Source: a virus (lineage: Duplodnaviria > Heunggongvirae > Uroviricota > Caudoviricetes). Taken from it: a stretch of DNA of 48,178 nt. This document shows, one piece after another, positions 1-48,178 of the stretch. Both the position numbers and the translations under genes were made by a program. The notes beneath the pieces were generated by a model, which was given only the letters and a program-made list of their open reading frames with translations, was not told the origin of the DNA and did not search any database. The DNA lies in IMG/VR virus record IMGVR_UViG_3300031853_000008, positions 64,001 to 112,178 of that record; one strand, given 5' to 3'. Position 1 is the first letter of the stretch. Every line of letters starts with the position of its first letter.

Positions 1-1086
1 GTTGCAATTCCGAGGGAATACACCCATACTGCCTAGATTATTGAACGCAAGAATGGTAAGACTAAAGTTTCCGCATAGCTTTGCATTAATAAAATGTCTT
101 ATGATGCAAAAAATAAAATGCTGAATATTGACGATGTTTAGGTTCTTGGTGGGACCTGTCTTGGAGTCAACCCAAAGAACGGGAAAGAAGTCAAGGAAGG
201 AATGGAAGGTGCTGTTCTTCAGCTTGAAGACTTCAGTGTAGAAAATAATTCTATCAAATTTAATAAAGATGATAAGGGAATTGATCTTGCCCTTAATCAT
301 AAATAGTCAGTACCAACTGACCCTAACACTAACGGAAAGGAGGATAAAGGACTGATGGATGGTAAGGATAATAACAAGCCGGAAACTCCTGTTAGTGGAA
401 TCAGCTTTCAGGTAAACGGCAAGACTTTTGAACTTTCTCTGAGTGATATTCAGGGGGCGATTTCAAGGCTTGTGAATAATACATATTCAGAAGCAGACAA
501 TACCTGGTACTGGTGCAGCGTATACCCGGAAAGCAAGATTGTTGTCATGCAGGATTGGGATGGCACTGCGTACAGACAAAATTATGAGGTAGAGAATGAC
601 AACTACTCTCTCGTCGGCGATAGAGTTGCGGTTCACGCAATCTACGTAACCGATGAAGAGGAACAGGCTCTTAACGACGCAAAGAAGAATTTCGAGGAGA
701 CAAAGAAGAGCTTTGATGAGGCTACTGCGAACCTTGAGGCCGCTAATGCTGAACTTGAGTCGGTAAAGAATGAACTTAATGAGAAGTCTGAGAAACTCAG
801 CAAGTATGAAGCCGAGCCTGAAAAGATGAAGATCCTCAATTCCGAGGATTATTCAAATGTTGCAGATACTGAAGAGTTTTCTGCTCTTAAGAAACAGGAG
901 GAGCATTTCGACCTTTCTGTTGATGAAGTTAAGAATAAAGCTGATGAGATTCTGCTGAATTATGCAAAGTCTCATAAGAATTTTGCTTCTGAGGAGAAGG
1001 CTGGACATGTTATGCGTAAGCCGCTTCCGACCAATGCCAAACAGGGAGAAGGTCGTTACGGTTCACTGTTTTCAGATAATAAATAA
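1..1086 (+). CDS. Prohead protease-scaffold fusion, 5' partial, TAG read-through
   Basis: Frame +1 is open from base 1 to TAA 1084-1086 except for TAG at 34, 76, 139 and 304. The N-part (IIERKNGKTKVSAXLCINKMSYD...GGTCLG...EGMEGA) resembles prohead proteases of large Bacillota siphoviruses. The C-part is an acidic coiled coil. It lies upstream of the decoration and capsid genes. Confidence 0.8.
355..1086 (+). CDS. Probable nested in-frame scaffold protein (243 aa) from an internal start
   Basis: AAGGAGG at about 338-344 precedes ATG 355 inside the longer ORF. There is no TAG in 355-1086, and the product is coiled-coil rich. Confidence 0.55.
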   Translation: MDGKDNNKPETPVSGISFQVNGKTFELSLSDIQGAISRLVNNTYSEADNTWYWCSVYPESKIVVMQDWDGTAYRQNYEVENDNYSLVGDRVAVHAIYVTDEEEQALNDAKKNFEETKKSFDEATANLEAANAELESVKNELNEKSEKLSKYEAEPEKMKILNSEDYSNVADTEEFSALKKQEEHFDLSVDEVKNKADEILLNYAKSHKNFASEEKAGHVMRKPLPTNAKQGEGRYGSLFSDNK

Positions 1087-1114
1087 TAAATATTTTAGAA
1101 AGGAGAATTGAGTA

Positions 1115-1594
1115 ATGGCTTACAAGATGAATATTGATAAGCATGCGTATAGCTTCCCGACCAAGATTGCTGCGTCCGCAGGAAGCCCGCATATTTACAA
1201 CATCACTCTGACCACTGATACTGATAATGGTGCTTTTGTTGGTCGTGGTGATTGGAATGGATTTGACAATTATAAGGAAGCTGCCGCTCCGACTGCGTTT
1301 AAGGGAATTATCCGTGCACAGGCGGCTGATGGGAACTATTATGTCGAGGTTACTGCTGTTGATCCGGCAAAGGAGACCCTGTATCTGTACAACTCTCCTA
1401 TCCTTCCGTACACTACCCCAGCTGACCTTGCAGACCTGAAGAACTTCTACAATGCCGCTGGCGATGTTGTTAAGGGATATGCTCTTATCATCGGAGATAT
1501 TGTTGAGGAGTCCGCTGAAGGTTTTGATGGCACCCCGGAAGTTGGCAAGACTGTCACCATTAAGGGTAAGAAGCTTGCTGTAGCTACGGCTTAA
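1115..1594 (+). CDS. Head decoration / capsid auxiliary protein (159 aa)
   Basis: GAAAGGAG RBS, TAG-free, highly biased codons, positioned between scaffold and major capsid genes. Confidence 0.7.
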   Translation: MAYKMNIDKHAYSFPTKIAASAGSPHIYNITLTTDTDNGAFVGRGDWNGFDNYKEAAAPTAFKGIIRAQAADGNYYVEVTAVDPAKETLYLYNSPILPYTTPADLADLKNFYNAAGDVVKGYALIIGDIVEESAEGFDGTPEVGKTVTIKGKKLAVATA

Positions 1595-1620
1595 TCTTAA
1601 AAGGAAGGAGGTAAAGAACA

Positions 1621-2742
1621 ATGAGACTGCTTACATTTTCTAATCATGTAAATGACGTTTTTGCTGAAGCAAAGACTAACTATGACGGAATTAAGAATCT
1701 GATGTTTGATCTTGCTCTTGGCAACGAGATTTATGATGCATAGTCGAAGAGAATTGTTTCCAAGGCTGAAGCCGAGGAAAAGCTTCGTGCTGTAACAAGA
1801 AAGATCTTCGGGCTTGGAGAGAATCCGTCTCACAGAGATATTAAGAGAGCTATCCGTGATCATTCTCGTGAGTATTTTGACGTTATTGAAGAGACCGTTG
1901 ATATGGTTATCGAAACTGGTTTCCAGAACAACGAGTTCTTCAATACCCTTGTTGACCGCCGGAATATCGTGGCTGGCGATGAGATCCAGTTCAATGTCGC
2001 ACAGCATGACAATATCCTGTCTATTGCAGAAGTTGGAAATTCTCATCATGATTTCATGCTTCAGAGACTTGGCGGACATAAGGAATTCACTATCGGCACC
2101 CGTAAGTATGGTGCTGCTGTCGGAATCGACCTGAATATGTATCTGCTTGGTCGTGAGGATTTTGCAAAGCTTGTTAATGCAATTGCCACTGCTTTCCAGT
2201 ATAAGATTCAGAACGAGACTTATGCCGCTATGCTGTCTGCTGCTTCAAAGCTTCCTGTACAGGATGGATTCGTTGGAACTGGTACTCTTGGCACCGCTAC
2301 CAAGGATAAGTTCGATGAAATCATCGAGAATGTTTCTATCGCTAACGGTTCTGCTGTTATCGTTGGAACGAAGACTGCTCTTAAGAAGCTGAATGCTCTG
2401 TCTGATGTTGATTGGCGCGATGACCAGCTCAAGGGCGATGTTTCTCATTCTGGACGTATGGGCGATTATGAGGGAACTCTTCTGATGGAGATTCCGCAGA
2501 GATTTGCTCTTAATGACGTTACTAAGAAGCTTGTTGATTCCACCAAGCTGTGGATTCTTCCGGCTAACCAGTCTGATAAGTTTATCAAGATGGTTGATCA
2601 GGGTGAAACCGAGATTGACGAAATCACTGAGAAGGGTGAAGCCGCAGGACGTATCGATGATATCGGTAAGTATGAGGTTCAGAGATCCTTCGGTATCGGT
2701 GTTGTTCTTGGCCGTTACTTTGGTCAGTGGACTATTGCGTAA
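1621..2742 (+). CDS. Major capsid protein (373 aa)
   Basis: AAGGAGG RBS and ATG 1621. A single in-frame TAG (1741-1743) joins it to track ORF 1903..2742. HK97-like size, position and composition; ends TAA. Confidence 0.9.
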
Positions 2743-2760
2743 TTGTAAAGGAGAATAATC

Positions 2761-3324
2761 ATGTCAACAACTGCTAGAAAGACCCCAACAAGAAAACCAA
2801 CCCCGAAGGTTACTGAGACACACAAAGTTGAGAAGAAAACAGAGCCTGTTGCTCCCGTACAGAAGAAGGTGTTTGATCAGGCTGATGGAATCAAATGTCG
2901 GTCTATCACGCAGGGATCGCTCTATATGGAAGGTGAAAAGACGAAGATGCTTTATTCCTGGACGAATTATGGGGATGAGACATAGGTAGAATACCGTGAT
3001 CTTGTTTCAGCCGTCCGTGTGAAGTCTCCGTTCGTCTTTGGCCCGATGTTCTTGATTGAGGACGAAGATTTTATCAATGAATTCCAAGTCGTCAAGAAGT
3101 TCTATGATGATAATTTTACCATTACTGAACTTGATAGGATTCTATCTATGCCTGTGAATGAGATGATTGATACGATTAAAGGACTCCCAAAAGGAGCTTT
3201 TGAATCGATGAAGACTATCGCTGCCACGGCTGTAAGTGATGGAAGACTCGACAGTGTTAAGAAAATTAACGCTCTTGACGAACTTTTTGGCACTGATATG
3301 GCTCTGCTTGCACAGGGTGAGTAA
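2761..3324 (+). CDS. Conserved head-region protein (187 aa)
   Basis: Track ORFs 2761..2985 and 3019..3324 share a frame and are joined by TAG 2983-2985 (GDETXVEYRDL); ends TAA. Confidence 0.8.
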
Positions 3325-3341
3325 TAAAAAGGAGGCAATAA

Positions 3342-3806
3342 ATGACCTCTGATTATGAAAATATCTATTCAAGATTTTTACTTAAGATTACAGATCCCAG
3401 ACTTGCGGGAATGGATGAAAACATCGCAAAAGATATGATGGGTGGGTGGATGAGGTCTACTGTCTCCCGCCCATATGTCAGACGTTTATTCTCAAGCATC
3501 AATTTAGACGATGGTATGGAATAGATAGAGTTTACGATGTCAAATCCATTGGATGATGCCTCAGACCAAGACTTTGTAGAGGAGTTACTTTCGTATGGCA
3601 TGGTTGTGCAGTGGCTTGAGCCACAAGTAAGTTCGATTGTGAATACACTTCAAGTATTCTCCAATACAGATAGCAAATATTATTCTCAGGCAATGCAGCT
3701 TCAAACGATGAAGGAAATGCTTTCTGAATATAAGATTGCTATGCGTAAATTGATTCGTGATCGTGGGGCAATCCACAATAAATACATTGATTCAGATAGG
3801 GGGTGA
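3342..3806 (+). CDS. Putative head-tail adaptor (154 aa)
   Basis: AGGAGG RBS. TAG 3522-3524 joins 3342..3524 and 3537..3806. N-terminus TSDYENIYSRFLLKITD is typical of adaptors in this phage group; function inferred from synteny. Confidence 0.65.
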
Positions 3807-3811
3807 TTCCG

Positions 3812-4966
3812 ATGACCCTTTCTGATTACAGAAGCCTGTTTAATGCAGGAGATTCTATGGGACGTGTGCTGAAGAAAAATGCGGATATGATTATCAAATA
3901 GACATGGGACAGAGATATTGATTCTCAGATTGCATATCTATATGACGATTCTCATGATAAGAGTGACGAACGTCATAAACTGGATGATCTCCATTCTTCT
4001 CAAGATGAGAATAAGATTCCAGTAAAGATAAAATTCATCCGGCATGGATCTCAATCATACGAAAAGGACCCTGTGACTTATTGGCTTCAACTCCAGCCTG
4101 GTTATGACATGGATGTTCCATATTATGATGAAGTTTTTGGGAAGCGTTATAAAACGCTTTATCCAATCGGGCTTTATTGTGATGTAATGGATGAACGTGG
4201 CAGATATAACCGATGGTTAGTCGCCGATAAGGCGAATTATGACCAGAATCAGTTCCCGACATTTGAACTTCTCAGATGTGATTATCTCTTTCAGTGGGTT
4301 GATCATGATAAAAGGTATGAAATGCCTGGAGCGATGAGAAGCCAGAATTCATACAATAATGGATTGAATGCAGGAACTATTATATAGACTGGTAATGACA
4401 TGCAGAAATTCTGTGTGCCACTAAATGATGTGACTGAGACTTTGTCATATAATCACCGCATTATCATTGATGCGTGGCTTCATACAGATGTTGCTGTTCC
4501 TCGTGTCTGGAAAGTATCAAAATTGAATCGTGTTATGCCAAACGGGATCGCAAGAATTATGCTTACTCAGGATTTGTTCAACCCGCATTCGGATGTCATT
4601 GAACGTGACGAAGATGGGAATGTTACTGGTATGTGGGCGGATGCAATTGATGCCCATATTCCTGTAGCGGAAGAAATGATTTAGGGAGTTTTAACTGCTA
4701 GTGGAAAAAACAACTAGATAAAAATCGGCGGGTCATACAAGACAATTAAGGCTGAGTTCCCGAATGGTGATGTTCCTGATTCATGGGAATATACGATTGA
4801 CGGATAGGATGCTACTGCTCTCCTGTCTTTCTCTGATACAAATAATTCGAACTCTGTAAGAGTAAAATTCATGGGTGACGACACATATATTGGCAAGACT
4901 ATCTTGGTCAAATGCAATTCAAACGGTAAGACCGCTTCAATAAAACTTCTGATTCAGGCATTATAA
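3812..4966 (+). CDS. Putative head-closure / head-tail joining protein with C-terminal Ig-like part (384 aa)
   Basis: One frame from ATG 3812 to TAA 4964-4966 with 5 TAGs, covering track ORFs 4073..4387 and 4400..4684. Function inferred from synteny. Confidence 0.65.
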
Positions 4967-4982
4967 GTAGGGGGGATAAAGT

Positions 4983-5549
4983 ATGCAGTTAACATAGGAA
5001 CAGAAAAAAGAACTTCTCGCTCTCAAGCATGTGCCTGACAGTGACGATATAAGATTTAAGGAGCAGATTAAGAAGAAATTGATTAAGGATGATATTCTTA
5101 TCTATCTTCTTAATAATAAGGAATTATAGGATTCTGAAGCATAGGCAAGCGACTATATCGGGGTCAATATCTTTCCTTATTATATGATTCCACCGGATCA
5201 GAGTAAGGTGGAAAATTTTGTATGTTTTGAGACAAGGTTTACAGAAATACCTCAGGTAAATACGACATTGAAATATGCCCAGATTATGTTCTTTGTCATA
5301 TCTAACGAGCAAACCATTATCGAAGAAACTACTGGTGTTCCCCGCCATGACCTACTGGCTGCGAGAATCACTCAAGATTTCAACTGGACAAACTATTTCG
5401 GGACGCAAGTACATCTTGTAAGGAACGAACCTTCAACGGTGGATAAAAAATATGCTCAAAGACTTTTAGTTTTTGAGGGGAAAATGCCAAACTCTCTTGC
5501 GAAGACGGTAAATGGCGTTACTAGAGTTGTAAATAATACTGGTGAATGA
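4983..5549 (+). CDS. Putative tail completion / terminator protein (188 aa)
   Basis: ATG 4983 with three TAGs is in frame with track ORF 5184..5549; ends TGA. Function inferred from synteny. Confidence 0.6.
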
Positions 5550-5550
5550 T

Positions 5551-6324
5551 ATGCCAAAATTCGACCGTCTTAAAATGTATTTTGGATATCCTTTTAAGGT
5601 AAATGACAAAGTTACCGTCTATGAGCCAAAAATAGGGGATATTTTATAGCTTGGAGAATAGGATTTTTATAATATGTTGTATATCTTTATAGGTAATCCG
5701 ACAACGTATAGATTGGCTTTATGGAAAGCGAATATTGATTGGAATAAAATAAGTGATTACGAATTATTTCTTATGCTTTATAAAACAATCGATCATTAGT
5801 CTTCCAAACTGCTTTTTGGGGATTTAGATTTTTCCAAGCTATAGGCTTATTGGGTCAATGAACAATCGCAAGATTAGGAAGGGAATCCAGTTGAAAAGAA
5901 AGTCGTTACTCTTTACGACAAGGATAATGACATTGAAGTGTCCGAAAAGGATTATAAATTAATGTCTTAGTATATTAAAACTATGTTTAATATTTTTCCT
6001 AAAGTGGAAAAGGCTAGAGGCCGCGCCACAAAAGAGTCAATTATCTGGGAAGATTAGGAAAATCTTAAAAAACATAAAAATGATACCAATTCTTCAACTC
6101 TTCTTCCATTGATTTCATCATGTATCAATCATCCGGGTTTTAAATATAAACTGGAATAGCTTAAGTAGGTAGGGATAGTCCAGTTTATGGACTCTGTTCA
6201 GAGATTGCAAGTTTATGAAACTTCCACTGCTTTGTTAAAGGGTAGTTATTCTGGATTTATTGATACATCTAAGATTAATAAAGATGAGTTTAATTTTATG
6301 AGGGATTTAGACTCTAAAAAATGA
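5551..6324 (+). CDS. Conserved virion morphogenesis protein (257 aa), invisible in the standard code
   Basis: Runs from ATG 5551 to TGA 6322-6324 with 9 TAGs and no TAA/TGA. C-terminus HPGFKYKLEXLKXVGIVQFMDSVQRLQVYETSTALLKGSYSGF matches a family I recall upstream of tail tube genes. Confidence 0.8.
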
Positions 6325-6370
6325 GTCCTAATTCATATATTACATTATTTTAATAAAGGAGGAAAACACA

Positions 6371-7147
6371 ATGGCTTTTACACTGGATAATGTTGTTGTT
6401 GATCGTATTCAGTATGGTGTTGCTACTGATGTTGCTGATACCAAGCTTCTGTATGTCCTGACCGAGCTTCAGAATGGTCAGGTTCAGATTTCTGCTGATT
6501 CCAAGTAGGCTAGAGACGCACAGGGCAACCTTGTAAAGAAGTTCTGGCAGGGTAAGAGTGGTACCTTTACCGCAACGAACGCAATGGTTAACCTGAACGT
6601 CATCGGTTCTCAGTCTGGTGAAGGTATTCAGAAGCTGAAGGAAGACGATGCGTTTGTTGGAATTCACACTGGTAAGTCTGGCGAAGTCGTCAAGACCACT
6701 GGCATTGTTGAGGGTTCCGCAAAGGTTCACGAGCTGCTGAAGAATGGTACTATGGGTGACGATGTTACTGCTTCTTGCACCGTTGATACTGCAGCTGGTA
6801 CTGTTACCCTTCCGGCAAAGAGCGGTGTTGAGAAGAAGTATATCATCGAGTACTCTCGTACTGCAAAGGCTGATTCTGCTATCGTTCTTCGTAACCGTGC
6901 GGATAAGTTCCCGGCTACCATCAGACTGGTTCTGAAGGTTCTGGCTATCGATACCTGCTCCCCGGATACTCTGAGAGCTGGATATCTGGTACTGCCGTCC
7001 TTCCAGCCGTCTCCTGAGGTTAACTTTGAACTTCAAACTTAGAGCACACTAGATTATACCGGGGATTTACAAATTTCCCTTTGCTCTGATGAAAAAGTAC
7101 TCTACGAGTTCTACTGGGCGGAAGATGATACAGAGGATGCGGAATAA
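6371..7147 (+). CDS. Major tail (tube) protein (258 aa)
   Basis: AAGGAGG RBS, ATG 6371, TAG at 6506 and 7040, TAA 7145-7147. High-expression codon bias and beta-rich sequence; position before the tape measure. Confidence 0.8.
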
Positions 7148-7162
7148 TTATTGTATAGAATC

Positions 7163-7191
7163 TTGACAATCCTATATTAATGTGTTATAAG
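7163..7191 (+). promoter_or_regulatory. SigmaA-type promoter for the HNH gene
   Basis: TTGACA (7163-7168), 17 nt spacer, TG extended -10 (7183-7184), TATAAG (7186-7191). Followed by an 11-bp hairpin (7203-7235) and an AAGGAGG RBS before ATG 7266. Confidence 0.75.
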
Positions 7192-7265
7192 TAATGTGAA
7201 GTTGAAGGGGAAGAGTTTTAATGCCTTCCCCTTCATACGTATCCAAATAAAAAGGAGGTTTACTT

Positions 7266-8442
7266 ATGGCACGTGATAAACAGAGTCTTGGGGATTGGGC
7301 AAAATAGAATGAAAGACAGGATATACTTGATATGTGGGACTATAACAAGAATCCAGTCACTCCGTTTGAGGTTGGCAAGAATGACCGAACAAAAATTTTA
7401 TTTCCATTGCAACAATCCAGAACATGATAGTTTTGAGAGGTCTCCTGCTGTAATCGTAAGTCCTAGATCCGCGCATATTACATGCCCACAGTGTTATCCG
7501 CATGGAAGGACTTATATTGATTTAACAGGGGGAAACATTTGGAGATCTTACGGTTATCAAGGAAGATACGAATAATAAATCATCGAATAGTTGTGGCAAG
7601 ATGAAATGGATTTGTAAATGCTCGTGTGGGAATATAATTTCTACGGACGCTTATCGTTTACTTAAAGGGGGACAGACCCATTGTAGCAATGGAGTTCACA
7701 AAATTGGGAAAGACAATGGCAATTGGCGCGGAGGTATTAGTGATAGAAACTGGTCTCCAGATATTGGTAGCGATATTGCTGGGCAATATGCAAGAGCAAA
7801 CGGAGTAAGTCTTGGAGAATGGTTGGAGAATTAACTGTTATCAAGTTAGACGAAGAAAGAAACAAAAATCTCCCAGAAACAAATCATCAAACGTATTGGA
7901 TTTGTAAATGCTCGTGCGGTAGGGAAATTTCTGCATATGCTGTGGCTCTTAAAGACGGTAGGCAGAAGTCTTGTGGAGATGGTGTGCATATGCTAGGGGA
8001 ATTATCCCCGAACTGGCAAGGTGGGAAGACCCCAGAAAACATTCGTTTGCGGGGGACAAAACAATATCGTGATTGGCGTAAAAAAGTCTATGAGAAGGAT
8101 TGGTTTACTTGCCAATGTTGCGGACGGAATAAAGGAATCATCAAGAACGCTCATCACATTTATAATTTTTCTTCCAATCCATAGCTGAGATTTGACGAGA
8201 AAAATGGAATTACATTATGCGAGGATTGCCACTACTCTTCTAAAATTGGATCATTCCATAATCTGTACGGGACAGTGAATAATACACCCGAACAGTTAGA
8301 AGAATATATTAATAATCGCAGAAACAAATTGGGTATTAATATTCCGTTTTCTATGGAAACTTATCAAAATGGCGATATATTAAAACCTGGCATGATAAAT
8401 TACGATGACCCAAATGACAATTATGTTGATTTTACTGAATGA
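7266..8442 (+). pseudogene. Free-standing HNH homing endonuclease with Zn-ribbon and W-x-CxCxCG repeats, three frameshifts
   Basis: MARDKQSLGDWAKXNERQDILDMWDYNKN shifts frame at about 7378, about 7530 (G5 run) and about 7818. The C-terminal HNH domain CQCCG...[28 protein letters not shown] is intact and ends TGA 8440-8442. Confidence 0.8.
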
Positions 8443-8495
8443 CCGAGACACCAGAAACAATAATCGACTTGGTGCAACTCCAGAATTCAGATTAC

Positions 8496-8527
8496 TGAGA
8501 GAGTGTTTCGGCACTCTCTCACTTTCT
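8496..8527 (+). terminator. Probable intrinsic terminator
   Basis: TGAGAGAGTGT-TTCG-GCACTCTCTCA stem (11 bp, UUCG tetraloop) followed by CTTTCT; the U-tract is weak. Confidence 0.6.
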
Positions 8528-8575
8528 ATATAAATAAGAAGAGGGAAACCTCTTCATCAAATGAGGAGGTAAACT

Positions 8576-9037
8576 ATGAAACATCCGAGAAAATGTATGG
8601 TATGTGGGAAAATCTACGATTATTGCCCGCATTGTTCAGAATATAAAGGTCTTCCGACATGGATGATGGGGTTCGATTCTCTTAACTGCCGTAACATCTA
8701 TAATGCTGCGGCTCAGGCACGTACTGGAAGCATCTCCAAAGATGAGGCTCGTGAACGCCTTTACGCTTGTGATCTTTCAGAACTCGATACATTTGAACCA
8801 CACATTCAGGAATGGGTGAACGACGTTCTTGGAAAGAAAACCGAAGTTGAAGTGCAATCGGAACCAGAAAATCCTGAAATCAAAGCAGAAGTTGTTGATG
8901 TAAAGGATATTCAGCCCGCTTCTTTCCCGCAGGAAGAGGTTAAAGAGCAAACTAAAGAAGACATCAAAACGGCTCCGGCTCAAATGAATAATCAGATGAA
9001 CCGTGTGATGCATTATAATAAGAAGAAAAGACATTAA
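8576..9037 (+). CDS. Zn-finger phage protein (153 aa)
   Basis: GAGGAGG RBS. CxxC...CxxC motif (CMVCGKIYDYCPHC), low-complexity C-terminus, no TAG. Confidence 0.75.
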   Translation: MKHPRKCMVCGKIYDYCPHCSEYKGLPTWMMGFDSLNCRNIYNAAAQARTGSISKDEARERLYACDLSELDTFEPHIQEWVNDVLGKKTEVEVQSEPENPEIKAEVVDVKDIQPASFPQEEVKEQTKEDIKTAPAQMNNQMNRVMHYNKKKRH

Positions 9038-9071
9038 TTGTGAATGTGATTCAATAATTGGAAACAAATAT

Positions 9072-9110
9072 AGGGGGTTAACTCACATTCACTGGGTTAA
9101 CCCCCTTTTT
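9072..9110 (+). terminator. Strong intrinsic terminator
   Basis: AGGGGGTTAAC (9072-9082) / GTTAACCCCCT (9096-9106) perfect 11-bp stem followed by a T-tract. Confidence 0.85.
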
Positions 9111-9128
9111 CGGGATACAGGAGTTAAC

Positions 9129-9395
9129 ATGAATAAAGATGATTATGTACATAGTGACGTTACTGGGAAGTATTATATCCCAAGTAAAGTTGTGAGAATT
9201 GTGAATATTCTTCAGAGCGTTGCGTACCTTAATAATGGCGCATAGCTGTTGGATATATATCCTTCAAAAGATTATAAAACTGGCAAACCTATATTAGTGT
9301 TTATATTTAATAGGTAGGACACGAAGAATCTATATGATTTATGGTGCCGGCATGAATTAACATACGAGGTAGATGAGAATGGAAAAGGTACTTGA
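9129..9395 (+). CDS. Small conserved phage protein (88 aa)
   Basis: ATG 9129 to TGA 9393-9395 with 2 TAGs (NGAXLLDIY, FNRXDTKNLYDLWCRHEL). Confidence 0.7.
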
Positions 9396-9636
9396 AAAAC
9401 AGTTAAGAAGATATGTTATTGCTTACATTGGGTAGGACGGACAGGCGAGATACCTGGGTCGCAAAAAGCAACTGTGGTTTATCACGCCGGACATTACACA
9501 AGCAGCAAAAACAAGAAACAGAGCGTTGGCGCAGGATCTACTCTCCTATTACAGGCAAGAAGTCACAAAAGATATCGAACTTGCGGTGATCCCGCTTGAA
9601 ATCACATATGAATTAATTAAGGAGGTGGAAGTATGA
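9379..9636 (+). CDS. Hypothetical protein (85 aa)
   Basis: GAGG RBS, ATG 9379, one TAG, TGA overlapping the next ATG (ATGA coupling). Confidence 0.6.
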
Positions 9637-10109
9637 ATAGAATTTTAAGTCTTGACACTTCCACGACTGCTACGGGGTATGCCCTACATGAGGGCGAAAA
9701 GTATATTCAGAGTGGGGTTATCAAAGAAGAAGGGAAAATGAATGAGCGTGTTTACTACATGGTAAAAGATATCTATGGAAAGATTAAACTCTTCTGCCCT
9801 GATGTTATTGTGGTATAGGATACTGTTGTACCGAGAAATGCTATGACCCAGCGGATGCTTTCCATGCTTCTTGGGGCGGTCTATGGTTACTGTACTGAGC
9901 ATGGGATTAAATTTGTTTCTTTAAGGCCTTCTGTTTGGCGTAAATATTCTGCGTCTGGGCAGAAACCGCGGCATAGATAGGAATTAAAAGAATGGTCAAA
10001 ATAGATTTTTCGTAAAACATTCGACAGAGAACCGATTGATGATAATGAAGCCGACGCTTATTTATTAGGAAGAGCATACATAAAAATGGTTAAGGAGCAA
10101 AGACTATGA
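9633..10109 (+). CDS. ruvC: RuvC-like Holliday junction resolvase (158 aa)
   Basis: ILSLDTSTTATGYA (first catalytic Asp), PDVIVVXDT (second catalytic position is TAG 9816-9818) and DDNEADAYLLG (C-terminal acidic pair). Three TAGs; ends TGA. Confidence 0.85.
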
Positions 10110-10618
10110 AATTTGAAGAATTTATTAGTGAATATAAAAATATTCAATCTGAGGCAGAAAAGCAAAGTTTTTTAAGAAGGCATATTGTCAGAAATTATAT
10201 TCCTCTTGAATAGAAGGAAATATCTGCGAGATCTATTGTAAAATCAACAAATTATGATGATAACAATGGAATAGTCAATGTTAATACTGTTGCATACAAG
10301 ATGTTTTATTTTATTTCATTAATTAAGTTATATACTGATATAGATGCTAATTATAAAGAAGGGCTTAATTTATATAATCAACTTAAAGAAAATAATGTAA
10401 TTGAATTGTTTGATTCCGTTAAACCTTTGGATGTGGATGAATATCGAGAAGTATGCAGAGATGTAAGAGATGATTTTATTCAAAATCATCGGAGTACGCA
10501 GTCTATTCTTCTTGGCGTTGAGAATAGATTTGCAGCATTTCTTGAGTAGCTTGTAAAAGAGATTGATAATAACCCCGAATTATTAAATCAGATAAAAAAT
10601 AATCTTATAAATAAATAA
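10106..10618 (+). CDS. Hypothetical protein, possible tail assembly chaperone (170 aa)
   Basis: ATG overlaps the ruvC stop, two TAGs, TAA 10616-10618. Located two genes before the tape measure. Confidence 0.6.
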
Positions 10619-10658
10619 GGGAAGGTAACTCTTCTCTTATAGGAAGGGAGGAGTTGGA

Positions 10659-11237
10659 ATGGTAATAAAAATATCTATAAGACGAAAGATGGATAAACTA
10701 ATTAAAGCCGTGAATGATGTTAAAGCCATCGTTCAATAGCACGATAGATTAGAATCAAAGATTATTCAGTCATTAAATGAAAAATACAATACTTTAATTG
10801 GGAAATAGTTAGAAAGAATTGCTGATAATGCGGTTGATAATTTCTATGATGCTTACACGGATAGGATATACGATCCATCTATGTCATTAAAAGACGATGT
10901 AAAGATATTCAACACAAATAATAAATGGGAAATACAATATGGCCCATTTTCATCCAAACGCCATTATACTGATACAAGACATTGGAAAATAAGGAATGAA
11001 ACAGCAATCTATTATAATGCCTTTGTTCAAGGAAACCACGGATTTCCTTCGGTTGACGGTAATTTTTTTATTCCGCCACATTCGGAACCTCCGGCAACAT
11101 ATATAGACAAAAATCAATAGCCAGTAATCAATGAATATATTGATAAAATTAATAATGACTATCAAATTGAAGTTAACGCTATGTAGATGAAACTTTTGGC
11201 GAAAATGCAAAAAATTGTAGCGAGAATAAGGAGTTAA
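10659..11237 (+). CDS. Putative tail/neck-associated protein (192 aa)
   Basis: GGGAGG RBS, ATG 10659, four TAGs, TAA 11235-11237. Contains FYDAY...YD and QGNHG motifs seen in genes just before tape measures. Confidence 0.55.
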
Positions 11238-11238
11238 T

Positions 11239-14200
11239 ATGGCGAACGAAAATGGACATATAAATGCGGGCAAGACAGGTAATTCATTTAGCGATGCGGC
11301 AAATGCTGTTTTGGCGGAAATTCAAAATGCTGCGAGTCAATTGAACCAACAGACTACAGTTAAATTATAGGGGCTTGAACAACTTAAAGACTTCTTTAAT
11401 AAAGGATTTGCAAAACCAATCAATGCAAAAGTGAAGCCAGATTCGGAATATTTCAGAAAAGGAATGCGCCAAGCAATACAAGCGTCTGATACTGAGTTGG
11501 CAAAAATGGTTGATAACGCCTAGAAAAAAATTTTGGCGTTGGGGAAGTAGACTGACAAACAGGCGCAGAATGAAATAAAAGCCCAAATAAATCAGCAGCT
11601 TGGTTAGATATAGGCTTTAGGTGAAGCAAACTTTAAACTTAGGGACAAATATAAAGTCAAAACTCCCGGGGATAAAAGAGTATGGTTCTACGGAAAAGAT
11701 AACTAGGGTGGTCTTATTGACAGCTATATTGAAAGAGGTTTCAATCCGTCTTATGTAGATTCATTTACTGGGAAAAGGCTCAGTAAAGAAGAACTTACAC
11801 AAAAATATATAGATAGGTCATAGGGAACATTAACTCGTGAAAATATTGTTGCAATTGCGAAGTCGATTCCTAATGACCCGGAGAAAAAAGACAGAAGAAG
11901 ATATCCTAGGTTTATGGAAAATGGAGTTGAAAAGGTATATGACCTTACAACTTAGTATGACAAAGTATTCGAAAAACTGATAGATAAGACAAAAAAGATG
12001 ACAAACCCTGTTTATATAGGCGATAATAAATCGGGGCAAGTTGTCGATAGTGCTTTTGGTACTGGGCGATTAGCAACTAATGATCTTTATGCCTACGAAG
12101 GTGGCCAATAGGGAGATTATCGCAGTATCTCAATTATTGATTTAGATTCTAAAAAGATTCCCACACTTGATGTAAGTTCAATTTCTGACAGTTTTTTAGG
12201 ATAGTTTACCCCTGTTTTCAATAAAGCGGTATAGAAAGCCGCATCCGCTAATGGGGGCTTAAAAACAAAAGATCTCCCGCCCGAACTTGACAAATGGATC
12301 AAGACTTTCAAGTTAAGCGATGCACAAATGACGGCGTTAGTTAACAATATCGCTTTACATCCAGTTGACGGGGAACTTCCTATCAATAGCTTTTATCGGA
12401 AACTGAATATCGGAGCGATAAGTTCTGCTAATAGCATTACTTCTGGGAATACCGCATTTGGAGTGGATCAGCCTGAGGGTGGCGTGATGATAATGCCTGG
12501 GGCAGATACTTCAAAGCTTACAAGGATAGAAGTTTCCCCCGAATTAGCCAAGGTAGCTAATGGGATGCTTCTTAGTACAATTGCTTCGAATAAGGTATAT
12601 AGAAGTAAAACAAAGTCTGGAAATATCTTCTAGGACGATGAGTTTATAGAAAACCAGTAGGCTCTACGAGAATAGCAACAGACCGAAGGAAGACTTACGG
12701 TCGATAATACAAAAGAACTTAGAAAACAATTAAATGAAATAAGGAATAAAAAAGATGCTGATTTTCCATAGAAACCTGAACTTGAGCCTGTCGATCTAGA
12801 CACGGGAAGAACAAGCAGAAAACAAAAATAGAGGTTTTTAGCGTTAAACAGTAAAATTCTTGATTCCGCTGCTACCAATCTTACTTTATCAGAAGCACAA
12901 ATAAAGAGTGACAGATAGCTTAGTGATTCATTAAAAAGACAATAGGATAGAAATCAAAAAGATCTTTAGAGGCAACAAAAAAAAGTGGCTACTCCGCCGA
13001 AAAACAAAGAAAGAAAACTTACAAAAGAAGAACAGCGTCAAAAAAGTGCGTAGGAGTTGGAGTGGCTTCAAGCATATGAGTCATGGTATAACGACGGAAT
13101 AAGAGAAGAGGAATTATCAAAAGAACATCCAGATACTTTTCCCCCTATAACAGCATAGGAGTGGAGACAAAAACATTTAGGTGAACGCCCTGGTAGATAT
13201 GTAAACGGGAAGCTTCAAAATTTGGATTGGCTTAAATAGAATGGATACGCTGTTCCTACGGACGAAGCAATTTAGGCATATCATTCATAGCTTTAGTCAA
13301 AAAGAAAGGATTTACAAAAAGTTCAAGACGAAGAGTTTGAAAAAGCAGAAAGATCTTTGCAAGATAAAGCAGATAAAGCAGCTGATACTGCGAGAAAAAG
13401 GGCTGAAAAAGCTGGTATTTCAGGGATTGGGCAAGATGAAGCTGCTGAGAAAGCCAAAAGAGATTATATCTAGAAACATGGATATGATAAAGATATGTAT
13501 GATGAGTTTCTTTACGCCCGTGGAAGATATTGGACGAAAGATGACTTAAAAGCTTATTCAAGAAGGCATCCATAGGTTGGGGATGCAGATGACTCATGGT
13601 GGGCAGTTCAGAATTATACAATTTCCGATGATTTGGTGGGACCCGCTCTTCCAAACGGAGCAAAAATCGGTACAAAAGCTAATGCAAATAAATATTTATC
13701 GGCCACTCAATTGATTCAGGCTATTCAAAAAAGCAGTGAGTTCCAGGATTCAATTGCTAAAGGTATAGCTGGGATTAATGTCGAATGGAGTTAGAAACAG
13801 CAAGAGGCTTTTACACAAGCTAGTACCGTCGCCCAAAGTAAAGGTATTGAAGCAGCGCAAGCTTCATATAAACAGTCTATATAGGACAACGAAGAATCAA
13901 CCGCTGCTTTGAACAAGGCGATATAGGCATTCAAAACTGGATTCTAGCAAGCTACACCGACTTAGTACGATGCCACCACAAAAAGTTGGCTAACGAAGGA
14001 ATAGATTGAAAAGGGATTAAGCCCCACTCCTCCGTAGCCACAGCAGCCTTAGAACGAGAATCCACCCGCTCCTGCTCCTGCTCCACAACCCGCAGCTCCT
14101 CAACAGTAGGAGAAGCCAATTGACACGACAAAGCAATTAAGGCATGGGGATTTTCAAAGATTTCTGAAACAGAACGAATAGATTCAGTCCCTTATTGAAG

Positions 14201-17200
14201 AAGATGCTAAAATGCTGGATTCTGAACAGGCGGCATCCTGGGGAATCGTTAAGAAAAACAAGTATCGCTCCGCAATATCACTTGCACAGGCGCAAGCAGA
14301 AACCGACACATATGACGAATATTTATCGCAGATCAGTAATGGAATTACCCCTGAACAAGCCTTAAAGAACGCTCTTCCTAAGTATAAGGAAGTGCATACA
14401 CAATACTCTCCTACGGAGTATGATGAACAGAATAATATCTGGAAGACAGCATCCGGGCTTAATTCTTTAAATACCGCTATTGGGAATCTTGGCAACTCTG
14501 CGGAATAGGCGACAGGATCAGTGCAAGGTGCGGCAAATGCCCAGTCGGGACAGGGGGCACAAGGTGGGCAACCCCAACTGAATGGTCAGCCATCTCATAA
14601 TAATAACCCTGTTCCTGTTACTGTACAGGCTGGTGAATATAATACTCCGAATTCGAAATCTATTATTCTTACCCCTCAAGCAAATGGACAGATTTACGAT
14701 AATTCTTCTCGTGTATAGGAGTTCAAGAAAAATTATACTGGGAAGAAGGTAGGAAACGCTACAACGCTTGGGCGAATGCTTGCAAATGCAGATTTCATGA
14801 ATGATACCGCATGGTACAATGAAATCTACAAGGAAGTTGAAAAAGCTTATAAACCTCTTACCGATAAGAAATAGATTTCTAAGTTTAAGTCTGATCTGAG
14901 GAGTGGCGTTAAAGCAGAGGCAGAATATTTAGGTCGTAAGCACGTTGAGGGTGCAGACGAGGCTACAGGGAAGACACTTACTTCTAGAGTTGACTCTGTT
15001 GTCAGCACTGTAATTAATAGTCTAAGTGGAATTGCTCCTGCAGCGGAGTCGGCATCAAATGCACTTAAAGATACTGGAAATAACAATGGTGGATAGGGTG
15101 CTGATACTTCTGAACAGAAGTCTCAAGGGAATGCTCCTGCTCCCGCTCCATAGAAATAGGAAGAACCGCCCAAAAAGAAAGAACAAGTAAAGCCAAAAGA
15201 TAAGATAACAAAAATAGCTTCCTTATAGGAATTGTAGAAAGAATTGCAGCAAAAAATAGATAAGGGTGAGAATCCTGCGAACGCCTATGGGAAACTTTTT
15301 GCGTATCATAAAATTCATGGTAACACAGATGAATTTAATAAGATTTCAGAACAAGTCAAGGCAAAATATACGTCGCTTCCAGAATAGGAAAGAAAGAAAT
15401 TCCAGAATCAGTTTCTTGGTGGTGGGACATCTGAATTTAAACAAATGAATTTAATAAGATTTCGGAGCATGAAGGATGTCTTTAATCCCCCAGAACAGCA
15501 GGAAATTCGACAGCCGAGCTAGAATGCATCTGGAAACTTAGATAATTTAAGGGATTCTATTAATGGGGTTGGGCAAGCAGCATAGGACACCACTCCGAAA
15601 GTTTAGAAAAAAACTGAAGATACTCAATAGGGAGAACCTACACCTTCTGCTCCTACTCCAACGAAAAAGAAACAGAAGAAACAACTTACTTTATAGGAAA
15701 AGGCAAATGCTAATCGCTTACTTAAGAATTCTGAGATCTCAGAGGCTGCGAAGCAAAACACTGCTCTTAACAATCGGGTTAAAGAACTTAACGACTATAT
15801 TGACAGGATCGATAAGAACAAAGAGTCGTTAGGATATTTTAGCGAAGATATTGGCAAGTTCAGAGAGGATATTATTCACGCGCAGGAAGAAGCACAGGCT
15901 CAATTCGAACTTACATACGAAGACCAGAAAGGTAAACCTCGCGCAATTCCAAAAGAAGTCTATAAAAATGCTTAGAAACAGGCCTTAAAGTAGTTTGAAG
16001 GAAATATTCCACAAGAAATTGGAATAGTCATTAACAAACTTAACAACACATCTCCTGCTGTTGACGCTGAAACATAGAGTATGCGTCAAGCGGCTGAAGC
16101 GGCAAAACAAAAGGCATAGGCAGAAAAACAAAACGCTGATGCTACGCAGGACGCAGCTGAAGCAAGCAAAGAAAACGCAGATGCTTCTAAATAGGAAGCA
16201 AACGCAGAAAATGCTCCGTCAGACAACACTCCGCCTGACGATAACGGTCGTCCAAAGAGAAAAAGAGGAAGACCGAGAAAAAACAAAGAAAAGAACTAGG
16301 ATCAGGACGCTCAAGAAAAAAATGATGGTAAGAAAGCAAAGACATATGCGGCGATATTATCTGCGGAAGCTCCAAAATATTATACGTTGGATGAGAAGGT
16401 ATCCAGGGGTAAGTATCTTAGTGCTTTACAAAAGTCAGAATATGCTAAATACAATCCGTATTTTTCAGCCCTCGATATGACTGATAATGATTTTGGTAAT
16501 GCTCTTCAGCTTGCTATTACACGAAAAGAGAATAATTAGAATCTTTCAAGATCCGAACAGGCTGTTCTTAATATTGATAATCTTAAATTAAGAAATAACG
16601 AGCAGCTTTCTAGTTCTCTTGATCTTAGTAAGACTGCTGCGTATATGAAAGCAGTTGGGGATTAGGCAAAATCGATAAAACAAAAATTTGAAAGCATTAA
16701 TACCGATAATTATACTGGAGCAATGGTTAGCGGTTTCCAACAGATTATTGCAGAAGCAGATGCTCTTATTTAGAAACTAGATGAACTTCAACAGAAGTAT
16801 GACAGAGGATAGGCTATCACCGATGATGATATACAAAATATTGTCATTGGCGGAAAGAATTTAAGACAATCTGCACGGGAAAAAGATTTTAAAAAGAAAC
16901 GGCCATAGAATAAGCGCGTAAATAACGGAGAACTTGAAAATTATATCAGATAGGTCGAACAATGGCAAGCCAACAACACTGCTGGGAAATATGCTAATGG
17001 CATGAACATTGATGCTCGTCTTAACAGGATGAGACAGATGCAGCAGAATGGGACGTACAACAGAAAGTTTTATGATGAGGACAAAGCCTATATCAATACC
17101 CAGGAAATTGATCAGATGAAACGTGGGCTTGGGGGCCTTAGTGTTGGGACAAAAATTCAAAACAATATGAAATCCCTTGTTGCCCAGCTCTTCTCTTTCT

Positions 17201-20200
17201 CATCATTTTATCAAATCGTAGATGTTCTGAAACAGTGTTATTCGACTGTCAAAGACCTTGATTCTGCTCTTACCTAGATGCGAAAAGTCTCAGATGAATC
17301 GGTCGCTTCTCTTCAAAAGTATCAAAAGGAAACGTTTGATATTGGCGACCAAATCGGCACCTCTGCCCTTTAGATACAGCAGTCAACGGCTGATTGGATG
17401 AGACTTGGCGAGTCATTTGAGGAAGCTAAGAAATCCGCAAGGGAAACGAGTATTTTGTAGAATGTATCTGAGTTCGAAAATATTGATGACGCTACTAAAG
17501 CTATGGTATCAGCTTCTCAAGCGTATAAAGAAATAGCTAAGTCAGATATTGTAGATAAGCTAAATCAAGTTGGTAATACTCAGAGTATTTCTACTTCCGA
17601 ACTTGCTACTGCTCTTCAGAATTCTGCATCGGCATTGAAAACGTAGGGCAATAACATCGATCAGGCTCTTGCATTGATTACTGCGGGTAACACAACCGTT
17701 CAAAACCCAGGTAAGACTGCGACTGGGCTTAATACGATTGCAATGAGACTGGCAGGAACTGAATAGGCTAAGAATCAACTTGCGTAGTCAGGGGAAGATA
17801 CATCGGACTATATCATTCAGACAAAATCTAAGCTTGATGCTCAAATCAGAAAACTCACGGCAGATGCTTCTAACAACTTTAAGGGAATTAGTCTTCTTGA
17901 TGAAAACGGCAATAATAGAAGCACTTTTGATGTCTTGAAAGATATTTCAAAAATATATGAAAATCTTGTAAAGACAGATAAAGAGAAAGGCACTAACAGA
18001 GTTCCAGCACTTCTTGAATTGATTGCAGGAAAGAAACAGGCGAATATTGCCGCTTCTATTCTTCAAAACCCAGAGGTATTGGAAAATGCTTATAATGAGT
18101 CCGCAAATAACTCAGAGGGGTCCGCTCTCAGCGAGAATGAGAAATATCTTGATTCTATTGAAGGTCGTGCTAATAGAATAAAGAATGAGATTACGGAAAT
18201 TTCTGCGAATTTTATGAAGACTAGAGATGTCAAGCTTGTCATGTCTATTCTATAGAAAATTCTTGATTTCGTTAATGCTATCACAAAAAGTGTTGGGGGA
18301 CTTGGAACTGCTATTTCTCTTGCTATAGGGACAAAAAGCTTCCTAAATAGCGGAAAAGGATGGGCATTCCAATGGAATCAACTGTCAGACGGGACGAGAA
18401 CATTGTCTGCATTCGGGCAAGCATTGCTTGATTTTTCATCCAACCAGAAAAAAGCCAAAGTGGCAATTGATAGCACTTCATAGAGTTTCAAAGGAATGGC
18501 AGCAAATGAACAGCTTGCTGCGAATAATGTAAGCGTTTTTGATATTTTTAATAAGCAAAAGGCTTCTACTCCTGAATCAGGTTAGACTAATTCTAATGTT
18601 GCGAAAGGAATGTTAAAAGGTCTTGGCGGGATTGGAGCTAATATTCTTGGTTCGCTTGCGTCAGGCGTCTTAAACTTTGGCATTAGTGCACTCTTATCAG
18701 CAGGAATTAACCTTATTCTTAATGGGATTATTTACAACTTACCGTCTGAAATTCAGAAACGCGGAGATTAGGCAGCTTCCGATATTCAGAAATCAATTGA
18801 GTCATACAATGAGAAGAAAACTTCTGCCAACAATCTTCTTTAGAAATATCAATAGAATCTTGGTGGGGTCAAAATCAGCAACAACAAGATTTAGAATTTA
18901 TCTCTTACTCAAGAGCAATATCAGGAGTTTCTTGATACAAACAGATAGCTTGCTTCACTTTTCCCAGAACTTGTTACTGGGACCGATGCTCAAGGGAATG
19001 CAATTGTAAACCTTGGAAATAATGCTGAAGAGGCAACAAAAAAGATTCAAGGGCTTGTAGATGTTCAAAAATCTGAGACACAAGAATAGATAGAGGACAA
19101 GATAGACGCTTCTGTAGAGGGAATGAAAAGTAAACAGAAGTAGATTGAACCTGAAATCTAGATCGCTCAATAGGAATTAGATGCTATTAAACCGTATGTT
19201 GGCTCACATATGGGCAATCATGTAAAAATATATGACAATGGGACATTTCAATTCGATAGCGGGAACGCTTCTGACGCTTATACAGAAGCACTTATGCAAA
19301 TAGCGAAAGAACAAGGATTATATTCAGATGGTTCATCATTAGAAGGAGCTGGTTATTTCTATGACAAGTAGGGGAATGCTCCAAGTGAAAAAGCCTTAAA
19401 GAAATTGCAATACGCTATCAGGCAAGATAATAGCGTGGCGGATATTCTGACGCAGCAAAATTATAATGAGAAAGCTTCCCAACTGTCTCAATACAAGAAA
19501 CAGCTACAGGCGGCAAGCAAGAAAGTAGGGCTTAATGTAGATGCCTTATTCCAGACTTCTTTCTATTATGACACCTATACCCCGGAAATTCAAAATCTAC
19601 TTGACAATGTCTTAAAGAATATTGATTACTCAAGCTTAGACTATACGGAGTTTGGAGATTTATCAACTTGGTTATCAGATGGTTTTATTAAGTCTTTTAA
19701 TACTGCTATAGCATAGGCAGAAAGTCATGGGATTGACGAAAAAGATTTTGCTAAACAGTTGAATGACTTAATTGATTTAGATACATCAAAGTTAAATGCA
19801 AAACAAATCAAAGATAAAATCCAAAGTGCTCTGACATATCTTATCCCAGATGAGACGTTACGTAAAGACATTGAAGTGCAACTTGGTTATGTTGTTGTTG
19901 ATTAGGATGGAAAACCTGTCACTAATGATAAGGGTGAATTTGTCTATAAAGCATAGCAAAAAGCTGATTAGGCACAAGATGTTCTTTCTCAAATCAAGGG
20001 GAGCAAATTGTCTGCCGATTTCGCTAAAGGCTTAAATCAAACGCAACTTGATGCTATTCTTTCTATAAGAGATGAACACGGAGGGGCTGTAAATAATTAT
20101 ATTGATACCTCTAGTGATCAAGCTGCTAAGAAGAGTCTTGACGAATATGCGAAGCGAGAAGCGAATAAGAAGCGTACAAACAAATTTAGTAGCCTTCTTG

Positions 20201-23200
20201 GCATGACAGAAACTGAACCAGAAACATTGTCTGATAATATCGCACAAACTGCAAGTTCTGTTAACACTTTAAATAACGCAATTCAAGAATTTAGTCTTGG
20301 GGAACTTACCCCAGATAGCATGGCTGAATTATCAGGAAAATTCGCATAGCTTGTTGGATTTACTGGTGATTGGGGATAGAAATTAAAGGGAATCAAAAAT
20401 GCGAAAATAATGTATCTTATTAAAGATATCATTAATTAGGCGCAAACAGGTGACTTATCTCCAGAGCAGTTCTCTAAAGTTCCGGCTTATATCGCTCAGA
20501 TGATCCAATTTATGGGAGGAATGTAGATATCCTCCGTTCAGGCAAGTTCTCTGTTTACCGATATGGCTAAAGACTACGTTCCTGAAGGTCAAACGCCAGG
20601 GGAACGTATACTGTTTATCGGCAAAGTTGCAAGAGATAACCTAGATTTATTCGCTGACGAAGCAGGACGCTAGGCAGTATTGTAGTTGTCGGCAGACCCA
20701 ACATTGGCTGAAGATACTCTGGATCAGTGGTTAGAAAAAGTAAAAGCAAGAAAAGCAGAGGTCGAATTAGATATTGATTCTAGAGAAGCGGATAAGTAGC
20801 TTGAAAAAATTCAGCATGAAGCTGAAAACATTACAAAAACCAAAAATTATGCTTCATCTGGAATAGAATATAAAGAAGCATCTGGACAAGTATTGTCCCC
20901 AGAAGATTATGATAAACTCATTGAGCAGGACGAAAAGCTAAGAGACAAAGCACGAGATGAAGCTAGGATAGCCGGGCAAAAGATTAGCAAAGCAAAAACA
21001 AAAAAAGAAAAAGAAAATGCACAGGCCTAGTACGACTCAAAAATGGCGGATGTCAATCAAGCTAATACAACCCTTACAAAAGACCAACAAGCCCAATCTG
21101 ATGCATAGCTGAATGATGAAATCAACACATTAAATCAACTTCACAGTGCCGCACAACAGGCGCAAGAGGTAGTTGATAATCTTATAAAAAACACAGGAGT
21201 CGCTACTAAATAGAGTTATAAAACGTTAATTGATAACGCTAATGCCCAACTCTCTTCTTTATAGGTTGAAAGAGAAAAATACGAAAACGATATGTAGTCG
21301 TCAGAAAAAGGAACCGAAACCTATACTGAGGCACTTAAAAATCAGACTGATACAATCCAAGCAGAACAGCAACTTTTATAGCAGATTCATGAATGGCAAA
21401 AATCTCAGAATGAGATTCCTCTTACTCAATATCAACAATCATATCGATAGATACAGAATGAAGAATCTGAGATTAATAATCAAATTACTGCAGCCGAAAC
21501 AAAAAGGCGAAAAGTATCAGTAGGAACATATAAAGATTTAATTTCTAATGGGAAAAAAGAATTAGATAATCTACAGCATCAGAAAGATGAACTTGAGAAG
21601 TTAGTAATGACTGCGGGGAATCAAGTAGATAAGCTTGATTATCAATAGAAACTATCAGATGTAGAATCTAATATTTTTTCTGTACAATCCAAGATTCAGG
21701 GATATTCTGATACTTTAATATCATTAGTGTCTACAGCAGCGGCGAATCTCTCCTCTGCTCTCTCTTCTGCACTCGACGAAGTTAACTCTCAGACTGGGTT
21801 GACCACAGATACAATACACCAACTTGAATAGGCGTTTTCCGACCTTAATGGGATGGATGCCTCTACCCTCTTCTACCAGTCGGCGGACGGCATGAAACTG
21901 AATGCTGATGCAGCGGCAGACCTAATTGAAAAAGAGTATCAACTCAGCGCAATGGATCTCCGGAGTAACATTGCAGAACAGAACAATATTATAGAGCAAA
22001 GCACTAACCTCACAGAAGAAAATCGTAATGCAGTTGTGTCGGCGGCGCAGGATAAGATTTCTGCTTACCAGCAGGAACTTGCGCAGCTTCAAGCTAATTA
22101 TGATGCTCAACAGGACGCTCTCTCCGGCTATCAAGCATGGCAACGGGCACTGTCCAGTGAGAATCCAGGCAAGAGATACGAGGACATCCAGGGGGCGTTG
22201 AAGAACGTCAAAGAGTTATATGATAATGGTGAAACTGGGACAGACGATTTCCGTTCCTATGTTTCTATGCTTGATTCATATGGGCGAGATTCAGTAAAAG
22301 CCTATTAGGATGATATTGCGACTTGGGAGAAATATTTTACAGAAGATACTTCTGGAGTTTTTGCATTCATGGATGACCTTGTGGCTAAACATTATGGGAC
22401 CTATAATGAGCAAACTGGTTATGCTCTTGATTTCAGTAATGTGGATCAAGCCGCAAAAGATGTTAATCTATCTCCTGAAACATTCAACTATATGCGTGAT
22501 CGCACTAAAGACCTTGGGGCACTGGATGTTACTGTTGAATCTACTACGGATGGAATGGTTCAACTGGCAGAAGCTACCAAACAAGCCATAGATGAAAAAG
22601 AACGTCTCAATCGAATGAAGGTTGAAGGGGCTGACGCTGATGCCTTAAAGGATCAACAGAGCGAAATTGTTGAAGCTGAAACAAGAATCAATCTTATTCA
22701 GCAGAATATGTAGAATGTCGAAGCCCGCGAGGGTAAAGTGTCAAGTAAACAAATCGAAGCAGTTAGACAGAATCTTCTTACACTTGATACTATGCGTCAA
22801 CGCGCCCAGAATGGTGTTAAGGGGTATGACCTTAGTACTATTGAAAAATAGATGACAGAACAGGCACAGTCTATTGGAATCACTCTTGACAATTTTGAGG
22901 TTAAGAATGGGGCATTAGACAAAGCGATTAAAGACGCTATGCCTGACTATGAATAGCTTAATGTCGTCCCGCAAGTAAAAAATACCAATGTTGACTAGGA
23001 GCATGGATATAACGAATCCCTTATTGGCGGGGATGAAGAGAAGCAAAAAGCGTTTGACACCGGGCTTGAAAAAAGCAAGAGCGCATTTAAGTCGGATAGT
23101 GAAGGGCTTCAGGAATATATCGATACAATCAATCAATTCCCGAAAGAAGATCTCGAAAAGATTCAGATGAGGGACGGGAAATATGATGAAGGATACCGCA

Positions 23201-26200
23201 AAGCGGAATAGGCTCTTGACGCTATTGCTAAAAAGTGGGAACTTTCGAAAGAACAAGCTGAACAAATTGTCCCAATTCTTGAGCAAATGGGGCTTATCAG
23301 TGGCGGAGAACAATGGTACGAAAATAAGAATCTCCCACAATTCAATGGGTCAACTGGCACAAGCATAAATAACTATTAGAGTTGGCGAAAGGATATGGGA
23401 ATTGTACAAGGGTCGGGTGATTTTGACCTTAGTACAATGTCAGATGAACAAGTAACAAACAAACTTGCTTCTCTCCAATCCAATCAGAAAATGATGATGG
23501 AGCTTGGGCTTGATGACACGCCCGCTAAGAAAGAACTCGATAGTTTAATTTCCGAAGTACAAAAAGAACATGAATTCCGTGTAAAGATGAAGACATTGAC
23601 TGATAGTAGCGGAAACTCTATCAGTGCAAATGAACTCTTAAACATGGATAAATCTTCCAGAGACAAGATTATTTAGTAGCAGCTTCATATCAAACCCGAT
23701 ACCGCTGAATATGACGCATTTATGCAGCAAGTGACTAACCATTCAGCAGTACAGGAGATTCAGACTCATATCGCTAGTGGGGATCTCACAATAGAATAGG
23801 TGAACCAAATGTTAACATCTGGAGATGTTAGCAAGATGGTTGATTTAGGCATTAACCTTGAAGGGGCTGACCTTGATACAATTAAGAAAATGCTGAATGG
23901 GGAAGGCTCAACTATGACTGTTGAGATTTCTACAGGGCAAATGGATGAATTAACTGGGGCTATCTCAGCTGGTGTTGACACAAATGAAGCGCAGAAAAAG
24001 ATTAAAGAAGTCAGCTAGATGGCTTCCCAATCCAAACCTATGATGCATATCAAAGGGGATAATGCTGATGTTAGACAAAAAGCCACGAAAGCTAGCAGAG
24101 ACATTTCTAATATGCAGCCACTTATGCATATTTATGGTAATAATGGGCAAGCATTAAATTCCGCTGAGACGGCTAGAAAATCAATTGCCAACAATCCGGC
24201 ATATATCAAGATTCATGCATTTACTGGAGGTCTTGGGACTGAGATTAGCAACGCTCTTGCCGCAAGAGAATTCCATGTAAGGGTACATGGAGATGTCACA
24301 ACTGGCGGGGTAGCTACTGGCACTGCAAACGCTAGAGGCGGAAAAGCATTTAATACTTATGCTACTGGAACACAGGATTGGGCTATTCCAAATGACCAGG
24401 TTGCGATTGTCAATGAACTTGGGAATGAATCTATCATAAGAAACGGTAAGTGGCACAAGATTTCAGGCGGGGCGCACTTTGAGAATCTTAAGAAGAATGA
24501 CATTATCCTATCGGCTAACCAGACTAAGGCTATAGAAGAAGCAAAGGCTTATGACAAAGGGACTATTAGTTCATACGCAAAGGGTTCTAAAAAGAAGGGG
24601 ATTTTCTCAAGAATTGCTTCTGTTATTTCTAATGTCATTACTGGGAAATCCGCAAATACGAAAGAATACAATAGTTGGAAAAAAGGATTAAAACAAGACG
24701 TTGATTATGTTAAGAGCAAAGGCGTTGACCCAAATAAACATCAGTATGGAAATATTGATACGAATAATCGTCAAAAGATTCATTGGGATAATAAGACTCT
24801 TAAGAAGAATAAGAGTGCTTTACAATCCTGGGAGTTTCAACGTGACGAGCAAGGGAATCCTATCAGAGATGAAAAGACTGGAGACTTTGTCTCCCGTCCT
24901 TGGAATGACATAAAACAAGATTTTAAGGGAACTGACTCTACTGTTTATGGTGCAAGCGGCGAACTTTCCAATGGGCAGCAAGTTGCATTCTCTCCCATCC
25001 AACAGACTAAGAAGGGTGCGGTTCTGTTAGACAGACGTGCCGTGTATTCCTATCTTGAGGATATTGCAAAGAGGGCAAATGGCGACCCGAAATAGATGTA
25101 TCGTCTTGATAAGAGAGAAAAGAGCCTTATTGCCGATATAGGAGATACAGCTGAATTAACTGGATAGATGATGCACTGGACTGGTTCTACGAGCCAGATT
25201 GGCGAAGATATCCGGGAAATGCTTAAGTATGCGAAGTTATCCGGGAAATCTGGTGAAGCTAACAGTTTGCTTAAGCAATTAGGATTAGCCTATGCAGAAG
25301 GAACTATTCCGTCCTATTCTAAGGGTAGGAGTATGGGACTCGCATATGCTAATGGCGGTGCGGTGGACGAGAATGGCTAGGCGCTTGTCAATGAAACTGG
25401 CGAGGAATCCATTGTTCGTAATGGCAGATGGTTCAAGATTCCGGGTGGGGCACATAAAGAAAAACTCAAAAAGGGAGATATTGTGTTCGATGCCAAAAAG
25501 ACCGAAGAACTTCAGAAATATGGAAAAGTTAAATCTGGAGATAAACATGGTCATGTGGCATACAATGATGGTACTGCCGATGATGAAGATTTTGAATAGT
25601 TTGTAAGTGGCTCTATCCCAGCTTATGCTACTAGTAGTGCGTCAAACAGATTTAATCCAAAAGCCCCCCACACCCAAGGAAAAGCATTTAAGAACAAAAA
25701 GAGCAGTAAAAAATCTGGTAATAAAAATAAAGGCAAAAACAAAAACAAAAATAAAGCAAAAAACACAAAGAAGGCTTTTGATGAATTCAAGTAGTGGCTT
25801 GGCGATCTCTTTGATTGGGTCGAAGTCCGGCTTGACCGTGTAAAGGCTCAGATTGATCTTGCAGCTCAAAAATCGGAAAATGCAATTCTTTACCAAAATT
25901 CTACAGCCGCGGCAAAGAACCAACACGTTAATACTGAAATCGCACGGACAAGAGACCTCATTAATGATAACACTATCGGGGCGCAGACCTATCAAAACCA
26001 GGCAACAAAAGTAGCGAATAAAGCTGTTGCGTCTGGAGTGATCAGCCGTTCCAAGATGAACAAATACATTGAGCGTATTAAGTCTGGTGACCCAAGGCTT
26101 ATTGAAGATTTGTATGCAGAGTATGGCAATGATTCTGATAAAGCCGAGAAGATCAAGACGATTATCGATGGGTACAAACAGTGGTACGACAAGTCGCAAC

Positions 26201-29121
26201 AATGTGTACAGTCGGCGGAGGAACTTCGTGGTTCTCTGCATGACCTTGCGCAAAAAGAACTTAGTAATATTACTGAACATTATCAGACGTGGCTCGATTT
26301 ACAGAAACAGATTAGTGATAATGCCGCAGGATTTGTCACATACGCTAATGCTAGTGGCGTAACCGATAATTCTAACTTCATCAAAGGGCAATATGATGCT
26401 CAGATTAGTGCAGGAAATAACCAACTTGGAATTCTGACCCGTGAAATGGCGGAATATAGTGCAAAGATTAGAGAATTCCAGAGGCAATCTGATCTTGGTA
26501 TGCCAGTTAATTCAGATGCGTGGGGAACAGCGATTAAGTAGCTTCAATCTATGAACAATCAGTATGTCGAACTCTTGAGCACTGTCCAGGATTTGAGGCG
26601 TACAAAGTTTGAACTTGATTATAAACCGATTGATTATGCTATTAATAGACTCACCTCTCTGATTGACAAATCAAAAGAAATCATTAAATTGAGACAACAG
26701 CTTGGTAAAAATAAGATTGCCCCAAGCCCGTGGGATGTATAGCCGTAGGAGTCAGATTATATTGAAGTCATTAAGCAGTCGAACGATTTGATGGCTGAAT
26801 ACCAGAATACAATCAATAAAGCGAATCAAGAAATCAAAGATATGGGAGATTCATTCGATTCCGACAAATATGAAGCCGAAGTTCAGAAGATCCGCGAAGC
26901 GGAAAAGAACATTATCTCTCTTACTGGCAGCATCATGGATCTGAAGAAGGAAATCTTCGGAGTTAGATGGAAAGGGTTTAACGACCTTGAGACTAAGATG
27001 CAAGAGGTTAATAGCGATCTTGAGCATCTGTCAGGACTGATTGATGACAATGAAATGTATATTGGCAAGTGGGGCACTGCTCTCTCCGATTATGGTTATG
27101 CAAAACTTGCTCTTATCGGGAAAGAACTGGCAAATGACGAAGACCAGATTGCAAACTTCCGTTAGGCAATTAAGAAGCTTGGGGAGCAAAAAGCAAGCGG
27201 GTTTATCAATGAAGAAGTCTACCAGTAGAACTATAAGAGTTACAAGAAAACACTGCAAGACTACGTTAAGAACGCAAAATCCGCACAGGAACAACTCGCT
27301 AAAATCTACACGCAACTTATGTAGAACGAAAACGAGCTTCTGCAAGACAATATTAGCAAACGAAAAGAAGCTCTTCAGGCAAAGAAAAATTACTATGAAT
27401 GGGATAATACCATTCGCCAAAAGAATAAAGATATTCTTAGTTTGCAAGCACAAATAAATGCTCTTAATGGCATTTCTTCCATGAGCGGACAAGCAGAACG
27501 TGCTCGACTTCAGTCTCAGTTGAGTGACGCTCAAAAGGATATGACAGACACAAGGTTCGGTCATTCGATTGATATGCAGTCGGCTGGCTATGACCGTATG
27601 GCAGAAAACGCTAATACCGCACTTAAGGATATTGAGACAGCGATTGAGAGAAGTTCTGCACTTCAGCAACAGATTGTCAATGATATGCTTGACAAGATGT
27701 CGCAGAATGCAAGTACTGCATTTGCTGGAATTCAAGATATTATTCTGAACACGCATACCGCGGTTGAAGAAGAAACTGCTAACCAGATTGCAGAGTTCCA
27801 GAACGAGCGTTCTGCAATGGATGCGGTTGCAAGTGGAGTTCAGATTCCTGTATAGGTAAAGGCTTCTGATAATGGGGAAGCGTTGACCATCAGAACCCTT
27901 ACAGAACATTTCCATGAACTTGTGAAAGTATTCTCAGATAGGGAAGACCTCGTTACGTTCCCACAGAAGACTACGTCAAGTGTCAAGATCAACATCGATA
28001 CGAATACACAAGATGCGATTAAAGCATTTGATTCACTCACGGAAAGTATTAAGAAGATTGGTGATCAAGCACAAGAGTCTCTTAACAAGCTGAAAGAATT
28101 GAACACGTCACAAGCGAAACCTTCAACATAGGCTACTGGAGTTAAGACAAATGATGTCAATACATTAACCCTAGGGAATCAACAGACTGTCAAAGATGTT
28201 TCAAGCGGTAAAAATACTTCTATCGCATAGGCTACGGGTGAAGCAAACAAAAAGGCAACAGAACAGAAAGTGGCGCAGCAAGCCGCAGCCGCAGCAGCTA
28301 GAGCAAATGTATCTAAACCAGCTCCTGCTCCCGCACCAAAGCCAGCTCCAAAACCAGCACCAAAGCCAGCTCCAAAACCAGCTCCGCTCACCACTCAAGA
28401 TGTATTGTTGGATTATCTTAACAGGATTAATTCAATGCTTGGAAATAAAAAACTACGTTGGACGAGGATTAAATTACAGCAAGAAGCTATGAAATACGCT
28501 ATCGATCATCTTGGGAGACCACATGCTGAAGGTAAAAAACTCACTAAGAAGTAGAGAAGAGAAGCAGGCAGCCTAAAAAAATTACTAATTACTAAATATG
28601 GAAAAACAGGGGGTAATGGGCTTTATGCGTGGTTAGGACGGCTTGGGCAACGCGAAGTAGCAAATCCTAGTAAGATTACTTGGTAGGAAGCGGAGAAAAT
28701 TGCTGACAGAATGAAATCCCTTGGGTTAAAACGTGGGACAAAAAATTATCGTGGTAATCAAGTCGGTTGGATTGATGAACAAGGTGCGGGATCTGAAATG
28801 ATTATCCGTAAGTCTGATAATGCAATTCTTACCAGACTTCAAGCAAACGATGCGGTTGTTCCAGCAAACCTGACCGATAATCTCTGGAAATGGGGAGCGA
28901 TCTCACCTGACAAGTTTATTTCCAAGACAAACAATGAAATGAAACCACATAATCTGCAACACATTGACAATAATATCAACGTTACTTATGGCAGCTTGCT
29001 CACTGTTAATGGCAATGTTGATAAGGACGCTTTGCCGGGACTCTAGTAGATACTTAAGAAAAGCTATGAGTACACGACAAAGTAGTTAAAACGAGAAGCT
29101 AGAAAGACTGGTTTTCGTTAA
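11239..29121 (+). CDS. Giant tail tape measure protein (5,960 aa)
   Basis: Frame +1 has no TAA/TGA for 17,883 nt (scanned line by line) and about 130 TAGs by manual count. The TMP core starts near 17170 (KDLDSALTXMRKVSDE...STADWMRLGES...LITAGN). C-terminal motifs include FDWVEVRL, SKRKEAL and GSEMIIRK...VVP. Confidence 0.9.
28315..28386 (+). repeat. Coding tandem repeat (PAPK)n in the tape measure
   Basis: Degenerate 12-nt units CCAGC(T/A)CCAAA(A/G) encoding KPAPAPAPKPAPKPAPKPAPKPAP. Confidence 0.9.
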
Positions 29122-29123
29122 TA

Positions 29124-29205
29124 TCTTAAGGGGGGGATCAAATCGGTCACCCCTTAGAGAAAGTAACTAAGGGCGGGGGGTTTCATAGCTTCCCGCTCTA
29201 TTTAT
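29124..29205 (+). terminator. Tandem GC-rich hairpins after the tape measure, possible terminator or processing site
   Basis: AAGGGG...CCCCTT stem (29124-29160) and GGGCGGGGG...TTCCCGCTC stem (29171-29197) followed by TATTTAT. Confidence 0.45.
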
Positions 29206-29230
29206 ATTCTATGGGGAAGGAGAAAGAACA

Positions 29231-30376
29231 TTGAAATATTTCAGATATAATGGAGAGGATTCAACGAAGTATGAGTTAATCAATTTCACACAAACAGACA
29301 TGCCTCTTAATCTCCAAAGAAATGTGCTCAAGGGGAATATGAACCGCCATAGACCTTCCCCGAATCACATGGGGACACAATGGGCTGATGTTCTAGTTTT
29401 TGATATTGGAATAATGAAGGACCCATGTGCAATGAAAATCCCAGATATTCCAGGGAACAACTATGACCCAAATTCTCCAGTAAAAACTAGATAGAGGAAA
29501 CTCCTATACTCAAGCGATACTGGTAATAACCTTGTTTGGTCTGATAAAAAACCAGAACCAGTAGAAGGGAAGGTATATTATGTTGCACAAAAACAGATTC
29601 ATGAAAATGGCGGAGAATCGTATTTAATATTACAAAAAATAACGGTTATAAAAGTAGAATACATTTCTTATATAGATACTGACGGGAATCCTGGGGAGAA
29701 AATAATGGCTGAGACGAATATCGAATAGAATGAATCTGAAAGCATGTATTTTACCTAGGATTAGGTCAATAACCTCGCAGCGTGGCTGACATCCCCTCAT
29801 TATCCTACTCTTCTGCACATCTATGATTATAATGACACATAGGTCGGGCAGTTGATGAAATATGACTATTTTGGGTTATTTAGTGACGTAAAGCCCGAAT
29901 ATTCTGGGAATCGCATAATAGGGCTTACTGCGAATTTCACAACAAATGCTCCTTATGCGTGGTCTCATTAGATCACCAAGACCCTTAATGGGGGCGAGAC
30001 ATCCACTATCAATGTGGTAAATTCTGATCGTGAAGCCGTTATCTATCCTGTCATAAAGATTGTGGCGAGCCATCCAGAAGGTTCTACTGATACTGGAAAG
30101 ATTGAGGTGGGGATTAAGAATGAAACAGATAATGGACGGGAGTTAAAGGTTAAGCTGAATGCCGGGGTTATGAATGTTATCGATTGCAATAAGGCAAAGA
30201 TTTATACCGAAAATGAGGGTGTTGAAAAACTCCTTCGATTCAATGATTTAGGGCTTAAATCATATTCTTATATCTACTGGCCCAGGTTATTTAATGGGGA
30301 AAATAAAATAACAGTGACTGGTACGGCGGACGTAACAATGATTTACCGTGAGCCTAGAAAGGTTGGTGCATATTAA
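29231..30376 (+). CDS. Distal tail protein (Dit) with inserted domain (381 aa)
   Basis: GAAGGAG RBS, TTG start, TAGs joining 29231..29494 to 30014..30376. Contains AWLTSP, FTTNAPYAWS, IYPVIKI, WPRLFNGENKITV and YREPRKVG motifs; ends TAA. Confidence 0.8.
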
Positions 30377-30378
30377 TC

Positions 30379-33300
30379 ATGGTAAGTTATGAAGTAAAGC
30401 CGGATTTTATGAAACTGACCTATAATAAACTAGATGATGCATAGCCAACTGAGATCTATTTGGCGAGACCTGGACAGAGAGTTATTGGGCGGTTGAATGG
30501 TGTCGAATAGGATTCCGTAGATTTACAGCTTAACCTCAATAACTGTCATGTACTGAGCTTTACAGTTGACCGAATTGTTAATGGCGAAATAAGCAGTTTT
30601 TATGACAAAATCGAACGTCACTCAGAACTTTTTCTTACTGGCTACGGTTGGTTCAAAATCAATGAATAGCCGGAAGTGAGTAATGATGGGGACGTATAGA
30701 AAATAAATATCCGGGCAGAATCTCTTGAGATTGAGCTACAGCAGTATGACCTTACTGATTTTCGTGTCAATATGGGTACTGTAGACTCACGAGAGATGCT
30801 GGCAACGGATAATATTTATTATGTTGATGGCGATAAAGATTATAGGCTTCCCAGGGATAATGTAAGGTTCTGGCGTGACACGTCTGGATTATAGGAATTA
30901 ATACAGGAATTACCAGATGACGGCACATTTGATGATTTAATCAAGTTATCTAATCAAGCGAGTCCTGGTACCGAATAGGAAAATAAGTACGAAGATATTC
31001 ATAAGAGGCAATCTGCATTGCTGAATATGTGGAGAATTGAATTCGATTCGAAAAAGTACGATGATGTCATTCGAAGTGCCGTCAAATCATATAAGGCAGA
31101 CGGATACGACACAACTATGCTAGAGAAGCAGATTGGTGTTGGAAAGTCGGATTATGATTTCCACAATTTGTGCAATGCTTATCCCCGTATGATGGATTAT
31201 CTTGTAGTGGATAATTCTGTGAAGATTGATTTGTCTCATAATGACCCAGATGAAAAAGACCAACCAGACTACACTGTTAAAGAGGTCTTAAAAAGAGAAT
31301 TAAAACGGCAGAAAGAGTTATCCCTTCTCTCCCTTGTACTGGAAGCGCATGACTGGCACGTTGGGGAAATCGATATGAACCGCCTTACAAAAGAGGAAAG
31401 TGCGTTACAGGCAGGAGGGATAGAGACAAACGGACTCTTGATGAATTAGGTCGGCAAATTTGATGCTAACAATAAAGATATCTATAGTTTTTTAACTCAA
31501 GATGTAGAACAGGAAAATCGATGTATCTTCACATTTGATACTTAGACACGTAACGTAAACGCTTATCGAGTTGAAAGTATTGGGGTTGATACGAATATCT
31601 TCTTAAGTTTCCATAATATTCAGAACAGCGTAAGCCGTACGAGTGATGAACCGCTCTATACTGTTTATACAATTGGGGCGAATGTAAGTGATGGCAGTGA
31701 AGTCAATCCGCGCTAGGCAAACTGTGGAGATTCATAGATTGAAGATCTTTCATGGTTTATGAATACGGAACACTTTGAATAGTCTACTATCAATAAATAT
31801 AATACATGGGTTTCTGGGCGAGAAACGCTGCGAAAAGAATATATGCAGAAAGCAGTCAAGTACCGCAAGGCTGTTGCGAAAGCACAATAGATCTATAGTC
31901 GAGTTCCGAATGATGCAGCTGATCCAAAGCAGTATTCCACATTTACGAATGAGGAATTGGCAAACGAACGAATGAATCAACTTGCTATGTTTTAGGGGTT
32001 AAAGAGTTATTATGTCAAAACCGATGAGTTTGACGCAGATGGCAAGCCTGTATTCGATTAGGAAGCATGCCTCAAATCCCCTGATGGCAAAGACTATATA
32101 TTGCTTAGAGATATTATTTTGTCCAATCCCCTTGACGCGTTTTGTACAGATTTAGATTACAAGAAAATTATTGCTAACGGAGAAGACCTTGCTGATATCA
32201 CTGTAAATTATAAATAGGGGGACGATTCCAAACGTCTTGGGCAAATAGACCGTGAATTATATAGGCGATACAGAGTAGATAAAGCTTCCGTATAGGAGTC
32301 GATTGAGCCGACCCACTTTGACGAAGATTATATTTATAATCTTGAGAAATATGGCGATAATTACGGTGTTGATGAACTTAAAAACCTTCAACAGACGTGG
32401 ACTAACGAATTACAGACTTTAACCTACTACCGCACGGAAAAACAGCCAGTGCTTGACCGTGATGGTAAGCAGATGAAAAATGATGATGGAAGTCTTATGT
32501 TCCAAACCCCCGATGCTTACTACACTGAAAGGCATCAAAGATATGTCATTGTAACAAAAGCTCTCGCTACGTGTAAAACAGTATTAGCAAAACGCTAGAA
32601 AGAATATGACGACGCAGAAACTTAGGTTAGCAATATCTCCAAAGAGATGGGGGAAATTGCGGAACAAGCCAATATCTCTAACTCAAAGTGGAATTTTACG
32701 CCCGAATAGCTGACTCTGCTTGACCGCTACAGGATTCATACCGATTACCAACAAGCGGATATGATTACGACTAAGCTTAGTTCCCCTGAAGATATTGTTA
32801 ATAAATAGAATGAACTGCTCTCTTTCGCTTATTAGGATTTATATGCAACTGCACATCCGCAATGGAAATTTCAGACAACACAGGATAATTTGATCCTACT
32901 CAGTGGATTCCGGGATTGGGTAGATGAACTGCAACTTGGTAATTATTTAAGAGTTGGATTCCGTGAGGACGATGATTTCCAGACAGGCTTGCCGGATTAT
33001 GACAACCAAACTTAGCTTAGACTTATCGGGGTTTCGTTGAACCCTTTCTTAACTGATACTACAATAGGGTTGACATTCAGCACAATGATTCAATATAGGT
33101 CTAAACGCAATGATTTTGTGGCATTGCTTGGTTCATCTGGCGGGGCTGCGAAAAATTCTATTCAATATGGCTCTGTTTCTGGACAGGCTGACCCCTCTGT
33201 AAATGTAAACGAAGCACTTCTGCTAAAACTTCTTGGCACTGGGAAATATGGGTCATACCAAAATGCTATATCTGCGGGTAATTATGGCGGTGCGGCAGGG

Positions 33301-34449
33301 ATGGTAACTGACGCACTAAACAACCTTGAACTTTCTGCCGACAGAATAAAGGGATTGACTGATAAGTTCCAAACACTAGCGGACGGCTATATTGATCTTA
33401 ACTATATTAATACTAAGACGTTGCATGCGGATCAGGCTTCGATCAAAGACTTGTCGGCAAATGTATTAAATGCAATCAATGCTAATATCAAAGACTTAAA
33501 TGCTGATTATGGAAACTTCTATTCTGTGATTTCCGACCATGTACAGGCAAAGGATATCTCCGCTGATACAATTGTGGCAAAACTGGCTAGTCTCGATACT
33601 GTACAGGCATAGAAACTGTTTGCAGACAATATATTCACACAACATATAGATGCTGAAGCAGCGAGTGCGGCGAAAGCTACTATTAATGATGCTTATATCC
33701 GCAATTTGGTTTCTCAGAACATCACGGTAGGAGACCTTAAAGGTGGGGACATCGAGCTTTCTGACAAGATGAAGATTGTTTCTAAAGATAGTAATCTTGT
33801 TATGAATAGCAAAGCACTGCAAATCTTCAAGGAAAACGATCAAGGCGAAAAGTATGGTGTCCAACTTGGTTTTGACTAGAATGATGAACCGTCATTAATC
33901 ATTAAAGACGATGATGGAACAGCCATGTTCACATCAAGAAGTATGCCTGACACTCCTAAAGGAATTCAGCTAAATGCGATTTCCGATAAACTGATTACTC
34001 CTGAAAAGTTGAGCGTTCCTATCGTTCAAGCAAATGAATACGGCGGAGTCGATATCTCCCAGATTTATGATGGCAGTGGGGGTAAATTTGGCACTGAATA
34101 CAACTCATTTAAGCAAGGGGTCAATGATAACCTTGCGGAAATAAACAACACAAAAAAGTATTAGGTTCGAATTGAATCTGATAATGGAAATATATTTAAG
34201 AACGGTGAAATCAATTGTACTCTATCTTGCCGTGTTTTTTCATGGGACGATGAAGTAACGGATGATATCAACGCCGCAGCATTTCATTGGAAACGAAAAT
34301 CCAAGGATGCTGAAGATGACGAGAAATGGAATACTAACCACTCTAGTGGGAAAAAAACAATCACTCTAACCCCGGATGATGTTTGGGGGCGGAGTGTATT
34401 TTTCTGTACGGTTGAATTGCCTGATGGGACAACCGAAACAGGATCATAA
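30379..34449 (+). CDS. Baseplate hub / Tal-like large minor tail protein (1,356 aa)
   Basis: One frame with no TAA/TGA from ATG 30379 to TAA 34447-34449. Contains YLARPG...GRLNG, AESLEIEL and HPQWKF...LGNYLRV motifs; follows Dit. Confidence 0.8.
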
Positions 34450-34464
34450 CGGAGGAAAAAATAA

Positions 34465-35493
34465 ATGGCAAATATTATTTGTACTGGCGATTATACGATT
34501 ACTGATTTTAATGATGCGATTTCCCTTAGTGGATATATCGGGGCAAATCTGCCTCATACACAGATTTACTCTCCTGATAATGAATCGTACACCCCAGATT
34601 GGAGTGATGAAGGCGGGGCGCTGATCCTTACCCCGGAATTATATGTTACTTCTACAACTGCAAATGTTATCACAAGTTCTGCTGTAACAAAGGTAACTTG
34701 GTATAAAGATGCAGAGAAGACCCCTATTGCCACTGGTGGAGAATATTCTCTTAGTGGAGCGAAGTCTCATATCCTTACGATTAACAAAAATATCCTTGCA
34801 GATGTGAATTCTGTAAAGTTTATCTGTGTAGTGGATTATTTAGATTCCACTACGGGTCTTAAACTGAAACATAAGATGGATATTACATTTACTCTGGTAG
34901 AATCTGGTTCTGGCATCGCAGACGCTCTTGCTCTTTGCCCGGAGGGAAATGTGTTTAAGAATGGGACGATTGCTTCCCTTACAGCGACTTGTGACCTTTA
35001 CCGTGGTTCTACCATTGATACTACGGACGTGAAATATCAGTGGTATAAGAAGGATACTTCTGCAAGTACAGGATGGACAGCTGTTAGTGGGGCAACCACT
35101 CATCAGCTTACTGTCAAGCCGTCTGACGTACCGAATGTGGCTGTGTATAAGTGTGTTATTACTGACGGAGAAGGAAAGAGTTATTTCGATACTGTAACTT
35201 TTACTGATTTATCTGATCCCATTCAGCTTACGATTGTTTCTACTGGGGGGGACACATTTAAGAATGGTAACGGCTCGACTACCCTTACAGCTAGACTGTT
35301 CCAGGCGGGGAAAGAAATAGATACGAATACTCAAAGCCCGCAGCACGTTTATAAGTGGTACAAGTATGACAAGGATGGAAATCTTGTTAAGGGATATGGC
35401 GGGACAAACGTAGATTATAAAACAGGAAAGACCCTAGCGGTCTCAGCTGATGATGTAGATACAAAGGCAACATTTAGATGCGAAGTTGAGTAA
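34465..35493 (+). CDS. Ig-like domain tail protein (342 aa)
   Basis: GGAGG RBS, TAG-free ORF with three repeated beta-rich units (FKNG..TLTA.L...Y.WYK...C.V). Confidence 0.75.
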   Translation: MANIICTGDYTITDFNDAISLSGYIGANLPHTQIYSPDNESYTPDWSDEGGALILTPELYVTSTTANVITSSAVTKVTWYKDAEKTPIATGGEYSLSGAKSHILTINKNILADVNSVKFICVVDYLDSTTGLKLKHKMDITFTLVESGSGIADALALCPEGNVFKNGTIASLTATCDLYRGSTIDTTDVKYQWYKKDTSASTGWTAVSGATTHQLTVKPSDVPNVAVYKCVITDGEGKSYFDTVTFTDLSDPIQLTIVSTGGDTFKNGNGSTTLTARLFQAGKEIDTNTQSPQHVYKWYKYDKDGNLVKGYGGTNVDYKTGKTLAVSADDVDTKATFRCEVE

Positions 35494-35555
35494 TTGAAAG
35501 ACTAAGATTCCGAATCTTTAGTCTTTCATGATTAAAGATTCGGAAAGGAGAAAAC

Positions 35556-38500
35556 ATGGCAAATAAAACAATCATTGGAGTTGGGGAATATACAATAAAA
35601 GAGATATATGACGGCAAATCAGGAGTTGGAGTATAGAATATAAGATACTACTATCAGATTTCTAATGATGATAAAAACCCGCCGACTTATTGGACGGATG
35701 TTTTGCTTGAGACAGCATCACAGGTTATCCCGACCAAAGAGAACCCTTATTTGTGGGCGTATCAGGAAATTGCTTATACTGATGGGACTATCACAAAAAC
35801 AGATCCTCAAATTGTTGGTGTGCGCGGGGAAAATGGAACAAGCGTAACAGTATCGGCTATTAAATATCAAGCGGGAGTTTCTGCTACGGATCATCCTACT
35901 GGGACATGGTCTGCCACTCCTGTAGCCGTTCCCGAAGGTCAATACCTCTGGACTTGGACACATTATTCAGACGGCAAAGATGCCTATTCTGTGGCGCGCC
36001 AAGGGAAGAACGGAAATGATGGGCGTGGAATAAAAACGATACAAGACTACTATCTCGCTTCTCCAAAAACTAGTGGAATTACCACCTCTACAGATGGTTG
36101 GGACACAGATCCAGAAAAACAAAAAGTTTCAGAAGATAAAAAATATTTGTGGCACTACACAATGACCACTTATTCTGATGGATCACATAGCGAATCAACC
36201 CCTACTGTTATTGGTGTGTTTGGGCAGGATGGACAGCCTGGTAAGTCAATAGATCAGATTACTGTACAATATGCGGTTAGTACGTCTAGCACTGATGCCC
36301 CGGCTGATTCTGAATTCAGGGATACTCCCCCAACAACTGACGAGCTTAACGGGGAAAACCAATGGTATCGGTACGTTTATCATTACAGTGATAAAACGAC
36401 AAGCTATTCTGCAAAAATGTGTGATGTGGAATTTAACAATCTGAAATTCTTAGTTGATCAAAATACACAAGCAATAGAAGCTAGGGTAACAACTGATAAA
36501 TTCAACACTGTAGTTGGGGAAGACGGTTAGAGAATCACGAAGATGGATTCGGATCTGACACAGGCAAAGGCGGATATCTCAGGCCTGCAGACTACGGTAT
36601 CGAGTCAGAAGACCGAGATTAATAAGAAGGCGGATGGTTCGACGGTCTCTCAGATGCAGACAGATATTTCCAATCTTCAGCAGACCGATAAGGATATCAC
36701 TGCTTCTGTCGCAAGTACAAACAGTAAAATCGATAGTATGAAAGTCGGCGGGCGAAATCTTGCGGCTATCTCAACGTCTATCGATGGACATCGCCTTGTA
36801 GAAGGTTACACTTACGATGGCTATTCAGACCCAGGGTTCAGGCTCAGTGCGAAGATTGCATGTGTAGAAGGTGATGAGTTCACCGTAAGCACCAACGCAG
36901 CTGGTACTCTCTCGTTTGCATGGTGCGACTCTTCTGACTCTGTGTTCAGTAGACCAACTGGGCATTATAACGCTGCAGTTGGCTATAAATAGACATTCAC
37001 AGCGCCGTCGAAGGCATCGTATTGTGCTCTGTCTTGGGAAAAGTCTACACTTGATGGTCATATAAAGCTTGAGCGGGGGAACGTGGCTACAGATTATAGC
37101 CCTGCCCCTGAAGATTATTATGATTATACAGACACTCAGATGGCTAAATTCCAAATAGAAGCAGATAAAATCGATGCAATGGTCAGCAACGTGAACTCTA
37201 AGTCTGAGATCACCCTTACTCCGAATGCCATCAGTGCGATATCTGATAATATAGAAATTAAGACCACAGACGGAAAGACACTTGCGATTAAAAATGGCAA
37301 GATTCAGGCGAACGCTATCACAATTGGAGATGTCAGTGAATTAAGCGAAGACTTGACATCATTAGATGCGAAGGCTAGCGATGCCGCAAAAACCGCAACG
37401 GAGTATATCACGGATATCGATGGCGGGGGGATAAGTGTACATGACGCAAATAACAAAGACAACGCTGTACATATTACGAGCACAGATATGACTGTAATAC
37501 AAGGTGGGAAAAAGATTGCAAAATTTGGTTCTTCTGTCGAACTAGGAACGTCCGCTAATGCTTTTGGAAAATCCTCCTTCTCTTTGGGCGAAGCATATGC
37601 TTTTGGAGATAGAAGCCATTCTGAAGGGCGTAATACCTTTGCATTTGGTGATTATTCTACAAATTTCGCTACTGGGGAAAAAGGAGACATAGGGGGGGCG
37701 ATTCCTGAAGCTGGGATAATAGGAATAAAACAAAAAATAGCTTATGCTCCTTCATTAAATGTGGGACCCCAAGTATATAGAGTTGATTACAGTGTTGATT
37801 CAAGCATACAATTTTCCCCCTCTCTTAATTTCCAAGATATCTGCTTATATGATGTAGTATATTTATCAAATAATAGCCAAGGATGTTATATGTATGTAGT
37901 TACTATTGACTACAATGAAAAAACTCTATCTTGTTCTGGGAGAGAACTAGTAGATCATGCAACTAAATTACAAATTGCTTCATCTAGCGTGACTGTAGGA
38001 AGAGCTTCTTTTAATTCTGGGGAAAATAATAAAGTTATTGGAAGAAATTCATTTTCTGAAGGTGAAGAGAACTATATTAAAGGCAGCTACTCTCATGCAT
38101 AGGGCTATAGAGTCAGGATAAGCGGAGCTTACTCCCACGCATAGGGGGCTTTTGCACAGGCTAATAATATGTTTTCGCATGCCTAGGGGTTAATGGTATA
38201 TGCAAATGGAATGTACTCTCATTCAGAGGGTGGAACAGATGTTGTATTTGTTAAACTAACTGGAGATGCTCAATCCCAAGAATATACATATACGGTAAAT
38301 AATAATGATTTTATTACAAAGGGTTTATCGACTGCCCCGTTGGTAGGGATGGAATTACGCACCATCAACGGATAGTCAGCAATTGCGAGAATTATTTCGG
38401 TCGATCATAGCAACAATAAAATCACCTTAGACCAATCTATTTCATCTGATTCTATAAAAGATAAACAATATGTTCTCCGTAAGTTAGCGGGGGCGGACGG

Positions 38501-40019
38501 GGACTACGCTCACAGCTAGGGTCGTGATGCTTCAGCAAACGGCAACTACTCTCACGCCTAGGGGTATCACACATAGGCGAATGGGGAAGCTTCTAATGCT
38601 TCTGGATATAATGTGCGGGCATCATCTAAATTCCAGCATGCTTTTGGTTGTGCAAATATCGAAAATGATGACCACGTGTTTGTTGAATTGGTCGGCAACG
38701 GAAGCCCTATCCACCCAAATGTTCGCGAGATATCTAATTTACAGGTGACCACCCATGATTATCAATATTTAATCGTGAATTCTGATGACACTGTGATTCA
38801 AGATTTCCCTAAGAATTATACGGATGACATAGCGCGAAGCAAAGGCGATTGGGTAGAAAATCTCCCAGATGCTCAATCTGGAAAATGCGCAATAGAACGT
38901 GTTGAATGTATTTTACAGAATGGAAGTTCTGTTTATTACCCAGACACAAGAAAATATTTTCAGGAATCAAACGGATCCTGGGCTGTGCTCACGTCAACTG
39001 AAGACGTAGAAGGGAGTGGCTCTTCTCCTATATATGATTCTGGGTTAATGGATCCCATCAAAGTTAAATCTCACTATCAATAGTATTTATTAACAGATTA
39101 TTCTGTTGCTGCGCATGTTTATGCTCTTCCAGCTGATTACGAATAGGATAATCCCAACTGGGTTTCTTAGCAACCACCAGTTCAATAGGGGAAAATATTA
39201 GTTGAAAGAGAAACATATATCTATGATAATGGAACTTCTTCTCATATTGTCCATAATGATGAGTTTTGGGATGTAAATTCAGAAACGAACGAATGGACAT
39301 TAATGTTGGTTGCTGAAGAAAGTGATAGATCTTATAGTTCAGGGCTTGAGGACAATAATACTTCAACGGTAGAAACTCCTACTATCGGCAAAATATAGGC
39401 GGAGAATCTATCTGGGGCTGACCCAGAAGATCCTACTGGCTCGAAAACGATTGCTTATTCTAACGCAAGAACTCTTGACTGGAACGGTAATGAATGGCTT
39501 GCGGGAAAATTGACTGTAGGAAAGCCCCCAACCAATGATATGGATGTCACTACAAAAAGATATGTTGATACCGCGGAGGCACAGGCGCAGACGGCTATCA
39601 ATGCGTTAAACCAGAGTCTGAAAAACCAGATCGATGCGGCGAATGAAAAGATTGAAACAAATGCTTCTGCAATTGAAACAAATGCTTCTGCAATCTCAGA
39701 TAGCCAGACAGCGATTAATACGTTAAAAAAAGGTTTAACAGATACAAATACTAAGGTGGACGCATATTCCGGCGGACAGTATATGCGGTTTTTTCAGCTG
39801 CCTGCAAAGAGTTCTGTCACCATTGGATATAGATACAATAGTTTTGCCGTTGCAATCATTACAACTACAAGGGACCATTCAGCGGTTGTAGCCTTAACAA
39901 ATAGCCACGCCATTGTACTAGCAGGTAGTTTGCAAGGCATCTCCTTTTCGGCAGGCACCAACAGTTGTAAGATCACCAGTTCTCTTAACTGGGTATGCCC
40001 GATATATGTGATCGGCTAA
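35556..40019 (+). CDS. Long tail fibre / receptor-binding protein (1,487 aa)
   Basis: AAGGAG RBS and ATG 35556. TAGs join six track ORFs in one frame. Contains YLW..Y.DG repeats, a coiled coil, SHA(E/X)G repeats, SNARTLDWNGNEWLAG and a variable tip after 39739; ends TAA. Confidence 0.85.
39576..39646 (+). repeat. 71-bp perfect direct repeat, copy 1 (copy 2 at 41141-41211)
   Basis: GAGGCACAGG...GCGGCGAATGA is identical at both loci and in frame in both fibre genes (EAQAQTAINALNQSLKNQIDAANE). Confidence 0.95.
39651..39692 (+). repeat. Exact 21-nt tandem duplication (one heptad, IETNASA)
   Basis: ATTGAAACAAATGCTTCTGCA occurs twice in tandem. Confidence 0.9.
39722..39739 (+). other. Putative invertase crossover site 1
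   Basis: GTTAAAAAAAGGTTTAAC, an imperfect palindrome resembling hix/cix (AAACC-AA-GGTTT), read as LKKGLT in the fibre frame. Confidence 0.65.
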
Positions 40020-40036
40020 TATTCGTACGCTAGTGA

Positions 40037-40351
40037 TCACATGGCATATACATTGGCAGTACCGTTTTTCATTGTCGTAGTATCGACTATGACATTACCT
40101 GAAAATCTTATAAGAGTACGACTAATGCTGATAAATGCCTTTTGTACATGAACAGAACCATCGGGTCCATGCCATAAACTTGCAGATACAGCATATGCTA
40201 CTTCAACGTCAACTAAATTTAGGGTAGGAACTACCAAAGTCATGGGATTTGAATCTCCCCATGCTGCTTTAATGACAATTATCAAAATATTGTATTTGCT
40301 ACTATCTATCGTAATAGTAGTGGTACTGTTTACCTTCCCCAGAAATTTCAT
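40037..40351 (-). CDS. Silent alternative tail-fibre C-terminal cassette (about 104 aa)
   Basis: The minus-strand ORF MKFLGKVNSTTT...ANVYAM converges on the expressed tip and is preceded by YTINEGLT, in the same phase across site 3 as NTLKKGLT across site 1. Confidence 0.7.
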   Translation of the reverse strand: MKFLGKVNSTTTITIDSSKYNILIIVIKAAWGDSNPMTLVVPTLNLVDVEVAYAVSASLWHGPDGSVHVQKAFISISRTLIRFSGNVIVDTTTMKNGTANVYAM

Positions 40352-40352
40352 C

Positions 40353-40370
40353 GTTAAACCTTCGTTTATC
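40353..40370 (-). other. Putative invertase crossover site 3 (inverted relative to site 1)
   Basis: Minus strand reads GATAAACGAAGGTTTAAC, with the same right arm and AA core as site 1. Confidence 0.65.
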
Positions 40371-40397
40371 GTATAGATAGAAAGAAGAGGAATAGAA

Positions 40398-40718
40398 ATG
40401 TACTCAAAAATCCTGCAAGGCACAACGCCCAGTCTAATCATCCATGTCGAAGATGTAAGCCTGTCTCTGACATCGGAGATAGAACTGACCATCCGGCAGG
40501 GCGAGACGATCAAGATATACCATCTTGCTGATGTTATCCTGGATGCGTCAGCCGGAACGATAACAAAGTATTTTTCGGAAGCTGAGACGCTTGCCCTCGA
40601 TCCTGCCAAGATGATGCAGTGGCAGTTGAGGGTAAAGTTTACAGACGGCAATATCACCGGAACGCCGATACAGTTACTGAGAGTGAGCGACCTGATTTCA
40701 GAGGAGGTGATGTCGTGA
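40398..40718 (+). CDS. Small baseplate upper-protein-like (BppU N-terminal type) protein (106 aa)
   Basis: GAGG RBS, QGTTPSL...QLRVKF.DG motif, TAG-free. Confidence 0.6.
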   Translation: MYSKILQGTTPSLIIHVEDVSLSLTSEIELTIRQGETIKIYHLADVILDASAGTITKYFSEAETLALDPAKMMQWQLRVKFTDGNITGTPIQLLRVSDLISEEVMS

Positions 40719-41638
40719 AACTGGTTGATAATGTCATCAAGGCAGATGCGACACTGGGTGTTAAGGTCGAGCCGTATGATGACACGGAACTGAGGGAGCG
40801 TGTCGAGGCTCTGGAGCAGAAACCAGACAAGGACACTGTCTACGATGACACCGCCTTATCTGCCAGAGTGACCGCACTGGAAAACCGTGAGGACAAAGAC
40901 ACTGTCTATGATGATACTGCCCTGTCCGAGAGAGTCACTGCACTGGAAAACAAGCCAAACACAGCCTATGATGATACGGCGATCCAGTCTCAGCTTGATG
41001 CTGTCATCAAAACGGAAGACAGCAGTGCGCCATGCACGTACTCTGCCGGAGACTTTTTCGTGTACGACGGCAAGTTGTACAAGGCTTCCGCAGACTTTTC
41101 CGCCGTCACGCTGACCGCTGACAATATCAGCACTTACGCAGAGGCACAGGCGCAGACGGCTATCAATGCGTTAAACCAGAGTCTGAAAAACCAGATCGAT
41201 GCGGCGAATGAGAAAATCGACACGAACACGAATAATATTGCAACGAATACGAGTGCAATCAATACGCTAAACAACGGTTTAACAGTAAAAGATATTACGT
41301 CTCAATTAGGGGCACCCAGTGGGATGAAAGTAGTTGAAATTGGTAATATATTGTATATCAACATAGCTGGAACCAAGGTTGAAGACGTTAGACAGTGGCA
41401 TATCCCCAAAGAGTATTGCTCATCTCTTGGTAACGTAAGATTTTCTGGAATTGCAACCCAAAGTACAAACGATACAGGCAACGCAATAGGGCTGCCAGCG
41501 TTGCTTGCGTATCCCGGAAAAGATAGTGCTTCTGGAAATACTAGTTTAATGTGGGTTACGGTAATTAATACAAGTTGGAGATGGCAAGTGATTTCGTCCA
41601 GATACTACATTTTTGCTAGTGCTGTTATACCTCTATAA
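40715..41638 (+). CDS. Second fibre/adhesin-like protein with YDDT repeats (307 aa)
   Basis: GTG 40715 follows GAGGAGGTG and overlaps the previous TGA. Contains YDDT..L..RV.ALE repeats, the 71-bp repeat, and site 2 (41266-41283) before a distinct tip. Confidence 0.7.
   Translation: MKLVDNVIKADATLGVKVEPYDDTELRERVEALEQKPDKDTVYDDTALSARVTALENREDKDTVYDDTALSERVTALENKPNTAYDDTAIQSQLDAVIKTEDSSAPCTYSAGDFFVYDGKLYKASADFSAVTLTADNISTYAEAQAQTAINALNQSLKNQIDAANEKIDTNTNNIATNTSAINTLNNGLTVKDITSQLGAPSGMKVVEIGNILYINIAGTKVEDVRQWHIPKEYCSSLGNVRFSGIATQSTNDTGNAIGLPALLAYPGKDSASGNTSLMWVTVINTSWRWQVISSRYYIFASAVIPL
41141..41211 (+). repeat. 71-bp perfect direct repeat, copy 2
   Basis: Identical to 39576-39646. Confidence 0.95.
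41266..41283 (+). other. Putative crossover site 2 (direct orientation)
   Basis: GCTAAACAACGGTTTAAC shares the GGTTTAAC arm and reading phase (LNNGLT), but its core is AC rather than AA. Confidence 0.5.
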
Positions 41639-41669
41639 CCTCGAATCCATCAATCACTAGGAGGCACCC

Positions 41670-42299
41670 ATGTACTACAAAGACATTACCCTCACAGGTC
41701 TTCAGGCCACTATCGGCTATGAGGACGAAAATCTCCCTACCCGGGTCATCATCGACATTTCCGACCTGACCAAGTATGGAACCGGCACGACCGTTCTCGA
41801 GGTCAAGCGTCCATGCGACAGGGAGGCCTACATCGCAGAGCAGACAGAGGTGGACGGAAACAACTTCTACTGGTATCCGACCAAAGGCGACCTTGAAGTC
41901 AGCGGTCTGCTCAAGTGTCAGGTCAAGGCAGTCATCGGCGACCAGATCGTCAAGACCAGGGTCTACTTCGTGCAGGTCAGCGGTGCACTGAACGGTGACG
42001 GCACATTGAGCGGAGTCGTGCCGGACGCATTACAGACATTCGTGGAGTCGGCCTCCGGGTCGGAGGATGCGGCTGGTGCAAAGTACTGGGGTGCGACCCC
42101 ATACAATAATGCTCATGCTCAAACATTTGGTACTAATAGTGCGGGAGAACACTCTCACACCATTACAGTAAATTCAGACGGAGCACATACACACACTGTA
42201 ACAACGAATGCCTCTAATACTGGGGCAAGTGGGTCAGGCTCGGCACATAACAATATGCCACCATATATTGTAGCTTATTGTTGGCACAGGACGGCATAA
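41670..42299 (+). CDS. Chimeric baseplate/fibre protein (209 aa)
   Basis: GGAGG RBS. BppU-like N-terminus (EDENLPTRVIIDIS) and C-terminal SAGEHSHT...AHNNMPPYIVAYCWHRTA fibre/baseplate motif; TAG-free. Confidence 0.65.
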   Translation: MYYKDITLTGLQATIGYEDENLPTRVIIDISDLTKYGTGTTVLEVKRPCDREAYIAEQTEVDGNNFYWYPTKGDLEVSGLLKCQVKAVIGDQIVKTRVYFVQVSGALNGDGTLSGVVPDALQTFVESASGSEDAAGAKYWGATPYNNAHAQTFGTNSAGEHSHTITVNSDGAHTHTVTTNASNTGASGSGSAHNNMPPYIVAYCWHRTA

Positions 42300-42316
42300 T
42301 AATAAAGGAGATTTAT

Positions 42317-42787
42317 ATGAAACGAGAAGTAAGTATTGGTGCTCTGGCGAGCATAGACAATTATATTTCAACGCTGAAGGAATAGGCGGGCGACAAACAG
42401 ACCAAGTTCGACTATTTCGGAACTTTTACTGGATACGCTTTGTACCGTAACTTCAAAAAGATTCACAAAGCGGTCGAGGACTTTGAGACGTATCGTGACC
42501 GCAAAGGTGTGGAACTCTGGCAGAAATATTTTCAAGACCCGGAAAGATCGTAGGAATATGAGAAGGACGGCAAGACTTACCGTCGTGTTAGAGATGAATT
42601 CAATGACCAGTATCAATCAGAAGTCAACACAGTAAATAAAGAACTTGAAAAACTTGCGGATGAAATGGTTGAGTTAGACTTCCGTCCTATTGACCTAGAC
42701 AAGGCGGTTTCAAATCTACCAGAAAATGTCGAACTTACACATTATGATTTTGAACTACTGTCACTCTTCCAAGATGGCTAGGAATAA
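42317..42787 (+). CDS. Hypothetical protein, possible fibre assembly factor (156 aa)
   Basis: AAGGAG RBS, ATG 42317, three TAGs, TAA 42785-42787; absent from the standard-code track. Confidence 0.65.
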
Positions 42788-42841
42788 TAACCAGGTCTCC
42801 CTACCAAACGTAGGGCGGCTTCAATAATAAGGAGGTTAATA

Positions 42842-43288
42842 ATGACAGAATTTAAGGGTAAGAAAATTACCTAGCTTAATGAAACCACGGAACTTACAGA
42901 TGAATCCCTCGTGCTCGTTGGTGAGAGCAACGGGGGGACATTGAGCCAAGCAACGGCAAAAACATTAAAGGATTATGCTACAGCAGATCTAGCGACCAAG
43001 GCATCCGTCAAGGCTAACACAGATGCTCTTGGTGGTCACACGATCAAGAGTGACGTTCCGGCAGATGCGAAGTTTACGGATACGGTATACGATGACAGCG
43101 AGATAAAACGCAGAGTAGCGGTTAACGCATCGGACATTGACGATGTCTATAACCATCTGGAGCAGGGCTTTCAGATGGTACAGGCAAAGCAGGATGCGAC
43201 TCCGTCTTCCGCCCTGACCGACCCTGCTATGATCTATGCGAAAGTTAACAATACGGACGTAGCAAATAGCTATCACAAGAGATTTTAA
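42842..43288 (+). CDS. Fibre-related small structural protein (148 aa)
   Basis: AAGGAGG RBS. MTEFKGKKITXLNE joins track ORF 42911..43288. Contains SDVPADAKFTDTVYDD motif. Confidence 0.65.
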
Positions 43289-43599
43289 TGTTAGGAATAA
43301 TAATTATGGGTACGAAAAAGCGAAAACCTAAGTTGTTTAAGAGATTAAATGCTGTAAGATTTCTTAAACTAATGGTGATTTGGATGGTCGCATCCGTCAC
43401 TATTTTCACTATCACAATGATTGTTTGCTACTTTATGATGGGCGGGGTCCCGGACACTCTAATCACCTCTTTCTATGGATGGTTCGGATTCCAGGGTGGA
43501 TTCACCACTCTCATATAGGTTGCAGACAAGATATGGAAGAAAAAGGAGATAAAGAAAGATGAAGAAATAGGATTGGATTAGGAAGCTGGGGAGCCGTAA
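43288..43599 (+). CDS. Membrane protein, holin-like or lysis accessory (about 103 aa)
   Basis: Two hydrophobic segments, TAG at 43516 and 43579, TAA 43597-43599. The start could instead be ATG 43306. Confidence 0.6.
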
Positions 43600-43846
43600 A
43601 TTCTGGGGAATGCTTGCCGCGCTTGTAACTTCTCTCTGCGTTTTCTTTACACTGCCGGAGCAGGAAATCACACAAATCGTTGCGCTTATCGGAGCATTCG
43701 GGGACATCGCAATCTATATGCTCTCCGAAGCAATGGTTGATTCCGCTAACTCCACTCAGACTATCAGTACGACTACTGTAAGTACCAACACGGAAGAAAC
43801 GAAAGCATACAACACTCAGATTCAGAAGAATCTCACAAATAACTAA
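43559..43846 (+). CDS. Holin (95 aa)
   Basis: AAGGAG RBS, MKKXDWIRKLGSRKFW (RKL.SRKFW holin signature), two TM helices. TAG is codon 4. Confidence 0.8.
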
Positions 43847-43861
43847 AATAAGTAATTATCA

Positions 43862-43899
43862 GCGGTGCTTGGGGCAAAATCTAAGCACCGTATTTTTAT
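43862..43899 (+). terminator. Intrinsic terminator after the holin
   Basis: GCGGTGCTTGG / CTAAGCACCGT stem followed by ATTTTT. Confidence 0.75.
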
Positions 43900-43993
43900 A
43901 TTTTGAAGGCATCCACGACATAGAAAAGCTTCATTCTATACGATGTCGGATTGCTTATGATTTTGACATTGCATAGAAATGGAGGTGATTAAA

Positions 43994-44542
43994 GTGGGAG
44001 ATTTTTAGACGTTTCTAAACATGAACCACAGGGAGGGAATCCTATACATGATTCTCTTGCTTGTTGTTTTGATTTTTCTGATAAAAGTTATAGACTATCT
44101 TATGCAGAGATTCGGAATTAAAACTGGTCAGCAAATTCATGAATAGCAACAAGACGCATAGATTAAAAAATTAAATTTATAGTTTGAAAAGATTGAAAAG
44201 AGTTAGTCTGAAGTCAAAGAACAAGAGGAAATAAATCATAATAAAACGTCAGAACAGATAAATCATATCAATGAGGCTGTTGGTTGCTTACAAAATTCGG
44301 TAGACGAAATGCGGGAAGCTGAACGAACTAAGACAAGAGCGTAGATGAAAGACCGCATTGGGCAAGCTTACCGCTATTATCATGCTAAAGGCGAAATTAA
44401 TAGTATGGAGAAAGAAGCTCTTTAGGGTCTGATAAAGTCTTATGAATAGGCTGGCGGTGGCAATAGTTTTGTGCACTCGAAAGTTTTAGTGTAGATGCAG
44501 GAATGGAAATTAGTTGATAACACTGGAGAGAATGATGTGTGA
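43994..44542 (+). CDS. Membrane-anchored coiled-coil lysis-module protein (182 aa)
   Basis: GGAGGTG RBS, GTG start, 9 TAGs, one N-terminal TM helix, RAXMKDRI...YRYYH...EALXGLI..YEXAGG.NSFVH motif, TGA 44540-44542. Confidence 0.7.
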
Positions 44543-44551
44543 GGATTAGAT

Positions 44552-46159
44552 ATGATTAAGATTAACAAAAATTTAATGAACAGAAATCATACGGCGCTTA
44601 AACGATAGAATAAAGACATTCAATGGATTGTGATCCATTATGTCGGGGCACTTGGTGACGCAAAGGCTAACACTGATTACTATAAGAGCAACGATATCCA
44701 AGCATCTGCTGATTTCTGGGTTGGATTTAAGGGCGACATCTGGCAAGGTAACGACTACAGAAATTATTATTCGTGGCACAGTGGCGGAGGGTATCAGTCA
44801 TCTTGGACGAAAGACGGCGGGGGGCAATACTATAGGGTTGCCCTTAACAAAAACTCTGTTGCTATCTAGATGTGTGTAAAAAAGAAAAATACTTCTAATC
44901 TTGTTGCAACCGATACAGATTGGTACTTCGAGGATGCCACCGTTGATGCGGCCGCTCAACTCACCGCATATTTAATGAAAGATCTTGACATTGATATTGA
45001 CCATGTTATTCGTCACTACGATGTCAACAGAAAAATCTGTCCAGCCCCCTATGTCCATAATTATCAAGCGTGGCTCGATTTCAAGAAAAAAGTAGCTTCG
45101 TATGCGGCAGTCACTAACGTCAAAACTTATTATTACAGGGTTCGTTCTTCTTGGCTCAATGCAAAATCTCAGCTTGGTGCGTACACCATCCTTGAAAACG
45201 CAAAAGTAAACTGCCCATATGGATATGCAGTTTACGATGAATCCGGCAAAGAACTTTATCGTAACTCTACTGCCCCATCTAAAATTTCTGAAGCTAAAGG
45301 AATCCCCGCGTCAAAGCAAGATTTCATTAGCAAAGTGGCAAAAATAGCTGTCGCCCTGTACCCAGAAACTAAGATCCTTCCATCTATTGCAATTGGACAA
45401 TGCTGTCTTGAAACTGGGTTTGGGCTTGGCAAGGATTCTACTATTCTCGTTAAGAATAACAACCTTCTTGGCATGAAAGCCGCCCTTATCAACAATACAT
45501 GGAAAGAACATAGCGTGTGGAACGGAGAGACTGTCACAAAGAGAACCCCCGAAGTATATAACGGAAAACTTACCTACATTAACGACACATTCCGAGTCTA
45601 TAAAGACTACTAGAATTGCATCAGAGATTATTAGATGTTCCTATCATGGGCCACGGATGGCAAAAACTACAAGTACAGGGAAATTATTGGCAAGACTGAC
45701 CCGGCATAGGTAATTCATATTATCCGTTCACATGGGTATGCGACAGATCCGTCATATGAAGAAAAAGTCTTGAGAGTCATCAAAGAAAACAATCTCACAC
45801 AATACGATAAGATGGTGAACAAAACGGTCACCGTCCCTGTAAAGCCGTTAAATGCCTCTAAAATCAATTCTAACAAAAACGCGAATAAGTTATCTGGCAA
45901 GCGGCAAAAACAAGAATCCGGGGCTTCTACGAAGTCAGGCACCGTTCTCTACAGGGTGCAGTGTGGTGTATTTGGGGTCGAAGAGAATTGCGACAATATG
46001 ATCAAACAGATGGCGCACCGTGGGTTCAAAGCAGTTAAAAAGAAAGTAGGCAAAATGTTTGTCGCACAGGCTGGAATTTACTCTGTTCGGTAGAATGCAG
46101 CCTATATGGAGCAAAGGCTTGAAAAAGCGGGGCTTCCACATTCGACCGAAATTATATGA
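44552..46159 (+). CDS. Endolysin: Amidase_2 + GH73 glucosaminidase + SPOR-like repeats (535 aa)
   Basis: IVIHYVG, NSVAIXMC, VIRHYD and KICP (Zn amidase); QCCLETG and GYATDPSY (GH73); YRVQCGVF and QAGIYS (SPOR). Six TAGs; ends TGA. Confidence 0.9.
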
Positions 46160-46178
46160 AGAAAGGACATTAAGAAAA

Positions 46179-47318
46179 ATGAACGTATATTTAGATAACG
46201 CTGCAACAACTCGCGTGTATCCAGAAGTTGCCAAGGCTGTTCAATCATGTTTCTAGGAAGAATACGGCAACCCCTCTTCTCTTTACGAACTGGGGCGTGG
46301 AGCAAGAGACAAAATCGATTATGCTAGACAACAGATTGCAAAATTTATCAACTGCTCCCCGGAAGAAATCTATTTTACTTCCTGTGGGACGGAATCAGAT
46401 AACTGGGTGCTGAAGGCTATGGCGGACTGCAACCCCAATGGGCATATCGTGACGACCATGATTGAGCATAAAGCAATCTTGAATACTTGCAAATGGCTTG
46501 AGGAACATGGTTATACTGTAACTTATCTCGAACCAGACGAACGAGGGATTATTACTCCAGATCAAGTAGATGACGCTATTAATGAAAATACTTTTCTTGT
46601 ATCTGTAATGGCGGCAAATAATGAGATTGGGGTGATTGAGCCGATAGAGGAAATCGGGAAAGTATGCTAGGAGCGGAGTGTTCCGTTCCATACTGATGCA
46701 GTTCAAGCTTATGGGCATATCCCGATTGACGTTAAGGCAATGCATCTTAATTATATGTCTGTATCCGGGCATAAGTTTCACGCTCCCAAGGGGACAGGTT
46801 TCCTTTATGCGAAAGGGGGAGTTATCCAAGAACCTTTCATGCATGGGGGCGGCCAGGAGAATGGGCTAAGAGCCGGGACGGAGAATGTGGTTGGGATTTA
46901 CGGCATGGGAGTCGCCACAAAGATTATTTCATGCAATTTTACAGAACAGATCGACAGAATGACTGCTCTACGTGACCGTATGATCAATCGTGTACTGGAT
47001 GAAATTCAAGATTGCGGGTTGAATGGCCCCTTTATCAGCAGAAACCCGAACAATGTTTCCCTGTGGTTTGATGGGATCAATGCAGATACCGCAGTCGCTG
47101 CCCTTGACACTTTTGGAATTCAATGCTCCTCTGGAAGTGCATGTAATACATCAAACTCCGCACCGTCTCATGTTCTTTCCGCTATAGGTCGTGGCGGCGT
47201 AGCGGACTGCACTCTCCGCTTCACTCTTTCAGACTTAACCACGAAAGAATAGATTGACTATGCCGTGGATGTTCTGAATATTGTCATCCCGCAGCTACGC
47301 AAGAGTAAAGTATCTTAA
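46179..47318 (+). CDS. iscS: Cysteine desulfurase (379 aa)
   Basis: YLDNAATT, GNPSS, TESDN, NNEIG, HTDAVQ, SGHK (PLP Lys), GGGQE, RAGTEN and SSGSAC (catalytic Cys). TAG at 46254, 46668 and 47250; ends TAA. Confidence 0.92.
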
Positions 47319-47442
47319 GGAGAAAATATGTCTGGCAACAAGGCATTTGTAATTTTAGGTAGGATTCGACGGAATATAAAACCGCCAAATTTTGAGAAAC
47401 TAATTAATAAAGATATTCTGATTTAGAAGGAGGGGATGCAAG

Positions 47443-47628
47443 ATGCTCAAAATCAGAGGAACGACAATCACGCTGACGAGAGGCGACTCCCTCAGACTCA
47501 AAGTGAATATACAGGATAAGGCGGGAAACCCCTATCAGCCATCATAGGGCGACACAATACTTTTTGCCCTTAAGAAAAATTATTCGGACGAAGATAACAT
47601 TACCAAACATTATGATAAAGTCAAATAA
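47443..47628 (+). pseudogene. Truncated small BppU-like protein (61 aa)
   Basis: GAAGGAGG RBS. MLKIRGTTITLTRGDSL...YQPSXGDTILFALKKNY is the N-half of a family I recall as about 110 aa; it stops abruptly in an AT-rich junction. Confidence 0.6.
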
Positions 47629-47681
47629 AAATAAAATATACTTGACTTTTTAACCCGGCCTGTCGGAAAGGTGGTGGTCAC

Positions 47682-48178
47682 ATGACTAAGAACATTGGAA
47701 CAGTGAGATCTATTCTTTTGCAGCAGCCTGAGAATGTGATCATCGAAGCAGCACGTTTTTACCAGAAATCAGGTAGACTGGTTTCGGAGCAAAGCTACTA
47801 TAAGACCCTAGAGAGGATGACAAAAGCCGGGGAACTGGTTCATTTGGCAAAGGGCATGTATTATCGTCCTAAAAAATCCCGCTTTGGCATGGTACCGATA
47901 AGCGAGAAAGAAATCGTCTCTCATTTTACAGGAATGAACAGGGGGCTGCTCGTTGGTTATCGTCTTTATGTGAACAAAGGACTCACTACATAGGTCAGTA
48001 AAAATGTGGAGGTCCTTTCCGTATTAGTCAGGGAACAGAAGAAAAATATCGGCAATGTCTCTGTTTCAAAAATCGAGATGGAACTGAACCCTGAAATAAA
48101 AAGCATGATCGAGGCTTTTGAGGTGCTTCAAAACTACGGCAGAATTCAGGATATGAACACTGGCGCTTTTGCCGATTA
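47682..48178 (+). CDS. DUF6088 / AbiEi-like antitoxin, 3' partial
   Basis: LERMTKAGELVHLAKGMYYRPKKSRFG (wHTH) and GYRLY..KGLTTXVS. The frame stays open past TAG 47991 to the window end. Confidence 0.7.

Follow-up and report, generated by a model that had tools for sequence, protein, structure and literature searches.

In the late genes of a cattle-rumen phage the codon TAG appears to mean mainly glutamate. We put the probability of this reading at about 0.85, a figure that is drawn from sequence comparison and does not extend to the mechanism of tRNA charging. The window, the whole stretch of 48,178 nucleotides analysed here, is the late half (virion, tail and lysis genes) of a 112-kb SPbeta-like contig. 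As far as could be checked, glutamate would make this an undescribed viral genetic code: for phages whose code departs from that of the host, papers on recoding give TAG=Gln and TGA=Trp and no other meaning (10.1101/2021.08.26.457843, PMC9523058, PMC10607447, PMC11210395), and a literature search found no published report of TAG=Glu in a phage, in line with the novelty proposed in the initial annotation.

The late genes contain 275 in-frame TAG codons, and the early genes are nearly free of them (16.2 versus 1.3 per 1000 codons). Among the stop codons TAG alone opens the frames, and this concentration of one stop was found in the late structural and lysis genes. Read as a sense codon, TAG fuses fragments into long frames, including one of 5960 amino acids with 132 TAGs, and the total length of long ORFs relative to the window reaches 1.15, against 0.82 when TAA is opened instead. 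The recoding is far beyond chance, and the phage follows a two-code strategy: the standard code serves for the early genes, and in the late ones TAG is read as sense. TAA terminates 23 called late genes and TGA 13, but because the caller takes TAG as sense these counts are no test of whether TAG is additionally used as a stop. Runs from about 10 studies contain the same sequence, and at least eight of these studies are other than the possible source. The features of the window on which the analysis draws are the following.

1..1086 (contig 63575-65086), plus strand: 3' portion of a late virion gene whose start lies upstream of the window; 4 TAGs within the window, including 76
5542..6324, plus strand: conserved virion protein, 260 aa; 9 in-frame TAGs
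7819..8442, plus strand: HNH endonuclease (Pfam HNH and HNH_2, weak, slightly under the curated cut-offs); TAG 8182
9633..10109, plus strand: RuvC-like Holliday junction resolvase; TAGs 9816, 9978, 10002
11239..29121, plus strand: giant tape measure protein, 5960 aa, a single frame only with TAG as sense; 132 in-frame TAGs
29231..30376, plus strand: distal tail protein (Dit; Pfam DUF6558 N- and C-terminal domains and SPP1_Dit); 6 TAGs
30379..34449, plus strand: large tail or baseplate protein, 1356 aa, frame open with TAG as sense; 25 TAGs
35556..40019, plus strand: tail fibre with 14-aa repeats ending [SA]H[AS]xG; 15 TAGs
43979..44542, plus strand: small protein adjoining the lysin upstream, 187 aa, open frame; 9 TAGs
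44552..46159, plus strand: endolysin with Amidase_2, glucosaminidase and SPOR domains (Pfam); 6 TAGs
46179..47318, plus strand: class-V aminotransferase or cysteine desulfurase, IscS/NifS-like (Pfam Aminotran_5, E-value 1e-76); 3 TAGs
47682..48176, plus strand: DUF6088 (AbiEi-like) gene, cut by the contig end; contains TAG 47991

The codons on which the glutamate proposal was built could all be recovered. Each of 20 coordinates holds an in-frame TAG (9816, 44867, 38100, 38142, 38184, 38517, 38559, 46091 and 39186, and also 76, 17275, 8182, 44423, 47545 and 47991) or the named sister codon (GAA at 37623, 38058 and 29564; GAG at 38226 and 45983), and the flanking peptides match.

All independent comparative tests support glutamate over glutamine at the sequence level: a likelihood test, 150 representatives of a virion protein, 120 lysin homologues, the RuvC, amidase and TerL sites, and a compositional deficit confined to Glu agree. 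Across 99 TAG columns aligned to 26 standard-code relatives, Glu is the best-fitting residue, and Gln, Asp and Lys fall behind it by 29.1, 39.0 and 44.3 nats; restricted to the 60 columns of window genes, the test again ranks Glu first, with Gln 7.2 nats behind, and when cells are counted instead of columns the penalty for Gln exceeds 300 nats. As a positive control, 99-column subsamples of GAG, GAA, CAG, CAA, AAG, GAT, TAT and TCT were each named correctly in 200 of 200 trials. The presence of Q at TAG sites in close standard-code homologues, which the initial annotation had held would tell against glutamate, is not the pattern found. Relatives with 45-66% TerL identity have E in 46.5% of 600 cells at TAG columns, and the same relatives have 46% E opposite the phage's GAA/GAG and 36% Q with 11% E opposite its CAA/CAG. 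Columns that are at least 90% conserved in at least 8 relatives hold E seven times, D once and Q once opposite TAG; opposite GAA/GAG they hold E in 27 of 40 cases and never Q, and opposite CAA/CAG they hold Q in 9 of 12 and never E. The Glu content of the phage proteins (0.061, versus 0.074 in relatives) is lower by 0.013, close to the TAG frequency of 0.012, and Gln (0.039 versus 0.038) is not depleted.

Individual proteins give the same picture at several functionally informative sites. TerL position X279, encoded by TAG, is E in all 26 relatives, including SPBc2 and phiCD211. In the resolvase, TAG 9816 encodes X62, and the Glu opposite it is presumably the second catalytic residue, as the initial annotation named it; the position aligns to E in PDB 6lw3 and 7w8d and in 3/3 standard-code relatives. 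The catalytic Glu claimed for the amidase at 44867 (X106) is E in 120/120 homologues, and these 120 lysin homologues also have E more often than any other residue at X354, X361 and X386; opposite the TAG at 46091 in the SPOR domain the homologues have A (9), E (8) and S (6), a mixture that favours no meaning. The virion protein at 5542..6324 was compared with 150 diverse representatives from a library of 1.84 billion proteins: E is the commonest residue at seven of its nine TAG columns and the best fit, with Gln 309 nats worse in a per-cell count. TAG 76 (residue 168 of the window-entering gene) faces E in 13/13 standard-code relatives, which upholds the Glu column proposed there; the protein, called a protease earlier, carries no annotation here. 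The HNH motif NPXLRFD likewise has E at 8182 in the sole relative that aligns (n=1), and at 17275 in the tape measure the relatives have E, E, E, N, S, D and T. In the fibre repeats, x is TAG in five copies and GAA or GAG in two, and is never CAA or CAG; the cited codons are as described, except that GAA 38058 belongs to a variant SFSEG copy. The TAG columns of the aminotransferase, which matches PDB cysteine desulfurases at 1e-88, are variable (R, K/H, D/E). No homologues could be aligned for the pairing of fibre 39186 with Dit 29564, for TAG 47545, or for the protein at 43979..44542 with its TAG 44423; the sole Pfam match of this protein is a transmembrane domain far under the cut-off, and a membrane protein or holin is a guess.

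Outside the window, as the initial annotation expected, a CUA-anticodon tRNA lies on the minus strand among the early genes at contig c[26061..26133], some 37.9 kb before the window starts. ARAGORN and Rfam RF00005 (56.9 bits) both detect it; a suppressor matching the recoded stop is therefore present. The identity set of E. coli tRNA-Glu consists of U11-A24, A37, U35, the lack of nucleotide 47, G1-C72, U2-A71, the U13-G22..A46 triple, U34 and C36 (PMC9976931). The phage tRNA has the first four, together with A46 and a variable region of 4 nt (AGAC); G1-C72, U2-A71, U13-G22, U34 and C36 are absent by this E. coli standard, and C1-G72, G2-U71, G13/A22, C34 and A36 stand in their place, with an unusual C33. 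Bacterial tRNA-Gln that serves as a GatCAB substrate has a U1-A72 first pair and a D-loop lacking the extra base of tRNA-Glu (PMC2811023), and the phage tRNA has neither feature: its D-loop is of tRNA-Glu length, one base above two aligned bacterial tRNA-Gln. In overall sequence identity the tRNA is no nearer tRNA-Glu than other isotypes. It shows no Asp or Lys features, and it does not share the aberrant structure of tRNA-Pyl. Searches of the 112-kb contig, about 66% complete by CheckV, revealed neither a release factor nor a synthetase gene; the missing part could carry a synthetase or a second suppressor.

The one bacterial genome in which a related phage contig was found, a metagenome-assembled genome (MAG), encodes GatB (595 bits) and lacks GlnRS, the best match reaching 67 bits against a cut-off of 426, and a host of this type is proposed on that basis. 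In such a host the CUA suppressor would be glutamylated by default and its final meaning would be set solely by whether GatCAB accepts it, as there would be no other route for Gln onto the CUA tRNA. Charging of this tRNA by the host glutamyl-tRNA synthetase is, on these grounds, somewhat more probable than the contrary.

The TerL, portal and very large tape measure align with those of SPbeta-like siphophages of Staphylococcus, Mammaliicoccus, Lysinibacillus and Clostridioides, and YonF of Bacillus phage SPbeta (SPBc2) is 43% identical to the TerL; by sequence, this likeness shows relatedness and not membership of a genus. The SPbeta-like phages use the standard code throughout, and their tape measure, at 2285 aa, is less than half the length of the 5960-aa protein here. 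The nearest recoded relatives found are the IMG/VR loci L011, L012, L013 and L027 (61-64% TerL identity), which share the SPbeta-like late-gene module and TAG-recoded late genes; the tail or baseplate protein at 30379..34449 is 38-41% identical to its counterparts in the recoded sisters. However, their TAGs fall at columns with Q in 17-19 relatives, where this phage has Q codons, so the method is able to separate Glu from Gln. Three of the four encode a tRNA(CUA) of 89-92 nt with a long variable arm and a weak first pair (discriminator G in two of the three); in the fourth, a complete genome of 160.9 kb, ARAGORN found no tRNA(CUA).

UAG means Glu, as proposed here, in NCBI tables 30 (peritrich ciliates) and 31 (Blastocrithidia). 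Those, however, are nuclear codes of eukaryotes and assign UAA to Glu as well, whereas 23 called late genes of the phage end in TAA, and the switch here would be imposed by a phage late in infection. The code-15 phages (crAss-like, Lak, Garnet, Topaz, phAss-1) likewise have standard early genes, TAG-rich late structural and lysis genes and a tRNA(CUA) of their own, a pattern that fits the model of 10.1101/2021.08.26.457843; TAG is Gln there and apparently Glu here, with a tRNA that is built like tRNA-Glu and lacks U1-A72.

The absence of any reassignment, with the TAGs as genuine stop codons of degenerate genes, products of faulty assembly or points of sporadic read-through, is scarcely credible. 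The standard code does have TAG as a stop, and nothing more speaks for this explanation; the 275 in-frame TAGs are limited to essential late genes that otherwise align with relatives at full length, the residues opposite them are conserved and nonrandom, a cognate tRNA(CUA) is present, and the sequence recurs across studies. Ordinary code 15 with TAG as glutamine would agree with the sole meaning reported for TAG recoding in phages (10.1101/2021.08.26.457843, PMC9523058), with the code of the nearest recoded relatives and with a few TAGs at Q columns. Nevertheless, it is highly improbable given the likelihood penalties for Gln, per column and per cell, the TAGs at the invariant amidase, RuvC and TerL glutamates, the undiminished Gln content and the tRNA without U1-A72; the alignment of TAG with Gln in homologues is seen in the sister phages and not here. 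Another residue that mimics Glu, be it Asp, Lys or a non-standard or modified acidic residue, is equally far from probable: Asp and Lys do rank next at TAG columns and a modified residue would be invisible to comparative data, but both fit much worse, the invariant columns are E and not D, the tRNA does not resemble those for Asp, Lys or Pyl, and the contig yielded no synthetase gene.

Ambiguous decoding, in which a Glu-charged suppressor is partly amidated or a second suppressor contributes, so that TAG yields chiefly Glu and a genuine smaller share of Gln, is unlikely. On the one hand, TAG stands on near-invariant glutamines: the counterexample at 47991 is real, its column being Q in 98/98 homologues, one of them 92% identical, and the column of residue 16 of the window-entering gene is Q in 10/11 relatives. 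Two TAG positions are shared with the sisters in which TAG is Gln (TerL 156, an E/D column, and residue 16, a Q column), both strain polymorphisms found at TAG codons are TAG/CAG, and a Glu/Gln mixture fits best at a Glu share of 0.82. On the other hand, the gain of this mixture over pure Glu is just 2.0 nats, and a 50:50 mixture falls below pure Glu. Q-consensus columns make up 9.1% of TAG columns against 5.1% of GAA/GAG columns (p = 0.16), and Ser and Tyr, whose codons likewise lie one substitution away from TAG, are in matching excess, so that the Q excess is what mutation alone would be expected to give. Since 35 of 40 strain SNPs in the tape measure are nonsynonymous (5 synonymous), a TAG/CAG polymorphism is not necessarily silent, and both features of the tRNA that GatCAB would reject also weigh against amidation. 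With glutamate as the main meaning, the few TAGs at Gln-conserved sites are most readily explained as recent CAG-to-TAG transitions that are tolerated as Gln-to-Glu changes.

The sister phages differ in the meaning of TAG and yet have two TAG positions in common with this phage. Glu-shaped tRNA(CUA) genes were found in viral and metagenome contigs (41 distinct genes, with covarying stems), and only four of them have U1-A72. We suggest tentatively, with the odds slightly against it, that TAG=Glu is a widespread and overlooked phage code that arises where the host makes Gln-tRNA indirectly, by a non-discriminating GluRS and GatCAB and without GlnRS. On this view one phage clade could switch between Glu and Gln, perhaps via an ambiguous stage, and annotation under table 15 would yield wrong translations for every phage of this kind, catalytic residues included.

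In the late genes of this phage, the in-frame TAG codon is probably read mainly as glutamate (with a probability of roughly 0.85), a reading that comes from alignment columns shared with related phages. The phage contig is single, linear and 112,178 bp long, with the window at its bases 64001-112178, and is about 66% complete according to CheckV. The plus strand of the window is broken into short fragments when read in the standard code, and with TAG as a sense codon it forms long frames, the longest of which has 5960 amino acids and 132 TAGs; the total length of long ORFs is smaller when TGA or TAA is opened instead. In the whole-contig gene call, the genes up to about 58 kb, located mostly on the minus strand, contain almost no TAG, whereas those from 58.9 kb onwards, located on the plus strand and including the terminase, portal, virion, tail and lysis genes, are rich in it (1.3 TAG per 1000 codons in early genes versus 16.2 in late genes). 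The called late genes stop at TAA (23) or TGA (13), but as the gene caller took TAG as sense these endings are no test of TAG as an additional stop. Late-gene recoding of a stop codon together with a phage suppressor tRNA is a known arrangement in alternatively coded phages, and it is also found here. The features concerned are as follows.

11239-29121, tape measure gene, 5960 amino acids, more than twice the length of SPbeta YomI
46179-47318, IscS/NifS-like cysteine desulfurase gene directly after the lysin gene, with three sense TAGs
Contig c[26061..26133] (L002:6061-6133), minus strand, tRNA with anticodon CUA among the early genes, 56.9 bits with the Rfam tRNA model

With 43% identity to YonF of Bacillus phage SPbeta and further matches in SPbeta-like phages of Staphylococcus, Mammaliicoccus, Lysinibacillus and Clostridioides, the terminase marks the phage as an SPbeta-like siphophage. 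For the lysin and the DUF6088 protein, the homologues with named sources belong to Lachnospiraceae, Peptostreptococcaceae and Catenibacterium. Sequence of the phage is present in bovine gut metagenome runs of about ten studies, at least eight of them besides the possible source, and four of the runs are metatranscriptomes. Two rumen strains swap short stretches of the tape measure gene for longer inserts, near 15444-15465 and 25326-25333. The cysteine desulfurase has a homologue in the three standard-code relatives (31-34% identity).

The meaning of TAG was assessed with a calibrated, Codetta-like test. Every protein was translated with TAG as X and compared by tblastn with relatives without in-frame TAG, namely six known phage records, 17 IMG/VR loci found by their terminase and three complete relatives of 143-149 kb. 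The residues of the relatives opposite the phage's own codons gave a reference spectrum for every one of the 20 amino acids, and the spectrum that best matched the TAG columns was sought. With one vote for each of 99 TAG columns Glu is the best match, followed by Gln (-29.1 nats), Asp (-39.0) and Lys (-44.3); in the 60 TAG columns from window genes Glu is again the best, with Gln at -7.2 nats. As a control, eight sense codons were assigned in 99-column subsamples, each correctly in 200 of 200 draws and with margins of 20-55 nats, a range that includes the 29 nats with which TAG is assigned to Glu in the same test. Among the closer relatives, Glu makes up 46.5% of the 600 cells opposite TAG and 46% of those opposite GAA/GAG, and positions with CAA/CAG face 36% Gln and 11% Glu. 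Between TAG and GAA/GAG, the column-consensus spectra show no significant difference. In columns at least 90% conserved among at least eight relatives, TAG falls on Glu seven times and on Asp and Gln once each; GAA/GAG falls on Glu in 27 of 40 such columns and never on Gln, and CAA/CAG on Gln in 9 of 12 and never on Glu. The same is reflected in composition, since over 7882 aligned columns the Glu fraction is 0.061 in the phage and 0.074 in the relatives, a deficit of 0.013 that is close to the TAG frequency of 0.012, and the Gln fractions are nearly equal (0.039 and 0.038).

Individual sites where Glu is required lead in the same direction. The initial annotation had proposed Glu from a set of motifs, and every coordinate quoted there proved to be an in-frame TAG or a sister codon of the kind described. 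Its catalytic Glu of the amidase corresponds to Amidase_2 residue 106 (44867), which is Glu in 120 of 120 database homologues (56-73% identical); these were used because the amidase domain by itself gave too weak a PDB sequence match (E = 0.24). The RuvC residue that it took for the second catalytic Glu, residue 62 (9816), lies opposite that Glu in two solved RuvC structures and is also Glu in three relatives. The fibre repeat [SA]H[AS]xG carries TAG at x five times, GAA or GAG twice and a Gln codon never; the GAA cited at 38058 is present, but its repeat copy is a variant, SFSEG. Outside that set, residue 279 of TerL is encoded by TAG and is Glu in all 26 relatives, the lowest identity being 32%, and in the gene at 5542-6324 Glu is the commonest residue at seven of nine TAG columns among 150 mutually diverse representatives.

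TAG recoding is also present in the four relatives with the most similar terminases (61-64% identity). Their TAGs are located in columns with Gln in 17-19 standard-code relatives, for example TerL 54, 106, 249, 261, 417, 513 and 558, where this phage has ordinary Gln codons. Therefore, the method distinguishes between the two meanings, and both occur within one clade. Three of these sister phages encode a tRNA(CUA) gene of 89-92 nt:

L011:5674-5762, sister tRNA(CUA) gene
L012:3878-3969, sister tRNA(CUA) gene
L013:5948-6039, sister tRNA(CUA) gene

These tRNAs have a long variable arm, as in the Ser, Leu or Tyr shape, and a weak first pair, and two of the three have a G73 discriminator; for a Gln suppressor, such a class-II shape would be unusual in its own right. 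The fourth sister (G003; L027 and L037-L044) is complete, with 160,883 bp and terminal repeats, and has in-frame TAGs on Gln columns; the tRNAs that ARAGORN detected there are tRNA-Thr, tRNA-Gln(UUG), tRNA-Met and tRNA-Leu, and none has the anticodon CUA. Two TAG positions are common to this phage and the sisters, TerL residue 156 (L004:4515-4517) and residue 16 of the gene at contig 63575-65086, one on a Glu/Asp column and the other on a Gln column; they may be relics of the changed meaning, or chance.

Some TAGs of this phage occupy Gln sites. The TAG at 47991, in the DUF6088 (AbiEi-like) gene, corresponds to a Gln found without exception in all 98 homologues, of which one is 92% identical, and one TAG just upstream of the window lies in a column with Gln in 10 of 11 relatives. 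Both would be expected if TAG were decoded ambiguously, with Gln as a minor share, and a mixture model indeed fits best at a Glu share of 0.82. However, the gain over pure Glu is just 2.0 nats, and equal shares of Glu and Gln (50:50) fit less well than Glu alone. Moreover, the enrichment of Gln is equalled by that of Ser and Tyr, whose codons likewise lie one step from TAG, so that the TAGs in Gln columns are read as recent point mutations into TAG, which the phage would have survived as missense changes. Ambiguous decoding is considered unlikely. A look-up on other contigs for the DUF6088 product, which is truncated here, gave no record. Strain polymorphism failed as a test of synonymy: two strain differences involve TAG codons, both TAG/CAG in the tape measure gene, and they decide nothing, because 35 of the 40 SNPs listed for that gene among rumen strains are nonsynonymous.

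The search for a CUA-anticodon tRNA outside the window, recommended in the initial annotation, led to the suppressor gene at contig c[26061..26133]. The proposed distinction between tRNA-Glu and tRNA-Gln identity was borne out in part. U11-A24, A37, U35, A46 and a four-nucleotide variable region without nucleotide 47 are present, all among the E. coli tRNA-Glu identity elements (PMC9976931), and the D-loop has the length found in tRNA-Glu genes of a rumen MAG and a related phage, one base longer than in tRNA-Gln of that MAG. On the other hand, several Glu determinants of this set, which was established for E. coli, are absent. Bacterial GatCAB recognises the U1-A72 pair, and it is the G1-C72 pair and the additional D-loop base of tRNA-Glu that lead to rejection of this tRNA (PMC2811023); the suppressor has C1-G72 and the extra base. 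Neither a GluRS/GlnRS-type domain nor a release-factor domain is encoded in the 112-kb contig (about 66% complete), and the only bacterial genome with a related phage contig has GatB and lacks GlnRS. We tentatively favour a route in which host GluRS would charge the suppressor, GatCAB would pass it over and Glu would be inserted. BLAST of the suppressor against 151 genomes of the order of one candidate host matched almost only the T-arm, which is common to several isotypes and says nothing on isotype, and ranking the MAG tRNAs by overall identity gave 66-70% for many isotypes without discrimination. Pyrrolysine was rejected, as the 'tRNA-Pyl' label of ARAGORN reflects only the CTA anticodon. 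The anticodon loop, CCCUAAC, has C at position 33, where U is nearly universal. Two odd tRNA-like genes lie near a DUF2828/DUF7788 protein: contig c[4248..4338], of 91 nt with a two-base 'anticodon' call, and c[26651..26723], a weak tRNA-Ala(GGC) of 38 bits with mismatched stems.

A pattern combining a GUC/GAC D-stem, a four-nucleotide variable region and the CUA anticodon matched three IMG/VR and 44 metagenome stretches, giving 41 distinct sequences (40 and that of this phage).

L175-L218 and L159-L161, Glu-shaped tRNA(CUA) loci on viral and metagenome contigs, several of 48-187 kb
L160:576-647, Glu-shaped tRNA(CUA) of G156 (L162-L167), an unrelated phage of 117,928 bp with 371 in-frame TAGs

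Covariation is seen in all free stems of the 41 tRNAs: most positions have 4-6 pair types, and more than 80% of cells are paired at every free stem position. The first pair is G-C in 15, G-U in 13, C-G in 4 and U-A in only 4. The acceptor-stem ends of this suppressor are matched in two of the others; C33 is common to only three of the 41. An exact anticodon-arm search in IMG/VR gave 10 matches, none a tRNA, and a narrow metagenome pattern for the exact D-arm gave no matches. The G156 tRNA has a C1-G72 pair; with only 85 aligned cells its TAG favours no residue, the seven TAG columns of its RecJ showing Q, K, E, E, D, K and Q/E, and a search for its relatives returned G156 itself only.

Where phage and host codes differ, papers on phage recoding describe only TAG as Gln and TGA as Trp (explicitly in 10.1101/2021.08.26.457843; likewise PMC9523058, PMC10607447 and PMC11210395), and no report of TAG as Glu in a phage was found in the open-access papers searched, in agreement with the novelty initially considered likely. 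The Glu meaning of TAG in a phage is new, and natural reassignments of a stop codon to a new meaning are rare. Recoding-detection tools lead to table 15, which would place Gln where the lysin and the resolvase have their catalytic Glu and the terminase an invariant Glu, and would distort homology searches and structure predictions alike. For engineering, a natural Glu-inserting amber suppressor is on offer. The case points to the host Gln-tRNA pathway as the decider of what a phage suppressor inserts, an idea that is testable, and a single clade with different meanings of TAG provides a natural system for the study of codon reassignment.

Follow-up and report, generated by a model that had tools for sequence, protein, structure and literature searches.

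Does the distal end of a tail-fibre gene in this rumen phage form an invertible cassette of the Mu G or P1 C kind, as a preliminary description of its sequence had proposed, and, if it does, which enzyme would turn it? The window analysed here, 48,178 bases long, covers the final 48 kb of a linear IMG/VR record of 112,178 bases (IMGVR_UViG_3300031853_000008) that CheckV rates as 66% complete; no terminal repeat or end overlap was found in the 112-kb record. The sequencing runs in which the phage occurs are bovine-gut metagenomes. According to the ORF analysis, the late genes are open only when TAG is read as sense, a late ORF of 5960 codons containing 132 in-frame TAG codons, and the genome has an A+T content of 59%. 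No DNA match was obtained among 50,697 phage records, and neither P0014 nor the second fibre described below had relatives in the GTDB species genomes.

Tail-fibre gene 1 (35556..40019, +) encodes a protein of 1487 aa, with 15 in-frame TAG codons read as sense, and was called as a single gene of this length on an ENA contig. Its product matches PHROG tail and tail-fibre families at 1e-18 to 1e-20 and contains a coiled coil, a candidate crossover site (site A) and the tip now joined to the fibre (tip A, DTNTKV...PIYVIG; 92 aa; 39741..40019, +), with a TAA stop at 40017-40019. Facing this tip on the minus strand is an intact inverted ORF of 105 stop-free codons (tip B, MKFLGK...ANVYAM; 105 aa; 40037..40352), which starts with an ATG immediately after site B, has GAAGG 7 nt upstream and ends with a TGA at 40039-40037. 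The two tips had been described as convergent and free of TAG, and both points held: their stop codons are 17 nt apart and neither contains an in-frame TAG. Downstream lie a small conserved gene, P0004 (40398..40718, +; 106 aa), whose leader includes the outer half of site B, and tail-fibre gene 2 (40715..41638, +), which likely starts at a GTG at 40715, overlapping the stop of the preceding gene, and again consists of a coiled coil, a site (site C) and a tip (tip C).

The inverted sites were placed exactly by the preliminary description, at 39722-39739 (GTTAAAAAAAGGTTTAAC, +) and 40353-40370 (GATAAACGAAGGTTTAAC, -), which nevertheless understated their length. The repeat, ATACGnTAAAnnAnGGTTTAAC, is 22 nt long (26 nt at most once its flanks are included) and is present at 39718-39739 (+), 40353-40374 (-) and 41262-41283 (+), three matches against 0.00 expected from 100 shuffles. 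The third copy, site C, is a direct one within the second fibre gene and had been missed. No additional copy with up to three mismatches was detected in the 112-kb genome, where the sole other match has four, and an independent repeat search paired A with B (22 nt, 86%) and B with C (33 nt, 79%). Laid out as 12-2-12, site A (39718..39743, +) reads ATACGTTAAAAA AA GGTTTAACAGAT, with its central AA at 39730-39731 and the in-frame translation T L K K G L T. Site B (40349..40374, -) reads ATACGATAAACG AA GGTTTAACGATG, its centre being the TT at 40361-40362 on the plus strand, and site C (41262..41287, +), oriented as site A, reads ATACGCTAAACA AC GGTTTAACAGTA. Candidate crossover sites A (+) and B (-) are inverted around the segment, as in a Din-family segment, and share the AA core claimed for them, from which site C differs. 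The claimed common codon phase extends to all three sites (ACG-xTA-AAx-xAx-GGT-TTA-ACx).

These sites coincide with the joints between constant and variable sequence. The 26 nt before the ATG of tip B repeat the fibre junction codon for codon (I-x-T-I-N-E-G-L-T), inverted and with Din-like spacing, and the likeness of site B to A and C ends sharply at about 26 nt, exactly where the intact 105-codon ORF begins. Sites A and C both close a coiled-coil module common to fibres 1 and 2 (124 nt at 84%), beyond which the two proteins diverge completely. Long-range RNA pairing is unlikely to be the cause of the inverted repeat, as upstream-arm changes among relatives (ACG to ACA or ATG) are uncompensated downstream.

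The resemblance to hix and cix that had been suggested for the sites proved real and could be measured against the published Din-family crossover sites, laid out as 12-2-12 (PMC3241671, Table 3). The 26-bp Din (dix) consensus, also 12-2-12, is TTC---AAAC- -A -GTTT---GAA (PMC3241671), and its inner part, TAAAC-N-NN-N-GTTTA, is retained in the phage sites (PMC3241671, Table 3). Site B contains the complete inner consensus of hix, gix, cix, pix and mix (AAAC - -A - GTTT), all nine inner consensus positions agreeing in B and most of them in A and C, and it is identical to cixL at 13 of 14 inner bases. The outer TTC/GAA positions hardly agree (one of six in site B), and binding by an enterobacterial Din enzyme is therefore not to be expected. 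A symmetrised matrix of the inner 16 bp of eight published Din sites, scored over 112,163 genome positions, ranked site B 1st, site C 3rd and site A 34th; site A, the partner within the expressed gene, is the weakest Din match of the three. The likeness appears non-random, and the evidence for this is that high ranks fall where the cassette sites lie; the score itself does not show it, since the 15.7 bits of site B are not above the top score of shuffled genomes. Reading phase is also shared: the S gene of P1 (NC_005856) crosses cix as ...CTT GGT TTA AGA..., with CTA AAC CTT GGT TTA on the Sv' side, so that cix is read in the GGT-TTA (Gly-Leu) phase found in sites A, B and C. Serine invertases need an identical central dinucleotide in partner sites. 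Site C, with AC instead of AA, is therefore not expected to be a productive partner, and inversion between B and C or deletion between A and C is unlikely as a designed reaction for the same reason.

Tip B is coding-like by codon usage, and we count its coding character as established. It scored 0.18, against 0.15 for tip C, 0.02 for tip A and 0.01 for P0004, with native genes at 0.37 +/- 0.11 and antisense frames at -0.32; the intermediate values of the tips and P0004 fit imported modules. Neither tip A nor tip B had relatives in IMG/VR. A search of 1.84 billion representatives with tip B returned only its own fragment and two repetitive proteins judged spurious, and a collection of 5.8 billion clusters, searched at near and longer lengths, returned only tip B itself. 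In the protein collections, tip B appears only as a free ORF of 68 or 104 aa from this phage. In the ESM Atlas, the proteins closest to it by features are free-standing phage proteins about 100 aa in length (score 0.93, to be taken as a lead only), and the single-sequence AlphaFold2 model was unusable (pLDDT 43.5).

Inverting the 629 bp between the central dinucleotides in silico exchanges the tips in frame, as had been predicted. The flipped sequence reads ...SDSQTAINTLKKGLTMKFLGK...ANVYAM-stop, with tip B joined to fibre 1 (...INTLKKGLTMKFLGK...ANVYAM-stop). The cassette proposed in the preliminary description is accordingly borne out in its anatomy (constant part, site, tip A, inverted tip B, inverted site); as for flipping, only one orientation is on record. 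Two Logan contigs cross sites A and B unbroken in the reference orientation, one from run X1 (39617-41170, depth 35) and one from run X2 (39698-40463, depth 17), and no strand-changing joint was reported in the Logan contigs of these two runs. The same order as in the record is found on an ENA contig (112,828 bases) and on a JGI contig (46 kb; 99.98% identical over 6.3 kb). The predicted flipped junction had no matches in JGI metagenome contigs, and no fusion of the fibre to tip B was found among about 15 billion predicted proteins. Orientation was judged from contigs, which drop minor forms, so the single orientation argues against a fast, balanced switch and not against a slow or conditional one.

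The statement that no invertase was in view can be extended from the cassette to the whole 112-kb record. No match to the Resolvase family (PF00239) was detected in it, and tblastn with P1 Cin gave only a 14-aa match (E = 2.2). The ORFs neighbouring and downstream of the cassette, which include an endolysin (Amidase_2, Glucosaminidase, SPOR), an aminotransferase and a DUF6088 protein, contain no recombinase. Of the serine or tyrosine invertase that the preliminary description had suggested looking for elsewhere in the genome, no serine form was detected in the record; a tyrosine recombinase is present. This sole recombinase of the record is a 320-aa Xer-like protein (genome 34603-35565, minus strand), encoded in the early region about 69 kb upstream of the cassette; the 283-aa ORF beside it looks ParB/DndB-like when read by eye. 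It has a Phage_integrase domain (8e-33) and weak matches to tyrosine-type DNA invertase models (1e-14), its best matches being XerA/XerC/XerD models, all under their curated cut-offs. No copy of the site lies near its gene.

Relatives of the downstream module bear on how the cassette arose. P0004 is part of a mobile module with about 92% nucleotide identity to standard-code siphoviruses, and homologues of its product with more than 90% identity occur in small siphovirus-like contigs called without recoding. In most siphovirus loci, namely those with tip C upstream, a fibre of 328-348 aa consists of the same coiled coil, the site ATACGTTAAACGAGGGTTTAAC and tip C, and after the stop of tip C the P0004 leader follows directly. 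The window has CTATAACCTCG (41633..41643, +) at the end of tip C; in the siphoviruses this sequence runs into the leader and so makes a degenerate inverted copy of the site. The reverse complement of this siphovirus leader reads ATCTATACGATAAACGAGG-TTATAG and matches 17 of the first 19 site bases, with one central base missing and the inner half lost. Homology between the window and the siphoviruses begins at 40357, within site B, the homology of tip C ends at 41643, and the two blocks overlap by AACCTCG, which indicates that the P0004 leader and the outer half of site B move together. The description of site B needs correcting in this respect: its outer half (ATACGATAAACG) belongs to the conserved leader of 40398..40718, which is found also in phages without tip B.

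The degenerate siphovirus site reads as the probable scar of a lost cassette. On the simplest reading of these alignments, the ancestral module would have had an invertible segment just upstream of P0004, from which the siphoviruses deleted the silent tip, damaging the site, whereas the present phage would have retained both the silent tip and an intact site. No inverted tip was seen beside P0004 homologues, either the distant ones or those on short contigs of closer relatives. A second tip antisense to tip C in the siphoviruses was considered and rejected, as that frame is interrupted by a TAG at codon 12 in each copy, L013 having another stop as well. In pattern searches, the P0004 leader had no matches in IMG/VR, the exact site pattern retrieved there only an unrelated protein motif (TNTLNDGLT) in other phages, and the intact B-type site had no matches in JGI metagenome contigs. 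The loci in which relatives of the neighbouring module lie are prophage-like and have LysM, CHAP and r1t/Dp1-type holin lysis genes, which we take to suggest a Gram-positive host. In such a host the Fis-dependent enhancer of Din systems is not expected, which counts against a Din-type switch.

A cassette made by an invertase is the best account of the origin of the locus, judging from its anatomy, codon phase, shared site centre, Din-matrix rank and the putative scar in relatives. By design the locus is likely a Gin/Cin-style switch, an unproven member of that class whose enzyme may be supplied in trans. The 629 bp from the central AA of site A (39730-39731) to that of site B (40361-40362) would be a minimal inversion cassette of the Gin/Cin/Pin kind. 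A small serine invertase would bind both 26-bp sites as dimers, cut at the shared central dinucleotide and rotate the segment, site C with its central AC being an unproductive partner. The constant part of fibre 1, 1394 residues long, ends in tip A in the state seen and would end in tip B after inversion, and the two tips would bind different receptors. The enzyme would come from the unassembled part of the phage, given the CheckV estimate of 66%, from the host or from a co-resident prophage. We put the probability that the segment still flips, using such a borrowed serine invertase, at about 45%. More tentative is the full proposal that a Gin/Cin-like switch works in a TAG-recoded rumen phage, perhaps with a Gram-positive host, as a minimal 629-bp cassette of two tips of about 100 aa, with no chaperones, the enzyme in trans and no Fis, while siphoviruses keep its scars.

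The same cassette could have been built by an ancestral invertase and then frozen, the enzyme being lost, tip A fixed and tip B left silent and not yet decayed or deleted. Such a relic would agree with a 112-kb sequence that holds no invertase, with the single orientation of every assembly and contig and with the lack of a flipped form in all collections searched. The siphovirus relatives, moreover, suggest that this module lineage does lose the inverted tip and is left with a damaged site. Intactness of tip B is no proof of selection, because all copies of the phage are at least 99.98% identical over 6.3 kb. Against this stand the state of site B, which is intact and the best Din-like site in the genome, and of tip B, which has kept 105 codons free of stops at 59% A+T with coding-like usage, as well as the fact that the record is perhaps only two-thirds complete. 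We consider a relic somewhat unlikely, and a segment turned by a borrowed serine invertase remains the reading that we prefer.

A different objection is that no programmed inversion takes place. Tip B would then be a minus-strand gene in its own right, or else a by-product of modules being shuffled through homologous recombination, and the short inverted repeat would be no more than the conserved module boundary. Tip B does begin with an ATG of its own behind a plausible ribosome-binding site, gene-calling programs report it as a gene of 68 or 104 aa, its ESM Atlas neighbours are free-standing (again as a lead only), and the junction is a general point of tip exchange among relatives. This would leave the codon-for-codon inverted copy of the fibre junction, with its Din-like spacing, unexplained; tip B would also stand by itself on the minus strand within a late operon of plus-strand genes, and about 550 nt of minus-strand sequence upstream of it contain no promoter-like site, the nearest being at 40938-40911. 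We regard this account as quite improbable. Less probable still is that the segment is flipped by the phage's own Xer-like tyrosine recombinase, in the manner of Rin of bifidophages or Rci of the R64 shufflon, with the shared AAGGTTTAAC as the overlap region. It is the only recombinase in the record, it has the Phage_integrase domain and the weak invertase matches given above, and a phage tyrosine invertase acting on receptor-binding protein cassettes is documented (PMC6109161). Its best matches nevertheless point to XerA/XerC/XerD, below curated cut-offs, and its position far from the cassette, in the early region beside the ParB/DndB-like ORF, suits integration or dimer resolution. There is no site copy near its gene, and the sites look serine-type, with 12-2-12 spacing and a 2-bp centre, unlike the 11-6/8-11 Xer cores.

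Among known systems, the preferred reading, that of a serine invertase acting in trans, places the locus closest to P1 C / Cin, Mu G / Gin and e14 P / Pin, in which a constant fibre is likewise joined in frame, via the crossover site, to either of two convergent parts. In those switches, as here, the site is translated as Gly-Leu from GGT-TTA, with TAAAC-N-AA-N-GTTTA as its inner part and a central AA, and in P1 the shared half-site is also inside the segment. In contrast to these systems, the phage cassette has no invertase gene or known enhancer adjacent to it or across 112 kb, its sites differ at the outer TTC/GAA positions, and its segment, only 629 bp long, lacks the chaperone genes (U/U') and holds tips of about 100 aa. 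The phage also differs in reading TAG as sense, in the Gram-positive host suggested by lysis genes of related loci and in being known in one orientation.

Tail-fibre inversion switches are a well-known class (PMC9881135), and orphan forms have been described. In the bifidophages 689b-1 and Bb423phi2, an inversion of about 500 bp affects a small gene together with the neighbouring structural gene's 3' end (Mavrich et al. 2018, PMC6109161). It has an 8-bp crossover, CAGGGTTA, dissimilar ends and no recombinase beside it, and a trans-acting invertase was proposed (PMC6109161). The present cassette resembles that locus in its short segment, short crossover, dissimilar ends and lack of an adjacent recombinase (PMC6109161). 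However, both orientations of the bifidophage locus were seen, in two prophages, whereas one is on record here, and its site sequence is different, with no link to Din drawn there (PMC6109161). The Rin shufflons of bifidophages and the Rci shufflon of R64 also place short sites where constant and variable parts meet, use small, dissimilar C-terminal cassettes that are often annotated as small genes of their own, and have a host-range rationale (PMC6109161). They differ in having several cassettes and an adjacent tyrosine invertase. Here, three sites accompany one silent cassette, site C belonging to a separate, complete fibre gene; the sites look serine-type, and the single Phage_integrase-family gene is about 69 kb away.

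Given that a recombinase-less inversion is already known from bifidophages (PMC6109161), the interest of the present locus is in its host setting, its recoded phage and its minimal design. If the segment flips, host-range switching of the Mu/P1 style would also be used by large, alternatively coded gut phages, in a stripped-down form made of tips only and a borrowed enzyme, and host-range prediction from one assembly could miss a second receptor specificity. Should the Gin/Cin-like reading be correct, Din-type fibre switching would reach well beyond enterobacterial phages; should there be no flipping, the locus would be a tidy example of switch decay. The putative siphovirus scar may serve as a sequence signature for finding lost or orphan cassettes. 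Contigs of other phages from the same samples carry further tips on the same coiled coil, joined exactly at GGTTTA, for example GLAQLYPVGSIY, which is present too in L007.

The window segments 40357-41643 and 42997-43227 share 90-96% DNA identity with L008-L017, the loci of relatives on small siphovirus-like contigs in which genes were called with the standard code. The matching parts comprise P0004 (a 106-aa gene, 40398..40718, +), much of fibre 2 (the second tail-fibre gene, 40715..41638, +), its tip C and one more block. All modules common to the window and these contigs are TAG-free, so modules have recently been exchanged between the TAG-recoded large phage and standard-code phages. In one relative (L015:5821-5982; ENA contig k149_570466), the fibre keeps tip C only to residue 13 after the GLT read in frame from the putative crossover site, and this shortened tip is followed by the P0004 leader with the site-like GATAAACCTCGTTTATCGTAT. 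The joint reflects either a deletion that arose naturally or a chimeric assembly at the site.

In the source-like run, Logan contigs are interrupted at 39576-39646 and 41182-41281, at the coiled-coil module shared by fibres 1 and 2. Short contigs at these breaks have a threefold higher depth and continue into other tips, so several related phages with different tips occur together in the same sample.

Fibre 1 also bears on the meaning of TAG. Residues 849-1002 (38100-38560) contain repeated xSHxEG motifs, which read SHSEG or SFSEG in copies with a GAA or GAG codon, while five sister copies carry TAG at the equivalent position (SHA-TAG-G, AHS-TAG-G). This pattern fits the possibility that TAG encodes Glu, not Gln, in this phage. 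Directly upstream of the tail genes lies an ORF of 5960 codons (11239-29121, +) with 132 in-frame TAG codons, exceptionally long even against tape-measure-like proteins.

Elsewhere in the same genome, outside the window (L001, G000:C1:33148-36657), a 320-aa Xer-like tyrosine recombinase adjoins a 283-aa protein, and the pair may constitute a module for resolution or partition in plasmid-prophage style. In the 283-aa protein, a DGYHRW motif picked out by eye resembles ParB/DndB-type proteins.

Follow-up and report, generated by a model that had tools for sequence, protein, structure and literature searches.

A TAG codon at an invariant glutamine of a mobile AbiEi-like gene is very probably a private change in the contig of a phage that reads TAG as glutamate

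The window analysed here comprises the last 48 kb (48,178 nt) of a 112,178-bp linear phage contig, for which CheckV gives a completeness of 66%. Its tip holds the 5′ part of a DUF6088/AbiEi-like antitoxin gene, which contains an in-frame TAG codon and is joined to a late gene of the phage. The features of this tip are given below, where L001, L002 and L003 denote the closest DNA relatives of the antitoxin gene and G006 a complete relative of the phage.

47443–47592, plus strand: first 50 codons of a phage late gene with one in-frame TAG, cut at the junction; the homologue in G006 is a 117-aa ORF.
47588–47592, no strand: ACGAA junction at which phage DNA meets the DUF6088 module, an arrangement without counterpart in the contigs of other runs.
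47614–47681, plus strand: upstream region of the DUF6088 gene with a –35-like TTGACT, without the 13 bp that hold the TG-TATATT –10 box of L001-L003.
47682–48176, plus strand: DUF6088/AbiEi-like antitoxin gene, first 165 of about 231 codons; the rest is lost at the contig end.
47991–47993, plus strand: the TAG codon at issue, codon 104, in frame from 47682 (context GLTTXVS), at a Gln position that is invariant in the family.

The truncated product matches the Pfam family DUF6088 (PF19570) with 27.2 bits, above the curated cut-off of 25, and a match to AbiEi_4 is weak and below its cut-off (14.7 versus 25). The best of its 130 homologues is 93% identical and 231 aa long, and most of the homologues listed carry a precomputed PF19570 match. 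A sequence search of the PDB with the DUF6088 profile gave no meaningful match. For the full-length homologue with 93% identity (P0002), an AF2 model (pLDDT 92.6) has as its best PDB matches Rv2827c of M. tuberculosis (1zel; E 2e-5, TM 0.48 by model and 0.40 by target, probability 1.00) and AbiEi of S. agalactiae (6y8q; E 9.5e-5, TM 0.39 by model and 0.44 by target, probability 1.00). These two proteins represent the AbiEi antitoxins of type IV AbiE systems, which share a two-domain fold with an N-terminal winged helix, and the model likewise combines an N-terminal winged helix with a C-terminal domain in an AbiEi-like fold. Because the homologue model best matches Rv2827c and S. agalactiae AbiEi, the name “AbiEi-like” appears to be fair for the gene at 47682. 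In the same model, the winged helix-turn-helix and a helix at residues 75-98 both lie N-terminal to codon 104, and Q104 is placed in an ordered loop that leads from helix 93-98 to strand 109-113.

The initial annotation of this DNA had noted that the TAG falls on a near-invariant Gln of a GLTTQV motif, and had proposed either a lone CAG-to-TAG transition in an accessory gene or a statistical decoding of TAG as Glu and Gln. Its reading of the motif holds: the column of codon 104 contains Q in 119/119 aligned homologues. Across 70 loci of bacterial genomes that contain this motif, the residue is encoded by CAG (39) or CAA (31), with no instance of TAG or GAR, and the use of both Gln codons indicates that Gln is retained through synonymous turnover. 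The window copy thereby differs from the AbiEi family, as TAG takes the place of the invariant Gln codon in GLTTQ, and Q104 is the only one of the 25 columns conserved to at least 97% in the DUF6088 gene that is broken. Compared with L001, the gene shows a dS of 0.45 and a dN/dS of 0.077, which points to a history of strong purifying selection on an otherwise constrained gene. None of its 14 Glu codons is TAG, whereas TAG makes up 20.7% of the Glu codons in the phage late genes (P = 0.04), and the DUF6088 gene therefore appears not to be adapted to the code of the phage.

At codon 104, all three closest DNA relatives (L001-L003) carry CAG. Contigs from other runs were aligned on 46000–48178, and two runs only, X3 and X7, cover position 47991; both have a C there (depth 16/16 and 9.5/9.5, respectively), as seen in contigs, which drop rare variants. 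One 122-nt contig from X3 differs from the window by a single base, 47991. The proposed lone CAG-to-TAG transition in an accessory gene is thus supported by CAG in the near-identical X3 and X7 copies and in the closest DNA relatives, and by the absence of the gene from related phages. The annotation had also reasoned that ambiguous decoding would fall if sister sequences showed this TAG to be private, and the near-identical copies from other runs do carry CAG. A look-up of the 103-aa truncated product gave no return, although this look-up may exclude records from the genome of the window itself, and exact-pattern scans for the TAG/CAG site and two alternative junction contexts found nothing in viral or JGI metagenome contigs. 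A distance of 188 nt separates the TAG from the contig end, and metagenomes contain several coexisting variants of the element in this stretch.

L001-L003 are 87.7% identical to the window from 47614 to the contig end. They show the gene order large serine recombinase, DUF6088 gene, AbiEii, and are found in standard-code bacterial contexts. The gene for the AbiEii nucleotidyltransferase (PF08843) follows just downstream in the relatives L002 and L003, as in AbiE systems; unlike these, the window copy ends with the contig inside the antitoxin gene, without AbiEii in view. The opposite contig end has no match to the L001-L003 loci. A further 80 DUF6088 loci come from Bacillota and other bacterial assemblies, and five genomes of related phages, four with a completeness of at least 90%, do not have the gene. 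From this distribution, the DUF6088 gene appears to be a horizontally mobile, accessory gene outside the conserved gene set of the phage. As a side observation, the closest copies at L002:4024-4718 and L003:1494-2188 have one A fewer in an A-run than the window and L001; DUF6088 is called there as a 157-aa ORF (L002) and a 74-aa ORF (L003), and AbiEii of L003 is called in two pieces. These copies may be decaying AbiE modules or may reflect sequencing errors.

Phage-side contigs from four runs of four studies (X3, X4, X5 and X7) match the window up to 47592 and then continue with a different sequence, which extends the small ORF at 47443 in frame. DUF6088-side contigs from X4, X5 and X7 match from 47588 and have other sequence upstream. 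The two sides lie on separate contigs in four runs and are linked in the window's contig alone. The gene to which the 47443 ORF belongs reaches 117 aa in the complete relative G006, and only its first 50 codons are present here. The DUF6088 module thus seems to interrupt a phage gene in this contig, with a 5-nt overlap at the join. The join at 47588–47592 could stem from a chimeric assembly of the contig tip or from an insertion specific to this strain. A run search with a 64-nt junction-spanning query, of which only two words are sampled, listed two probable source runs only, and single-protein pattern scans of viral contigs with DUF6088, a capsid candidate and a 1356-aa tail protein returned nothing. 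In contrast to L001-L003, the window copy of DUF6088 has no –10 box, and a sigma-70-like pair was not found ahead of its start codon. The 13-bp gap was considered as private decay of the promoter; this idea was dropped, as contigs from X4, X5 and X7 carry the same short upstream form.

The reading of TAG was also examined in the genes of the phage itself. With table 11, the late genes on the plus strand break up into fragments, and long ORFs emerge if TAG is read through, the longest of 5,960 codons with 132 in-frame TAGs. Genome-wide, 268 in-frame TAGs are found in plus-strand late genes and almost none in minus-strand early genes. Two features of these genes are listed here:

44867–44869, plus strand: TAG in the lysin gene, taken as a control, at a near-invariant Glu of the Amidase_2 domain (E in 118/118 aligned homologues).
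Genome 57699-70506 (window to about 6506): head and packaging genes, the region of TAG enrichment, where TAG is commoner at the most conserved Glu positions.

Three more TAGs of the lysin gene lie on E-majority columns. In the terminase, the TAG columns hold E in 133/138, 98/117 and 69/103 homologues, and Q leads in none of them. Nine loci found with the lysin were considered as sister phages and ruled out, having the lysin alone in common.

An alignment-based scan yielded 80 related phage loci, 77 of which have at most one in-frame TAG in the homologous genes and were used as the standard-code set. At the TAG codons of the query, these 77 relatives have E in 46%, D in 13% and Q in 6.7%. This profile nearly coincides with that at GAG codons (E 39, D 12, Q 7.2) and differs from that at CAG codons (Q 32, E 11). 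By majority residue per site, E leads at 31/56 TAG sites and Q at 4/56; the corresponding numbers are 152/280 and 18/280 for true Glu codons, and Q leads at 57/142 Gln codons. Gln-majority columns thus account for 7% of the TAG sites compared with 6 to 9% of the true Glu codons. BLAST optimises known residues, but not X, so 5% of the residues were randomly masked as X to provide controls. In this tally, the 56 TAG sites show E 43.5% and Q 7.2% against the 77 relatives, masked Glu shows E 28% and Q 9%, and masked Gln shows Q 30% and E 10%. For the TAG sites, Glu leads the ranking of residues by 22 log units; in a two-class mixture, the Gln-type share of TAG sites is estimated as 0 (rough interval 0-0.10).

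The distribution of TAG over conserved positions gives a positive argument for faithful Glu decoding. On columns with at least 90% Glu, 9/23 Glu codons are TAG (39%) versus 46/304 elsewhere (15%; Fisher p = 0.007), and TAG occurs at none of the 11 columns with at least 90% Gln in the phage genes. A codon read as a mixture would be selected away from positions that accept only Glu; enrichment at such positions is therefore the opposite of what ambiguous decoding predicts. A Gln excess at TAG sites, the expected trace of a recent Gln-to-Glu switch, was not seen. Judged from these alignments, the late genes appear to use TAG as a faithful Glu codon, and the statistical Glu/Gln decoding put forward in the initial annotation is not supported, as the sites show no Gln-type class and TAG is over-represented at near-invariant Glu. 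With a codon that depends on the suppressor at their essential residues, the late proteins would be of no use in the absence of the tRNA. We found no description of a TAG=Glu reassignment in phages in the literature.

Three places in the tape measure protein (TMP) gene had been cited as sites that read naturally as Q:

17371–17373, plus strand: TAG in SALXIQQ; relatives have Q, Q, Q, A and D (Q 3/5).
17644–17646, plus strand: TAG in KTXGN; relatives have mainly A, not Q.
29044–29049, plus strand: two adjacent TAGs (29044/29047) in LXXIL; the context is confirmed, and there is no alignable relative.

The contexts are thus correct at all three places, but alignment to Q was seen at 17371 only and fails at 17644. 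The Gln majority at 17371 is unremarkable because true Glu codons show a Gln majority at 6 to 9%. For the TMP as a whole, E reaches 14.9% at TAG sites versus 18.1% at masked Glu, and Q 7.6% versus 12.2% at masked Gln; this profile resembles that of masked Glu, in alignments that are too weak to rank residues and give little power. A first tally, according to which the TMP TAGs are not Glu-like (E 10.7% versus 28% at Glu codons), was discarded as an alignment-optimisation bias that is gone with the randomly masked controls.

The contig encodes a candidate suppressor far upstream of the window:

Genome c[26061-26133], minus strand, 37.9 kb before the window: tRNA(CUA), found by ARAGORN and Rfam.

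It is the only CUA tRNA on the contig by both methods, and with the contig about 66% complete, a second one could lie in the missing part. The other tRNA-like Rfam matches are a tRNA-Lys and two interrupted mimics, none with a CUA anticodon. The tRNA(CUA) is collinear with Clostridia tRNA-Glu, with a 3-bp D stem (GTC/GAC), a 10-nt D loop and a 4-nt variable loop, and its acceptor has C1-G72, G2-U71 and A73. In these Clostridia genomes, tRNA-Gln differs by its U1-A72 pair, a D loop of 9 nt and a variable loop of 5 nt. For bacterial GatCAB, U1-A72 is a positive determinant, and the extra D-loop base of tRNA-Glu leads to rejection (PMC2811023). The suppressor has neither U1-A72 nor the shorter D loop, and its C1-G72 pair and D-loop length argue against amidation of tRNA(CUA). 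[quoted passage not shown] Codon usage, and not identity rules, suggests that tRNA(CUA) is charged with Glu, given its unusual 1-72 pair and C33.

No gene for GluRS, GlnRS, GatB or a GatA-type protein was found on the contig; at about 66% completeness, a synthetase could lie in the missing part. When tRNA(CUA) was compared by BLAST with the genomes of five bacteria and with five records of related phages, T-arm matches or nothing at all were returned, and a terminase search of 400 Clostridia genomes revealed no prophage relative. The tRNA(CUA) itself has two oddities, a C33 where tRNAs almost always have U, and C1-G72 in place of the G1-C72 of tRNA-Glu. The tRNA-like genes at genome c[28297-28409] and c[4248-4338] score above the tRNA threshold of Rfam despite being interrupted, and neither has a CUA anticodon; the former carries an insert (...GCTAACAGCAAAAC) in the anticodon arm.

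Taken together, TAG 47991 is very probably a private C-to-T change in a mobile DUF6088 gene whose link to the phage is seen in this contig alone, with TAG as a faithful Glu codon of the phage. The change from CAG to TAG would have arisen privately in the mobile antitoxin-like gene of this assembly, while the late genes of the phage would decode TAG as Glu through one tRNA(CUA) of tRNA-Glu architecture without GatCAB features. Given a private change, a mobile gene and a linkage in this contig only, no conclusion on the decoding of TAG by the phage can be drawn from this codon. If the gene truly resides in the phage and is translated late, the product would carry Q104E at an invariant position and would probably be impaired. 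Translation in the absence of the suppressor, or in a standard-code bacterium to which the gene would then belong, would end after 103 residues, at the cost of the C-terminal domain. Speaking against a private change, the gene has evolved under strong purifying selection, and ambiguous decoding would predict a functional, intact gene with a need for Gln104. Position 47991 was the only concrete counterexample to TAG=Glu, and its private nature removes this objection. For annotation, the late genes should be translated with TAG=E, and the DUF6088 fragment at the contig tip should be treated cautiously.

The DUF6088 fragment could instead originate from a genome with TAG=Gln (code 15), or have recently resided in one, where a CAG-to-TAG change is silent, and have been joined to the phage later by recombination or assembly. 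Such genomes exist close by. Among the 80 related loci, L157, L158 and L159 are the only TAG-recoded ones; their terminases are about 64% identical to that of the window phage, and one of them was located as follows:

L157:10001-11752: terminase gene of L157, which lies within G006, a 202-kb record.

The TAG columns of L157-L159 are mostly Q in the standard-code relatives, with Gln ranked first by 7 to 10 log units in each. Two reassignments of TAG, to Gln and to Glu, thus seem to occur among related phages; the new observation is that recoded relatives found by their terminase would read TAG as Gln. At the tRNA loci of G006, ARAGORN found no CUA tRNA, and three weaker Rfam tRNA matches are present. 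With the code-15 phages described so far (crAss-like, Lak and the clades of Borges et al.; bioRxiv 10.1101/2021.08.26.457843; PMC9523058), the window phage shares TAG-rich late genes, TAG-poor early genes and its own tRNA(CUA). Unlike in these phages, its TAG aligns to Glu in standard-code homologues and not to Gln, whereas L157-L159 do fit code 15. For phages with a code unlike that of the host, only TAG to Gln and TGA to Trp have been observed (bioRxiv 10.1101/2021.08.26.457843).

A code-15 origin of the fragment would be in line with the presence of both codes in related phages, with the junction unique to the window's contig, and with one TAG in 8 Gln positions, an unremarkable share. However, G006, the complete relative with TAG=Gln, does not have the gene, every located relative of the gene sits in a standard-code bacterial context with full-length neighbours under table 11, and the near-identical X3 copy carries CAG. 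We therefore regard a code-15 origin as unlikely.

TAG 47991 might also be a genuine and possibly regulated stop codon, which would yield a 103-residue winged-helix fragment unless the suppressor is present. In-frame TAG is nearly lacking from the early minus-strand genes, which suggests that TAG still acts as a terminator while the suppressor is in short supply, and by the model the winged helix-turn-helix and helix 75-98 would be encoded before codon 104. On the other hand, the TAG is kept in no other copy, and hence there is no sign of selection for a stop, and the window copy has no recognisable promoter of its own. A functional stop is thus quite improbable. Very low probability likewise attaches to the T at 47991 being a sequencing or assembly error, or a minor allele from a low-coverage contig tip, an explanation suggested by the position of the site 188 nt from the contig end within a stretch of several coexisting element variants, and one that no observation directly opposes.

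TAG could also be read mainly as Glu, with a minor fraction of tRNA(CUA) carrying Gln, for example by mischarging through the host GlnRS, so that the amount of Gln-104 antitoxin made would suffice to keep the gene useful. In that case, noise in the decoding of a newly reassigned codon would allow the TAG at codon 104 to be tolerated, a scenario that we consider even less probable than an error at the contig tip.

The least probable reading is ambiguous decoding proper, in which tRNA(CUA) supplies Glu and Gln, through partial GatCAB amidation or mischarging by GlnRS, and serves both types of sites. In its favour are the TAG on an invariant Gln in a gene with a dN/dS of 0.077 and the few TAG sites that align mainly to Gln (the 4/56 and 17371 of the TMP). 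CUA suppressors in E. coli are also prone to glutaminylation, a tendency that has been noted in the literature as well (bioRxiv 10.1101/2021.08.26.457843). Yet Gln-majority columns are no commoner at TAG than at true Glu codons, the mixture estimate of Gln-type sites is 0, and TAG is enriched at near-invariant Glu, opposite to what is expected of an unreliable codon, while being absent from near-invariant Gln of the phage genes. In addition, the suppressor lacks U1-A72 and has a D loop of tRNA-Glu length, and the other copies of the DUF6088 gene carry CAG. A precedent for ambiguous decoding is the CUG codon of Candida, which is read as both Ser and Leu. Compared with ambiguity of this type, TAG of the window phage is not avoided at critical Glu sites, no Gln-type class of sites is seen, and the tRNA is without the determinants of the proposed second route.

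Two further observations concern the late-strand genes. Those at 34465-35493 and 40619-41638 (about 340 codons each) have no in-frame TAG, and their neighbours have many; the two may be recent acquisitions or may be expressed before the code switch. The gene at 46173-47318, where the late operon ends, encodes a class-V aminotransferase/cysteine desulfurase (NifS/IscS-like) with three in-frame TAGs, an unusual auxiliary gene in a phage, whose product matches solved cysteine desulfurases with an E of 7.6e-89.
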